Assembly: GCF_004010195.1 (NCBI RefSeq)
Contig: NC_057718.1
Location: 89,192,250 to 89,256,249, forward strand
DNA: 64,000 bases
Direction of reading: 5' to 3'
Source of the DNA: Chiloscyllium plagiosum
Lineage: Eukaryota
A program made the position numbers and the translations under genes. Positions 1 through 64,000 of the stretch are shown here, one piece after another. A model generated the notes under the pieces. That model had not been told where the DNA came from. It ran no database searches and saw nothing but the letters and a program-made list of their open reading frames with translations. Numbering within the stretch: position 1 is the stretch's first letter; each line of letters opens with the position of its first letter.

Positions 1-3000
1 GAACTAGGGGACATGGTCTCAAAATAAGGGGGAGCAGACTTAGGACTGAGTTGAGGAAGAACATATTCACCCAAACAGTTATGAATCTGTGCAATTCCCT
101 GCTCAGTGACATCAATGAAGCTACCTTGTTGAATGTTTTTAAGGCGAAGATAGATTTTTGAACAATAAAGGAATTGCAAGTTATGGGGAGTGGACGGGTA
201 AGTGGAGCCGAGTCCACAGGAAGCTCAGCCATGACCTTATTGAATGGTGGAGCAGCCTCAAGGGACCAGATGGCCTACTCCTGCTCCTAGTTCTTATGTT
301 CTGATGTGGAAATATTTGTGCACAAAACACAGAAAACTAGCGCAAAGGTGCGGCAGGTTATCAGGAAGGCTAATGGAATGTTGGCCTTTATTTCAAGGGA
401 GTTGGAATATTAGAAGGGGAAAGGCTTATTGCAATTGTACAAGATTATGGGATACCATACATGGAGTACTGTGAGACATTTTGGTTGCTTTAATTAGGAA
501 AGATATCATCTCATTGGAGGCAATTCATAAACGGTTCCCTAGGATAATTCCTGATATGGAGGACAATGAGCAAAGCTTATACAGGTTGAGACTGTGCTCA
601 CTGGAGTTCAGGGGTGATCTGGTTGAAACATATGGGATCCTTAAGGGGCTTGACAGGGTAAAAGCTGAGAGCATGTTTCTCTTCATGGGAGAGTTTAGGG
701 CCAGAGGCCATAGTCTCAGAATAAAGAGGTGCCTATTTATTTAAGACAGAATTGAGGAAGAACTTCCTTTATCAGAGGGTTGAGAGTCTTTGGAACTTCT
801 TGCTGCAGAGATCTGTGGGAGCAGAGTCCTTGTGGATATTTAAGGCTGAGAAAGGTAGATTCTTGGGGAATTAAGGGTTACATGGAAAATACAGGAAAAT
901 GGGTGACAAATATCAGATCAGTCATGAGCCTTTTGAGTGACAGAGCAGGCTCCAAACGGCCCACTCCAGTTCCTATTTCTTATGGTCTTATGGTCTAACC
1001 AGAGCCTTCATTCAAAGATATCTTTTCTCACATTTGGAGATAAAAACTGTGTGTAATCCTCTGGGTATGGAGTCACTAAAGTCCTGTGCAACGTAGCAAG
1101 ACTTTCATATTCTTCTAACCAGGACCAAATTTGCCTTTTGAATTGCTTGCTGTACCTGTACGCTAATTGTCATATAAGGAGCAGCTCAGAGTCTGTACTT
1201 GGTACAGTTCAGAAGAATGAGGGGTTATTTGTTTTAAACGTACAGAATACTGAGAGGCCTGCATAGAGTGGATCTGGAGAAGATGTTTTCACTAGTAGGA
1301 AAGACTAGGATCCAAGGCACAGCCTCAGAGTGAAGGGACAATCTTTTAGAACTGAGATGAGGTGGAATTTCATCAGCCAGAGGGTGGTGAACCTGCAGAA
1401 CTCATTGCCACAGAGCACTGTGGAGGCCAAGTCACTGAATATCTTTTAGACAGAACTAGATAAGTTCTTGATAAGGAAAAATGTCAAGGGTTATGGGGAG
1501 AAGGCAGGAGAACAGACTTGAGAAACATCAGCCAAGATCAAATGGTGGATCAGATTTGATGGGCTGAATGGTCTGATCCTGCCAGGACACAAGGATTGCT
1601 GGAACCTTGACAGAGTTTTGTATCATCTTTAGCCACAGGTGAGGTCCCAGAAGTCTGGAGAATGCCCAATGCCGATCCTTTCTTTAAGGCGAGCAACAGG
1701 GATAATCCAGGAAATTATAGGTCAATGAGTCTTACGTCAGTGGTCGGGAAATTAGTGGAGAAGATTCCTGGGGACAGAATTTACTCGCATTTGGAAAAGA
1801 ATGGACTTATTTAGGATAGTCACCAGACTTTGTGCGAGGGAGATTTGATTGAGTTTTTTGAGGAAGTGATGAAGATGATTAAGAGTAGGGCGGTGGATGT
1901 TATCTCCGTGGGCGTTATTAAATAAGTCACATAGGATCAACAGTGCATTGATAAGTTAGATTCAAAACTGGTCGATCATTGAAGGCAGAGGGTAGCTGTG
2001 GAGAGATTTTTTTTCTGACTGGAGGTCTATGGCCAGTGGTGTTTAGATTAGATTAGATTCCCTACAGTGCGGAAACAGGCCCTTCGACCCAACCACTAGG
2101 TGCATTAGTCAGAGGGAAATGGGTCTTGGTGGGTTACTCTTCGGAGGGTCGGTGTGGACTGGTTCTGTAAGGATCAGTGCTGGGATCTCCATTGTTTGTA
2201 ATATCTATAAATGATTTGGATGAAAATGTGGATAGTCTGATTAGTAAGTTTGCAGACAACATGTAAATTGGCAGAGTTGTGGATAGTGAGGAAGGTTGTC
2301 AAGAGTACAGCGGGATATAGATCAGTTAGAAAGGTAGGCAGAGAAATGGTAGACGGCAGAGGTGACGCATTTTGGGGTGTCAAACGCAAGAGGAAAGTAT
2401 ACAATAAATGAAAGGATTCTTAGGAGCATTGATACACAGAGGGAACTTGGAATGTAAATTCATCGCTCCCTGAAAGTGGCAACACTAGTGAATAAGATGG
2501 TAAAGAAGGCTTTATATAGTGTGCTTGCCTTTATCAATCAGGGCACTGAGTATAAAAGTTGGCAAGTCATGCTACAGCTGTATAAAACTTTAGTGAGGCC
2601 ACATTTCGAGTATTGTGCACAGTTCTGGTCACCTCACCATAGGAAGGATGTGGCTGCTTTGGAGAGATTGCAAAAGAGGTTTCCCAGGATGTTGCCAGGA
2701 TTGGAGTGTATTAGCTATAAGGAGAGGTTGGACAAACTTGGATTGTTTTTACTAGAGCATCAGAGACTGAGGTACAGTCTGAAAGAAGTATATAACATTA
2801 TGACAGGCAGAGATAGGGTGAACAACTAGAGTCATTTTCCCAGTCAAGGAAATGACAAATACTAGAGGGCCTAGGTTTAGAGTGAGAGGGGGAAAGTTTA
2901 AAGGAGATGAGTGAGGAAAGTTTTATACAGAGTAGTAGGGTGCCTGGAATGCATGTCCAGGAGGGGTAGTACAAGCAGATACGAAAGCATCGTTTAAGAG

Positions 3001-3120
3001 GCCATTTGGACAGACCACATCAACCGGTCGGGAATAGAGGGATACGGACCATGTGCAAGAGATGGGATTCGTTTAGAGTGGCACAGATGTGGTGGGCTGA
3101 AGGGCCTGTTCCTGTAATGT
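1..3120 (+). mobile_element. Cluster of decayed CR1-clade (HER1-like) LINE 3' fragments
   Basis: RT C-terminal peptides such as LYKTLVRPHFEYCAQFWSPHHRKDVAALERLQKRFPRMLPGL; several 3' tails (about 300, 995, 1580, 3120); frameshifts and stops. Confidence 0.88.
2044..2164 (-). mobile_element. Truncated HE1-like SINE with inverted 5' segment
   Basis: 3' tail on - at 2044-2095, adjacent internal segment on + at 2097-2164. Confidence 0.75.
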
Positions 3121-4295
3121 TTTTACTCTCCATAGTCTCCTTATGGTTGGTGTTCTTTCTGTGAGTGCACCCATGTCTCACCCTTTTCAAAAACTATCCC
3201 TCTTTTCAATTCTTAGAATGAAATTAAATAACCCCACACTTCCCCTACTGATAAATATGTTTGTAATCCACCAGTTCAGAGATATTGTTGTATACCTGTG
3301 AAGAAGGCAAGTTTTTTGATTCAGAGAGAGGGACACCATCACTGCACCATCTGAGTTCTTAAAATTAGGGTCCATTCCTTTATGGTTCCTCAGTTATACT
3401 CTACCTCTATCTTGTTGCCTACTCATGACATGTTATACAACTTTGCCACCTTCATGTGTAAAATTACAGTTGGCACTTCCACCTATCATCAGCAAACCTA
3501 GATATATTCCCCTCTGTCTCTTTGTCTAAGTCATGAATATCGATTACAAATTGCTGAGATCTCAGTGTTAATTCTTGCAGCACTCCAATAGCTACAACCT
3601 GCCAATTTAGAAATGGTTAGGATGTACTGATTACTCCCTGTTGAACCAATTCTTTATCTCTGCTAATATATTACCCCCAAGTGAGGATCCCATTTTTCTT
3701 TCCAAGGGATCTGATGGAGATTTTCCTGGGAAGGGGAGATTTTTGTTTTGATTTCCAGAGGCTACATTTTAGTTTTCTGGGGGTCCTTGAAGGTGGAGCA
3801 GATCTAAGGATTTAAGTTAGAAACCAAACTGTGTATAAAACAGGAATTTGTAAACTTGCCGTAGTCCTCCATTGAAGAGTTTTAAAGGGACGAGAGACTC
3901 CGTGTGCTGGGCCAAAGGCCCAAGAGATCCACAACCAATTAAACAGTTTCCCATGACCACTCCACCCCATGGTCCCTGCATGGCTGATATTAAAGCAGAT
4001 TTGAGGCTTGGTGAATCAGGATTGACTGGACTCTCAACATTTTATACACATCAAAGGTAATACACAACAGCCACCAAAATAAAAGCTGGTACACAAACAG
4101 TTCTACAGCAGAAACATTTAAAGAAAAAGGTAAGGGCAAAAACAGAAATCTCCCACAACATTTTCTTCCCCTATGCAAGATCTGTCTACGTTTAGTTTTA
4201 CATCTTTCCACAAGTGTCTGTTTGTCTGTCTAGTGCCCCAGTCATTCTGATTGGTCACGATGAATGGATGGAAATTTGCTTCCATCTCATTGACC

Positions 4296-4518
4296 ATAGA
4301 ATCATAGAAGCCCTGCAGTGTGGAAGTAGGCCATTCGGCCCCTCGGGTCCATGTTGACTCTCTGAAGCACAGCCCAACCACACCCACACCCCAGACTCTA
4401 TCCCTGTAACCTTGCATCATCCACCTAGACAGTATGGGCAATTTCCAATGGCCAGTCCACCTAACCTGCACATCTTTAGAATGTGGGAGGAAACCGGAGC
4501 ACCCGGAGGGAACTCACG
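4296..4518 (-). mobile_element. HE1-like SINE, 5' truncated
   Basis: Central ccgggtgctccggtttcctcccaca domain and CR1-like tail. Confidence 0.8.
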
Positions 4519-5029
4519 ATAGCTGTGACCATTAGGACATGTTCCTTGTGCTTTAGTCCTTCCATGTTCCTGACTTAGTTCACAGCTCATGCTGCAAACG
4601 TGTAATATCTCCCACGAGTAAATCAGTCTCCATGATAGAAAATAGCTGTTGGTCCCACTCCCCCACCAATTTAAATTCAGTAACAGTGGTCTGAAAATGG
4701 CATTTGTTCATTTCGGGGAGATGTTGGTGTAATGTCACTGGACTAATAATCCCATGGTCCAGTGGTTGAGTTCAAGGCTAGTGAGGAATGGGTAACGATT
4801 ACTGGAATTGCCAGTGGTGCCCATAGCCCATGAGAGATTAACCTAACCTACTGCAGCAGGTTCCTGAACAATAGATTACATCTCCTGTGTCCAAGAGAAA
4901 CACTCTGAACTGCTGGACTGCCTGAAACAGCTATCTACCCGCATAACCCTGAGATCTCCAATCTTCTGACCTCCAAAGACATGCTCCCAGAAACGTTGAG
5001 TGGCAGCATGGCACCCGTTTGGAAGGTAG

Positions 5030-5615
5030 AGGGTATCAAACTAAATAAGCCTCATGTTAGCAACTGTATATAACTTTAGTTAGACCAGCTCTGGAGGAGT
5101 GTGTGCAGTTCTGACCACTGGACTATGGGAAGAATATGATTGCACTGGAGGAGGTTTCGAGGAGTCTCACCAGGGTGTTGCTTGGACTGGAGGGACTAAG
5201 CTTTGAGGAAAGGTCAATAATGGTGGCATTATTTTCCTGACAGCAGTGGAAGTTAAGAGGGGACCTGATAGAGGTTTCTAAGATGATGAGGGGCATAGAT
5301 AAGGTGGATAGGAAAACATTTGCTTCCATTTTCATTCGGTTCAATAACCAGGGGGCGTAGATTTCTCGTAAGAAGTAGAGTGGTAAGAGGAGAGTTGATG
5401 AGAATTTCCCCAGAGGGAGGTGAGAGTCTGGAACTCTGTGCCAGTGAAGGTGGCTCAGTCAGAAACTCTTGTAATCGTGCAGCAGGGTTTAGAGCATTGC
5501 TGCAGACTCCAGGGCAAGACCAAGAGCTAGGAAATAGCAACTCCTTGTCATCAAAGTATAGTCAGATCATTGACACAGACACAATGGGCCAAATGGCCTC
5601 CTTTGTGCTGTAAAT
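5030..5615 (+). mobile_element. Decayed CR1 LINE 3' fragment
   Basis: ctttagttagaccagctctggag..tgtgcagttctg and a gggccaaatggcctcctttgtgctg tail. Confidence 0.75.
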
Positions 5616-6291
5616 GTCTGAGTTGAGAATGGGCATGGTGGTGGAAGCTCTCTGCCCCACTACAGGTCCTTTCTCCCCCAGCAGTTAAAATCAGCCCTTA
5701 GCAAGTCTTGTGGCACTTAGTCTTTTGTGTTATTTCCTTCACTGCCCCCCTGGCGTTGTCCACCCTCTGTAGACTTGGGCTCATCCAAACACACTGATGC
5801 CTGCAGCCTAACTCCTTTCCGGTCCGGGTCAGCCTTCTCCCTTGTACACATTGACCTGTATTTGTTCTACCTCAAATTAAAATCCTCACCCTCAAATCTC
5901 TCTGTGCTCTCGACCCTCTCCGTGTTTGTCTTCTCTGCAGTCCTCCAGTTCTGGCTTCTTGGACAATCTTCCTTTGTATCACTCTGCCATTGAATGCTGA
6001 GTTCCTTAAGCTACCACCTTTCCCTCTGTAACTTATCCACTTGGCTCTGTGAGACATTCCTCAAAACCCATCTCTCGGCTAAAGTAGTGATCACCAGTCG
6101 CAGGACCTCCTTGTGGGGCTCATAACAGTCCTGTGAAGTGCCCCAGGAGGGTTGTTATACCAAGTCAAAGGCATTATACGAATGCATGCAAGTTATTGTT
6201 GTCCATGCTATTTGTCAGCCCCGAGAGAGCACTGCAACTGCGGTGTCCTTAGACACGTGTTACCTAACTGGCTTGTTTGTTTCCCCCTCAG

Positions 6292-6475
6292 GCGTGTTCC
6301 CCTTTCTCTCCAGTACCATGGAAGCCCTGAACGACAGTGAGCAGATTCAGATAATCTTGGACAAAATCACTGACGCTCTGGTTCACTTTATCACCAGGGC
6401 CGGCCTCTCACTGCAGCAGCAATCCCGGAGACTAGCTCAACTTCTGCTACTGCTCTCCCACATCCGGCACATGAG
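6292..6475 (+). CDS. ESR1: Estrogen receptor alpha, penultimate coding exon (ligand-binding domain helices 9-11)
   Basis: ttccccctcag|GC..ATGAG|gtgag; 184 nt, phase 1 to phase 2; encodes (G)[60 protein letters not shown](S), matching ER-alpha LDKITD...RLAQLLLILSHIRHMS rather than ER-beta LNAVTD...RLANLLMLLSHVRHAS. Confidence 0.96.
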
Positions 6476-6919
6476 GTGAGCACAAGCCCCTTTTCCGTCC
6501 CCCACAATTGTAATTATGAACGGAATAGGTCAATCAGCTGGTTGGCACGTTTGGAGTTCAGCCAAGCATTCAATGGAAATGAGATTTTGCTATCTGCTCC
6601 TGACTCCTGTTAATACAGTTACACTTCCCTTTTAAAACATCTGGATTATTCAGAATGAACATACTACACCACATTAGATCAAGAGCATTCCAGAATTAGC
6701 AATATTGTTGGCGCTCAAGTCAAGAACATAGGAATAGGAATAGTCCATTCGTCAGGTCATAGCTTCTTTTTATATCCAGAAATTCTCTTGCACGCAACTG
6801 AACATTTTTATTTCCTTCATCAAATTACCCCAGTATGTTTTTTTCTCATCTATTACCCACCACCAATAAATTACTCGTGTTTCCAACTGAATAGTGCACG
6901 TGCAAAACCTACTCAGGGT

Positions 6920-7045
6920 TCCTGAAGAAGGGCTTATGCCCGAAACGTCGATTCCCCTGCTCCTTGGATGCTGCCTGACTTGCTGCGCTTTTCCAGCAAT
7001 CCATTTTTCAGCTCTGATCTCCAGCATCTGCAGTCCTCACTTTCT
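6920..7045 (+). mobile_element. Short Penelope-like terminal insertion starting at the hammerhead motif
   Basis: Same sequence as the 3' end of the GIY-YIG-coding copies; flanked by direct repeat cctactcagggt (6908-6919, 7046-7057). Confidence 0.8.
6922..6949 (+). ncRNA. Minimal hammerhead ribozyme motif with intact core, sense in ESR1 intron
   Basis: CUGAAGA-A-GGGC-UUAU-GCCC-GAAA-CGUC: both conserved boxes, 4-bp stem II, palindromic ACGU stem III, GUC triplet. Confidence 0.75.
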
Positions 7046-8269
7046 CCTACTCAGGGTAATGCAAAGTATCAAAGGTGAGGGAGAGGTTGGGAGAGGAGGC
7101 CTAAATCAAAATGGAGTTTGAGGGGGAGATCGAGGCATTGAGGGTACTGGTGCATCTTGCACGCTCCCTCTCCAAGGACACCCGGGCACAAACATAGCCG
7201 TGAAAGAGGGTGTCAGCAGCTAAGACCCCCCAAAGCCTTCCAAAGCCCATTGCCTGAATATGGTAATAGCCAACTTGGCCAGGCCCTGGAGCAGACCCAT
7301 GAGGAGGCCCTCCAATCTGCCCACACTCATCAGCACTGGATGCCCAAAGATCAGGAGCGTGGGACTGAGGTGCATCCAAGCACACGACCACAGATATTTC
7401 TAATAATGAGAAAAGAGGGAAGCAAAATGACATTAGGGAACCAGATGGGTTTTTAACAATAATTGTGAGCATTTATACAGCCATCATTAGATATTTAAAT
7501 CCAGTTTAATTTGTTATTGAATTCCCAGTTGCATCATCTACTGTGGTGGGATTTGAACCTGGGAACTTACCTGCTAGACTAACAGTTGAGTGTTAATACC
7601 ACTAAGCCATCACCTTTCCCCAGATCATAACTATTCTGTATCTTGGCTAATTGCCTATATTCTATAATTGTAACAACCTTGCCTAATTAATTTGGAGTTG
7701 ATAGATTTTGTTTTAATTTGACCTATCTTTCTAACCAACCTGTTCAGAGATGTTATTACACACCTCGGGAGCAGGTGAGACTTAAACTGGGCCTCCTGGT
7801 CCAGGGATAGGGACACTACCACTACACCACAAGAGGACCTCATGGAGTTGAAACACTGTTAAATTTGTAATTGACCTCACCTGAGCAGGTTTTTGGAGAA
7901 GACATTTCCTGATTTTTCACTATCTCCTGTGTGATGACTGCTGAAAATCCTAGCTCTAATTTTAAGGTTATGTCCCATGGGATACCAATCAGCACCCTCT
8001 TCCCACATATAAATTGTTGTTCTCTTTAAAATTTGGTATTCTTGCAATTCTGTCCTGATGAATGTGTAACAAAAAAGATTTGACATGTGCCTTTTTTCCG
8101 CAGTACTAGAGGGGTAGGTGTGAGTTAGGATGGAGAGCAAGGGGAATTAAACAGCAGAAAGATGACAATGGGAGGCCAAACAGGGTTCCTAACAAAATGG
8201 ACAAGAGAACAAAAGATGGCTCTGGAGTTGGTATAAATGTCTACAATAGGACACATGTTATAGTAAACT

Positions 8270-8757
8270 TGAAAGCATGCAGAAAAGATTTACATGGGTG
8301 TTGTAAAGGATGGGGTTGGAAGGTTTGAGCTACAGGGAGAGGCTGAATAGGCTGGGGCAGTTTTCCCTGGAGCGTCGGAGGCTGAGGGGTGACCTTACAG
8401 AGGTTTATAAAATCATGAGGGGCATGGAGAGGATAAATAGACAAGGGCTTTTCCCCAGGGTAAAGAAGTCCAAAGGTTTAAGGTGAGAGGGGGAAAATTT
8501 AAAACGGACTTAAGGGGCAATTTTTTTACACAGAAGGTGGTGCATGTATGGAAAGAGCTGCCAGAGGAAGTGGTGGACGCAAGTACAATTACAGAATTTA
8601 AAAGACACCTGGATAGGTATATGAATAGGAAGGGTTTGGAGGGATATGGGCCAAATGGTGGCAAATGGGACTAGAATTGATTTAGAATATCTGGTCAGCA
8701 TGGACAAGTTGGACCAAAGGATCTGTCCCCATGTTGTTCATCTTTTCGACTCTATGA
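8270..8757 (+). mobile_element. CR1/HER1 LINE 3' fragment
   Basis: RGGKFKTDLRGNFFTQKVVHVWKELPEEVV..FKRHLDRYM. Confidence 0.85.
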
Positions 8758-9869
8758 ACAGCAATGGGGAATCATGAGCTTGGAAAGCGACACAGATTAC
8801 TATGACCAGGTCTAAGTCAGAGAAGATGGATTGATCTGAAATGGTGTAGACCATTCCACGATCTGAGTCCCACTGAGAGATCCTGTCCCTCCCAAGTATC
8901 AGTGGGGTGGGATTTCAGAGTCATAGAGTCATACAACACAGCCAAGGCCCTTCGGCCCATCGAATCTGTGCCATCATATCCACAATAATCCCACTTTCCA
9001 GCACTTGGCCCAAAGCCTTGAATGTGAAATGCTCCTTCACAAACTTTTTAAACATTGTGAGGTTCCCTGCCAGTACTGCCCTCCCAGGCACTGTATTTCA
9101 GATTCCCACCACCTACTGGAGGAAAACAAAATCTCAAATCCCGTCTCATCCTTCTTTCCTTCACCTTAAGATTATACCCCCTCTTGTTGATTTTGCAGGG
9201 ATGGGGAACTGAAACTGCGTTGATTACTGAGAAGATGGTTGTGCCTCACCCTCAGTCCCACTCCTGTCACTTGAAAGGGTTCAGAAGCAGAAGAACATTC
9301 TCTGAATGTGTCTCAAATTTCGAAATACATTTACCTGATTTTTAACCCTTGGCCCACTCTAGGGGACACGAATGGAGGTTAATCAGCCTATTTTAAACCC
9401 TCCATCCTGAGTCACCATAACACTTCCCCTTCTGTTTTGTTGTATCCAGTTGGTTTTTAAAGATTGATTCCAAGATTGCCGTTTGCAGCAACATTTATTC
9501 CGCTTCACTGAAGTCTCATGTCAGACTTTGTACTAGTTTGAGTCAATAGCCTCTTGCTTTACCCAGACATTTTAATTTCAACTAGAGCAAGTAGGAGGTG
9601 GAAAAAGGTACAGATGGAAATGTCTATGCTGGACTGAAGAATGGAGAGATTGACATGATGAACCTGAGGGCAATGCAGGGGTGGGAATGGGAGAAGGGGC
9701 AACAGCTAGGTTGGGAGGAGGTGTGAATGTCAGAATGATAAACACCTAAATGGAAAAACAGAGCTGCAAAAGTGAAAACAAATAAAAGCAGAGATTTCAG
9801 TCAGAAATTACTGAATTCGGTGTTAAGTCCAGAGGCTGCAAAGAGCTTAATCGAAATGATCCTGTTATT

Positions 9870-10267
9870 GAGTCATACAGCACAGAAACAGACCCTTTGG
9901 ACCAACCAGTTTACACTGAACACAATCCCAAACTAAATTAGTCCCACCTGCTGCTCCTGGCCCATATCCCTCCAAACCTTTCCTATCCATCTACTGATCT
10001 AAATGTTGCAATTGGACCCATATCCACACTTCCTCAGGAAGTTCATTCTGCACATGAACCACCCTCTGTGTAAAATAATTTGCCCCCGTATTGGTTTTAA
10101 ATCTCTCTGTCCTCTCACCTTAAAACTATGCCCCCTAATCTTGAAATCCCCATACCGAGGGAAAAGACAACTACCGTTAACCTTGTCTCGACCTGACATG
10201 ATTTTATAAACCTCTCCAAGGTAACATCTCAACCTCCTACGCTCCAGTGAAAGAAATCGCAGCCTAT
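9870..10267 (-). mobile_element. CR1/HER1 LINE 3' fragment
   Basis: Minus-strand SLERRRLR..EVYKIM..D and 3' tail; a similar copy lies at 12265-12632. Confidence 0.8.
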
Positions 10268-10459
10268 TTTGTTTTGCTGAACAAAAATGGAAGTGGGAGG
10301 GTGTGTCTGGTGATGACATGCTGTTGAAGGTGGAGAAATGGGGGAGGATAATCTGTTGAGGAGGGTGGCAGGTAACACCAATGGGAGCTCTATCATGGCT
10401 CTGGGAGGAAGGGGAGACAGGGGTGCAGGGAGATGTAATAGGCATGATCGAGGCCCCTG

Positions 10460-11815
10460 GGAGAAAGGGAGGACTGCCGATGCTGGGGATCAGAGTCAAA
10501 AAGTGCGGTGCTGGAAAAGCATAGCAGGTCAGGCAGCATCCGAGGAGCAGGAGAGTCAATGTTTCGGGCATAAGCCCTTCATCAGGAAAGTGGGGGAGGG
10601 AAGGGGTCTGAGACATAAATAGGAAGGTTGGGGGCGGGGGTAACGTGATCGGTATTTGCAGGTGGGAGCTAATGGTGATAAGTCGAAAGGGAGGGTGGAG
10701 CATATAGGTGGGAAGTAAGATGGACAGGTAGGATAGTTCAAGAGGATGGTGCCGAGTTGGAATGTTGGATCTGGGATAAGGTGGGGGGAGGGGAGATGAG
10801 GAAACTGGTGAAGTCAACATTGATGCTGTGTGGTTGGAGAGTCCCGAGGTGGAAGCTGACTATGATCTATGGGTGACTCTGATTTGGCAGTGGAGGAGGC
10901 CAAGGAATTACATTTTCTTGGTGGAGTGTGAGGTGTAGTGAAGTGGTCAGACACTAGTTGGGTGCGTATGTCCTAGAGATGTTTCCTGAAATATTCCGCA
11001 AGCTGGCGTCCTGTCTCCCCAATGTAGATGAGAGCACATCGAGAGCAATGAACACAGGAGATGAGGTGATTTGGATGTGTAGGGAAATCTCTGCTGGTGG
11101 CAGGGTGGCTCAGCGGTTAGCACTGCTGCCTCATAGCGCCAGGGACCAGGGTTTGATTTCAACCTTGGACCATTGTCTGTGTGGAGTTTGCACATTCTCC
11201 CCGTGTCTGCATGGGTTTCCTTCCACAATCCGAAGATTTGCAGGTTAGGTGAATTGGCCATGCTAAATTGCCCGATGTGCAGGGTAGGTGCACTAGTCAG
11301 GGATAATTATAGGGTAGTGGAATGGGTCTGGGTGGGTTACTCTTTGGAGGGTCGGTGTAGACTTGTTGGGCCGAAGGGCCTGTTTCCACACTGTAGGGAT
11401 TCTATGTGGAAGGATACTTTGGGGCCTTTGAATGGAGGTGAAGGGGCAGATGTGGGCACAGGTTTTACACCTCTTGCAACGGCAAGGGAAGGTGCCGGGA
11501 GTGGAGGTTGCGTTGGTGGGGAGCATGGACCTAATGTGGGAGTCACGGAGGGAAAGGTCTCTGCGGAACGCTGTTAGGGGTGGGGAGGGAAATATATCTC
11601 TGGTGGTGGGGTCTGACTGTAGGTGGCAGAAATGACAGAGGGTGATGTGTTGTGTCTGGAGATTAGTGGGGTGGAAGGTGAGGACAGGAGGGTTCTGTCC
11701 TTGTTGTAGTTGGAGGAGTGGGATGCAAGGGTGGGGGTGTGGGAAGTGGAGGAGATGTGATGGAGGGTATTGTTGACCATGGGGGAGGGGAACATGCGGT
11801 CCTTGAATTGGCCCT
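10460..11815 (-). mobile_element. 5'-truncated Penelope-like element, interrupted by a SINE and nested in an older Penelope-like copy
   Basis: Encodes fragments PPLTAFRRDLSLRD...PGTFPCRCKRCKTCAHI and a decayed GIY-YIG region; hammerhead-type end at about 10558-10586. Confidence 0.8.
11096..11406 (+). mobile_element. HE1-like tRNA-derived SINE
   Basis: A box tggctcagcgg, B-box-like ggtttgatttc, V-type central domain, gggccgaagggcctgtttccacactg tail. Confidence 0.88.
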
Positions 11816-12886
11816 GTCAGCTCTGATGTGGGAGAATCCTTCATCAAGCAAAAAGTGAGACAGTTCAGAAGCTCTTGTGTACAAGGTTGCTGTATCAGAA
11901 CAGACGTGACACAGCTGAATAAACTAGGAGAATAGGATGGAATCCCTTCTGGGGGGCAGACATGATGAAGTGTGTGGTTGTGGCCTGCAGTGAATACCCA
12001 TTGAAATTCTATTGTCAGAAATGGAGATAGAAAAATGAAGGAAGAGTCAGAGATGGGCCATGTGAAGTTGATTAAATTCTGCAGTTTGAGTGGCAGCAGC
12101 AAGCAGCACTGACACAGTCCATTTTGTGAAGATACAGGGGGCCTGATAATATTCCATTAAAAAGGCAGACACAGTCAGTACAGTCACCCTTAATCACCTT
12201 TTAGTTTGGAGGAAGTGAATAGAGTGTGGAGTGGGGGCCTAATGGGATGGGGTGTAATGGTTAAGAGTCATACAGCGCAGAAACAGACCCTTCGATCCAA
12301 CCTGTCTGTGCCAAACTAAACTAGTCCCACCTGCCTCCTCCTGGCCCATATCCCTCCAAACCTTTCCTATTCATGTACTAATCCAAATGTCTTTTAAATG
12401 TAGTAATTGTACCCGCATCCATCACTTCCTCAGGAACTATCCTCTGTGTAAAACTATTTGCCCCTCATGTCTTTTTTAAAACTCTCTCCTCTCACCTTAA
12501 AAATGGGCCCTCTAGTCTTGGGATCTCCCATCCTAGGGAAAAGACACCTACCCTTAACTCTATCTCTACCCCTCCTTATTTTATAAACTTATTTTGTCAG
12601 GTCGCCTCTCAACCTCCTACGCTCCAGTGAAAAACAAAGAGATGGATTGTGCCAGGAAACTGCTAAAGTACCTTTGTAACTGAACCGCAGCAACATCCCT
12701 ACGATGTTATGCTTCCCCTTCACTTTCTATGAAGTTCTAATTCTATACAATTTATCAAATTAATGTACATACCTTCCTTCTGAGAGACTCCAGGCCTGTG
12801 AATGGTCTGGGGAGGTTTTGGAATATTTCCACGTTTCTTGTGTGTTGAGATGGTGCTGATTTCTGACATTGTGCTTTGGCCAACAG

Positions 12887-13106
12887 TAACAAGGGAATGG
12901 AACACCTTTACAGTATGAAATGTAAGAATGTGGTACCTCTCTATGACTTGCTCCTGGAGATGTTGGATGCTCACAGAATGCACATGCCAATGGACAAGCC
13001 CCAGCCTGCAGGAAACGGAGCCAATCCAGTCAATAGAGGGACCATGCCTTCCTCTTCTTCACTGTCACTAAAGAAGACTGATGCAAGTTTTGACACGTCG
13101 AGATAG
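12887..13106 (+). CDS. ESR1: Estrogen receptor alpha, last coding exon (helix 12/AF-2 and F domain)
   Basis: ccaacag|T AAC AAG GGA ATG; encodes (S)[34 protein letters not shown]...FDTSR*, TAG at 13104-13106; phase matches the previous exon. Confidence 0.96.
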
Positions 13107-15210
13107 GTCAGTGGTTGAAATGGCACGCAGTATTAACAGAGGTCCCAGCAGAAAACTACCTACGATCACTTGCAAATGAAGCACATCACTGCAGCAAAAT
13201 TTATATAGCTTCAGCCTCATCCAAAAGCAACTACTCTGCAACAAAACAAGCCCTGTATTTTGTGTACTTACTGATTCGGAAAGGGCTTGCTAGTGACGCG
13301 GGAACAGCATAGTGTTCCAGCAGTTTTGTAAAGTTGTCTAAACTTTTCGAAGAATTTACTGCAACTCCAAGTGCTTGACTAGAACATGACCATGAGGACC
13401 AACATTAAAGGATGGATAATCCTTGGCTTTCCAAAAACCACTTGGCGACAGAATGAGTTAGACCACAGAGCATTCACCTCTGAGCTACCTGAGGTCCAAT
13501 CTGCTGGTGATGGTTTGGATGGAGAACCAGGATGCAAGGGGGCGGAGGTGAACGGAGTTAATGCACTTATCCTCGTACACATCTGGATCCCGTCGGCAGC
13601 TGTGCGGGGGAATCGAGGAGAAAATAACCCACTCTGGTGCCAATCTTCTGAGCTGGGGCCATACTGCTGGCTCAGAGTAAAGGGAGCTTTACCCTTCCGT
13701 GGAATTCTCTTCACTCCCTCATCTTCAGTTTAAAAAAAAACAAATCTCACAAACATATTCTCCTTCAACATGGCATGTGAATTTCCCCATGACTCAACTG
13801 ACCTTGTGGTCATTCAGTTCCTCTGCCAGTACTGGCGGCCATCTTGGTCCTATTGCTTATTCCATCATCTTTGTTCATTAATTTGGGTTTATGTTATGCT
13901 TGTTAATAATTTGAATAGATTGATTTGTTTTGCATAATTAGGAGTTTGTAATGTGTTCTGGACTAAATGCAGCCAATATTCGACATGCCTCCAGCTAAGT
14001 CACAAAATAACTGCTGCATTAAAATCTTGGAACTCCCCCTCCTCTCTGCTCTGAACAGCCACCTTTGGGAGCACCATCACCACATGGACTGCAGCAATTC
14101 AACAAGGTCCACCATCACCTTCTCCATAACAACAAGAGATGGCCAATAAAGGCCAACCTTGCTTGTTTGCCCAGAATACAATTTTAAAGTTTCTGGGTGT
14201 GGAGAGATGACTAAAGCACCGTGATCATGATACCAACCAGACCTCGATAGCCCATGGCCGCATTCCCTCAAAGGTTTTTGACACTCAATGGGAAGAATTG
14301 GAATCGGAACCCTGGGCAGGAATAGGAGGTTCACTTCAGATCAGCGTCCTGTCAAGTTTTAACACATCAGCCCAATATTGCATTACCAATATCGACACTG
14401 GCTACTACCTCATGCACTGGTGGTTTGTAGGGAATTCTTTTGCAACACTACTGTTTACTCTGTATCATTGTTGCATTAATTGTAAGATGCTTATTCTCTA
14501 CTATGGGTCAACCAACAGCCTTAGATGCAATGTTTCCTCATTTGGTGCCTTTTTTTGTACGCTTGTGTCAGACGCTTATTGTTTAGGTGTCATAGTGCTG
14601 TTGAGGTGGTGTGTTGCCGTTTTACGTTTTGAATTGGAGTTGCTGAAACCCAAAGATTTTACGAATTATTTCTGGGGCAGGATTTGGGCATGCAATGATG
14701 ATACATCAATGATGCATTTTGTATGTTGAATCCCCTGGGTCCACCCTTAGTGCTAATGGAGGGCATGTTGGGAGCAATCATGAAATCACCCAAATAGGAA
14801 CCTTCCTGCTCAACCATTCCTGACTTCAGTTAGAATCACCAGCTCACTCCCCACACCCTTACTCAGTTCTTTATGCTCCGCAGAACTGAATTCATTAGAT
14901 CCCAGCTTCCACCAGTCAATGGACGAGATGAATTTTCTCTCCTGGGTAAAGTTATAACAGAAAACTTATCCTGACTGTTGAAAATTATGAAGAAGGCATC
15001 AGGCATCACATGGTGAAGATAATTGATAGAACAGTCAGGGGGAGAATAGGTGGAGGGTAGCGAAGTGGGAGTGTACTGACAGAGATCTTTTTTTATATGG
15101 CAAGCTGTTAAAATTGTGAGTGGAGAAGGTAGATTCAATAGTAACTTGCACTTGTGCTGAATGGCCTCATGCTGTACTGTATGATTGCATATCATCCTTC
15201 ATATCATCCT

Positions 15211-15310
15211 CTATTCCTGATGAAGGGCTTTTGCCCAAAACGTCGATTTTCCTGCTCCTTGGATGCTGCCTGACCTGCTGTCTTTTTCCAGCACCAGTCT
15301 AATCTAAACT
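15211..15310 (+). mobile_element. Short Penelope-like terminal insertion
   Basis: ctgatgaagggcttttgcccaaaacgtc at 15217-15244 (GAAA changed to AAAA); flanked by tatcatcct repeats. Confidence 0.75.
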
Positions 15311-15462
15311 CTATCATCCTTCCTGTTTTCTGGATATATATGTTGTCAATTTCAGAGCAAAAACATAGTTCTTTCTTTAGTGTGTCTGATAGGTCCATGG
15401 ATTAGCCTCGTCCTTTCTCGAGTACACAGTGAGTTTGTAAGCAGCAGACAATTTCTCAAGCA

Positions 15463-15681
15463 TAGGTTGTTCTGCTACAACGCGTGTTTCATTAACACAA
15501 ATTGGCTATAATGTGATTGACGAGTTGGGGACACTATTTCTAAAGCGCGAACTTTTAAAGTATGGATTGGTTATAACACAATTCCAGTCCCATTCATTTA
15601 AACAATGCTGCTGTTATGTAATTTTCTTATGACTCGGAATTGCACAAGAAATCAACTACCACGTTATAACAGAACTGACTG
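15463..15681. mobile_element. Probable Tc1/mariner (pogo/Tigger-like) MITE
   Basis: Imperfect terminal inverted repeats gttctgctacaacgcg / cacgttataacagaac; about 220 bp and non-coding. Confidence 0.55.
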
Positions 15682-16775
15682 TGTAAGTGAGGAGAGGTAT
15701 GGGGTGGTGGGTTAAGATTTGCTCTTGGTGTTTTTCAATGACCTGTCTTTCTGAAAACTACTTTGAGTGAGAGTCAGACAAGCAGCCCTCATGTTTGTAG
15801 CTTTCTGATGCAAAGAGTAGAGCTATTTAGATTAATCTTTATTTCCACAAAGCTGTACTGAACATAGAACACAGAACATAGAAAAGTACGGCACAGAACA
15901 GGCCCTTTGACCCACGATATTGTGCCGAGGGTTAATCCTAATGTAAAATAAAATAACTTAACCTACGCACCCCTCAACTCACTGCTATCCATCTGCATGT
16001 CCAGCAGTCACTTAAATGTCCCCAATGACTCTGCTTCCACCACCACCGCTGGCAACACATTCCATGCATTCACAACTCTCTGCGAAAAGAATCTTCCTCT
16101 CTATACCTTTCTCCTAATATCTTAACTACTGCTTCTGAAAGGGTGAGTATCAGACATGGGCGGAGAGAGATGCAGGTCTTGAAATTAAAAAAACAGGCTA
16201 TGGGACATTAAAGCGGCAATACAGGAATCCTTGAGAGTCAAAACCTTTTACAAGCAGGATATGTGTGAATTCTTCCACAAGACATTCAGTATTTATGGGT
16301 GTTTTTATTGTTAGACAATGACAAATTGACATTATATCAGAAAAACACTTTGGGATAAATGTCAGATTACATTCTAATAGACAATGAGGCTTCACCAAGA
16401 ATTGGGGATAGCATTTCGAATAAATTTATTGTAATCCCGTATTTTGTATTGCTAAATTATATTCCTCTTACTCACCAAAGTACAACCATTTGGCCACGAC
16501 TTAGTTCTGGGGCATCCAATAAAGCTGCAAATAATTCTGATGATTTTATGGTTATTAAATTTGTTTATACTGCTTTTGTTGTCACAAACTGGGCAACAAT
16601 GGGATTTTACAGAAGGAGCCTCCTCATTCCGTCCTGCCCCTGTGGCCATTTTGCATCTCTCCACACTGTCCTAAATCAATACCAAATGAAGCAGATTGCC
16701 CTGCTCTCTTTATGCAGCACTGTTAATCCCAAACTAATCTCACTCACCCCCTTTCTCTCTGCAGTCCATTTTCAA

Positions 16776-17722
16776 GGACAGAACCCCTCCTGGTGCTCAG
16801 CTTCCATCCTACCAATCTTCGCATAAACGAAATCATCCGCCGACATTTCCGCCACCTCCAAAAAGACCCCACCACCAGGGATATATTTTCTTCTCCACCC
16901 CTTTCCGCCTTCCACAAAGACCGTTCCCTCCTTGACTACCTGGTCAGGTCCACGCCCCCCCAATAACCCACCCTCCCACCCTGGCACCTTCCCCTGCCAC
17001 CACAGGAATTGCAAAACCTGCTCCCACACCGCCTCCCTCATCACCATCTAAAGGAGCCTTCCACATCCATCAAACTTTTACCGGCACATCCACCAATATC
17101 ATTTATTGTATCCGTTGCTCCCGATGTGGTCTCCTCTACATTGGGGAGATTGGACACCTCCTAGCAGAGCGCTTTAGGGAACATCTCTGGGACACCCGCA
17201 CCAATCAACCACACCGCCCTGTGGCCCAATATTTCAACTCTCCCTTCCACTCAGCCGAGGACATGCAGGTCGTGGGCCTACTTCACCACCGCTCCCTCAC
17301 CACCCAATGCCTAGAGGAAGAACGCCTCATCTTCCGCCTCGGAACACTTCAACCTCAGGGCATCAATGTGGACTTCACCAGTTTCCTCATTTCCCCTTCC
17401 CTTCCCCCACCTCACCCCAGTTCCAAAATTCCAGCTCAGCACTGACCCATGACCTGTCCTACCGGCCTATCTTCCTTTCCACCTATCTACTCCACCCTCC
17501 TCTCTGACCTATCACCTTCATCCCCACCCCCACTCACCTATTACCCTCCTCTCATTTATCTCTCCACTCTTCGGGCACTCTGCCTCTATATTCCTGATGA
17601 AGGGCTTTTGCCCAAAACGTCGATTTGCCTGCTCCTCGGATGCTGCCTGAACTGCTGTGCTTTTCCAGCACCACTCTAATCCAGAATCTGGTTTCCAGCA
17701 TCTGCAATCATTGTTTTTACCG
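16776..17722 (+). mobile_element. 5'-truncated Penelope-like retroelement with GIY-YIG endonuclease remnant
   Basis: Encodes PGTFPCHHRNCKTC, NIIYCIRCSRCGLLYIGE..AERFREH..VAQYFNS..EERLIFRLGTLQPQGINVDF; hammerhead motif 17594-17621; flanking direct repeat agtcYattttcaa (16763-16775, 17723-17735). Confidence 0.9.
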
Positions 17723-19340
17723 AGTCTATTTTCAACCCCAAACTAATCCAACTGTTCCATTCTGTTCAAAGTGCTTTATCAACCCTGAGTGGTTTCTACT
17801 GTCCTGATTTCGCAACATGAATTGCGTGCATTAAGAGCCTTTGTATTCTCTGACCTTCGTTTGACTTGACACTTCTTAACCCTGTTTTCGAATCCCTTTC
17901 TAGCCTGAACCCCCTCTATCTCTGTGTTGTCCTCCAACCACACAACCCTCTGAAATATTTATATCAAAGGCCTAATTATGGCCTTTGTGCATTCCTAGCT
18001 AGAATCACTCCACCATTGGAAGTCATGCCTTCAGTCACCTAGGCCCTCAGCTCCCGAATTCCCTCCCTGCACCACTGTACCTCACTTTCCTTCATTAAAT
18101 CCTTCCTAAACTCTCTTGTGATCAAGTTTTAGGGCATGTAGCTTAACGTCTCTCAATCTGGCTTGGTGATGTACTTGTTTCCTAAAACTCCTATGAAGTA
18201 CCTTGAAGTGTTTCATCATGGTAAATATTAGTCATTGTTTTGGGTCCATCTATTTTCCATTGGGCAGTGCACAGTCCTGGCTGGATGAACTTGGAAGAGC
18301 CCTCTTTGGTATTGGTTGGGCTGAGCAGAAACAATGACTCGCGTACTTCTAAATGTTGGGCCCACATTTGCCATAAGTACAGTAAAGAAGGGTACTCTTT
18401 ACTTACCATCACATTGGCTGCAGTATTTGGGAGCTGCAGCTGTTTACACATCAGTACCATTTCTTTTATCCATGTCAAAATCCCACAGTCAATCAATCCA
18501 TTCTGGCTAACACTCACACTCGGATTTATTTACTACAAGTGGAACTATACAGAGAACCTGTAAGACACAGTAAGTCACTAATAGGGTGATACTAGGTTAA
18601 CACAATGCATAAGGGATTGCAAATTAAGTAGTCTGAAATGTTTTTGATGGTATTCTATGCCCAAATTGTAAATTGAAGATGACCTTGCATTTGTTCGTCC
18701 CTTAGATATTTTTACTCAACTTGTTCAGATGTGTTATAACAGACTGCTGAAGAAAGGGGGCAGTGGCTTCAACCTAGGTCTTCTGGCCCAGAGGTCGGGA
18801 CATTACCACTTTGCCACAAGACCCCTCCTGTTAATTCCTTGGATATTTTCTCACCATACTGGTCAGAGCTTTGATGATGAACCTCTGGAGTAGATGGGAC
18901 TTGAACTCGGGCCTTTTGTCCTGGAGGGAGGGATACCATCACTGTGTGACAAGACACACTACCATTAGTTCCTTGAGGTGGTTGATCTGATGTGAAGTAG
19001 CTGGGGACCTGAGAGACTCTTTCATTTGATGACTGAACAATTTATCCCTGATATCAGGCAGTTAAGACAGTAACCACTTTCAATATCCATCACACAAGGA
19101 AGACTTACAGTCTCCAGCTGCCTAATGATTTACCTAATGAACAACAATGACTTCTTTTGGTTGGTTTATATTGGAGTTAACCTATTAAATACCCACCACC
19201 ATTGATTAACGTCTGTTGAAAGACTTAATTGGGGTTCACATCGCCATCCTGGCTGTGCTGAGCTTCCTTTAAGATCTTTGGCTGAAGACAGCCTTGAAAA
19301 CACAGTTGCCTTGACTATCTTAAATACCCATAAAACAAAT

Positions 19341-19555
19341 ATTAGATTAGATTAGATTAGATTACAGTGTGGAAACAGGCCCTTCGGCCCAACAAGTCCA
19401 CACCGCCCCGCCGAAGCGAACCCACCCATACCCCTACATTTACCCCTTACCTAACACTACGGGCAATTTAGTACGGCCAATTCACCTGACCCTGCACATC
19501 TTTGGACTGTGGGAGGAAACCGGAGCACCCGGAGGAAACCCACGCAGACACGTGG
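19341..19555 (-). mobile_element. HE1-like SINE, 5' truncated, (AATCT)n tail
   Basis: Near-identical to the 3' part of 63491-63828. Confidence 0.88.
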
Positions 19556-21674
19556 AAATATTTTCCAAAAATGGGATCAAAATGTTGATGCAGTAAATGT
19601 ATGAAACTCAATGAGGGGTTTCCCTCTATTTTATGTCCCACCCAATTAGCTTCCTGTTGGATGTGAGAGGATGGTTGATTTCTGTTCTCTCTTTTGCTTG
19701 CCTTGTCTTCCCTTTATTGGAAGCAATCATAACTGATAAAGCCCAAACTACAATAATTAGATTCTGAGTTGTAGTGAACAAGTACAGCGATGATCATGTT
19801 ATTTTACCTTAGGGCGAAATGTTGTCACACCATTAACCATTGGTCACATGCAAGATTGCACATGGCGATGCAACTACCTATTGTAAAGCTGTCAAAAGCT
19901 GAACGGCATTGTCTAATATGTTTTTGTAAATGCATTTGTACATGTAAATTTGTTTGTTTAATTGAGAACGTTTCATTTCAAAACTATAATTGGTGAAGCA
20001 AGGTTTATCTCTCCCTGGTCTCAATACTGTGCAGTGTTGAAGCTCAGCTCGAAACAGCAGATTATTTTGAGACAAACTGTCCTGTGGCTCATAAATACAG
20101 GCAAAATGAATGTATTGCTGTGGGTTATTGGAGTTATATACTTTGTGAACTATAGCAACTTTCAAAGCATTACTTCTCTGTTTCATCAGAGAGATTGCAA
20201 ATAGTTTTTTTAAAAAAACTTTTTAGTTTGGACTAATTGATGAAGGGAATTTCATAGGGCTTGACACTATCATCGTTTACACGAAAATTGCAATTTATAT
20301 ATAGCTTTACATCTTAGCACACCATCACCGCATATGCATCACTGAGTATTATTAAAGAGGCAAGAGATAGCAGGTGTTAGATAATTTTAAAGGCACCTGA
20401 TTAATGTGCCATTTGGCAAATTATGCAGATAGTTATAAATCTACCCCTTGCTGCTATTTTGAATAGAATTAGAGGCAGTGAGCACCAGTGGTTATAGATA
20501 TGCCCAAATATTTCACAGTCTCATCAGTCTTAACAGCTCATTTGTGTTTGGCCAAATATTTTTTGTGTAGTGACTATGCTCCTGAAATAGCTAGTTCTGA
20601 AATCCAACCAGAGTCTAATCTTCAGGTGTTACATACAAAGTAAGTTAAATCACACCAGTACAATGTGTTCACACACTGTAAGTGAATTCCAGTCATCTTA
20701 TTGTGCTATCAATGCCACTGGTCTCACCACATTTGAAGAAAAATGTCTACAGTAATGTTTAAGAAAAGCCTGTATGTGTACTGTATCTTTTAAAATATTT
20801 AATTGCTAAATACTCTTGGTTCTAGTTTGTTTCAAGTACATAATGCTGTACAGTTCTGATGAGCAGGAACACTTGGATTACAGGTCGGTGTTGACAGTCA
20901 TCGAAAAGGCACATGTTTTGTCAACCAAGGTATTTTCCTGCATTGTATTTTCTCACAGAGGTAGTCTGAGCTATGCAGTGTGGAGGAATGCTGATGAACT
21001 GTATAGGTAGCTTTTAGTTAAATATGTGATAAACCATTGTTAATTTCAACTTTAAATTCCTTTCCTTTTGCTCACGCGTGGTACAGTTCTGCCTGTGTCC
21101 ATATATAAGATTGAGATTGAATGTAATGCAAGAACAGAGGATTTTTAGGGAAAAATGTACTGTGATTTGTTAATTACTAATTGGTAGCCTGAGCTTACTT
21201 CATTGAAATCTTTTTCACAAACACACTCTCCTGTCAGTGCAATGTGCTAGCCATGACCCGAGTTACAGTTTTACAACCAGAGTGTGTATTCTTTTAAAAA
21301 TTGCATTTAGTTGTTGTATATAAAAAAGTTAAGAACCTGTCACAGTGCGTCTTAAGCAGCAAAACAGTGTGTTGCTTATCACTGAAATATAGGTCCCTAA
21401 AATGAGTAACTGATAGGCTGGCTGTAAATTGCAACATGCAAACGTTTCTGAAGGAGAACAAAATAGTTTGCTCATCTCTGTGATGAGAAACTTGTGGTGC
21501 ATCCTGGGCACATTGTGAAATGGAAATAATGTCCCCTCCCAAAAAAAAAACATGTGGCTGGTTTTCCACATTACTGCAGACTGCCTGTGATGTGACACAG
21601 TGAGGATCCTCTTGAAATTGGAACCACCAAAGCTAATTTCATTTGTTTACACGCTGACTGTGACCCAGCCAGCA

Positions 21675-21800
21675 CAGAGTCAGTCCCCTAAACTGAGGAG
21701 ACTCTAAATCTCCTGTTTATGTATTTTTTTACCTCCACATTACCGCCTAACTGCAGTAGTGCTTATATTTTCCCCAGCACCCATGGTGTGTGTGTGTGTA
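21675..21800 (-). mobile_element. Second copy of the Tx1-like 3' end
   Basis: Reverse complement matches 46730-46860 (gggtgctggggaaaa..aggcggta..gagtctcctcagtttagg..actgactct). Confidence 0.7.
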
Positions 21801-22386
21801 TGCAAGTTGCTAATTTCACTGTCAGCCTATTCCCAACCCACCTGAGAATTGTGTGGAATTTATAACAAGACCTTGAATGGCAAATATCTGTTGCTGGGGG
21901 CTACAAAGATCTCAGCTCACACTCCACCTATCGTCGTAGTCAGGGGTTTTCTAGTGGGAGAGTAAATTATTCCCAAAATGTACTCAAACAAGAGTGGAAT
22001 TCTCTTCCTGAAGGAACATGCAACATTCCAGAGGGGGATTGCATTGGTTGACTGCTCATCGGGTAACGTGAATACCAAAGACATCTTGCTCATGTTTCAC
22101 ACCTTCCAATTCATTCTACCTTCTAAGAAGCCTACGTACATTGACGTCTGAACTACCTATTGCAATGCACTACCTAGTAAACTCATCGTGACCCTTCCTC
22201 TCCCCACCCCCCCCCCACCCCCAGAAGGGTCTGCACTTTGTAGCACCATGAAAGTGTTTTGTAACAGACTTCTCTTTCTTTCTTAATATGTTATTGCAGC
22301 TGACGCTGTTTGTAATTTGTGTGTGATTTTTAATTTAGGAAATCCAATGCATGTAGAATGATTTTATTTGCATATTGAATGGGTGA

Positions 22387-22392
22387 AATAAA
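22387..22392 (+). promoter_or_regulatory. Candidate distal polyadenylation signal for ESR1
   Basis: AATAAA with a U/UG-rich upstream region and a GU-rich downstream element (tgttactgtgttgt); use is not demonstrated. Confidence 0.35.
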
Positions 22393-23145
22393 ACAGTGAG
22401 CTAATGTGCCTGTTACTGTGTTGTACTTCGACGTTCCCAGATCCTGATACGTGGAAGCACGGCTGCGCTGTGCCCTGGAAATATGCTGGAGGTGTGCAGT
22501 GACTGAGTGGCTCTCCACCAGCAAGGCTTCAGCCCAGATTTAGAGCAATGAAGGGCTGCAGAGATAGCATAAGCAAAACAAGGTGCAGGAAGAGACCATA
22601 GCGCCTTTGCAGCCAAGAGGAAATGTCACAAGCTTTGCAGGAATGTTTCCCAATACACCTGGGGTGCATCATCCTCCCTAAATGGCAGATGACAGGGATG
22701 CAGTAGCTATGACACTGGTCGAAAAGGCCATTGGGAATTTTTTTTTTTAAAAAAGCACATGGTCTTTAAAAATAAAGACAGAGTGTAGAAAAGCAAAGGC
22801 TGGTTCCCGCCAATTCTGGGCACTGGATGTTAGAGATGTACAAAGTTTTGAGGTTTTTGTTTTGTCCTTGGGGTGAATGTGGAGAGACCATGTCCCCTGC
22901 AGGAGAGCTGGTGATCAGAGGTTTAGATATTTGGCAAAATATCCAGAAGCAATATGAGGAAAATGGTTAAAAAAAAAACTTAGGAAAGAAGGTGCTAAAA
23001 GTCTAGAATGCATGACTGAAGGGTGGTGGAAGCAGATTCAGTCATAACTTTCAAATGGGAACTGGATAAATATGTGAAAAGGCACCTTTTACAGTTCAGT
23101 GGGAAGAGATCAGAGGAGATGTATGGATTGAATAACTCTCTGTTA

Positions 23146-24055
23146 CAGAGTCAGACAGCACAGAAACAGACCCTTCAGCCCAACTTGTCTATACTGACCA
23201 GCTTCACTGAACTGAACTAGTCCCATTTGCCTTCAAAATCTTTCCGGTCCATGTACCCATCCAGATGCCTTTTAAATGTTGTAATTATACCAGCCTCCAT
23301 CACTTCCTCTGGCAGCTCATTCCATACACACACCACCCTGTGTGTGAAAAAGTTGCCCCTCAGGACCCTTTCAATATTTTCCCCCTCCCTCCTTAAACCA
23401 AAGCCCTCCAGTTTTGGACTCCCCCACCCCAGGGAAAAGGCCTTTGCTATTCACCTTATCTATGCCGCTTGTGATTTTATAAACCTCTATAAGGTCACCC
23501 CTCAACCTCCTACGTGCCAGTGAAAAAAGTCCCAGCCTATCCTATTAACTCAAACCTTCCAGTCTCGGTAATATCCATCTAAATCATTTTTGCATTGTTT
23601 CCAGTTTAATAATATCCTTTTTATAGCAGGCGACCAGAATTGTATCCAAGTGTGGCCTGACTAATGTCTTGTACAGCCGTAACATGACCTCCCAACTCCT
23701 ATACTCAGTGTTCAGACCCATGAAGATCTATTTACCAGTGACAGCACTTTCAAGGAACTATGTATCTGCACTGCTAGGTCTCTCTTCAGCAACACTCCCC
23801 AGGGCTCTACCATTAACTGTATAAGTCCTGCCCTGGTTTGCCTTTCCAAAATACAGTACACCTCGCATTTATATAAATTAAACTCCATCTGCCACTCCTT
23901 GGCCCACTGGCCCATTTGATCAAGAACCTGTGGTATTCTCAAGAGAACTTTCTTCACTGTCCACTATAACACCAACTTTGGTGTCATCTACAAACTTACC
24001 CCTCCTCTAATTCTCATCCAAATCATTCATATAAATGACAAACAACAGTGGACCA
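23146..24055 (-). mobile_element. CR1/HER1 LINE 3' fragment
   Basis: GPLLFVIYMNDLDEN, DQMGQWAKEWQMEFN, then 3' tail. Confidence 0.85.
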
Positions 24056-25170
24056 TGCTTTCCTTTTGCACTGTAACTATGATGGGCTATTTCCAATTGC
24101 TGGTTCACTTGCTCAAATCGACAAGTGATCAGAGGTGGGGGTGACGCACTTGCATTCCCTTCCATGGAAGAGGGGTAGGGAGCAAAGAGGTTACGTTGCA
24201 TTGAGTTCAGATCCTATGTTGGAACGTGCAATAGGTGCAAAGCAGTGATGACACAAAGACCAGGATGAAAGAAGTAGGTCCTTTAATGAGAGACCCGGCT
24301 TTCTGCTGTACACCAAAAAGAACCAGCTTTCCATATTCTTACTTGTAGACACACGAGGCTGCTTCTGAATAGAAAAACGCGCTGCGGTTTGACCATGATC
24401 GGAACATGCCACAATTAGACGATCACAGCGGTCAACAGGAGTGACACTGTTCAAGAGGCTTCCCTCGTTTTGAATTTCATCACTGGATTCCCTTTGGAAT
24501 TGCTTCAAACATGTGTCCCACCCATTGCACAAAGCAAGAGGTTGCGGGAGGATTTATATTTATATATTATGTACACATTCATGCCTCCCTCCACCAAGTA
24601 ACATCGAGAAAGGGAAGTATTCGCTCAGTGCAGGTTTCTGAAAAGCAGCTCACAAGGTAAAAATGATCAGCGTGGGTACTAAATGCAAAGGGTTATATTA
24701 AACCATAAAATAGCTTTAACAATCTGTACACATATAATCTGTTCAATTTTAGTTTACATCCAATAATTGTCTGATTGACATCGCCTGAAAGTTTACTTAC
24801 ATCTCAATACTATCCAGCTCAGACTCCCTTCTAGATTTACAACGTTCACACATTCAGAGAGTTAATTTTGAAAGCTCAAACTATACAAGCCCATGCCTAA
24901 AGCAAACACTGTAGAAAATAAATGCTCATTAAAAAGTTATTTAAACTGGTATGTTACATGTTTCTCTTTGAATCCTGGATCTGGGAGCGCGGACTGGCTA
25001 CTTTCATGCCCATCCTGTGGCTTCAGTTTGACCCGAGTGGTTTCAAAGGACATCGTACAGAGTAGCCAATGGAGTGGAGAGCTCTAAAGGAGCCAGGCTT
25101 GCTTTCCCCCTTTCCATGAGAAACTGTGTCTGGTGACGATTCCATTTCTCAACTCTCTCTCTCCTATTGG

Positions 25171-25414
25171 TCATATTGGAGGGGGCCCATTGGTGTACCT
25201 CAGCATGGGGTGGAAGGATCGGGCAAAGTTGTTGGATGAGGCACAGCTATAGTCTTCCTCAGTCATTGGCACAAGACAGGCCAGAGCGATCAGCAGCAGC
25301 AGCAACAACTGCAGAGGTAACGCTGCTCGGAGCACTCGCAGGAGAAAGGACGGCTTCTTCCGGGCTTCCAACTCCTTAGAATGGGAAGAATCTCTTTGGC
25401 TTTCTTTGTGGAGC
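25171..25414 (-). CDS. SYNE1: Nesprin-1 last coding exon: transmembrane segment and luminal KASH peptide
   Basis: aatacag|G CTC CAC AAA; encodes [80 protein letters not shown]; [15 protein letters not shown] end is nesprin-1 type. Confidence 0.96.
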
Positions 25415-27469
25415 CTGTATTTATAATAACATACAAATTAGAAAAAAAAAAATTACAGCTGAGACAAACGTCCCCTTTGGAACAAACCCTCTTGCGAGAT
25501 TCCCAGTCTCACATTTGAAGTCGGAACCTAGCCTGCTGCACAGGCTGCTGGGGAAATACAACTACATCCAGATTTCAATCTATTTTTCTATGCAGTCCTC
25601 CATGCATCATTCTTTCACAGGCCTCCTCAGTATGGAGGGTCAAGGACCCATTTGAAAAGTTTAACCCTTGCTCCCCACTGAGCTTAAGCTGCTAATATAT
25701 ATTTTAGTTTATAGTTGTCAACAAAATTGCATTCCTTAAACACAACGCTTTCCAAATTACAATGACCATTGAATACCAGCAGCATAAAGCCAGGGCTGCC
25801 AACACTCCTGGACTGTCTGATAATCTTCAGGAATTGAGGATTCATCTCCAGGAGACTGCTGTGATAGAGCCCAACGTAACAAACCCGGGTGCTCAATATT
25901 TTGTTCTCCTGTTTTCTTTGAATGTTTGAGGCGTTCTAGTAGTGTTGTAAATGAGGGGCAAGACTAAAGTCAAGATTAATCCAGTCAATGGACAGTAAGA
26001 AGGCTGTGCCCTTAAGAGGACGGGCAAATTGTGGTGTGGGATGGTTCAGGTTAGAAGGTCACGTGATGAAACCTTCAGGGCTACACACCGGCCGAGTGGT
26101 CAACCCTATTGATGGACACACAACAGGCCTTCTAGACGGACAGGATGGTGTAGGTTTGGGAGGGGTGCACTTTGGACATGAGGGAAAAAAGGGGAAATGT
26201 GGCTTGGATAGGATGCCCCTGGTTAGCAGCTTGTGGGATCGCTGTGATGGACTGACTATGCTTTCCCTGCTATTAGTTTGATATGTACAATTGGAGGAAC
26301 AGTGCCAACTAAGAGATACCAGCAGATGTAGAGAGAACGTCCCCCACAATTATACAGCAATTCACAATAGTCTCCAAGAAGACAACTAAAGGCGCCTGTT
26401 TAAGACAGAAAAGAAAAACTTCACAGTCAGGTACAGTGCCTGACAGTTTGCATCAATGCTCTGGTGAATGCTATAATGTTAGCAATATTATAGAGTTCTT
26501 CCCTCCTAGTATGTGTCAGACTCAAAATGAGAGTGCAGTTACTCTATCTCACCTCAAACAGCACAGAAGGGGGCCATTCAGCCCAGACTGCCTCTGCCAG
26601 CTGTCTGCAGTTTGAGAAACTTTGAACTTTGGTCTATGACTTGGCGTGGATGCTTTTGATTGAAATTCAGGAACATCTTTCACATTAATTCCTGAATTCA
26701 AATTAACACAATTACGTAGATGCCCGCAGTAGGCTGGCGCAAAGCAAGTCTCTCAATCGTTCACCATGGGGAATCCATATTTATCGAGGTAAAAAGGAAT
26801 GGATTCAGTGAGGGAAACAGAGATGCAGATTATTGATTAAATGGAGAGGGGTTGGGAAGTGTTGATTTGCATAGGGTGGCCTTGTTAATGAGTCACTTCA
26901 AGTTACCATACAACAATTAAGACCGCAAATGGTTTGTTAACCCTTATTGCTGGGGGACTCAAATACAGAAGTAAATGCAGTTAATGGAAGCCCTGGTTAG
27001 ACCAGACCTGGAGTACTGTGTGCTGTCTTAGCTCCCTACCCAAGGGAGGATAAACCTGCATAAAGGAAAGGTTCAGGATAGGTGGGACTGTACTCCGAAG
27101 AGAGACTGAGCCAAGATTCCCCAGTGAAACACACAGAATTCTTACAGGGTTCCACAACGTAGATATAGAAAGGGTATCTACCCCTGGCTGGAGGTGCCGT
27201 GCCTACAGCAAGGTGCATCTTTTCACTTAAAGGGAGATGAATCTTTGAATCTTCTACCATAGAGAGGTGTAGAAGGTCAATTATTAAATATGTACAGACC
27301 AGGGATCAGTGGATTTCAAGATATTAAAGACATCAAAGGGACCTGGGTACAGTGTGGGGAAATGGTGTTGAGGTGGAAGATCAGCCATGATGCAGATTAT
27401 ATGGGTCAAATGACTACTCCCAATGGTTCGGAGTATAAATACTGTAGTGTAGGACTGCAGTTTTGTGTG

Positions 27470-27597
27470 GGAGAAAGTGAGGACTGCAGATGCTGGAGAT
27501 CAGAGTCAAAGAGTGTGGTGCTGGAAAAACACAGCCAGTCAGGCAGCATCCGAGGAGCAGGGGAATCGACATTTCGGGCATAAGCCCTTCATCAGCG
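27470..27597 (-). mobile_element. Short Penelope-like terminal insertion
   Basis: Minus strand ctgatgaagggcttatgcccgaaatgtc; flanking direct repeat gttttgtgtg (27460-27469, 27598-27607). Confidence 0.8.
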
Positions 27598-27930
27598 GTT
27601 TTGTGTGCACCAGACTGGGTAAGGAGTAGAGAGTTCCCTCCCATGACAGGCATTAGTGAACCAGGTAGGCTCCCATCCGAAGTTTCTGGGTGCTAGAAAC
27701 ATTATTTATTTATTGAACTTAATTTCACAGCTAGCTGTGATTGGCAGAAACTTGCACCTTCTGAACTGTCAGTCCAATACCATAAATACCAGCATATCGT
27801 GTATAACCTTCACCCCTTCAAAATAAAAAAAATGCCAACCAGTTATTTTGTCACCAAGATAACATGTTAACTCTGCTCTCTCCTGCACATGGGACAAGCT
27901 GGGTCAGTCACTACATCCATACAGAGAAAT

Positions 27931-28207
27931 GGCATTGTGGCTCAGCAGTTCAATTCCAACCTCGGGTGACTGCCTCTGAGGAGTGTGCACATCTTCCTCG
28001 TGTCTGCATGAGTTTCCTCCCATTTCCTCTCATAGTCCAAAGGAGTGCGGGTTAGGTGGATTGGCCATGCTAAATTGCCCCATAGTGTTCAGGGTTGTAC
28101 CATGGGGAATGCAAGGTTACAGGGTGGGGTGTGTGGCTGGAGTGCTCTTTGGAGGGTCGGAATGGAATCGATGAGCTGAATGGCCTGCTTCCACACTTCA
28201 GGGATTG
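27931..28207 (+). mobile_element. Degenerate HE1-like SINE
   Basis: gtggctcag..ggttaggtggattggccatgctaaattgccc..gctgaatggcctgcttccacac. Confidence 0.75.
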
Positions 28208-29221
28208 TAATTCAATGGCCATTTATTGGACGACGTGTATTTTTAAAAACAAAAGCAATGTTGCCCCAGATTGCCATAAACAGAACCTCCCTGCAGGACA
28301 ACTGTCTGGAACATGATGGTTACCCTGCACATTGTGTGGTTAGAGGCTTTGGGACCTTTATCACCTACCAGGGCTCGGCCTGGTCCAAAGACGAGCTTAA
28401 AGAGTTTAATTCAGGTAAACATCTTGGTTTTCCTCTTTCTTTCCTGTGTCAGCACCAAGAGTGAGGGCCTTCTATCGATGAAACACTTCAAACAGAATCG
28501 GTTGCCTCCCGTTTCACCATTTGGTGCTTCAGGTCGTCTGAACAAGCACCAAATCTCAGGGTCAAAAGCAATTTCTGACAGTCCCGGGCAGCTCCCTGTT
28601 CAGATCCCACCGGCTCTGGAGCCACAGAGAAAGCCGTCCTTCCGTTGCTGAGCTTTCTGAATTGAGTCCATTTCTGATTCTTGCCTTCCGATTTAGGGAT
28701 TTCCTCTCACCCTCACTCTCGTTCTCTATCTATCATCTCTCACGTTGTTAGGAGTGGCAGATTTGCATTTACGCAGTCTCTTTTGTGAGCCTGTCGGGTC
28801 ACAACGAAACATTTCAGAGGCGGGAGCCATTGCTTTGATGTAGGAAACACAGCAGCCAATTTGCACACAAGAAGACCCCAACATCGGCACCAGGACAGTC
28901 ACTCGGTACACGATATTTTCAGTAATGTTGGTTGAAAGGTCAACGGTTGCCAATTCTCCGGGAGAATTGAGAACACCCCACGGACAAGGCGAGGATCACA
29001 GGGTTACCCTGTGTCCTAGACGACAGATTACCCCCAACCAATGCCACTGAAAAAACAAATGATCAGCTCATTAACACACTGTGGGAACATGCTTTGTACA
29101 AATCGGCTGCTGCATTCTCTGTAAGACGAGTCACCAGAAAGCCAAGGCACTCCACTGATAACGAAATGCGTTATGGGCTCAGGTTTATAAAAGGCACTAT
29201 ATAAATGCAAATATACTTTTT

Positions 29222-29815
29222 AGACCATAACAAAATTGGAACAGGAGCAGGCAGGCCATTCGGCCCTTCAAAGCTGCTCTGCTGTTCGGTTGGATCATGG
29301 TTGATCCTCACAATCCACTTCCCTGCATTTCCCTGTAACCCTTGATTCCCCGACTGATCGAGAGTCGATTGCAGCCTTAAATATACACAAAGTCTCTGCC
29401 CCCACAGCTCACTGTGGCAAGGACTTGCAACGATGAATAACCCTTTTAGACAAGAAATCCCTCCTCGTCTCAGTCTTAAATTGGTGTTCCTTTATCCTGA
29501 GACTATGCCCTCTGCTCCTAAACTCTCCCAGGTGGGAAGATATCCTCCCAGCATTGACCCTGTCAAGCCCCTTAAGAATCTTATATGTTTCAATGAGATC
29601 ACCTTTCATTCTTCGAAACTCCAGTGAGCAGTGTCCCAACCTGTTTAGCCTTTGCTTATGATCCTCCCTACCAAGGGTCATCCGAATGAACATCCTCTGA
29701 ACTGTCTCCAATGAGATGATACTCTCCCTTCAATAAACAGATCAAAACTGCTCACAGGACTCCAGATGTGGTCTCACCAACACCTGGTACAGTTGCAGTA
29801 AGACTTCCTTACTCT
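29222..29815 (-). mobile_element. CR1 LINE 3' fragment
   Basis: ETVQRMFIRM..SLEFRRMKGDLIETYKILKGLDRV. Confidence 0.85.
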
Positions 29816-32800
29816 TTATATTTTTCAGTGAAAGGTATTTTACAAACAGAGCTGGATGTGATCCCCTCTTGCGACAGCCTTTGGTGTGGCTTCAGACCAG
29901 AGTCAGGATGTTCCCGTGCTCCAGCATGGCGTTACGACATGAAGTGTACAAGAGTAGGAAAGATTCCTACTCTGTTGGACTGAACGTTCACGATGCAATC
30001 ATCATCAGACTTACAGCCTCTACGTAAAAGTGCCTGTTGCCACAGTAACACTGAGAGTGAACAGCGTTACATCATGAAATAGGTTGGAGGGGCTGAACGG
30101 TCTCCGATCACATTAGGAAAACATGTACACCGTTCAACTCCTTGTCTCTTTTCAGTTCGGCTCACTGTCATCTCAACATTTCCTTCTTTGGATACACTGG
30201 GGTTTCAATTCTGCATTCTAAACATTTTTTTTTAAGAAGTGGGCCTTGAATCTCCACAAGGAGGAGGATTGTATTAACTACCTTCTAATCTGAATCTTTT
30301 AGGTTCATTTACAGATACCTGGTGGACTTACATCTGTTGCAAATGTTCACGTAAATAATCCTGTTAAACCTTCCTGCATAACACCAGATTGCTGCTGTAA
30401 TGACTAGATCTTCCTTTAGAAGGGCAATAAAGCAGAACAGAGGGTGATGAGGACTGCATAGGTGCTCCAGGATTTATTGTACACATGTGGCGTCTCTCCC
30501 AGTCATTCCAAAAGTCCACTACAGCGCTGAAAAGTCACGGCGCATTAAACAGCATCACACTGTTCCTTTACTACAGTCCCATTATACATTACCTCAGACT
30601 GTCTGAGAAACACCAATAATGGGAGTTAATGAAAGGCAACAGGAACAAACAGTACCTCATCACCCACTAACAGGTCGTTTCACTAAAACTAAGCATTTAA
30701 ACCAAACATAGCTCCATCTCAGGTAGAAAATGTTTCTCTTTGTCTCAGTTCGAGTTACATCACCTTTTAAACAAAGCCCAGATTTATTTCGGGGTTTAAC
30801 TGCACACCGAAGGTAAATCATGCACAGAGAAAGTGGCTTGCCAGAAGCAGCAATAACACCCTCTTTGAATGTTTTCGTTTAAAAATGCCTCTCTTACCTC
30901 CTACCCGAACAACTCTCACTTCAACCAAAGTCGTGACCTTCCTCAAGCTCCACACACAAGGCACAATATTCCCAGTGTAATATTTCACAAGATAATGCTG
31001 GGTTTGCAGAAAATTATTCGCTGAATTTTGGGCTGGGCCGTTACCCCCTCCACAAACATCAGAACCTTTTGAAGTTTCTTTAACTTACAAGTGCTTTGTC
31101 AGTGTAAAAGAAAACTGCCCATCCAGAGAAGACTATATTATGGGAATACTCTGTTTTTTCTTCCCCAAGTTCTCTAACATCTTGATGCTTCATTTAAAAC
31201 CTCTTTCAAATCCACTGAAATATCTTAATTGTAACACTCCTGAAATGTAGTCATTGCTGGAATAGAAGAGATTTGTTAACAAGAATACAATTTGGCTCGC
31301 ATAATACTTAAAGGGAAAGGTTTGATGGATCACATAACCTTTCTAGCAAAGAAGTTTGATTGTGTTTTCTCCTAGGCAATATTTAGTTGGTTTGTGATTG
31401 AAGTTAATAAATTGACTGGCCATTTTTTTTAATAAACCAATGCCTCATGATGGTTTATCAGCAGAGAGTGATCATTATTGGACCCATCATCTGGAAAGGT
31501 ACTGAGAAAGGTGAAAACATTGCTCCAGGCAGAATCTCCCTCTTTACCCTCATGGAAGATTCGCCGATCAGAGATGATTCCCGTTTAGGGGAAGCATTCA
31601 CAAGTCATCCGGTCGGATCTCTCTCTCATCCCAGAGTCTCAATCCCTTCCTGTTGCGGAATGGTTAATGTCTCCCTCTGAATCCACTGGCCAGGCCAAGT
31701 GGGGAAAGGTTGGCCCTGAGCCGTCATTTGACTGTGTAACTATTGGAGAATCTCCACACTCTGCAACAGCAAATCTCCCGGCTCCAGCTTATACTCTGAC
31801 CTGAAAACAAAAGTCGAGAAAGGGAAACGCAGCCTCGACTACTCGGGATGAATGGAGATGACCTTTGACCCCCACCCTCCTCCTCATGTAGTAACTCGCC
31901 CTCTTTACCCTTCCCTTCATCTTTGGGCATGCTCATTCCTTCACTAGTGAAATCCATTCGGCAAAACTTCAGAAACAATGCTGTCTCGACCTCTCATTCC
32001 TGAATGTAGGTTGTGGTTGCTTTGTGCATTGTGAGATCAAACACAAAGCACTCTGAGCAGAGAACAAATACTGATAGCCCAGAAGGATTGAGATCAAACG
32101 TCTATAATACCCAAGCACACTGACCACAAGCTGTCAGGCCTGTGCACTTGATTTATTCCTCTATTCAATAAAACTGATTTATATCAGTGCTTGTCAAAGT
32201 AACAAATTGAATATTGTGCACAGACAAGAAACAACAACAATAAACTAGGCAGCAGCACACTGACCTTACAGTTAGAAATAGCTTTTGGAATGCAAACTGC
32301 ACAGCAAGTTGGAAGTGCTGCTAGATTACTTAGAGCCTGTGGCGCTGTTGCTTTTAATAAACGAAGTTGGGTTAATGCCGCTCAAAGCAGTACAGGCTGG
32401 TACAGAGATTAGTCAATTACAGGAACTCCCTGGTATTTCACGGCTGCATTCGGAATCCCTTTGCATTTTGTGTCGGGGGTGAGTAGGAAAGGCTGAGCAG
32501 TTGGTAGTGGCGGCGGGGAAGGGGGGCAGGGAGCGGTGGCTGATTGAGCAACATTTACAGGAATACACTGAAGGGTCAGACATACAGGGCGATGAGACAC
32601 AACGAGAAATGAGCTCGATGTAGGAAGCAGCTGCAATTCTGCCCTCTCGTGCCTGAGTTGGGCTACAAGTGCTGTCTGGTGTGCAAGGCAGAACAGAGAG
32701 AGGCAAAGCCAGGAAGGTTTTCCTGTTAACCAGCACGGAGAGCATTCAAGCAACAGAAGATTAAAAAAAAGTGTCTGAAGAGTCTATAAAGCACTGCGAT

Positions 32801-33341
32801 ATTGGGAAAAATAACCTAATAACTAGTTTCATTTAAAGTCTGGGATCAAAGAAGATGATGGAAGCTTATAAAGGAGGGCTGTTATATGGCAGGACATACA
32901 GCTGGACTGCAGTTACAGCTGTACTATCCATCTGGAATCGGGATTGCACATTATCTCATACTCTGGAGTGATTCAAATGACCGGCATTTGCGAAATGCAG
33001 TGTGCGAACATTTTGGAACCCTGTTCAACGCAGGTCTCTATAGCAATTGGCCGTCCCAGCTCTGCATTTACATTGTGAACTGTTACAGGGACTTTTATAC
33101 TTTACACATAAAAGCGTATGGTTCCAACCCGAGGGCAAGTGTGATAAGCAACAGTCAGATCCTGCTGTCAGGCTAACACAACTTGGATCGGTGGGAACAT
33201 CACGCTTTGTAGCGACAAATTCTGCACAGGTTCTGCCAATCCTGCCCCCTGGGTGGTTAGCATCCTGGACGCTGCCTGGAAGTTTCCATCATCCTCTCTG
33301 AGCTCTAGAGGTAAACTGTAGAAACCAGGAGAACAAGGTAC

Positions 33342-33400
33342 CTGCTGTGTGGGCTGCTGACAGAGGCTCCAGGCTGGGTGAGGCTACATATGCCCCGTGG
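33342..33400 (-). CDS. SYNE1: Nesprin-1 penultimate coding exon (59 nt)
   Basis: aaacag|CCA CGG..AGC AG|gtacc; encodes PRGICSLTQPGASVSSPHS(R), similar to human PRGKCSLSQPGPSVSSPHSR; not in this frame in the ORF track. Confidence 0.93.
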
Positions 33401-33963
33401 CTGTTTGGAATGAACGAAGGGGGTAAAGAAAGAGAATGTTCAGTCCAGCAAATAAAGACCAAGCTACTGATGACAGAACACAAAAAAAAAGTGCAGCAAA
33501 AAATCAGATGAGGCGACTAATATCCATGGTAACAAGGAAACTGGCTGTTCCTCCTGCAGTGTCGTTTTGCATGCAGTTGTCCATGACTGTGAGACTGTGG
33601 GTGTGTGACCTTGATCTAGTGCTTGTTAATTGTAGCAGGCCACCGTGCTTACCTTAATCCTAATGCCCCAGCCCCTGAACCCTTCCGACTGCAAAGGGTC
33701 AATTCCTTACAGAAAATGATCACATGAAATTAACAAACAGGAACAGGGCTGCTCCATCTAACCCAACGACACTTGGAAGACATTTGGATAAGTCCATGAA
33801 TAGGGAGGGTTTGGAGGATCATGGGTCAAACACGAGCAAGGAGGACTGGTTTAGTTTGGGAACATGGATTGCGTGGACAAGTAGGACCAAACTAGCATAT
33901 GACTCCATAACTCAACGCTCATTGACTTTTTAATCCCTGGCTTCAGTCAGTGTCTGAGTCAAA

Positions 33964-34298
33964 AAGTGCAGACAACTGAGACCAGGCACTGACTGAAGGA
34001 GAAAGCAAGGGCTGTGGACGCTGGAGATCAGAGTCAAAGAGTGTGGTGCTGGAAAAGCACAGCAGGTCAGGCAGCATCCGAGGAGCAGGAGAGTCGACGT
34101 TTTGAGCATAAGCTCTACATCAGGAAACCCCCACATTCCTGATGAAGTGCTCATGCCAGAAACGTCGACTCTCCTGCTCCTCGGATGCTGCCTGACCTGC
34201 TGTGCTTTTCCAGCGCCACACTCTTTGACTCTGATCTCCAGCGCCCACAGCCCTTGCTTTCTCCTTCAGTCAGTGCCTGGTCTCAGTTGTCTGCACTT
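33964..34298. mobile_element. Fold-back Penelope-like terminal insertion (two 163-bp inverted arms)
   Basis: Arms 33964-34126 and 34136-34298 are near-perfect reverse complements with a 9-nt spacer. Confidence 0.88.
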
Positions 34299-35365
34299 CT
34301 CTCCTGATCTGTGCTGTGTCATTCCCCTGATTGTGTAAGGAATACCCGACCCTGCTCTAGCCTGCACCTCCAGTCCCAATTCTGAAAAAGGACAGTTGTT
34401 GTCGACTCCCTTCCTGAAGTTAAACAAATTGCCCCTACATTTCCTCTGTGGTCCTTCTGGGTCTTGTCCCACTGCTAGTTGCTCAGGTACGAGCATCACT
34501 GCGCAAGATGCAAAATCAGGCCCCTCGGGTATCCAGGACATTGAACAGGGCTCACTGAGTGGTCAGGAGGTGGGATGTCCCACTTACAGTCCCACGAACA
34601 CCAACAACAATTCTGACCACTGTCCAAAGCTATGGTTCAGATCTGTTCGGTTGGCACAGGCAGAGAGGATTGATTCTCACCCAGCTCTTGGGCGAGGGGA
34701 GGGGAGGGGAGGGGGGCGAACTACGAGGAGAGACGATGCCCCTGCAGACAGTCCTGAGAGAGTGAGTGAAAGTGACAAGACCAATGTGCCCGAGGTCTTC
34801 TGTAGCTGTCAGCTCTCTCTGTTTCACTCTGAATTTGTTGCCAGCCTCAGATGCGTCCATCGGGATAATAACAGACAGGGTTTGCCTGCGTACCGTCTGA
34901 TGTGGGCAGGACGTAAGTGCCTCTACTCTCGGATCATCGGTATACCCACTCTGTAGGCAGCCCAATACTTCATCCCAACGTGTGCGCAGGGATACTCAAT
35001 GGTGGCTGTGGAGCTCAGACTAAGTTTTGAGAGCCATGAGATCCCTTTAAATGGCCTAACAAGTGGACAGCTCTCTTAGGCCTGACTGCAGCGGCAAAAA
35101 GAAAATAAACAGTCTGTGGGAGAGTAGGTGTCTGATTGTTTTTGTCAAACGTCTGCTATTTAGTTGACTCCTGTACCATCATCATCCTCACCCCAGTCCA
35201 CTATTCCTCCTTCATCCCACCCAGCTGAACTACTCTCATGGTACCCACCATATGTTCACTCTGCGACCACACACAGTCTGAAGCTTTCAAATGAGGTTAG
35301 TGTTTGGCAAGTACTGCCCTGCATGGAAGCTAAGATCAGGGAATGAGAGCAGTGACCAGGCACTG

Positions 35366-35690
35366 GGGCTGGGGCTCAGTGGTTAGCACTGCTGCCTGAC
35401 AGCGCCAGGGACCCAGGTTCGATTCCAGCCTCGGGCGACTGTCAGTGTAGAGTTAGTACATTCTCCCCGTGTCTGTCTGGGTTTCCCCTGAGTGCTCTGG
35501 TTTCCTCCCACTGTCCAAAGTTGTGCAGGTCAGGTGGATTGGCCAGGCTGAATTGCCTGTGGCATGCAGGCTAGGTGGATTAGCCACGGGAAATGCAAGG
35601 TTACGAAGAGGGTGGGGGGAACACTCTAGGGAGGGTTGAAATGGATTCAGCTGGGCCGAATGGCCTGCTTCCATACTGTAGGATTCTATG
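35366..35690 (+). mobile_element. HE1-like tRNA-derived SINE
   Basis: ggctcagtggttagcactgctgcc..ggttcgattcc head and CR1-like tail. Confidence 0.88.
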
Positions 35691-36353
35691 AAATGTGTGA
35701 CGGTCCCACAGTGAGTGATGCATTATCCCCTTAGACATCCTTAGCGACAATAGGTTATACATTGGGGGACACATGATTCACAACGTAAGTGTGCTCTTGG
35801 TTTCAGACTGCTCCACAACACGAAAGTGTGACTAAATGCTGCCTGCAATGTTGCTGAGTGTACAATGAGATTGCAGTGCTAGAAATGCTTGGGCTGTGTG
35901 TGCCCTGAGTGGAGGGGGTGTGCAGTAAAAACTGGGATGGAAAGCCAGTATTCCTTTCGAAAAACTGCCACTACTGAATGGAGAGAAAAAAAAATCAATT
36001 CAAAGAACCAGGGCTGATTAACGAGACAGAAATATCGGCACAAACAATAAACATATCGCTCAGGACTCAGAAAAATCGAATTAATAAAAGAACAAACAGT
36101 CAAAAGAAACACTTAACCAAAGTAAAATTCACGATTTTTCTCAATTCCATGCAGGGGAGGAAGGAGGAGGGGGGCGGAGGTTTGGGGTAGGTGGAGGTAA
36201 GCGGAGGAGAGCATGGAGGGGTGCAGGGGACTGTGCATCTTGTCCAGGGGACTCTCGGTTATGGTTTCATGGCGCCAGCCCGTCAGATGCAAGGGCTAAA
36301 GATTTGTTACCGCCCTACCACGTCGCTTATAGAGATGGGTGGAAGGGAATTAC

Positions 36354-36446
36354 CAGTCTGGGTCGAACAGCCAGGCTTCCGCCAGACACGGGGCTGAGGG
36401 AGCCTGAGGAATCCAAGTCGTCAGCCGAAGACCATGACGCCAGGTC
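36354..36446 (-). CDS. SYNE1: Nesprin-1 coding exon (93 nt, Ser-rich linker)
   Basis: ttttcag|GAC CTG..CTG|gtaatt; encodes DLASWSSADDLDSSGSLSPVSGGSLAVRPRL, similar to human DLSSWSSADELDTSGSVSP. Confidence 0.93.
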
Positions 36447-36624
36447 CTGAAAAGGAAGACGAGATCCTTAAACCAGACTTCTTTTGGGGGGGGGAACAAA
36501 CGGAAGTATTAGCAATTCTTCACATGCCAGGGTTCTGTACTTGCCAGGCCAAAACAAATGACTAGGGCAAACACACAACCAAGAACCTGAGGGCTTTTGT
36601 CATCTTATGCTAATCCTTGTAGCG

Positions 36625-37216
36625 AAGAACAAAGAACAAAGAAAAGAGAACAAAGACAATTTACAGCCCAGGAACAGGCCCTTCGGCCCTTCAAGCCTGA
36701 GCCGATCCAAATCAATGTCTACACCTGTCGCCCAATTCCTAAGCACCTGTATCCCTCTGTTCCCCACTTACTCATGCATCTATCCAGACGCATCTTAAAT
36801 GAATCTACCGTGCCTGCCTCTACCACCTCTGCTGGCAACGCGTTCCAGACGCCCACCACCCTCTGTGTGAAGTACTTGCCGTGTATATCCCCTTTAAACT
36901 TTCCACCTCTCACCTTGAAAGCGTGACCTCTCGTTATTGAATCCTTCACCCTGGGGAAAAGCTTGTCTCTATCCACCCTGTCTATACCTTTCATGATTTT
37001 GTAAACCTCAATCTGGACCCCCTCAATATCCTTTTTCCTAATGAAAATAAACCTAACCTACTCAACCTCTCTTCATAGCTAGCATCTTCCATACTGGGCA
37101 ACATCCTCATAAACCTTCTCTGCACCCTCTTCAAAACATCCACAATTTTTTGGTAATGTGGTGACCAGAACTGTACACAGTATTCTAAATGCGGCCGAAC
37201 CAATGTCTTGTATAAT
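36625..37216 (-). mobile_element. CR1/HER1 LINE 3' fragment, relatively young
   Basis: [44 protein letters not shown]. Confidence 0.88.
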
Positions 37217-38072
37217 TAATTTGTGTTCAACACTGTATGCAATTAACATTTAGTGCACATACCAAAGTCGTTACATTTTCCAAAGCGGTCTTTTTGCTTC
37301 CTGCGTCTCCCTGTTCATTGCTCAACACAATGCCCATGTCGCTGTCTCTCTCGACAGGAGCGCACACTTTGTAGAAGTGCTTAGTATTTCTGTCGATGGA
37401 TTTAGGAACAAAATCATTTGTCTTCATGTTTATTGGTGAAGAGGCCACTCTGGACGCGACCTGATGAAGCTTCATGTCAAAACCATTTGAAGCCACATCG
37501 AGTGCGTGTATTTCCTGGCTTCCCAGGCTGCCCCAACTGAGGGGACAGACCCAGAAAAGATGCCATTACTTCTTTCCTGTCTCCATGGAGATTCCACCAG
37601 CACTGTGTAAAGCAGGTGTGATAACAACAGGGAGACTCAGAGCACCATGGACTGACATAATGTGGTCTCTGATTTATATTAATGATACTCGTGTTGAAGC
37701 TGCAGAATCAGATGAAACATGCAGTTACAGTGCCACACACACGCACACATAACTACACACTCTCATGCACACAACAGAGTGACACACACAAACACTTGCA
37801 TAGACAAACACACAAACACGAGCACAGACATGCACGTGCCACACACAAACTGATAGACCTGACTAATGCAACACAGAGAGTTTGCTTGATTACGGATAAG
37901 ACATAGGGAAAAAAAAAATCACACTGCGAAACACCTGGCAAATATTACAGACACAAAGCACTTGGCCATCTTAACCCAGCAGAAAGACAGCCAGACACTG
38001 AAAATGGCATTGCCTTCACTTGTGTTGAATTGGGCACCTCCGATTTCCCAGATTGTGGATTTATTGACATAC

Positions 38073-38285
38073 CGCTTGACTGCCGCAGTTGTCCAAGATT
38101 CTCTCCAGCTCCTTCAGGTCTTGGGTGACCTCTTTCAAGAGGAGCTTGAGACGATTGCCAATGACATGAACCTTCTCCTTTGCTTCAAGACAGTCGCTGC
38201 CCTCTGCATTGACCAACAGCTGGCTGGACATATCCTGCAGTGAGGCGACTTTCAGCTGCGACTCCAGCAGCTCCCGTCGGATTTG
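38073..38285 (-). CDS. SYNE1: Nesprin-1 coding exon (213 nt, last spectrin repeat)
   Basis: ttgcag|CAA ATC..GCG|gtatgt; QIRRELLESQLKVASLQDMSSQLLVNAEGSDCLEAKEKVHVIGNRLKLLLKEVTQDLKELERILDNCGSQA. Confidence 0.95.
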
Positions 38286-38509
38286 CTGCAACGTACAAAT
38301 GAACAGATTCACGTTGCAGAACAACTCCAGCGTTGTGGGACATAATGCAATTCTTATTGGCGATTACTTCACGGTGACCAAACGCACAGAAACAATGAGC
38401 CTCTCACATTTCATTTACTTTGGGCAGGAAAAGCACTCTCGCCTCTAAGGTGCAAAGACATGGAGTCAGAAACATGAACATATAATCCACTCCGACACTC
38501 TCGGAGCGG

Positions 38510-38820
38510 TCCCAGGGTAAAACTACACTGTCACAGATGCTGTGTTTCAGGCGAGATGTAACTAACGGCCCTGTCTACACTCTTGAGTACACTCTTGAGA
38601 ACACTGTTTCAAACACGAGAGATCTCCCTAATGTTCTGAACAGCATTTATCCCTCCATTGACATCACTAAACAGATTACCGGGTCATTTATTACTCTGTT
38701 GTTTGTGGGATCTTGCTGTGTGCTAGATTGGTCTCAGATTTCCCTGCATTATGGCAATGGTTACACTTGTAAAAGTAGTGCGCTGATTGTAAAGTGTTAC
38801 AGGGCATTGCGCGATCACAA
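38510..38820 (+). mobile_element. Deu-domain SINE (SacSINE1-like)
   Basis: atttatccctcca..catcactaaacagatta..tgtttgtgggatcttgctgtgtgc..attgg resembles the recalled Deu-SINE consensus; related pieces at 28830-29212, 43590-43730 and 45460-45660. Confidence 0.6.
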
Positions 38821-39120
38821 GGCAGCATGGTGGCTCAGTGGTTAGCACTGCTGCCTCACAGCACCAGGGTCCCAGGTTCAATTCCAGCCTTGGGAGACTG
38901 TCTGTGTGGAACTTGCATGTTCTGCCTGTGTCTGTGCGGGTTTGCTCCGGTTTCCTCCCACAGTCACAAAGATGTGCGGGTCAGGTGAATTGGCCGTGCT
39001 AAATTATCCATAGTGTTAGGTGCATTAGTCAGAGGGAAAATAGGTCTGGGTGGGTTACTCTTTGGACAGTCAGTGTGGACTGGTTGGGCCGAAGGGCCTG
39101 TATCCACACTGTAGGGAATC
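38821..39120 (+). mobile_element. HE1-like tRNA-derived SINE
   Basis: Full head, central domain and tail; interrupts the 3' end of a Deu-type SINE. Confidence 0.88.
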
Positions 39121-39840
39121 TTTAATCACAAACACCACTCAAGGAAGCAAGACTTTCATTCTTTTAAATATAGAAACTTTGACTGACAAGCTGTGAGCTT
39201 TTTACAATACTGACGTCTGCAATATCTAGAAGATTAATACACAGATTAAAAATAAAGTACAGGAGAAAGCTATGGCAAGAAATATTAAAACAGATAGTAT
39301 GAGTTTTTTTTAATAGACCTTTTAAAAAGAGAGAGTTAACAAAGTGAGCATTGTTTCTCTAGAAAGTGAATCTGGGGAATTGATATCGGAAAAGAAAGAG
39401 ATGGTTAATAAATTAAATGTATACTTTGTATCGCTCTTCATCCCAGAAATAGTTGAGAGTTAGGAAATAGAAGGGAGAGAGGAATTCAAGAAAATTGCAG
39501 TCACCAGGGAAATGGTGGGAGCTGTGGGCTGATAGGACCTGACAGACTTCATCTGGCTGCCATATTAAAAAAAAGTAGCGAATGAGGTTGTTGTTGTATT
39601 GGTTTTACATTTTCAAAAGTCTTTACTTCAGGGAAAATGCCATTTGAATGGAAATTAACAAACGTAAATTGTTCATTCAAAAAGGTTGGAGACAGAAAGC
39701 AGGAAATTACAGGTCAGCTGTCCTACACTGATCGTAGGGAAGGTGATAGAAGCTGTTAATACTTCAGATAACCAGATACTCACCGTGGTTTTGTGAAAGG
39801 TGAGATTACGTTTAACCAATCTTGTTGGAGTTCTTTGAGG

Positions 39841-39927
39841 GAGTAATGTATACTGAGTAATGTATACTGAGTAATGTATTCTGAGTAATGTATACTGAGT
39901 AATGTATTCTGAGTAATGTATACTGAG
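39841..39927. repeat. Minisatellite (GAGTAATGTATWCT) x6
   Basis: Six 14-bp units read directly. Confidence 0.95.
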
Positions 39928-40275
39928 GATAATGGGGAACTGCTGGATGCAATGTGCTCAGGATTCCAGAAGGCACTTAACCAGGCAGGCCCTCCAAGGT
40001 TATTGTGCAAGATAAGAGCTCATGGTGTAGGGGTAATATATTGGCATTGATAGAAGATTGGCTAGTTAACAAAAAACAGAGCGAGCATAAATGGGGACGG
40101 ATTGCAGAGTCGTTGAGAGGTACAGCATGGAAACAGACCATTCGGTCCAACTCATTCATGCTGGTCAGATATCCCAACGTCATCGAGTCCCACTTGCCAG
40201 AATTTGGCCCATATCCCTCAAAACTCGTCCTATTCATAAACCCATCCAGATGCCTTTTAAATGTTGCAATTGTAC

Positions 40276-40465
40276 CAGCCTCCACCACTTCCTTTGGCAG
40301 CTTATTCCATACATGTACCGCTCTCTGTGTGAAAACGTTGCCCCGTAGGTCTCTTTTATATCTTTCCCCTCAGCCTCCACCACTTCCTCTGGCAGCTCAT
40401 TCCATACATGTACCGCTCTCTGTGTGAAAATGTTGCCCCGTAGGTCTCTTTTATATCTTTCCCCT
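40276..40465. repeat. 95-bp tandem duplication inside a CR1 copy
   Basis: 40276-40370 repeated at 40371-40465 with 3 differences. Confidence 0.9.
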
Positions 40466-41778
40466 CTCACCCTAAACCTATGCCCTCTAGTTCTGGACTC
40501 CCCCACCGTAGAGATAAGACCTTGTCTATTTATCCTATCCATGCCCCTCATGATTTTATAAATCTCTATAAAGCCTCCGATGCTCCAGGGAAAACAGCTC
40601 CAGCCTATTCAACATATCGCTCAAATCCTCCAACCCTGGCAACATCCTTTTAACTCTTTTCTGAAACCCTATCAAGTTTCACAACATCCTTCCGATAGGA
40701 AGCAGACCAGAATTGCACACAGTATTCCAAACGTGGCCTAACCAATGTCTTGTACAGCCACAACGGGACCTCCCAACTCCTGTACTCAACACTCTGACCA
40801 ATAAAGGAAAGCATACCAAACGCCTTCTTCACTATCCTATCTACCTGCGACTCCACTTTCAAGGAGCTACGAATCTGTACTCCAAGGTCTCTTTGTACAG
40901 CTCTGAGATGCAGAGAGCTCTGAATATCCTTGTGCATGAATTGCACATGGTTAGTATGTAGGTACAGCAAATAATCAAGAAAACTAATAGAATGATACTG
41001 TTTGTAACAAGGACAATCGAATATAAATGTAGGGAGGTTATGTTTCAGTGATACAGGGCTATGTTGAGATCACATCTGGAGTACAGAACACAGTATTTAA
41101 GAATGGATGTCAATATGTTGGAAAGCGTTCAGCAAAGGTTTACTGTACTAACACATGGAATAGGTGGGTTGTTTCAATGGGTTGTCTGCATTTGTTGACG
41201 TTTACAATAGTCAGAGGTGACTTGTTATCGAAACACAGAAGATCCTGAGGGATCTTGACAGGAGGATTTTTCTTGCAGGAAAATTTGAACAAGTGCTCAC
41301 TGTTGAAAAAGAAACGGTCACCGCCCCGCCCTTTTAAGATGGCAGGGTGACCGTTATAAGGGGAAAATATTTCTCACAGCGGGTCATGAGTCTTTGAAGC
41401 TTGTTCTCAAAAGGCAGTGGAAGCAGAGTTGGAAATTTTTTAAGGAAGGGGTAGCTGGATTCTTGATAATCAGATTAGCCTTAATCTTACTGAATGATAG
41501 AACAGACTCGATGGGTTGAGTGGCCTGCTACTGCTGCTGATTCCTGTGTTGGAATGACAGCTTGCAGCACTGATCTCAATGTTATGGGGCAATAATTGAC
41601 CATAAAGAAAACACTCATGACCTTCTGACTCAGCAGTTCATCATGGGAAATCATGAGAACAAAGTTTGTGAACACTGAACATTATGCATTGCTGCATTTT
41701 ATAATAGAGAGCAGCTCAATTTACTTTTAAAGTCAAGGCTATGTGCAGAGAGCTGTGGGTCCATAACCATGCTTTTAT

Positions 41779-42085
41779 GGGTGGCACAGCTGCCTCACAG
41801 CGCCAGGGACCCAGGTTCGATTCCAGCCTCAGGCGACTGTCTGTGTGGAGTTTGCACGTTCTCCCCGTGTCTGTGTGGGTTTCCTCCGGGTGCTCCAGTT
41901 CCCTCCCACAGTCCAAAGATGTGCAGGTTAGGTGAACTGGCCATGCTAAATTGCCCGCAGTGTTCAGGGATGTGTAGGTTAGGGGTAAATGTAGAGGAAT
42001 GGATTTGGATGGGATGCTCTTCAGAGGGTTGGTGTGGACTTATTGGGCCGAATGGCCTGTTTCCACACTGTAGGGAATCTATTCT
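41779..42085 (+). mobile_element. HE1-like tRNA-derived SINE
   Basis: B box ggttcgattcc, central domain and tail. Confidence 0.88.
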
Positions 42086-42730
42086 ATTAATAGGCACAGA
42101 GAGAGAGAGATGGAGTTAAAATTTCTCTGTGGATGAGCTTGGTTAGGAGAGCACTAGAGCATCACAGATGTACAGTACAGAAACAGACCCTTCAGTCCAA
42201 CTTGTCCATGCTGACCAGATATCCTAACCTAATTTAGTCCCTTTTGCCAGCATTTGGCCCATATCCCTCTAAACCCCTCCTACTCATATTCCCAACCAGA
42301 TGCAATACCTCAGATTTAAAGTTGAACTCAGAATATAAATCAGCGAAGTGCAGATCAGATACAAGCTATTAAACAATGGCGACACCCCACATATATAGCA
42401 CCCACATCCATACAGCTTTAGAGTAAAGTGATGTGTTTGAAGTCCGAATACTGTGTGCTGTGCTGCACACCACTGTGCTACATCCAATCGGAGCTCAATA
42501 TGATCACACAATGTAAAAGCGATCAAGCATAGTCTTTTTTATCAGTGTTCGTCAGGAGGTAAAGGCGGAGAAAGTTGAGTCAAAACGTGTGGCGCTGGAA
42601 AAGCGCAGCCAGTCAGGCAGCATCCGAGGAGCAGGAGAGTCGATGTTTCAAACATAAGCCCTTTCATCAGGAATGTGGAGGGGGGGCCGGGGTGTAGCCA
42701 CAAGGGGCCCAATAGATAAATGGGAGGGGG

Positions 42731-42812
42731 NNNNNNNNNNNNNNNNNNNNNNNNNNNNNNNNNNNNNNNNNNNNNNNNNNNNNNNNNNNNNNNNNNNNNN
42801 NNNNNNNNNNNN
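42731..42812. other. Assembly gap (82 N)
   Basis: Run of n characters. Confidence 1.
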
Positions 42813-43207
42813 TAGGGAAGGGGGAGGGTGGAACGGAGAGGTGGGAAGGAAGATGGACAGGTAGGACAGTTCAAGAGGGTGCATTGGAGGGTTGGATCTG
42901 GATAATTGATTCTGTGTGGTTGGAGGTGGAAGATGAAGTGTTCTTTCTCCAGGTGTCGGGTGGCTAGAATTTGGCAGTGGAGGCAGCCCAGGGCTTGCAT
43001 GTCCTTGGCAGAGCGGGAAGGGGTGTTGAAATCTTCGGCCACAGGGCAGTGGGATTGTTGTCCTGGAGATGTTCTCTGAAACATTCCACAAGTTGGCGTC
43101 CTGTCTCCCCAGTGCAGAGGAGATCACATCGAGAGCAACGGACACAGTAGACGAGGTGTGTGGATGTGCAGGAAACCCTCTGTCGGATTTGGAAGGATCC
43201 TTTGGGG

Positions 43208-43285
43208 GGAGGTGTGGGCGGAGGTGTGGGCGGAGGTGTGGGTGCAGGTGTGGGTGGAGGTGTGGGGGGAGGTGAGGGTGGAGGT
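43208..43285. repeat. G-rich 12-bp minisatellite (GGAGGTGTGGGN) x6.5
   Basis: Read directly; lies inside the Penelope-like element. Confidence 0.9.
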
Positions 43286-44349
43286 TTTCCACCTCTTGTG
43301 GTGGCAAGGGAAGGTGCCAGGAGTGGAGGGAGGGTTGGTGGGAGGGGGGACGTGGACCTAATGAGGAAGTTGAGGAGTGAATGATCTCCGCGGAATGCTG
43401 AACAGGGCGGGGAGGGAAATATATCTCTGGTGGTGGGGTCTGACTGTAGATGGCAGGAGGGTGATGCGATCTATCTGGAGATTGGTGGGGTGGAAGGTGA
43501 GGACCAGGAGAGTTCTGGCCTTGTTGTGATTGGAGGGGTGGGGTTCCAGGGCAGATATACAGAATGTGTCAACTCGCAGTGAGGAAATTCACCTGCTCTT
43601 CTTTAAAAGGAATGCCATGAGGACTTTCCATGTCTGTCACAAAAGGTCAGATGGTGTCTTAATGTCTCCTCTGAAAGATGGCAGCTTTGATAGTGCACCA
43701 CTCCCTCACTGGAATGTCAGCCTTGGTAACCTGTTTATGTCCTTCACTATTGTACTTAATGTCTAAATAGATGCTTAATGATCAGCAGTGGCATCTGGTT
43801 TTCACTACAATTAAGTTACCAACTAGTACCAATTGTTCAATAGTAACACACCCAAATTACTTCACAAGTTCAAATTAAATGGTAGGAGGTCAAAGTGATA
43901 AAGTTGATGGATTTTACTGCCGTGGATGCAGCATTTATAGTTGCTGGCAGGAAGTAACAGGGAGACATTGAAAAGCAGCCAGCTTATTGACTGTGGGAGT
44001 AAACGTGACTCACCTCATAACTCTAAACAAAATCCTGATTTACAACATCAGCACCTGCTCGATTGTGAACACAGTGAGGTGAATGTTAAACCAGCTCACA
44101 GGAACTGCGTGTCCATCTCATCCACTCCTCCCCTCCCTCCATCCCCCCTTTACATCCTCCTTCTCATCCTTTCAATCCCTCTCCCAAACACTCAGTCCTC
44201 CCCTATTCATCACACTCAACCTACCCTTCACCACCTCCCTTCCTTATAACTCTTCCAACCAGCCCTGACGCGTCTCCTCCATCATTCTAACAGCTCTCTC
44301 TCCCCCACTGACCTCCCACTCCTCTCAAACCACAGCCTCCCTTGGAACA

Positions 44350-44505
44350 GGAGTGAGAGAGAGAGAACAAATGCGAGAGAGTGAGATGTGTGAGACAGAG
44401 AGAGAGAGAGAGAAAGAGAGAGTCAAAGAGGATGGTAGAGAAAAATAAGAGAGAGTCAGAGGAGAAAGGAGGATGGAGGAAGAGAATCAGAGAGAGGAGG
44501 AGATG
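44350..44505. repeat. GA-rich low-complexity tract
   Basis: (GA)n and purine-rich run. Confidence 0.85.
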
Positions 44506-45176
44506 AGCAGATAGCATAAGCCATATGACCAAGAGGCTAAAAGTACCCAGGTCACTGAGAAAGGGTGGGGAGGGACTGAGCTGGTGTCAGAATGAGAGGA
44601 TCTTGAACCCACATTCTATTTCCTGCAAAGTGAGAAACAGTGCCATCTGGTGTACATCTGATGAGAATGCCAGTGAATTAAAAAACCCAGCTCTCAGTGA
44701 CTTTTGTACAAATCCTTGTTCCAGGTTCGATCCTACGTCTGTGTCAGTTTAGCTGCTCCCCGGTGCAGTGCTGTACGTGGTCACAGCAGCGAGAAGGCAG
44801 TGGGCAGACGACAGCAATGGGGGCAAGGCCTTCAGCTGTGATCTCACTCCTGATCGCTATGGGATTGGGGGGACATGACCTGAAAGGGGGAGGGGGGGTG
44901 AAGGAGGAAAGGATTGACACCAGAGAAGAAAAGATTAAGTTATGAAGAACGTTACCGTCCCGTGTTGGGTGGTTATGAGATACCCAAATGCAGTTCCTTC
45001 TGTGTTTCAGGTGAAGGATGGTTTAACTTGAGGAAGCTCCATTTTACTTGGCATTGTCCCTGTCCCTTCAAACCACTAACATCAGTCACTCTCCTCACTC
45101 ACTTCCTGCAGTAATACGGACACAATGGAGTCAAATGGCTCCACAAAGAACAATGACAGAATAACGCGGCTCTCAC

Positions 45177-45305
45177 CAGCAACGTCTTGTGATGGTCCTG
45201 CAGTGTGTCAGAGTCCAGATTGGGGTCAAGGGGGAGAATTTCATTCCTCCTTCTGTCTATGTTCTCCAGCCAGAGTAGTAGGCCATGGCTCATCTCATGA
45301 AAATC
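45177..45305 (-). CDS. SYNE1: Nesprin-1 coding exon (129 nt, spectrin repeat)
   Basis: ccgcag|GAT TTT..CTG|gtgaga; DFHEMSHGLLLWLENIDRRRNEILPLDPNLDSDTLQDHHKTLL. Confidence 0.95.
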
Positions 45306-45712
45306 CTGCGGACATGGAACGGGGAAAGGCAACATCAGATGGGCTCCAGCGGACCTGCCCATTCCAAACACCCAACAAAGCTGGCTTTACCACCACAGTG
45401 CCCGTCTCACCCGACCGGTGATACACTCGAGTCTGGGAGTCAAGCACAATACTCTAATGAGGGGGTAACACTCTAATGAGGGGGTGCAGCACTGTCAGTG
45501 GGGCTGCCTTCTGGTGAGGTGTCAAACCGAAGGTCTACCACCGAAGGTGAATGTAAAAACTAACCCACTGTTTGAAGACAAACAGAAGCAGACTGTCCCG
45601 GAGCCCTGACCATCACTCTGTCTGCAATCAAAGCCTCAGGTACTGATGATCAGCTCTTTTATTCAAAAACCGAGAGAGCCCGAAAGGGCAAGGCCCCTGC
45701 AGCATTACTCAC

Positions 45713-45913
45713 GTGGCACTGCATGAGGGCATCCTGAAGGGTGTGACGCCAAGCCTCCAGCATGCTGCCAACCTGGTCCCACCGTTTGTTCATCTGACTC
45801 AAGCGCTCACGGAGTTCCAGCACGTCGCTCGTGTCTGACTGGGTGAACTCAGCGCTGCATAAGTTTATGGACAAGATGATGGCTTTGCGGTTGTCAACGG
45901 CCTTTTGTAACTC
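45713..45913 (-). CDS. SYNE1: Nesprin-1 coding exon (201 nt, spectrin repeat)
   Basis: tttcag|GAG TTA..CAC|gtgagt; ELQKAVDNRKAIILSINLCSAEFTQ...LQDALMQCH. Confidence 0.95.
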
Positions 45914-46212
45914 CTGAAACAAACAGAAGGATAACATTCATCTCTAGCGTAGGAGGCTGAACAGTCACCTTCATCACACTACTGACCGAATGGGGATGCA
46001 AGCATCCCATGGTCCAATCTGGTTCCAATAGCCCAAGTTCCTCTCACGACTGACACAGAGTCATTGAATCACGCAGCACAAAACAACTGGAATAAAATAT
46101 ATATATTCATCACGTCTTAAAAAAATGCTACAACCACAAGTGAGTTGGACTGAAGGAAGGGTCTGTTTCCATGCTGTATGACTCTGTTTTCTCTTTCATC
46201 TTGCACCATTAC

Positions 46213-46419
46213 TGAAGTAACTCCACAGAGGCTGGTATCTCACACCAAGTCACCCTTTATTTACACGTACATTGTACATTGACCCAGCTTGCTCAAAGCC
46301 AGCTCCTAGGGTGAACAGTACCCCTGACTCTACTGCTTCTGCTCCCTGATTGGACCAGGTTAATCAGAGAGCGCATATTCCATGAGATGCACCTTGCTGA
46401 ACTCGCTCCAATCACTACA
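46213..46419 (-). mobile_element. Probable solo LTR
   Basis: TG...CA ends (tgaagt...actaca), AATAAA on -, attgg/ccaat boxes, imperfect 5-bp flank attac/attat. Confidence 0.5.
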
Positions 46420-46458
46420 ATTATAGCATGTCAACATTTATAGTAGAATGCAATTATG

Positions 46459-46881
46459 AGAGCCTGGGTGTCCCTGGCTTAACCCACCAACACCCTCGAG
46501 CTGTTCAGGGAGAGGTGGGCGCCGCAGGGAGTAGAGTGTATTAGAGTGTATTATTTCCCCCTCTATTTTGATTTGATCCCTGCCCTCCTCCCCACTGTTT
46601 GATCACACAGCACTGCCCTCTGAGAAGGGCACTGCTTGTCACTGGCCACTCAGGTGTCTCCTTTCTTCCTGGTGGTGGAAATCGAATAAAGATTTGTGCA
46701 CCTTGTGTCTCTCACTGTGTCGCACACCTGCACACACACGACTTGGGTGCTGGGGAAAACTACTGTTGTAAGGCGGTAGTGTAGGGGAAATTTTTTTAAA
46801 AAAAGAGACAAAATATAACCAGGAGACATGGAGTCTCCTCAGTTTAGGGCACTGACTCTAAAGAAAAGAGAAGGAAAAAAA
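46459..46881 (+). mobile_element. 5'-truncated Tx1/L1-clade LINE 3' end
   Basis: ORF2-like C-terminus TNTLELFRERWAPQGVECI; A-rich tail; perfect 15-bp direct repeat tagaatgcaattatg (46444-46458, 46882-46896). Confidence 0.75.
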
Positions 46882-47329
46882 TAGAATGCAATTATGTCAC
46901 ATTGTAGTTACATCCTCCCACCACAGGTGGTGCTGGAATGTTTCAGATTTGTGATCTGCAGCTGCCAAGCCAAGCCCTCTGTCTAAATGTTTGGTCAACC
47001 CACCAATAATTCTTTTCTTGGTTGAACATTCGTTTTATCAATTATCTCTTTTTGAAATACCCTGTGCCTAACTTTCATTGAAACTGCAATAATAAATCCA
47101 ATTTACCACTGCTGAAAATGGAAATAACCATGTTCGTGCATTATTTGGCCGATTTATCCCCCGCCCCAGTGGTAAGGGAGGGGTAAGCACCTTGGCTTTG
47201 CCTCTCCAAAACATCAAATCTTCCGACTGCTGTCCACTGAACTCCTCTGAAGGGAAATTGCTGAGAAAAACCTTGCAACAAAATTAGCTGGAACACTTAA
47301 TTACTGAATCCTGGCTGTATTTTGCAGTA

Positions 47330-47486
47330 GAAAGTGAGGGCTGCAGATGCTGGAGATCAGAGCTGAAAATGTGTTGCTGGAAAAGCGCAGCAGGTCAGGC
47401 AATTCCAAGGAACAGGAGAATCGACGTTTCGGGCATAAGCCCTTCTTCAGGAAATGTGTTGCTTTTCCAGCAACACATTTTCAGCT
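47330..47486 (-). mobile_element. Short Penelope-like insertion with a short inverted segment
   Basis: Flanking direct repeat ctgtattttgcagta (47315-47329, 47487-47501); 47461-47486 is an inverted copy of about 47360-47387. Confidence 0.82.
47423..47450 (-). ncRNA. Minimal hammerhead ribozyme motif with intact core, sense in SYNE1 intron
   Basis: Reverse complement reads CUGAAGAAGGGCUUAUGCCCGAAACGUC, identical to 6922-6949. Confidence 0.75.
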
Positions 47487-47626
47487 CTGTATTTTGCAGT
47501 AATCAGGTGATGTGTCGTCTGTACTGTTGTGAAAATCTAGTTCATAATTTAAGCATTTTAGAGCAGAAGTTTGATTTTCAGGGCTTGAAGTTCTAACTGA
47601 GGTAAGCGGAAGCACTTGAGAAACTG

Positions 47627-47750
47627 GGAGAAATCGAGGACTGCAGATGCTGGAGAGTCAGAGTCGAAGAGTGTGATGCTGAAAAAGCACAGCAGGTCAG
47701 GCAGCATCCGAGGAGCAGGAGAATCGACGTTTTGGGCATAAGCCCTTCAT
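47627..47750 (-). mobile_element. Short Penelope-like terminal insertion
   Basis: Same terminal sequence; truncated inside the CUGAUGA box. Confidence 0.75.
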
Positions 47751-48698
47751 TACTCAACTCTGTTGTAAATGCAACTCACAAAAGCCTGGGGTTAAAAGGC
47801 TTAATCAAAAGGATTAACCAATAAACCTGACATTGACAGTAGGAACTCTGAATATCCCTTCAATTTCAATTCCTTATGCATATTTGTGATGAAATGCTTC
47901 ATGAAGCTGTGCTGATTCTGCTTGATATAGTTCTAAATGTTCTGCTATTACATTCTTTATAACAGACTCTAACATTTCCTGAATAATGGACATTTAACTG
48001 GCCTACAGTTACCTGTTTCGTGTCTCCCTCACTTGAGTTTAAGGTGTTTCCAATTGGCAGTTTTCCAATCCTCTGGCATCTTCCCAGAATTCAAGAAGTT
48101 CTTGGAAGATTATGCCCTGTACATCCACTACCCCTGGAACTACTTCTTGCCTTTAGCCCCATTAATTAGTAACTTTTCTAGAGCTATAGTGATTGTGTTT
48201 ATTTCCGCCCCTCCATTAGCCCCTCAATTATTCAGGCATTTTGAATGTTATTAATGTCGTCTCCCATGAAGACCAATGTAACATATTTATTCAACTCTTC
48301 AGTCGTTTGCTGGTCCCCATTGTTATTTCATCAGGCTTCTATCCACTATGGCCTCTTTCTTTGTACATTTTAAAGAAGCTCTTACTGTCCATTTTCATGT
48401 TACTATCTAGTTTGTCCTCACAGCTAATTTTCTGTGTTTTTAAAAAATCTTTTGTTGGCTTAAAGAATTTGTTTAATCCTCCAATTTATCATTAATCTTT
48501 GCCATATTGTATGTTCTCTCTGTTAGGAACATTCCACCTCATATATCACTTCAAAATTAGAGTGAGCTATGGGCTGAGGAAGACAGGGCAAGTGTGAAAC
48601 TTGCAGACTGGCTCAGCTCTTGAGTATTTTAACGCAGAGCCTCGACTACAGGTAAACCGGAGATTTTTCTGTTCAACAGAAGTGGTCTTTGGACTTAC

Positions 48699-48910
48699 TT
48701 TGAGCTTTTTAATACGCAGCTCTATGGTCTGGATGTCTGTGCTGATGTCCAGTTTGCTGAGGTGCTCCAGCTCTTCCTCAGTCTCACTCAGCCACTGCCA
48801 GATGCTGTCCAGGTCAGAGTTGAACTGCTGCCACTGCTGAAGGTTCTGCTTCATTCTCAGCTCCTTGTTAAGAGCCTGGGCTTGGATCAGCTCCCAGCGT
48901 TCAATCACAC
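48699..48910 (-). CDS. SYNE1: Nesprin-1 coding exon (212 nt, spectrin repeat)
   Basis: gggcag|GT GTG ATT..AAA|gtaagt; (G)VIERWELIQAQALNKELRMKQNLQQWQQFNSDL...TIELRIKKLK. Confidence 0.95.
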
Positions 48911-49211
48911 CTGCCCAGGGGAACAAGGCAGAACTGTAACAAGTGAGGTCAAAGCTACCAGCTCAGCATTCTGATCGACCATCCGCAGGATTTGTGCAAG
49001 GCATACTAACATGCAATATCATCCTTACAGCTGTATGTTTAAGTAACCTCTGTGTAATGTAATAATATGACGTGATATAATAGGAAGTGTTCAGTCTCAC
49101 ATAGCACCAATTTGGAGGTGGGAGCAGGGTCCTACTGCTTTCATGATCATACACTGAGTTGAGATGAATACCAGGCTGCTTGCTGATTTGGCAGTGGTCA
49201 AGCATATCGTT

Positions 49212-49715
49212 ATAGAGGTTTACAGCATGGAAACAGGCCCTTCGGCCCACCTTGTCAACGCCGCAGGTTTTCACAACTAAAACAGGCCCCATTTTGCCTG
49301 AAGCATGTCCCTCCATGGAGACAGTGAGGTCTGCAGATGCTTATCCTGGTGCATATCCCTCCATACCTATCCCGTCGATGTACCTGTCCAAATATTCCTC
49401 AAATGAGGGAATTGCATTTACCTCCACCACTGGCAGCCCATTCCAGGCCCTCACCAGCCTCTGTGTGAAAATAAAATTGTCTTTCAGAACCCTTCTGTAT
49501 CTCTCCCCTCTTAAACCTATTCCCTTCCCTATGCCTACCATAGGGGGAAAGCTGTGGTTATCTAACTTATCACTGACTCTCATGATATTATAGAGCTCTG
49601 TATGGTCACCCCACTGTCTCCTATGCTCCAGGGAAAGAAAAAGTCCCAGCTGATCTGACCTCTCCTTTTAACTCAAACCTTCCAGTCCAGGTAACATCCT
49701 AGTAACTCTTTTCTG
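49212..49715 (-). mobile_element. CR1 LINE 3' fragment
   Basis: FIFTQRLVRAWNGLP..FEEYLDRYID. Confidence 0.78.
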
Positions 49716-51109
49716 TCCTTCCAATAACTGCCACTGTTTAAACTTCTATTCTTTCATAGGGACATGAGCATCACTGACTGTGTGTTGCCTCTCCCTAGTA
49801 GACCTCAGGGTGCTGATAGCAAGGTGCTTTCTTGAATCACTACAGCAGGGGTAGCTACAGTACTGTTCAGAAAGGGGTTTTCACCCAGTGTATAAACAGT
49901 GAAGTAATTCTAGGTAGGGTGCTGTGCAGCTTGGAGAGGAACCTAGAGATGATGGTCTTCCAATGCATTTGCCCTTCTCAGTGGCAGGTCATGATTTTGG
50001 AAGGTGCAGTCAAAAGGGACCTTTGGTGAGTTGCTCCTGTGCATCTTGTAGATGGTAGACAATGCTGCCAGCCTGCATCAGTGGTGGAGATGGACAATAG
50101 ATACAACAATGTGACAGTCATTGTATTTACCTCCGGGATTATCAGTCAGAGGGGGCCATGGAAGCTGTGAAACTTACTGAGTGCCTCAGCCCCTGGTATT
50201 TTAATGCGAGGACAGAGTCTACACCCCACTAGTCAGTTCCTACATCAAACAGAACTGGAACAGCAAATGGAGAGGGATTTCAAGGGAGCACTGAGCCAGA
50301 CACTTGGTCAAGCCCAGTTGTACTCTGATGAGTTGACAATAATGCAAAACATGCATATGTCAAAACACCCTTAAAGACCACATCCCTGTCCCATCCCTTT
50401 CGAATATACATTCCCTCTGTCAAATTCTGGCCGTGTTGAAGGCCCACCCTCTCCAGGGGCTGTTGCGTGCAGCTATGTGACCGTTGCAGTTCTCACTCCC
50501 TCATTCCTGCCGTGATCACACAGGGAATTCCCAAAGGACCCGAGAGCTGAAAATAGCCTCTTTTCGGAAACCAGCCTGAAACTTCCTGTTGACATCTGCG
50601 GAGTGTTCCCGTCATATTCCCGTCATTTAAACAGGGAAATACTATTGCTCAAGTAATGCTGCTGTACAAACACACTGAGGACAGACATTCAGCCCATCGG
50701 CTCAGCCCCATCACCTCTTTGTTTGGGGCCACTTTCAGGCAATCGAACAATTCGGGAATGCCTGCTCTGGTATAAACAATATTCAAACAGAAACAGTAAG
50801 TGGCTCAGTTCCAAGAGACTGCTGACAGGTCATGGTGAAGCAGAGTAATAGAGGATCCAGTGTAGCATTAATGCTGTCAAAGAATGGGTGGGCCTAATGA
50901 CCTGTTGGTGTGCTGTGGGCTCTATATATTGTTACACCTCATAGTTGATTAAGAAGAGACTAGACAAGAATGTAATGTGTCTTGATTTTGCAAAGCTCAC
51001 TAACTACCCAGTTGTAAATCAGAAATGTTCTGAACTTTTCTTTAAGGTCTGTCACATTGATCAGCAAGCATCCTAGTATTCATGTGAGACACTGATAGCA
51101 CTGTATTGT

Positions 51110-51225
51110 TTTGCCCGAAACGTTGATTTTCCTGCTCCTCGGATACTGCCTGACCTGCTGTGCTTTTCCAGCACCACTCTAATCTTGACTCTGATCTCCA
51201 GCATCTGCAGTACTCAGTTTCACCT
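51110..51225 (+). mobile_element. Short Penelope-like terminal fragment
   Basis: Starts in stem II (ttttgcccgaaacgttg) and continues with the conserved ctgcctgacctgctgtgcttttccagc end. Confidence 0.7.
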
Positions 51226-52251
51226 AATCTCAGTAAGCACGCTTCATTGGTTCATCTACAACAGACCCAGAGAGGAAACCCTTTTGTAGTGGAAACCTTT
51301 GGGCCTGGAACCAGAACTCAAAAGTTTCTCCTCAGCACCAAACATTTACCCCGCTTTATCTGGAGAGATCGGAAGAGTTGCTGCTCAAATGGCGTCTCCA
51401 GCCTGCTCTGCCATTTTATTCAATCATTGCCAACCTCCTGCCTCATCCTCAACCGCTCATCACCCTATCCCCATCTCCCTCGATTCCCTGAGAGACTCGA
51501 ATCCTGTGCATCCTAACCCTAAATATCTTCAGTCATGGAGCATCCACAAGTCTCTGAAGCAGGGAATTCCAACAAATCATAATCCCTTGATTGAAGTCAT
51601 TTCTCCCACTTCCAACGTAAATGACCAGCCTCAAATCCAGACAATGTGCCACCCCCTCCCCCCACCCCCACCCACAGCCCCATATTTTAGATTCCAGCGC
51701 AAACAGAATCTCGGTATCCATTCTGCCCAGCCCCTTCAGAAACATGCACGCCTCAATCCAATCGCCTCTTATCCTTCCAAACTCCACAGTGTAGGCCCAA
51801 TGCGCACAATCACCCATCAATAAGTACCCCCTTCATTCCAGGATTTACCAGGACGTTTCAGAAATTCAAAATTATTCTCCACAACACCGTCACCATGGAG
51901 AAAAATCCAGAGTGATGCTAAAATAAATCTAGATTTTGTTTTGTGATTTTCTTTGACATAAAAATAGTGAAATTGGGGGAAATGAAAGACTGTTTGATGG
52001 ATAGTCAAACATCATTGGTATTCCTGTCCTCCAGCTGGTGCAGGAAGGCAGCACGTCATGAGAACGGCCATGTTGGCCAACTATTGGCTGCAACATGGGG
52101 ACAAGTCATGTGATAAAGACTCCAGGAATGGATTTAACAACAGCTTTACTCAGGGACCAATCGAGCGAATCTTGGCCGAACTGTCTCCAAATCAAGTATA
52201 TATTCTTCGTTACAATTTGCACATTGTATTTCAGGTATTGCCTCAACAAAG

Positions 52252-52557
52252 GGTGGCATGGTGGCTCAGTGGTTAGCACTGCTGCCTCACAGCACCAGGG
52301 TCCCAGGTTCGATTCCAGCCTTGGGCGACTGTCTGTGCGGAGTTTACACATTCTCCCTGTGTCTCTGCGGATTTGCTCCGGTTTCCTCCCACAAGTCCAA
52401 AGACATGCAGGTCAGGTGAATTGGTCACGCTAAATTGCCCATAGTGTTAGGTGCATTAGTCAGAGGGAAATAGGTCTGGGCGAGTTACTCTTCGGAGGGT
52501 CGGTGTGGACTGGTTGGGCCGAAGGGCCTGTTTCCACACTGTAGGGAATCTAATCTA
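52252..52557 (+). mobile_element. HE1-like tRNA-derived SINE
   Basis: Intact A and B boxes; aatctaatct tail. Confidence 0.9.
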
Positions 52558-52629
52558 GAATTGCGGCAAGGTTATTGTTTCTGCACCGACTCAAATCAGA
52601 GATATACTGTAATGTTGGACAGACATCAC

Positions 52630-53042
52630 AGAAACGTAGAAAATTAGAGCAGGCCCTTTGAGCTTGCTCTGCCACTCAATATGGTCATGGCTGATCATCC
52701 AACTCAGTTCCCTCTTCCTACTTTCTCCCCCGTACACTTTGATCCCTTCAGCCCTAAGAACCATATCTACCTCCTTCTCAAAAACATTGAATGTTTTGGC
52801 CTCATATGCCTTGCACCATAGAGAATTCCACAGGCTCACCACTCTCTGGGTGAAGAAATTTCTCCTCAATGCAGTCACACACGACGCAGACCCTCTCCTT
52901 AGACCGTGACCAATGTTTCTGGCCTCCTCAGTTCATCAGGAACATCCTTCCTGCATCTACCCTGTCGAGTCCTTTTAGAACTGTACAGGCTTCCATACGC
53001 ACCCCCCCTTAACCTTCTAAACTCCAGTGAATATAGTCCTAA
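52630..53042 (-). mobile_element. CR1 LINE 3' fragment
   Basis: RRNFFTQRVVSLWNSL; a similar copy lies at about 56520-56790. Confidence 0.8.
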
Positions 53043-53085
53043 ACAATTGAATCCATTTTAATTTATGAGATTAGCGTTCACTCAC

Positions 53086-53212
53086 CTGAAGTCTGTGACT
53101 CTGTGCTCGTCAGGTTAATTAAGCCGGAGAGCTTGTCTTCCTCCTCTTTGAGTTTATGCCCCACCCTTTTCACAGTTTCAATGCTACCACGGCATTCCGA
53201 CAGCAGCTTCAT
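53086..53212 (-). CDS. SYNE1: Nesprin-1 coding exon (127 nt)
   Basis: cctcag|ATG AAG..TCA G|gtgagt; MKLLSECRGSIETVKRVGHKLKEEEDKLSGLINLTSTESQTS. Confidence 0.95.
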
Positions 53213-53772
53213 CTGAGGAACGGAACAGAACAGCGGGATGGGGGGAGGTTGAGAAGGCGCAGGACTTGGGGGCAGGAGCACAGACACAGCACCTCCTGCT
53301 GGTGGAGGTGATGGCCAACCAATTAATTTGCACAGAGAACAAACCAACGCCCACAGAACCAGAGCATGTGGACTGGACCCAGTTTAGCACCAGGTTACCC
53401 AGTGAAACCATCGTTTTGGAAATGTTGCAGATTTCCGATATTCCCCCCCTCCTTCCACTTTGCATAATGGGGCAGGGGGACAGGAGGAGACCAGTCAGTC
53501 CCTCAAACCTGTCGTTTATACCCACATCCACAACTACCAGAATGGAACAGAAATTAGCAAAATGAGCTGCTTTCGAATTTTAGAGAATCGAAGGGAATTA
53601 CTCAAAACCCACAAATTCATGAAATCAAAAGGGAATTCAAAGTTTTTGTTCTGAAAATGCCAATACCATTAAAAATGACCACCATGTTGGCTGCCATTAA
53701 AAACTGAAATGATTCACTCATGTCTTTCGGGGAACAGAACGCACCATCTTTACCCAGTTCAATGTGACTCCA

Positions 53773-53886
53773 TTGGAGACTCCCAGCCTTATTCCTGATG
53801 AAGGGCTTTTGCCTGAAACGTTGATTCTTTGCTCCTGGGATGCTGCCTGACCTACTGTGCTTTTCCAGCACCACTCTAATCTAGAC
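53773..53886 (+). mobile_element. Short Penelope-like terminal insertion
   Basis: Hammerhead motif 53795-53822; flanking direct repeat tcaatgtgactcca (53759-53772, 53887-53900). Confidence 0.82.
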
Positions 53887-53932
53887 TCAATGTGACTCCA
53901 GTTCTCTTAATGAGAGTTTGGCTCTAAAGAGG

Positions 53933-54350
53933 TTGGAGGAAGAGCTCCTCATCTTCCGCCTAGGAACCCTCCAACCACAAGGGATGAACTCAGATTTCTC
54001 CAGTTTCCTCATTTCCCCTCCCCCCACCTTGTCTCAGTCCCAACCCTAGAACTCAGCACCACCTTCCTAACCTGCAATCTTCTTCCTGACCTCTCCGCCC
54101 CCATCCCCACTCCGGCCTATCACCCTCACCTTAATCTCCTTCCACCTATCGCATTTCCAACGCCCCTCCCCCAAGTCCCTCCTCCCTATCTTTTATCTTA
54201 GCCTGCTTGGCACACTTTCCTCATTCCTGAAGAAGAGCTCATGCCTGAAACGTCGATTCCCCTGCTCCTTGGATGCTGCCTGACCTGCTGCGCTTTTCCA
54301 GCAACACATTTTCAGCTCTGATCTCCAGCATCTGCAGTCCTCACTTTCTC
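53933..54350 (+). mobile_element. 5'-truncated Penelope-like element (endonuclease C-terminus and terminal repeat)
   Basis: Encodes LEEELLIFRLGTLQPQGMNSDF; hammerhead motif 54227-54254; flanking direct repeat ctctaaagagg (53922-53932, 54351-54361). Confidence 0.85.
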
Positions 54351-55789
54351 CTCTAAAGAGGGTCAACTAAACCAATCCGTTACCCCAAACTAGCCATTGG
54401 CAGCTCAACATGGTGACCGTGTCCGACCCTCTCAGGGGAACTGGAGTTGAGCAATGAATGCCCACTGATGGCCATGTCACCTGAATGAAGTAAAAGTGCG
54501 GGATCAGTTACCAAGGTGGAATCGCAATCGATGGGATCCTCAGACAGTGACGCCAGAAGGGAATTAGGGAGGCTGATCAAATCCCGAAGGTCTGGAGTCT
54601 CCATATCACCCCTGGGTGTTCACTGGCTGAGGACAGCCTGGTCACTTCCCAGTTAGCCCCCTCACTACAGTGAAGAACCCATGGCTGGAGGGTTTTGTCT
54701 CACTGGGGCCTTAACCCGCACCCCAACCACTCACACTCCTCTTTATATTAAAGGTTACACAGTGGGATCTGGGCAGGGGTATGCTTTTGTCTCATGGCAA
54801 TGCTCCTGGGGTCATCTTAAGGCCAGGCTGAGATCTTGTCTCTATTCCCAGTTAGTCAGATAGCAGGGTGTTCTTGAATGCTGCAAGAAAGAATATCATT
54901 CATTTTGTTTTCTTTTGAAAAGTGCCTTATTCTTTTCCTGAGAACCACGACATCAGGAGGCATGTAATGTTCTTGGAGGGAGTGCAGTACAGATTCAGCA
55001 GATATTTCCAGATTAAAAGGGTTAAGAAAATTTGTGCGAGGTCGGCTTCTATTCCCTTGAATGTAAAAGATCGAGGGGTGACTTAATCGATGACTTAAGA
55101 TGAAGCAGAAATGAGCGTTGTTATTGATCCTGGTGAGAGAGCCGAGAACAAGGGGTGGTGAACCTTAAAAATAGAGCTGGGCCATTGTGGGAGATGTTAG
55201 AAAGCACAGCCGTGAAAAGCTTAAAGACACAGTCACACAGGAGTGAAAGTCTCAAGCTCTCAACTAAAAAAGGCGACAGGACAAGTGAAAATTGCAAAAT
55301 GACACTGATGGATATTTGACTGACAAGAATATTAAGGCCTACAGAATCATGGTGACTAAGTAGAGTCAATACCCATCAAACATGACCAAACTAAATGGTG
55401 AACTAGCCCTGAGGGACTGAATGGCCTCCTCCTGTGCCTATGATGGGGAGCTCCAGGATCCTTTCCAGACATTTACAGCAGTTTCAAATCCTTTACTGAA
55501 TCACTTGGGCCTGATTAATAACCAGCTCGACATTCATTAGGGATATTATTTTTGCCGGTCCACAATGCCTGTGTGTATGACCAAGTGACCCTTTGAAATC
55601 CAAGGTCCCAGTAAACAAGATTCCAGCTGTCGGGATATTGAATCGCCAACTCTGCACGGAAGTTGCTGAGTTTCTCCAGCAATTTCTGCTTCTGTTTCAG
55701 ATTTCCAGCACTTTGCCTTGACCCACCACCCACCTCCCCCCCCCCTCCTCTCCTCACCCAACAGTGGCCCCAACAGGCTGAGTACTCAC

Positions 55790-55932
55790 ATAGCCCCAGT
55801 AGCTGGAGTCCAACTCAGGGCCTGTGGGCGTCTTGCTGCGGATGGCGTTTTCAGTCTGCTGCAGGTGGTAGCGGCTGCTGTCCAGCGCTTTGTCCAGCTG
55901 GCGGATTTGCTTCTCCAAGTGGCCGGGCTCTC
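55790..55932 (-). CDS. SYNE1: Nesprin-1 coding exon (143 nt)
   Basis: caacag|GA GAG..TAT|gtgagt; (G)EPGHLEKQIRQLDKALDSSRYHLQQTENAIRSKTPTGPELDSSYWGY. Confidence 0.95.
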
Positions 55933-56098
55933 CTGTTGGAGACAGAAGACGGTGGGAGTCAATGGAGAGAGACGGAGAGAGACAGAGAGAGAGAGAGAGA
56001 CTGGTCCTCCCGGACCGGCAGCTGCTAACCACAATCACGTGCAAATCCAGCCGATCAAATCGTTACGCCACTGCACGACGAGATGGTGAGTGAGGTAA

Positions 56099-56312
56099 CA
56101 TGCATACTAACTAACCCGATACCCACCTGGAGGGAGAGGTCAAAGTGGGTGAGCATGCACTGACCATTAAATGGGTTCAACAATGTTAGCAAGAGGTTAA
56201 TCAGTTCGGGGGTTGGATTTGCATTTCACAATGAAACCGTCGGTCGGGAATGAGGTCAGAGTTAAGGTGGATGACCGAGGGGGTGGGGTTGACATTGGGA
56301 GCCACAACATGC
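56099..56312 (-). promoter_or_regulatory. Cluster of RBFOX-type (U)GCAUG motifs downstream of the DV cassette exon
   Basis: TGCATG on - at 56099-56104 and 56154-56159; GCATG at 56308-56312. Confidence 0.5.
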
Positions 56313-56332
56313 TCAGCTCATTATATGCCTAC

Positions 56333-56398
56333 CAGTGGATCTCAAAGCACTTTCTGTCAGTTTTAGATAGGCCTCGGGGCTTTCGGGGATGACTACAT
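56333..56398 (-). CDS. SYNE1: Nesprin-1 DV23-type alternative cassette exon (66 nt, 22 codons here)
   Basis: ttatttttgcag|AT GTA GTC..ACT G|gtaggc; (D)VVIPESPEAYLKLTESALRST, similar to human DVMIPESPEAYVKLTENAIKNTS; symmetric phase 1-1. Confidence 0.92.
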
Positions 56399-57629
56399 CT
56401 GCAAAAATAAGAGGACAATTTCAACAGCTACACCAATCCGTACGGGGCAGACGGCCCTTCGCACTGACCCCATCCTCACCCACTTCCCCATTCTCTTCGT
56501 GGCGTCATTGGGTTAAACGCAGACATTAGGAGCAGGGGGTAGGCCATTCCAGCCTGCGCCGCCTTTGGTTCGGATCACGGACGATCATCCAACTCAGTCC
56601 CCCCGTTCCTGCTTTCTCCTCTGATCCCTTCAGCCCTAAGAACTATTGTCTAACTCCTTCTTAAAAACATTCAATGTCTTGGCCCCAACTGTTTTCTGCA
56701 ACAGAGAATTCCACAGGGTCTCTGGGTGAAGACATTTCTCAGTCTTAGACGACCTACCCAGTATCCTTGGATTCTGACCCCTGGTTCATCAATCCTGATA
56801 TCTCAAGCCCTAGTTTACAAGTCTGACCGTGATGACTGTTCCAAGTGAACCACTAAGCTCAGCATGCAGACCAGCTCTGCAGTTTGAGAACAAATACAGT
56901 GATATGATAACCAAAAAGCCTCTTCGTTGGGATTTCTCTGAGCCTACCATCTGCGAGCATGGGGTATCTAACCTCCCCTGATGCTCTGTGCTCAGAATCA
57001 GAGTGATAGGAGCACTGCAACAGTGTCTGAAGTCAAACCTCAAACACTTGCCGGTTCCCCAAGAGAAAGATCACTGTGAATTTTGCTTTCGTTTCTCAGT
57101 TATGTTAATGACTATGGCCGGTGGGGGGGCAGTGTTGTTTGACGGAACTTTCCCCCTAGTCAGGAATCATCCAATTGGATAAACAAACAGTTTGTGGGCT
57201 ACGAGCGTGTACCGCTGATGGCAGCAAGGTGCAGAGAGGTCATGCATGGAATCTTCTGGAACCGAAATATGGAGTTGGTCACTCCGTGCCCACTCACTCC
57301 ACTTTTGGAAGAAGCCTCTCTAGTGGTGTGCTGAGGTTTGTCCCCCTTTGGCCATTCGTTCTCACTGCTGCCATGACACTTTTTTTAAAAACAGTGAGCA
57401 GACCACGGTCTCTCTCACACCAGCTCGGCTGCCATGCTGGGGCAGCAGAAACAGCAAGCCATCATCCTCGCCCTTTGACCTGCCTTCCTCTCTCTTTACC
57501 TCAGGGTTCTCCATCACCACTCTGTCCGGGATCTAAGGAGCTTGTTTCAATTTTAAGATATTGCTTCCCCTTCCCATATTCCAGATTTCCCCTGAGAGAG
57601 CAAATTGCTTCTCTCCACCACTGGGGGAA

Positions 57630-57948
57630 ACTGATGGCCGAGTGGTGTCATCGCTGGACGGTTAATCCAGAGATACAGGTATGGTCCCCGCGACCTGGGT
57701 TCGAATCCCATGGCACTTGGTGGAATTTGAATTTAATGAAAATCTGGAATTAAGAGACGAACGATGACCATTAATCCACTGCTGATTGTTGGGAAAAACC
57801 CATCTGGTTCACTATCTGTCCTCCTTATCTGGTCTGGCCTATATGTGACTCCAGACCACGGCAATGTGGTTGACTCTTTACTGCCCTCTGGACAATAGGA
57901 ACAGACAATAAATGCTGGCTGAGCCAGAGATGCCCAAATTCCATGAGT
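57630..57948 (+). mobile_element. tRNA-derived SINE of a second family with an L2-like tail
   Basis: B box gggttcgaatccc; aaaacccatctggttcacta; gtggttgactct..tgccctctg; related pieces at about 4720-4835 and 7415-7615. Confidence 0.65.
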
Positions 57949-58244
57949 AAAATTTTGATTTCTTCCATCACCTTAAATACCTCAATCTCCATATTCAAGG
58001 ATACAGCAGCTTAGTCTCCTTCTGGTAAACTTATGACCTACTCCTGCCTCTCGATAGGAGGCTATGCTCTCCAAGGTACATGGCCCAGAATTGAACACAA
58101 CGCTTGAAAATCTGTTTGACCAGAGTTTTATGCAATTGCAACATACCCTCCAGTCCTTTCTATTCTCATTTCCTCCAGGTAACAGTTACTATTCTACCAG
58201 CCTCTTACATTATTCCTCTTACTTTTCCAATCACTCCAAGAGAA

Positions 58245-58573
58245 CGGTGGCACGGTGGCACAGTGGTTAGCACTGTTGCCTCACAGCGCCAGAGACCCGG
58301 GTTCAATTCCCGACTCAGGCGACTGACTGTGTGGAGTTTGCACGTTCTCCCCGTGTCTGCGTGGGTTTCCTCCGGGTGCTCCGGTTTCCTCCCACAGTCC
58401 AAAGATGTGCAGGTTAGGTGAATTGGCCATGGGAAATTGCCCGTAGTGTTAGGTTAAAAGGGGTAAATGTGGGGGTATGGGTGGGTTGCGCTTCGGTGGG
58501 TCGGTGTGGACTTGTTGGGCCGAAAGGCCTGTTTCCACACTGTAAATAATCTAATCTAATCTAATCTAATCTA
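58245..58573 (+). mobile_element. HE1-like SINE, full length, (AATCT)5 tail
   Basis: tggcacagtgg A box, ggttcaattcc B box. Confidence 0.9.
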
Positions 58574-59445
58574 AAAAAAAGAACATGTCACTTGCATCAG
58601 CTCCCTGCCCCAGGAATGCTGGGATTCCACAGAAACGCCTCAGACACTTACCTCCCCCTGCATTTTGTGAACAGTGTGATTGATTCGGAAAAAGAAAACT
58701 AGGTGACCTCCTTTGTAAAAGGTCACAGTGCCCTCATCCATTCACTAGGGACTGCACTTAACCCCACAGGATCAGCCTTCCCCAGGTTTTAGCTGAGCCA
58801 TCTTCTCTGCATTACAATAACGCTGGGTATCAGATTGTTGAACCGACCACACTGAGCCACCAAAGCCCTTCAGGCAGGGAGAGCTGCTTTCCCTGGTCTG
58901 TCCCGGCACAGGGCTTCAGCTGCACAGTCACAGCAAGGAGACTGACTCCTTGTTCTCCTTCGTGGCCAGGGAGATTTGGGATGGGGGCGTGATATAAAGT
59001 TTTAATGAATTGCTAAGAAGCCATTAACAAAGACTTGATAACGGTGTAAAATCACAGAGAACAGTCCTTTTGGCGGTGAAGAGCAAAACACCATTGAGAA
59101 GATGTGAAAGGCTCGCCATCACACAATCACAACTACGGAGGTACAATGAGCATCTGAGGGGCTCGTGACCTTTATAATCACAATTAAACCAATTGGGCCA
59201 GCATCTCTCACTGTCAGGCAAAGAGTTACTGGAGTAATTCAGCACAGGAAGTCAGTTTAAAGTTAACATTTTAAATTTAGTGCCAATATTTCAATGGAAT
59301 TCCTTGATTTAGGAATGTGCCAATCTCTACCACTGGACTCTCCCATTTCACCATTACACCACCAGCCACCCTCAAACTCTTCAGCTCCATCATTCACTCT
59401 GGCCACATCTCCCGGGCATCCTCACTCTCTGGCTCTCTCATGTGA

Positions 59446-60060
59446 GCACACTCACGCATGCACACAGATATACATACACAGACAGACTCTCACACAGGCA
59501 TGCATACATACATACATACATACACACGCACACACAGACAGACAGACAGACACATACACAAACACAGGTCCAGACACACATAGGCACAGACTTACATAGA
59601 TAGACTCTCACACACAGACAGACACAGGCACACACACAGACAGACAGGCACATACCTACACATAGACAGACAGACATGCATGGGCACACACACACACTAG
59701 CACAGACACACAGGCACAGACTTACATAGATAGACTCACGCATACACTCATAGATAGACTCACGCATACACTCATAGATAGACTCACGCATACACTCATA
59801 GACAGCCAGGCACACACCCACACATACATAAACTGACAGGCACACACCCACACATACATAGACAGACAGACACGTGTGGGCACATGCGCGCGCGCGTGCA
59901 CACACATGAAGACTTACATAGATAGACTCACGCGCGCACACACAGACAGACCCAGGCACACATATTGATAAACAGGCACACACCCACACATACATAGACA
60001 GACAGACTAGCATGTGCACGCGTGCACATACACACACACACATACACAAACACACACAGA
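59446..60060. repeat. Compound CA-rich microsatellite with a 24-bp higher-order unit
   Basis: (CA)n/(CAGA)n/(CATA)n; catagatagactcacgcatacact x3 at about 59725-59800. Confidence 0.9.
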
Positions 60061-60080
60061 AACTCTCCACACTGACCCAC

Positions 60081-60414
60081 CTGTGATTTCAGCTGCTCCT
60101 TTGAGGTAGAAATCGCTGTCTTCATCCCCAGTGCCATCCTCAGCACCCTCCAGGGCACGAGACACTGCGCTCTCCAAGTTCCGACTCAAGTCGTAATCGT
60201 GGTCCCACTCCAGGGGGATGGAGTCAACGCTGGCCGGGGTATCACGCCCTGACCGAGTGTCCTTGGGCTGTGGGAGACCAGTGCCCCGGCTCAGGGACAG
60301 CGGAGGGGTCCCCACATTGTCTGCAGCTCTGTCCAGCCACTGCATGCTGGAGAATTCACTGTTCTCATCTATTTCTGTTTCCCGGTCAGACACCTCATGT
60401 TCATCATCGGTCAG
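60081..60414 (-). CDS. SYNE1: Nesprin-1 coding exon (334 nt) containing the adaptive domain and LEWD kinesin light chain-binding motif
   Basis: ccctttag|CTG ACC GAT..ACA G|gtgggt; LTDDEHEVSDRE...RSGRDTPASVDSIPLEWDHDYDLSRNLESAVSRAL...DFYLKGAAEIT. Confidence 0.95.
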
Positions 60415-60821
60415 CTAAAGGGAGAGGGTGATTGAGGAAATTGTTACCATCTCTGCAGCTCGAATAACCCAGACCAAACAAAACTCAAGCAGCACCCCAC
60501 ACCAGACTGTGATGAGATACGCCCTTCACACAAAACAATGTCGAATTTTCCAGGACAAAATTGGGCCGCTCGACCCAACTGGCTCCTAATCTAAACTAGC
60601 CCCCTCCATTGCTTGCTTCTAGTTCCTTTCCCCCTCATGTGGCTGTCTAGCTTCTTCAAGACTATATCTGTCCTTTGTAAATGAACTGTAGATCATATTC
60701 CTGCTGAATTTGAGCAAACGTAGCCATGCCACATGCAGTTACAGCCTGGGTCTGTAAGGTTCCAGATAAGATGTTCTGTCTTACCATCGTTTGTATAAAG
60801 GGGCCGCACCACGGTTCAGTG

Positions 60822-61117
60822 GTTAGCACTGCTGCCCCACAGCGCCAGGGACCCAGGTTCGATTCCAGCCTTGGGCAACTGTCTGTGTAGAGGTTGCACA
60901 TTTTCCCCGCGTCTGCGTGGGTTTCCTCCCACAATCCAAAGATGTGTAGGTTAGGTGAACTGGCCATGCTAAGTTGCCCACGGTGTTAAGTGTATTAGTC
61001 AGGGGTAAACGTAGGGTAGGGTAGGGGAATGGGTCTGGGTGGGTTGCTGTTACAGACGGTCAGTGTGGACTTGTTGGGCCAAAGGGCCTGTTTCCACACT
61101 GTAGGGAATCTAACCTA
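60822..61117 (+). mobile_element. HE1-like tRNA-derived SINE
   Basis: Head, central domain and tail present. Confidence 0.88.
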
Positions 61118-61774
61118 AAGTGGTGTTCAATGAAGTCTGTTGCGGCTCACTCACAGGAGATGTAGATCTCACATTACTACATGGTGGCAATGCTGTTAGA
61201 CCCACCTTATCAGAGGCAAGTGCTTGGAGGAGCCAAAGTGAAGTTCAGCCACAGCACAGTTTTAGGCTTAGTCCCAGAAGTGGAGGAAATACCTGTGAGG
61301 TTTGGTGGTAGTAGGGGTGTGCCGTTTTATATCGAACTGTCGAGAGGTAAGGCCTAAGCAAAGGCTGAAAGAAAGCAGAAGGCCTACAACAGAGAATGCT
61401 GTGGGCACAAGTAGTGGGAAACAAGAAAACGAACCGGGCACGAAAACCTTACAGAAAATCAAAGGTACTTATAAGGATGGGGAAGGAACGAGCACTCAGA
61501 CTGTTAAACAAGAAGGTGGGTGTGGGCCCCACCACCCAGAACCTGATCCAGCTAGCTACTACAGGTCACAAGTGCATGGAGTGACATGACCACAGCAGCA
61601 CAGAGAATTCAACACAGACCATAACGGTCTGTGCCCAGGCGTACTGTACAAAACACAGAGGGGCTGCATGAACTCTTCCTGGGGGAGCGAGGCGGCCCAC
61701 TGCAAATTTCAACTCCCGAGGGCAAAAGCCAAGGGTTCCAGTGAGAAATCGAATTTTAAAGTGGATACAGAGGC

Positions 61775-62410
61775 AGGTGTTTTGGCACGCTTGTCTTCAT
61801 TGCTCAGTCCTTTGAGCGCAGAAGTTAGGAAGTCACGTTGGAATTGTACAGGACATTGATAAGACCTCTTCTGGAGCACTGTGTCCAGTTCTAGTCGCAC
61901 TGTCATAGGAAGGACATTATTAAACCGGAGAGGGTTCAGATGGGATTTACCAGGATGTTGTCAGGTATGGAAGGTTTGAGTTATAAAGAAAGGCTGGAGA
62001 GACTGGGATTCCTTTTCACTGGAGCGTAGGAGGTTGAGGGGTGACTTTGTAGAGGTTTATAAAATCATGAGGGGTGTAGACAGGGTAAACGGTAGGTATC
62101 TTTTCTCTAGGATGGGGGATTTCAAGACTATTTTTAAGGTGAGAGGAGAGAGATTTTAAACAGACATGAGGGGCAACTGTTCTTACACAGAGGACCGTTC
62201 ATGTGTAGAATGAATTTCCTGAGGAAGTGGAGGATGCAGGTACAGTTACAACATTTAAAAGACACTTAGATGAGTACGTGAATAAGAAAGGTTGAGAGGG
62301 ATGTGGGCCAGGAGCAAGCAGGTGGGCCTAGTTTAGTTTGGGACTATGTTCAGCATGGACTGGTTGTGCCAAAGGGTCTGTTTCTGTGCTCTATGACTTG
62401 ATGACTATGA
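61775..62410 (+). mobile_element. CR1/HER1 LINE 3' fragment
   Basis: tggagcactgtgtccagttct..tcactggagcgtaggaggttgaggggtgac.. and a ctatgact tail. Confidence 0.82.
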
Positions 62411-62791
62411 GGAGTCTCTATTCTTTTAGCAGCACGCCATGGTTCAGAAGTTTTCAGATCACATTCAATTCAGTGCTGAGGGACATTGAGCAGATGGTGA
62501 AGATATTGAAGAGCCCTGGTAAACTTTCCACTATCACAGAGATAGCACAGATCGTTCGTCTCCCTCAAAACATAGTCTGCAGGTGGCATTAAAAATAGCA
62601 GCCAAAATGAAAAGTGATCAGCCTCAAGGGGGCATTCCAGGCATGAGTTTGTGCCACCAATGTGTTCACCTTCCAGGGAAAGGATAAGAGATCACACACC
62701 TGCTACCCGTCCTCCTAGAGAGCTGAGGACGCTGTTAGAGATTAGTCCCTCGAGCAATGGATTTTTGGAGCTGGGGACCAAGTGGATTAAA

Positions 62792-62986
62792 ACAACAACA
62801 GCGAAGTTGCTGGAAAAGCTCAGCAGGTCTGGCAGCATCTGTGAAGAGAAACCAGAGTTAATGTTTTGGGTCCAAAACGTTAACTCTGATTTCTCGTCAC
62901 AGATGTTGCTTGACCCGCTGAGCTTTTCCAGCAATTTCTATTTTTTGTTTCTGATTTACAGCATCTGCAGTTCCTTTGGTTTTTAT
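62792..62986. mobile_element. Fold-back insertion of a second Penelope-like subfamily
   Basis: Inverted arms centred on gttttgggtccaaaac (about 62863-62878); flanking direct repeat agtggattaaa (62781-62791, 62987-62997). Confidence 0.75.
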
Positions 62987-63091
62987 AGTGGATTAAAGTA
63001 AGTTGTGTTCATAGTTAAGTGTTAATGGTAAAACAGGTGAGGTTAAGGAATTTGGCGAGAGTTGTAGATTAAAGGGGATTGATCCGCTTTA

Positions 63092-64000
63092 CAGTGTGTT
63101 AGCTTTTATTGGTAGAGGGATCGAGTTTCGGAACCACAAGGCCATGCTGCACCTGTACAAAACACTGATGTGGCCTCCCTTGGGAGTATTGTGTACAGTT
63201 CTGGTCACCGCATAATAGGAAGGATGTGGAAGCTTTGGAAAAGGTTCAGAAGAGATTTACTAGGCTGTTGCCTGGTATTGAAGGAAGGTTGAGGGACTTG
63301 AGGCTGTTTTCATTAGAGAGAAGAAAGTTGAGAGGTGACTTGAGACATATAAGATAATCAGAGGGTTAGATAGGGTGGACAGTGAGAGCCTTTTCCCTCG
63401 GATGGTGATGGCTAGCACAAGGCGGCATAGCTTCAAATTGAGGAGTGATAGATAAAGGACAGATGTCAGAGGTAGTTTCTTTACTCAGAGATTAGATTAG
63501 ATTACTTAGATTAGATTAGATTAGATTACTTACAGTGTGGAAACAGGCCCTTCGGCCCAACAAGTCCACACCGCCCCGCCGAAGCGCAATCCACCCTTAC
63601 CCCTACATTTACCCCTTACCTAACACTACAGGCAATTTAGCATGGCCAATTCACCTGACCTGCACATCTTTGGACTGTGGGAGGAAACCGGAGCACCCGG
63701 AGGAAACCCACGCAGACACTGGGAGAACGTGCAAACTCCACACAGTCAGTCGCCTGAGGTGGGAATTGAACCCGGGTCTCTAGCGCTGTGAGGCAGCAGT
63801 GCTAACCATTGTGCCATCGTGCCGCCCACTAGGTAGGGGTGTGGAATGCACTGCCTGCAACAGTAGTAGACTCGCCAACTTTATGGACATTTAAATGATC
63901 ATTGGATGGGCATATGGACAATAATGGAATAGTGTAGGTTAGATGGGCTTCAGATTAGTTTCACAGGGCGGTGCAACATCAGGGGCCTGTACTGAGCTGT
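63092..64000 (+). mobile_element. CR1/HER1 LINE 3' fragment interrupted by a SINE
   Basis: ggagtattgtgtacagttctggtcaccgca..ttctttactcagag [SINE] ggtaggggtgtggaatgcactgcc. Confidence 0.82.
63491..63828 (-). mobile_element. HE1-like SINE, full length, long (AATCT)n tail, inside a CR1
   Basis: Reverse complement closely matches 58245-58573. Confidence 0.9.

Follow-up and report, generated by a model that had tools for sequence, protein, structure and literature searches.

The window analysed here, a 64,000 nt stretch of the Chiloscyllium plagiosum genome, carries 13 copies of one hammerhead-like motif family, with the exact core in just 2 of them (Table 1). Given by the first C of CUGA and by strand, the untruncated copies lie at 6922+, 10585-, 15217+, 17594+, 27595-, 34123-, 34139+, ~42669-, 47450-, 53795+ and 54227+, and two truncated copies lie at 47750- (from +3 of the motif) and 51109+ (from +12). 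All sites listed in an earlier note on this DNA, about eleven plus truncated copies at ~47725 and ~51112, are present, its minus-strand numbers being the low ends of the motifs. A fuzzy search allowing up to 5 substitutions returned 11 matches in the window versus 0 in each of 20 Markov-simulated sequences, and nhmmer returned 15 hits, namely the 13 copies and a divergent pair at 62806-62971.

Table 1. Copies of the motif family in the window, with their state and surroundings.
Feature	Position	Strand	Remarks
Solo stub, subfamily A1, long tail class	6919..7048	+	Exact hammerhead motif 6922-6949; predicted cut after 6949
5'-truncated decayed element	10458..11731	-	Remnant of RT thumb and endonuclease, 3' UTR, motif 10585 (palindrome broken) and long tail
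Solo stub, short tail class	15209..15312	+	G12 to A; 11 nt duplication
5'-truncated element	16773..17727	+	Zinc-finger linker and GIY-YIG frame, 3' UTR, motif 17594 (G12 to A), long tail
Solo stub from CUGA	27468..27595	-	Palindrome changed to AUGU; 10 nt duplication
Head-to-head pair	33964..34298	.	Damage in both motifs (34123- and 34139+)
5'-truncated decayed element with endonuclease remnant	42577..43551	-	Includes 82 N; short tail class; motif ~42669 damaged
Stub with exact motif 47450-47423	47326..47489	-	30 nt inverted arm 47460-47489; 15 nt duplication flanks the whole
Stub starting at motif +3	47624..47750	-	G12 to A
Stub starting at +12, within stem II	51109..51230	+	Found with nhmmer
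Solo stub, short tail class	53790..53888	+	Core kept, with G-U pair and GUU triplet; 14 nt duplication
5'-truncated A1 element	53936..54353	+	Last endonuclease codons, 3' UTR, motif 54227 with broken stem II, long tail
Head-to-head pair, older divergent relative of the unit	62806..62971	.	Source of a spurious Rfam mir-3202 hairpin match

The core, stem II and ACGUC are exact at 6922 and 47450 only. The copy at 53795 has an intact core; the catalytic G12 has become A in four copies (15217, 17594, 34123 and 47750, the last being 47753 in CUGA numbering); and others have a broken stem II or palindrome. The variation is thus not confined to the tolerated positions, N7 and the stem II loop, as had been claimed, and the majority of window copies are predicted to be inactive. 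Nor do the copies form paired element ends: most are stand-alone stubs of 100-135 nt, with target-site duplications of 10-15 nt at 6922, 15217, 27595, 47450 and 53795, and four (10585, 17594, 42669 and 54227) have endonuclease remnants upstream. The stub at 6919..7048 lies between duplications of 11-12 nt (6908-6918 and 7046-7057). A longer stem I considered for this copy was rejected, as the extra pairing is supplied by the host target duplication and not by the element.

The order of the element is reverse transcriptase (RT), zinc finger, GIY-YIG endonuclease, 3' UTR, motif and tail. A tblastn search with the endonuclease part gave 138,539 candidates in the genome. At two of the loci inspected (L034 and L036), frames with the RT motifs GMGPSYA and YIDD run into a C-terminal GIY-YIG domain (E 2e-4 to 7e-4, below the Pfam cut-off), and the GIY-YIG frame of the window at 16936-17445 scores E 0.014, likewise below the cut-off. 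Top Atlas clusters at 0.97 carry RVT_1, HTH_animal and GIY-YIG. In a partial tandem (L046), an endonuclease piece, 3' UTR and motif are followed by an ORF, a second 3' UTR and a second motif; the two motifs lie about 3.56 kb apart with the ORF between them, as expected of a pseudo-LTR (pLTR). These arrangements bear out the proposed link between a Penelope-type hammerhead system and a GIY-YIG ORF. The zinc-finger linker CHRRNCKTC (loci L023-L026) has the form CX4CxxC, which fits the Neptune linker CX2-5CxxC and is close to the Neptune1_Nv row in the available text of Craig et al. 2021 (PMC8557442). Going by domain order and linker, the host is probably a Neptune-type, endonuclease-bearing (EN+) Penelope-like element (PLE). 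No intact full-length ORF was seen in the loci inspected, that of L046 being frameshifted, and a PDB sequence search gave no match. Subfamilies A3 and A4 share an in-frame ATG, located about 165 nt downstream of CUGA and beyond the tail sites. Other candidates were discarded: a conserved start codon at +46, 18 nt past the cut site, is in frame in A3 but not in A4; the RVT_1 match in L034 belongs to an adjacent LINE piece and not to the element RT; and long open frames in candidate loci are mostly assembly gaps.

The sequence supports reading the motif as a hammerhead pattern of minimal type I, within the pLTR of a GIY-YIG-encoding PLE. The motif has the CUGANGA/GAAA/UH core, an extra base after A9, the G10.1-C11.1 pair and a palindromic helix III. 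An extra nucleotide and a palindromic helix III are known from published PLE hammerheads (Cervera and De la Pena 2014, PMC4209133). The two traits remarked on in the earlier note, the additional A and the ACGU palindrome, are thus hallmarks of a known kind of motif rather than novelties. Stem I, given there as about 2 bp (UC/GA), does contain the C-G and U-A pairs but is slightly longer, a U.U mismatch being followed by an A-U pair. By energy, the monomer showed no hammerhead fold (z 0.28, -0.34), and the modelled dimer, at -16 to -19 kcal/mol, lies above the co-fold minimum of -23.5. The Rfam hammerhead models expect a full helix III and a longer helix I. Among 7 Rfam hits at E up to 1 there was no hammerhead family, and the miRNA matches, all below the gathering score, were hairpins of inverted pairs.

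Beyond the window, the exact 30-mer has 48,069 matches in the genome, versus 0 for the reversed control, and by extrapolation the family has roughly 650,000 copies; the exact motif is present in 48 of 134 sampled genome copies that cover it. In 117 gap-free sampled copies, six CpG positions deviate in 16-29 copies each and most other core positions in 1-9, so that the variation among copies fits CpG decay. Scanning 922 kb with a descriptor yielded 77 hits, which belong to three families, A, B and C (reversed control 0); exact genome matches number 3,374 for family B and 2,680 for family C. Same-strand RT/endonuclease hits accompany family C in 3 of 6 loci, while the link of family B to a Penelope ORF consists of two weak inverted tblastn hits in 6 loci. 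Read by eye, the core stays the same in the three families, and compensatory changes affect each of stems I, II and III: helix III is ACGU or AGCU, and stem I is UC/GA, CAC/GUG or CCA/UGG. The genome-wide search and covariation check suggested earlier came out in favour of the motif, and as the other families keep the core while their stems covary, selection on the fold is supported. The expectation that the core is more conserved than its flanks holds across families but only in part within family A, where the upstream flank alone is more variable and conservation downstream is about equal to that of the core. Among 148 copies of family A, 7 combine A9 with U18 (Fisher p 6e-5).

The ends of the copies are informative. 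We mapped 5' ends by reference alignment, as shared inverted arms distort the mapping otherwise. The junction could be read in 242 copies, of which 73 begin at -8..-1, 57 at 0..11, 18 at -189..-17, 29 at or beyond -190 and 4 at +26..30, with the reservation that in old subfamilies whose upstream part is absent from the reference panel the ends may shift towards the motif (window copy 42669 was called at -22 despite its endonuclease remnant). Genome-wide, junction matches for subfamily A1 number 3,827 at -4, 3,164 at -3 and 233 at -7. The hard 5' edge is the A four bases before CUGA. A splice acceptor at this edge was rejected, there being no AG before the A at -4, and a Drosophila-type DPE at +28..+33 from the A was dropped as offset and mismatched. 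For family C the sample consisted of 4 copies, too few for end mapping. At the other end there are two fixed positions, some 90 and 127 nt past CUGA. The 3' end lies in +75..105 for 124 of the 269 unique copies and in +106..135 for another 137. In 24 of 29 inverted (head-to-head) pairs, one arm is long and one short; an optional tail of 30-40 nt and an inverted 5' copy are both features of PLEs. The pair at 33964..34298 has two long arms and about 35 nt of inverted flank (95%) and is for these reasons probably a later fold-back duplication or an assembly effect, not a usual long-plus-short pair.

Given the pile-up of 5' ends at the -4 A, the two 3' tail sites and the few starts at the predicted cut site, the majority of copies resemble short cDNAs made from the 5' part of uncut element RNA. 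It is fairly probable that the window repeats are mostly short, decayed insertions of a Neptune-type PLE bearing a minimal type I hammerhead motif, and that they were copied from such RNA. The steps might be as follows: the element RNA would start at the A four bases before CUGA; the element protein would prime reverse transcription internally at the two tail sites, by analogy with Anolis (PMC11167929, available text); priming on the 5' copy of these sites would give a cDNA of 95-135 nt, inserted as a stub; and a long insertion would require priming at a tandem copy further downstream. Cutting by the hammerhead, after GUC, would depend on two copies pairing through ACGU and would be slow or assisted by protein; it would either detach a leader of 32 nt or separate tandem transcripts, and insertion could proceed without it. 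More tentatively, and at rather less than even chances, the hammerhead may constitute the first 36 nt of a capped element RNA, and the hundreds of thousands of stubs may be strong-stop cDNAs primed at the 5' tail-site copy.

The evidence for a cap is modest and mixed, and it bears directly on a somewhat doubtful alternative, in which the 5' edge is not a transcription start: either 5' to 3' trimming of the RNA stops at a folded or protein-bound hammerhead, or the reverse transcriptase falls off there. Copies would then begin at the first base of stem I, and the edge does coincide with the last stem I pair (A-4 with U+31). In family B, whose stem I begins at -3, 7 of 64 ends lie at that base (23 of 64 in -14..0), although this peak may reflect a subfamily with different upstream sequence. 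By eye, G precedes the A in 67 of the 100 -4 matches listed, versus 17 of 100 at the -3 junction; in the inverted arm, however, G makes up 59% of the bases other than C that precede an A, and against this microhomology null the 67 of 100 is not significant (p 0.07). Non-inverted A1 junctions have G before the A in 9 of 16 cases (27% expected, p 0.016), and the G is clearly untemplated at no fewer than 4 of 20 inspected G loci, both of which argue against trimming or fall-off, as does the initiator-like YYANWYY context, read by eye, at the edge A in family A subfamilies. A3 and A4 lack the G excess (just 3 of 14 non-inverted junctions), in keeping with trimming or fall-off. Thirty copies continue into the ORF: 6 of them reach 33-198 nt beyond the motif on its upstream side, 10 abut gaps and only 5 start within -8..+9; the upstream extensions indicate that templates including the 3' UTR also exist, which again suits trimming or fall-off. 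Among four sequencing runs searched at 88% likeness, one gave no matching reads and one poly(A) single-cell run had reads on both strands, with no pile-up of molecule ends; these reads do not bear on the start or cut sites.

Two further readings concern the ribozyme itself. Routine cleavage during transposition, with tandem transcripts cut into units or circles that serve as the main templates (the model in the available text of PMC4209133), seems unlikely: the cut site is spanned by 212 of the 242 copies and at most about 2% start there, although re-ligated circles would be invisible to such counts. Junction matches at +28 (577) and at the control +30 (586) are alike, both patterns being contaminated by indels; a rough by-eye removal of artefacts left a ratio of about 1.7 at +28, within a possible microhomology effect. 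The conserved covarying fold speaks for this model, as do short same-strand tandems with 180-694 nt spacing in 20 of 30 loci (selected for motif-to-ORF continuity), the 14 true junctions among 25 inspected +28 matches (8 were deletions ending at +28) and a locus (L205) whose two units both start at +28; at L203, however, the junctions vary from unit to unit, unlike those of rolling-circle products. A further natural tandem (L195) has two exact motifs 280 nt apart. Less likely still, the motif might be kept as a promoter element or protein-binding hairpin, with cutting lost. Stems I and II are very short, minimal hammerheads are described as cutting weakly in vitro (PMC4209133, available text) and, in the available text of a preprint (bioRxiv 2026.07.22.740005), 8 of 9 frog dimers did not cut. 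This is difficult to reconcile with three families that have unrelated flanks yet keep every catalytic position, the NUH triplet and a helix III palindrome, with the persistence of three CpG pairs in the motif despite fast CpG decay in the copies, or with the cutting of the Anolis motif in the presence of protein (PMC11167929, available text).

The available text of PMC4209133 describes minimal hammerheads in the pLTRs of metazoan PLEs, with the same CUGANGA core, extra nucleotide between 9 and 10.1, G10.1-C11.1 pair, loopless palindromic 15.2-16.2, pLTR position and mostly single dispersed copies with some opposite-strand pairs. Helix II has 4 bp here versus 7-8 bp in the schistosome families, and the copy number is far above the 4,000 of coelacanth and 9,000 of Xenopus; that text names no sharks and maps no copy 5' ends. 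No description of the family in sharks, and no fixed 5' edge or cap signature for such copies, was found in the literature searched, and Repbase or Dfam may already list the family. To a class described in 2014 the motif contributes a further lineage, present in a very large number of copies.

As far as their available texts go, PMC8557442 and PMC11167929 call the role of hammerheads in PLEs open. The junction statistics offer a testable placement, in which the RNA would begin at the motif, inserted copies would derive from RNA that was not cut, and the cut would fall between that beginning and the sites of priming. If the capped, strong-stop reading is true, the start site, the two priming sites and the scarcity of cleavage could all be read from the genome to the base; the need of PLEs for tandems in full-length copying would be explained; and the ribozyme would emerge as a dimer-dependent switch that senses concentration and takes the cap off the mRNA of its own element.

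The closest parallels lie in three systems, each compared through the available text. Like PAc (Poseidon of Anolis carolinensis; Frangieh et al. 2024, PMC11167929), the shark element has two 3' ends about 35 nt apart (the tail) past the hammerhead, and uncut RNA appears as the main template, with no reads at the cut site in PAc. The PAc ORF, however, starts at stem II, whereas the A3/A4 ATG lies behind the tail sites; the shark linker is of Neptune type, and a fixed 5' edge is not described for PAc. With the Neptune clade (PMC8557442) it shares the C-terminal GIY-YIG, partial tandems, inverted 5' copies and one-end tail; unlike in that clade, short solo stubs make up most copies. Non-LTR retrozymes, reported in one chondrichthyan with a mean of 363 bp (bioRxiv 10.64898/2026.07.22.740005), are likewise short hammerhead-bearing units derived from pLTRs, and short tandems of 180-694 nt, which may or may not be such arrays, occur in this genome. 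Unlike their tandem arrays with a hammerhead per unit, the window copies are dispersed monomers or head-to-head pairs, and the tandem junctions elsewhere in the genome are unit-specific, many of these tandems abutting assembly gaps.

The hammerhead motif was present at each place in the window named by the earlier note, and 11 copies lay within five or fewer substitutions of it as compared with none in 20 simulated sequences; counting an indel-bearing copy near 42669 and a short stand-alone copy (stub) at 51109, the window holds 13. In each of these, the motif runs on into a common unit of 95-135 nt, and a divergent pair, an older relative of this unit, lies beyond the 13 (Table). Old copies resembling this pair, with a longer stem II, are present in the genome sample. 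Only two window copies, at 6922 and 47450, carry the exact motif. Variation had been thought to fall at positions that a hammerhead tolerates, but G12 is changed to A in four window copies, and most of the remaining damage, like this change, is at CpG positions. The genome-wide search proposed in the earlier note, run with a 30-letter pattern, found 48,069 exact occurrences in the 3.56 Gb genome and none for the control. Six blocks picked regardless of content held 106 copies in 576 kb, which, if representative, extrapolates to about 650,000 copies genome-wide; blocks picked near known matches were denser (163 copies in 588 kb). Among 134 sampled copies that span the motif, the core, stem II and palindrome were intact in 48.

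In longer copies a single frame holds RT motifs, then a CX4CxxC linker and then GIY-YIG, and the hammerhead motif lies about 200 nt past the stop codon; this bears out the suspected link to a GIY-YIG ORF. The GIY-YIG piece of the window (Table) yielded 138,539 first-look candidates genome-wide. The linker fits Neptune as PMC8557442 defines it and agrees with the Neptune1_Nv row of that paper. An in-frame ATG at about +165 (position 0 being the C of CUGA) is common to A3 and A4, two subfamilies of the window's repeat family (family A). In a partial tandem at locus L046, a frameshifted ORF is enclosed by two motifs that are separated by about 3.56 kb; no intact full-length copy was seen among 36 long loci, most of which are interrupted by assembly gaps. 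We conclude that the motif copies are a real feature and that their assignment to a Penelope-like element family was correct.

A descriptor that called for the core together with four pairs in stem II and a palindrome at helix III gave 77 matches in 922 kb, in three families (Table), and none in reversed sequence. Exact genome matches numbered 3,374 for family B and 2,680 for family C. These are two further hammerhead-bearing repeat families (loci L117-L122 and L123-L128), and family C sits behind divergent RT and endonuclease remnants. Greater conservation of the core than of its flanks held in part: the core, stem II pairing and palindrome are kept across the three families, but within family A the downstream flank is about equally conserved, as the subfamilies diverge upstream of -5 and resemble one another from the core to +90. 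A9 and U18 occurred jointly in 7 of 148 family A copies and one alone in 7 and 8 (p 6e-5). These observations speak for selection acting on the fold, cleavage activity being predicted only. In energy models the hammerhead was not the preferred fold of either the monomer or the dimer, and an Rfam search of the window gave no hammerhead match.

The end-mapping, the sole part bearing on an open question, covered 1.16 Mb (the window plus fetched blocks), in which 315 anchor matches yielded 273 family A copies, 269 without duplicates and 242 with a gap-free 5' junction. The 5' ends of the 242 lay at or beyond -190 (29), at -189 to -17 (18), -16 to -9 (14), -8 to -1 (73), 0 to 11 (57), 12 to 25 (22), 26 to 30 (4) and 31 to 60 (25). 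Genome-wide junction patterns of subfamily A1 (3,827 at -4, 3,164 at -3 and 233 at -7) confirm a hard 5' edge for A1. This edge was not common to 30 copies selected for continuing into the ORF, of which 6 extended 33-198 nt upstream, 5 started between -8 and +9, 2 started exactly at +28 and 10 abutted gaps. The A at -4 has the context YYANWYY and doubles as the last base of stem I. It is preceded by G in 67 of the 100 matches listed, and at the -3 control the count is 17 of 100; many of those listed, however, are inverted junctions, for which microhomology by itself predicts G at 59%. At non-inverted junctions, G was found in 9 of 16 for A1 (27% expected) and 3 of 14 for A3/A4; the cap signature is thus suggestive only. 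The 3' ends (n = 269) were bimodal, near +90 in 124, near +127 in 137 and elsewhere in 8, and 24 of 29 head-to-head (inverted) pairs in the first 664 kb joined a long arm to a short one. This is the published Penelope-like tail, as given in PMC8557442 and PMC3846280.

Internal priming by the element protein has been shown for an Anolis element, and two internal priming sites account for the tail in PMC11167929. Our best reading is that the element RNA would start at A-4 and that the protein, by analogy with the Anolis element, would prime at +90 or +127; priming at the 5' copy of these sites would give short cDNAs, which would integrate either alone, with target duplications of 10-16 nt, or as head-to-head pairs of one long and one short arm. 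Long insertions would require a downstream tandem copy. The rival readings are that the RNA is trimmed, or RT falls off, where the motif is folded, that cleavage is routine and involves circles, and that the motif is a non-catalytic relic. The predicted cut site (after +27) is spanned by 212 of 242 copies, implying templates uncut or re-ligated there. Genome-wide junctions numbered 577 at +28 and 586 at the matching +30 control, and indel artefacts were frequent in both. On inspection of 25 loci at +28, 14 proved to be true junctions, and the +28/control ratio after cleaning by eye was about 1.7, within the reach of microhomology. On the preferred account of an A-4 start and internal priming, cleavage would require a second motif (in tandem or on two RNAs) and perhaps protein, and, if occurring, would take off the leader or split tandems.

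One locus (L205) has two tandem units, each starting exactly at +28. In six others (L221, L224, L225, L226, L229, L241), the whole core is deleted, about +1 to +5 being joined to +28 through GA microhomology; this recurrent deletion could reflect RT jumping across the fold or a jump from a cut end. Seven loci (L195, L197, L199, L203, L204, L216, L193) are internally deleted tandems with two to three same-strand motifs 196-624 nt apart, both exact in L195; spacings of 300, 281 and 180 recur, frequently beside assembly gaps. These tandems are natural candidate dimer substrates and possible retrozyme precursors.

All structural features described in the earlier note are already in PMC4209133, as are pairs on opposite strands and weak activity in vitro; two of its supplement files contain no shark terms. 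A 2026 preprint (bioRxiv 10.64898/2026.07.22.740005) reports hammerhead tandems in one chondrichthyan. Our literature search, with Repbase, Dfam and the Lunse paper outside its scope, found no paper on family A or the fixed 5' edge.

Table. Window features and hammerhead families
Feature	Position	Strand or arrangement	Stem II	Helix III	Stem I	Triplet
Nuclear-receptor ligand-binding exon, facing nesprin gene	6126-6476	plus
GIY-YIG frame	16936-17445
Nesprin (SYNE1-type) exons	38061-60414	minus
(CA)-rich tandem repeat, degenerate	59450-60060
Divergent pair	62806-62971	head-to-head
SINE-like repeat	11107-11404, 35373-35566, 41771-42081, 52234-52552, 58246-58569, 60801-61112, 63506-63827
Family A			GGGC/GCCC	ACGU	UC/GA
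Family B			GGAG/CUCC	AGCU	CAC/GUG	CUA
Family C			6-7 pairs	ACGU	CCA/UGG

The window covers the 3' portion of a nesprin gene (Pfam SYNE1, E 2e-33). Together with the nuclear-receptor exon, its exons presumably resemble the vertebrate ESR-SYNE neighbourhood; nothing links the motif copies to either gene. CR1/L2-type LINE fragments are numerous, and the SINE-like repeat, of about 300 nt, is a second abundant dispersed repeat. The (CA)-rich repeat, beside a nesprin exon, gives weak mir-297 matches.
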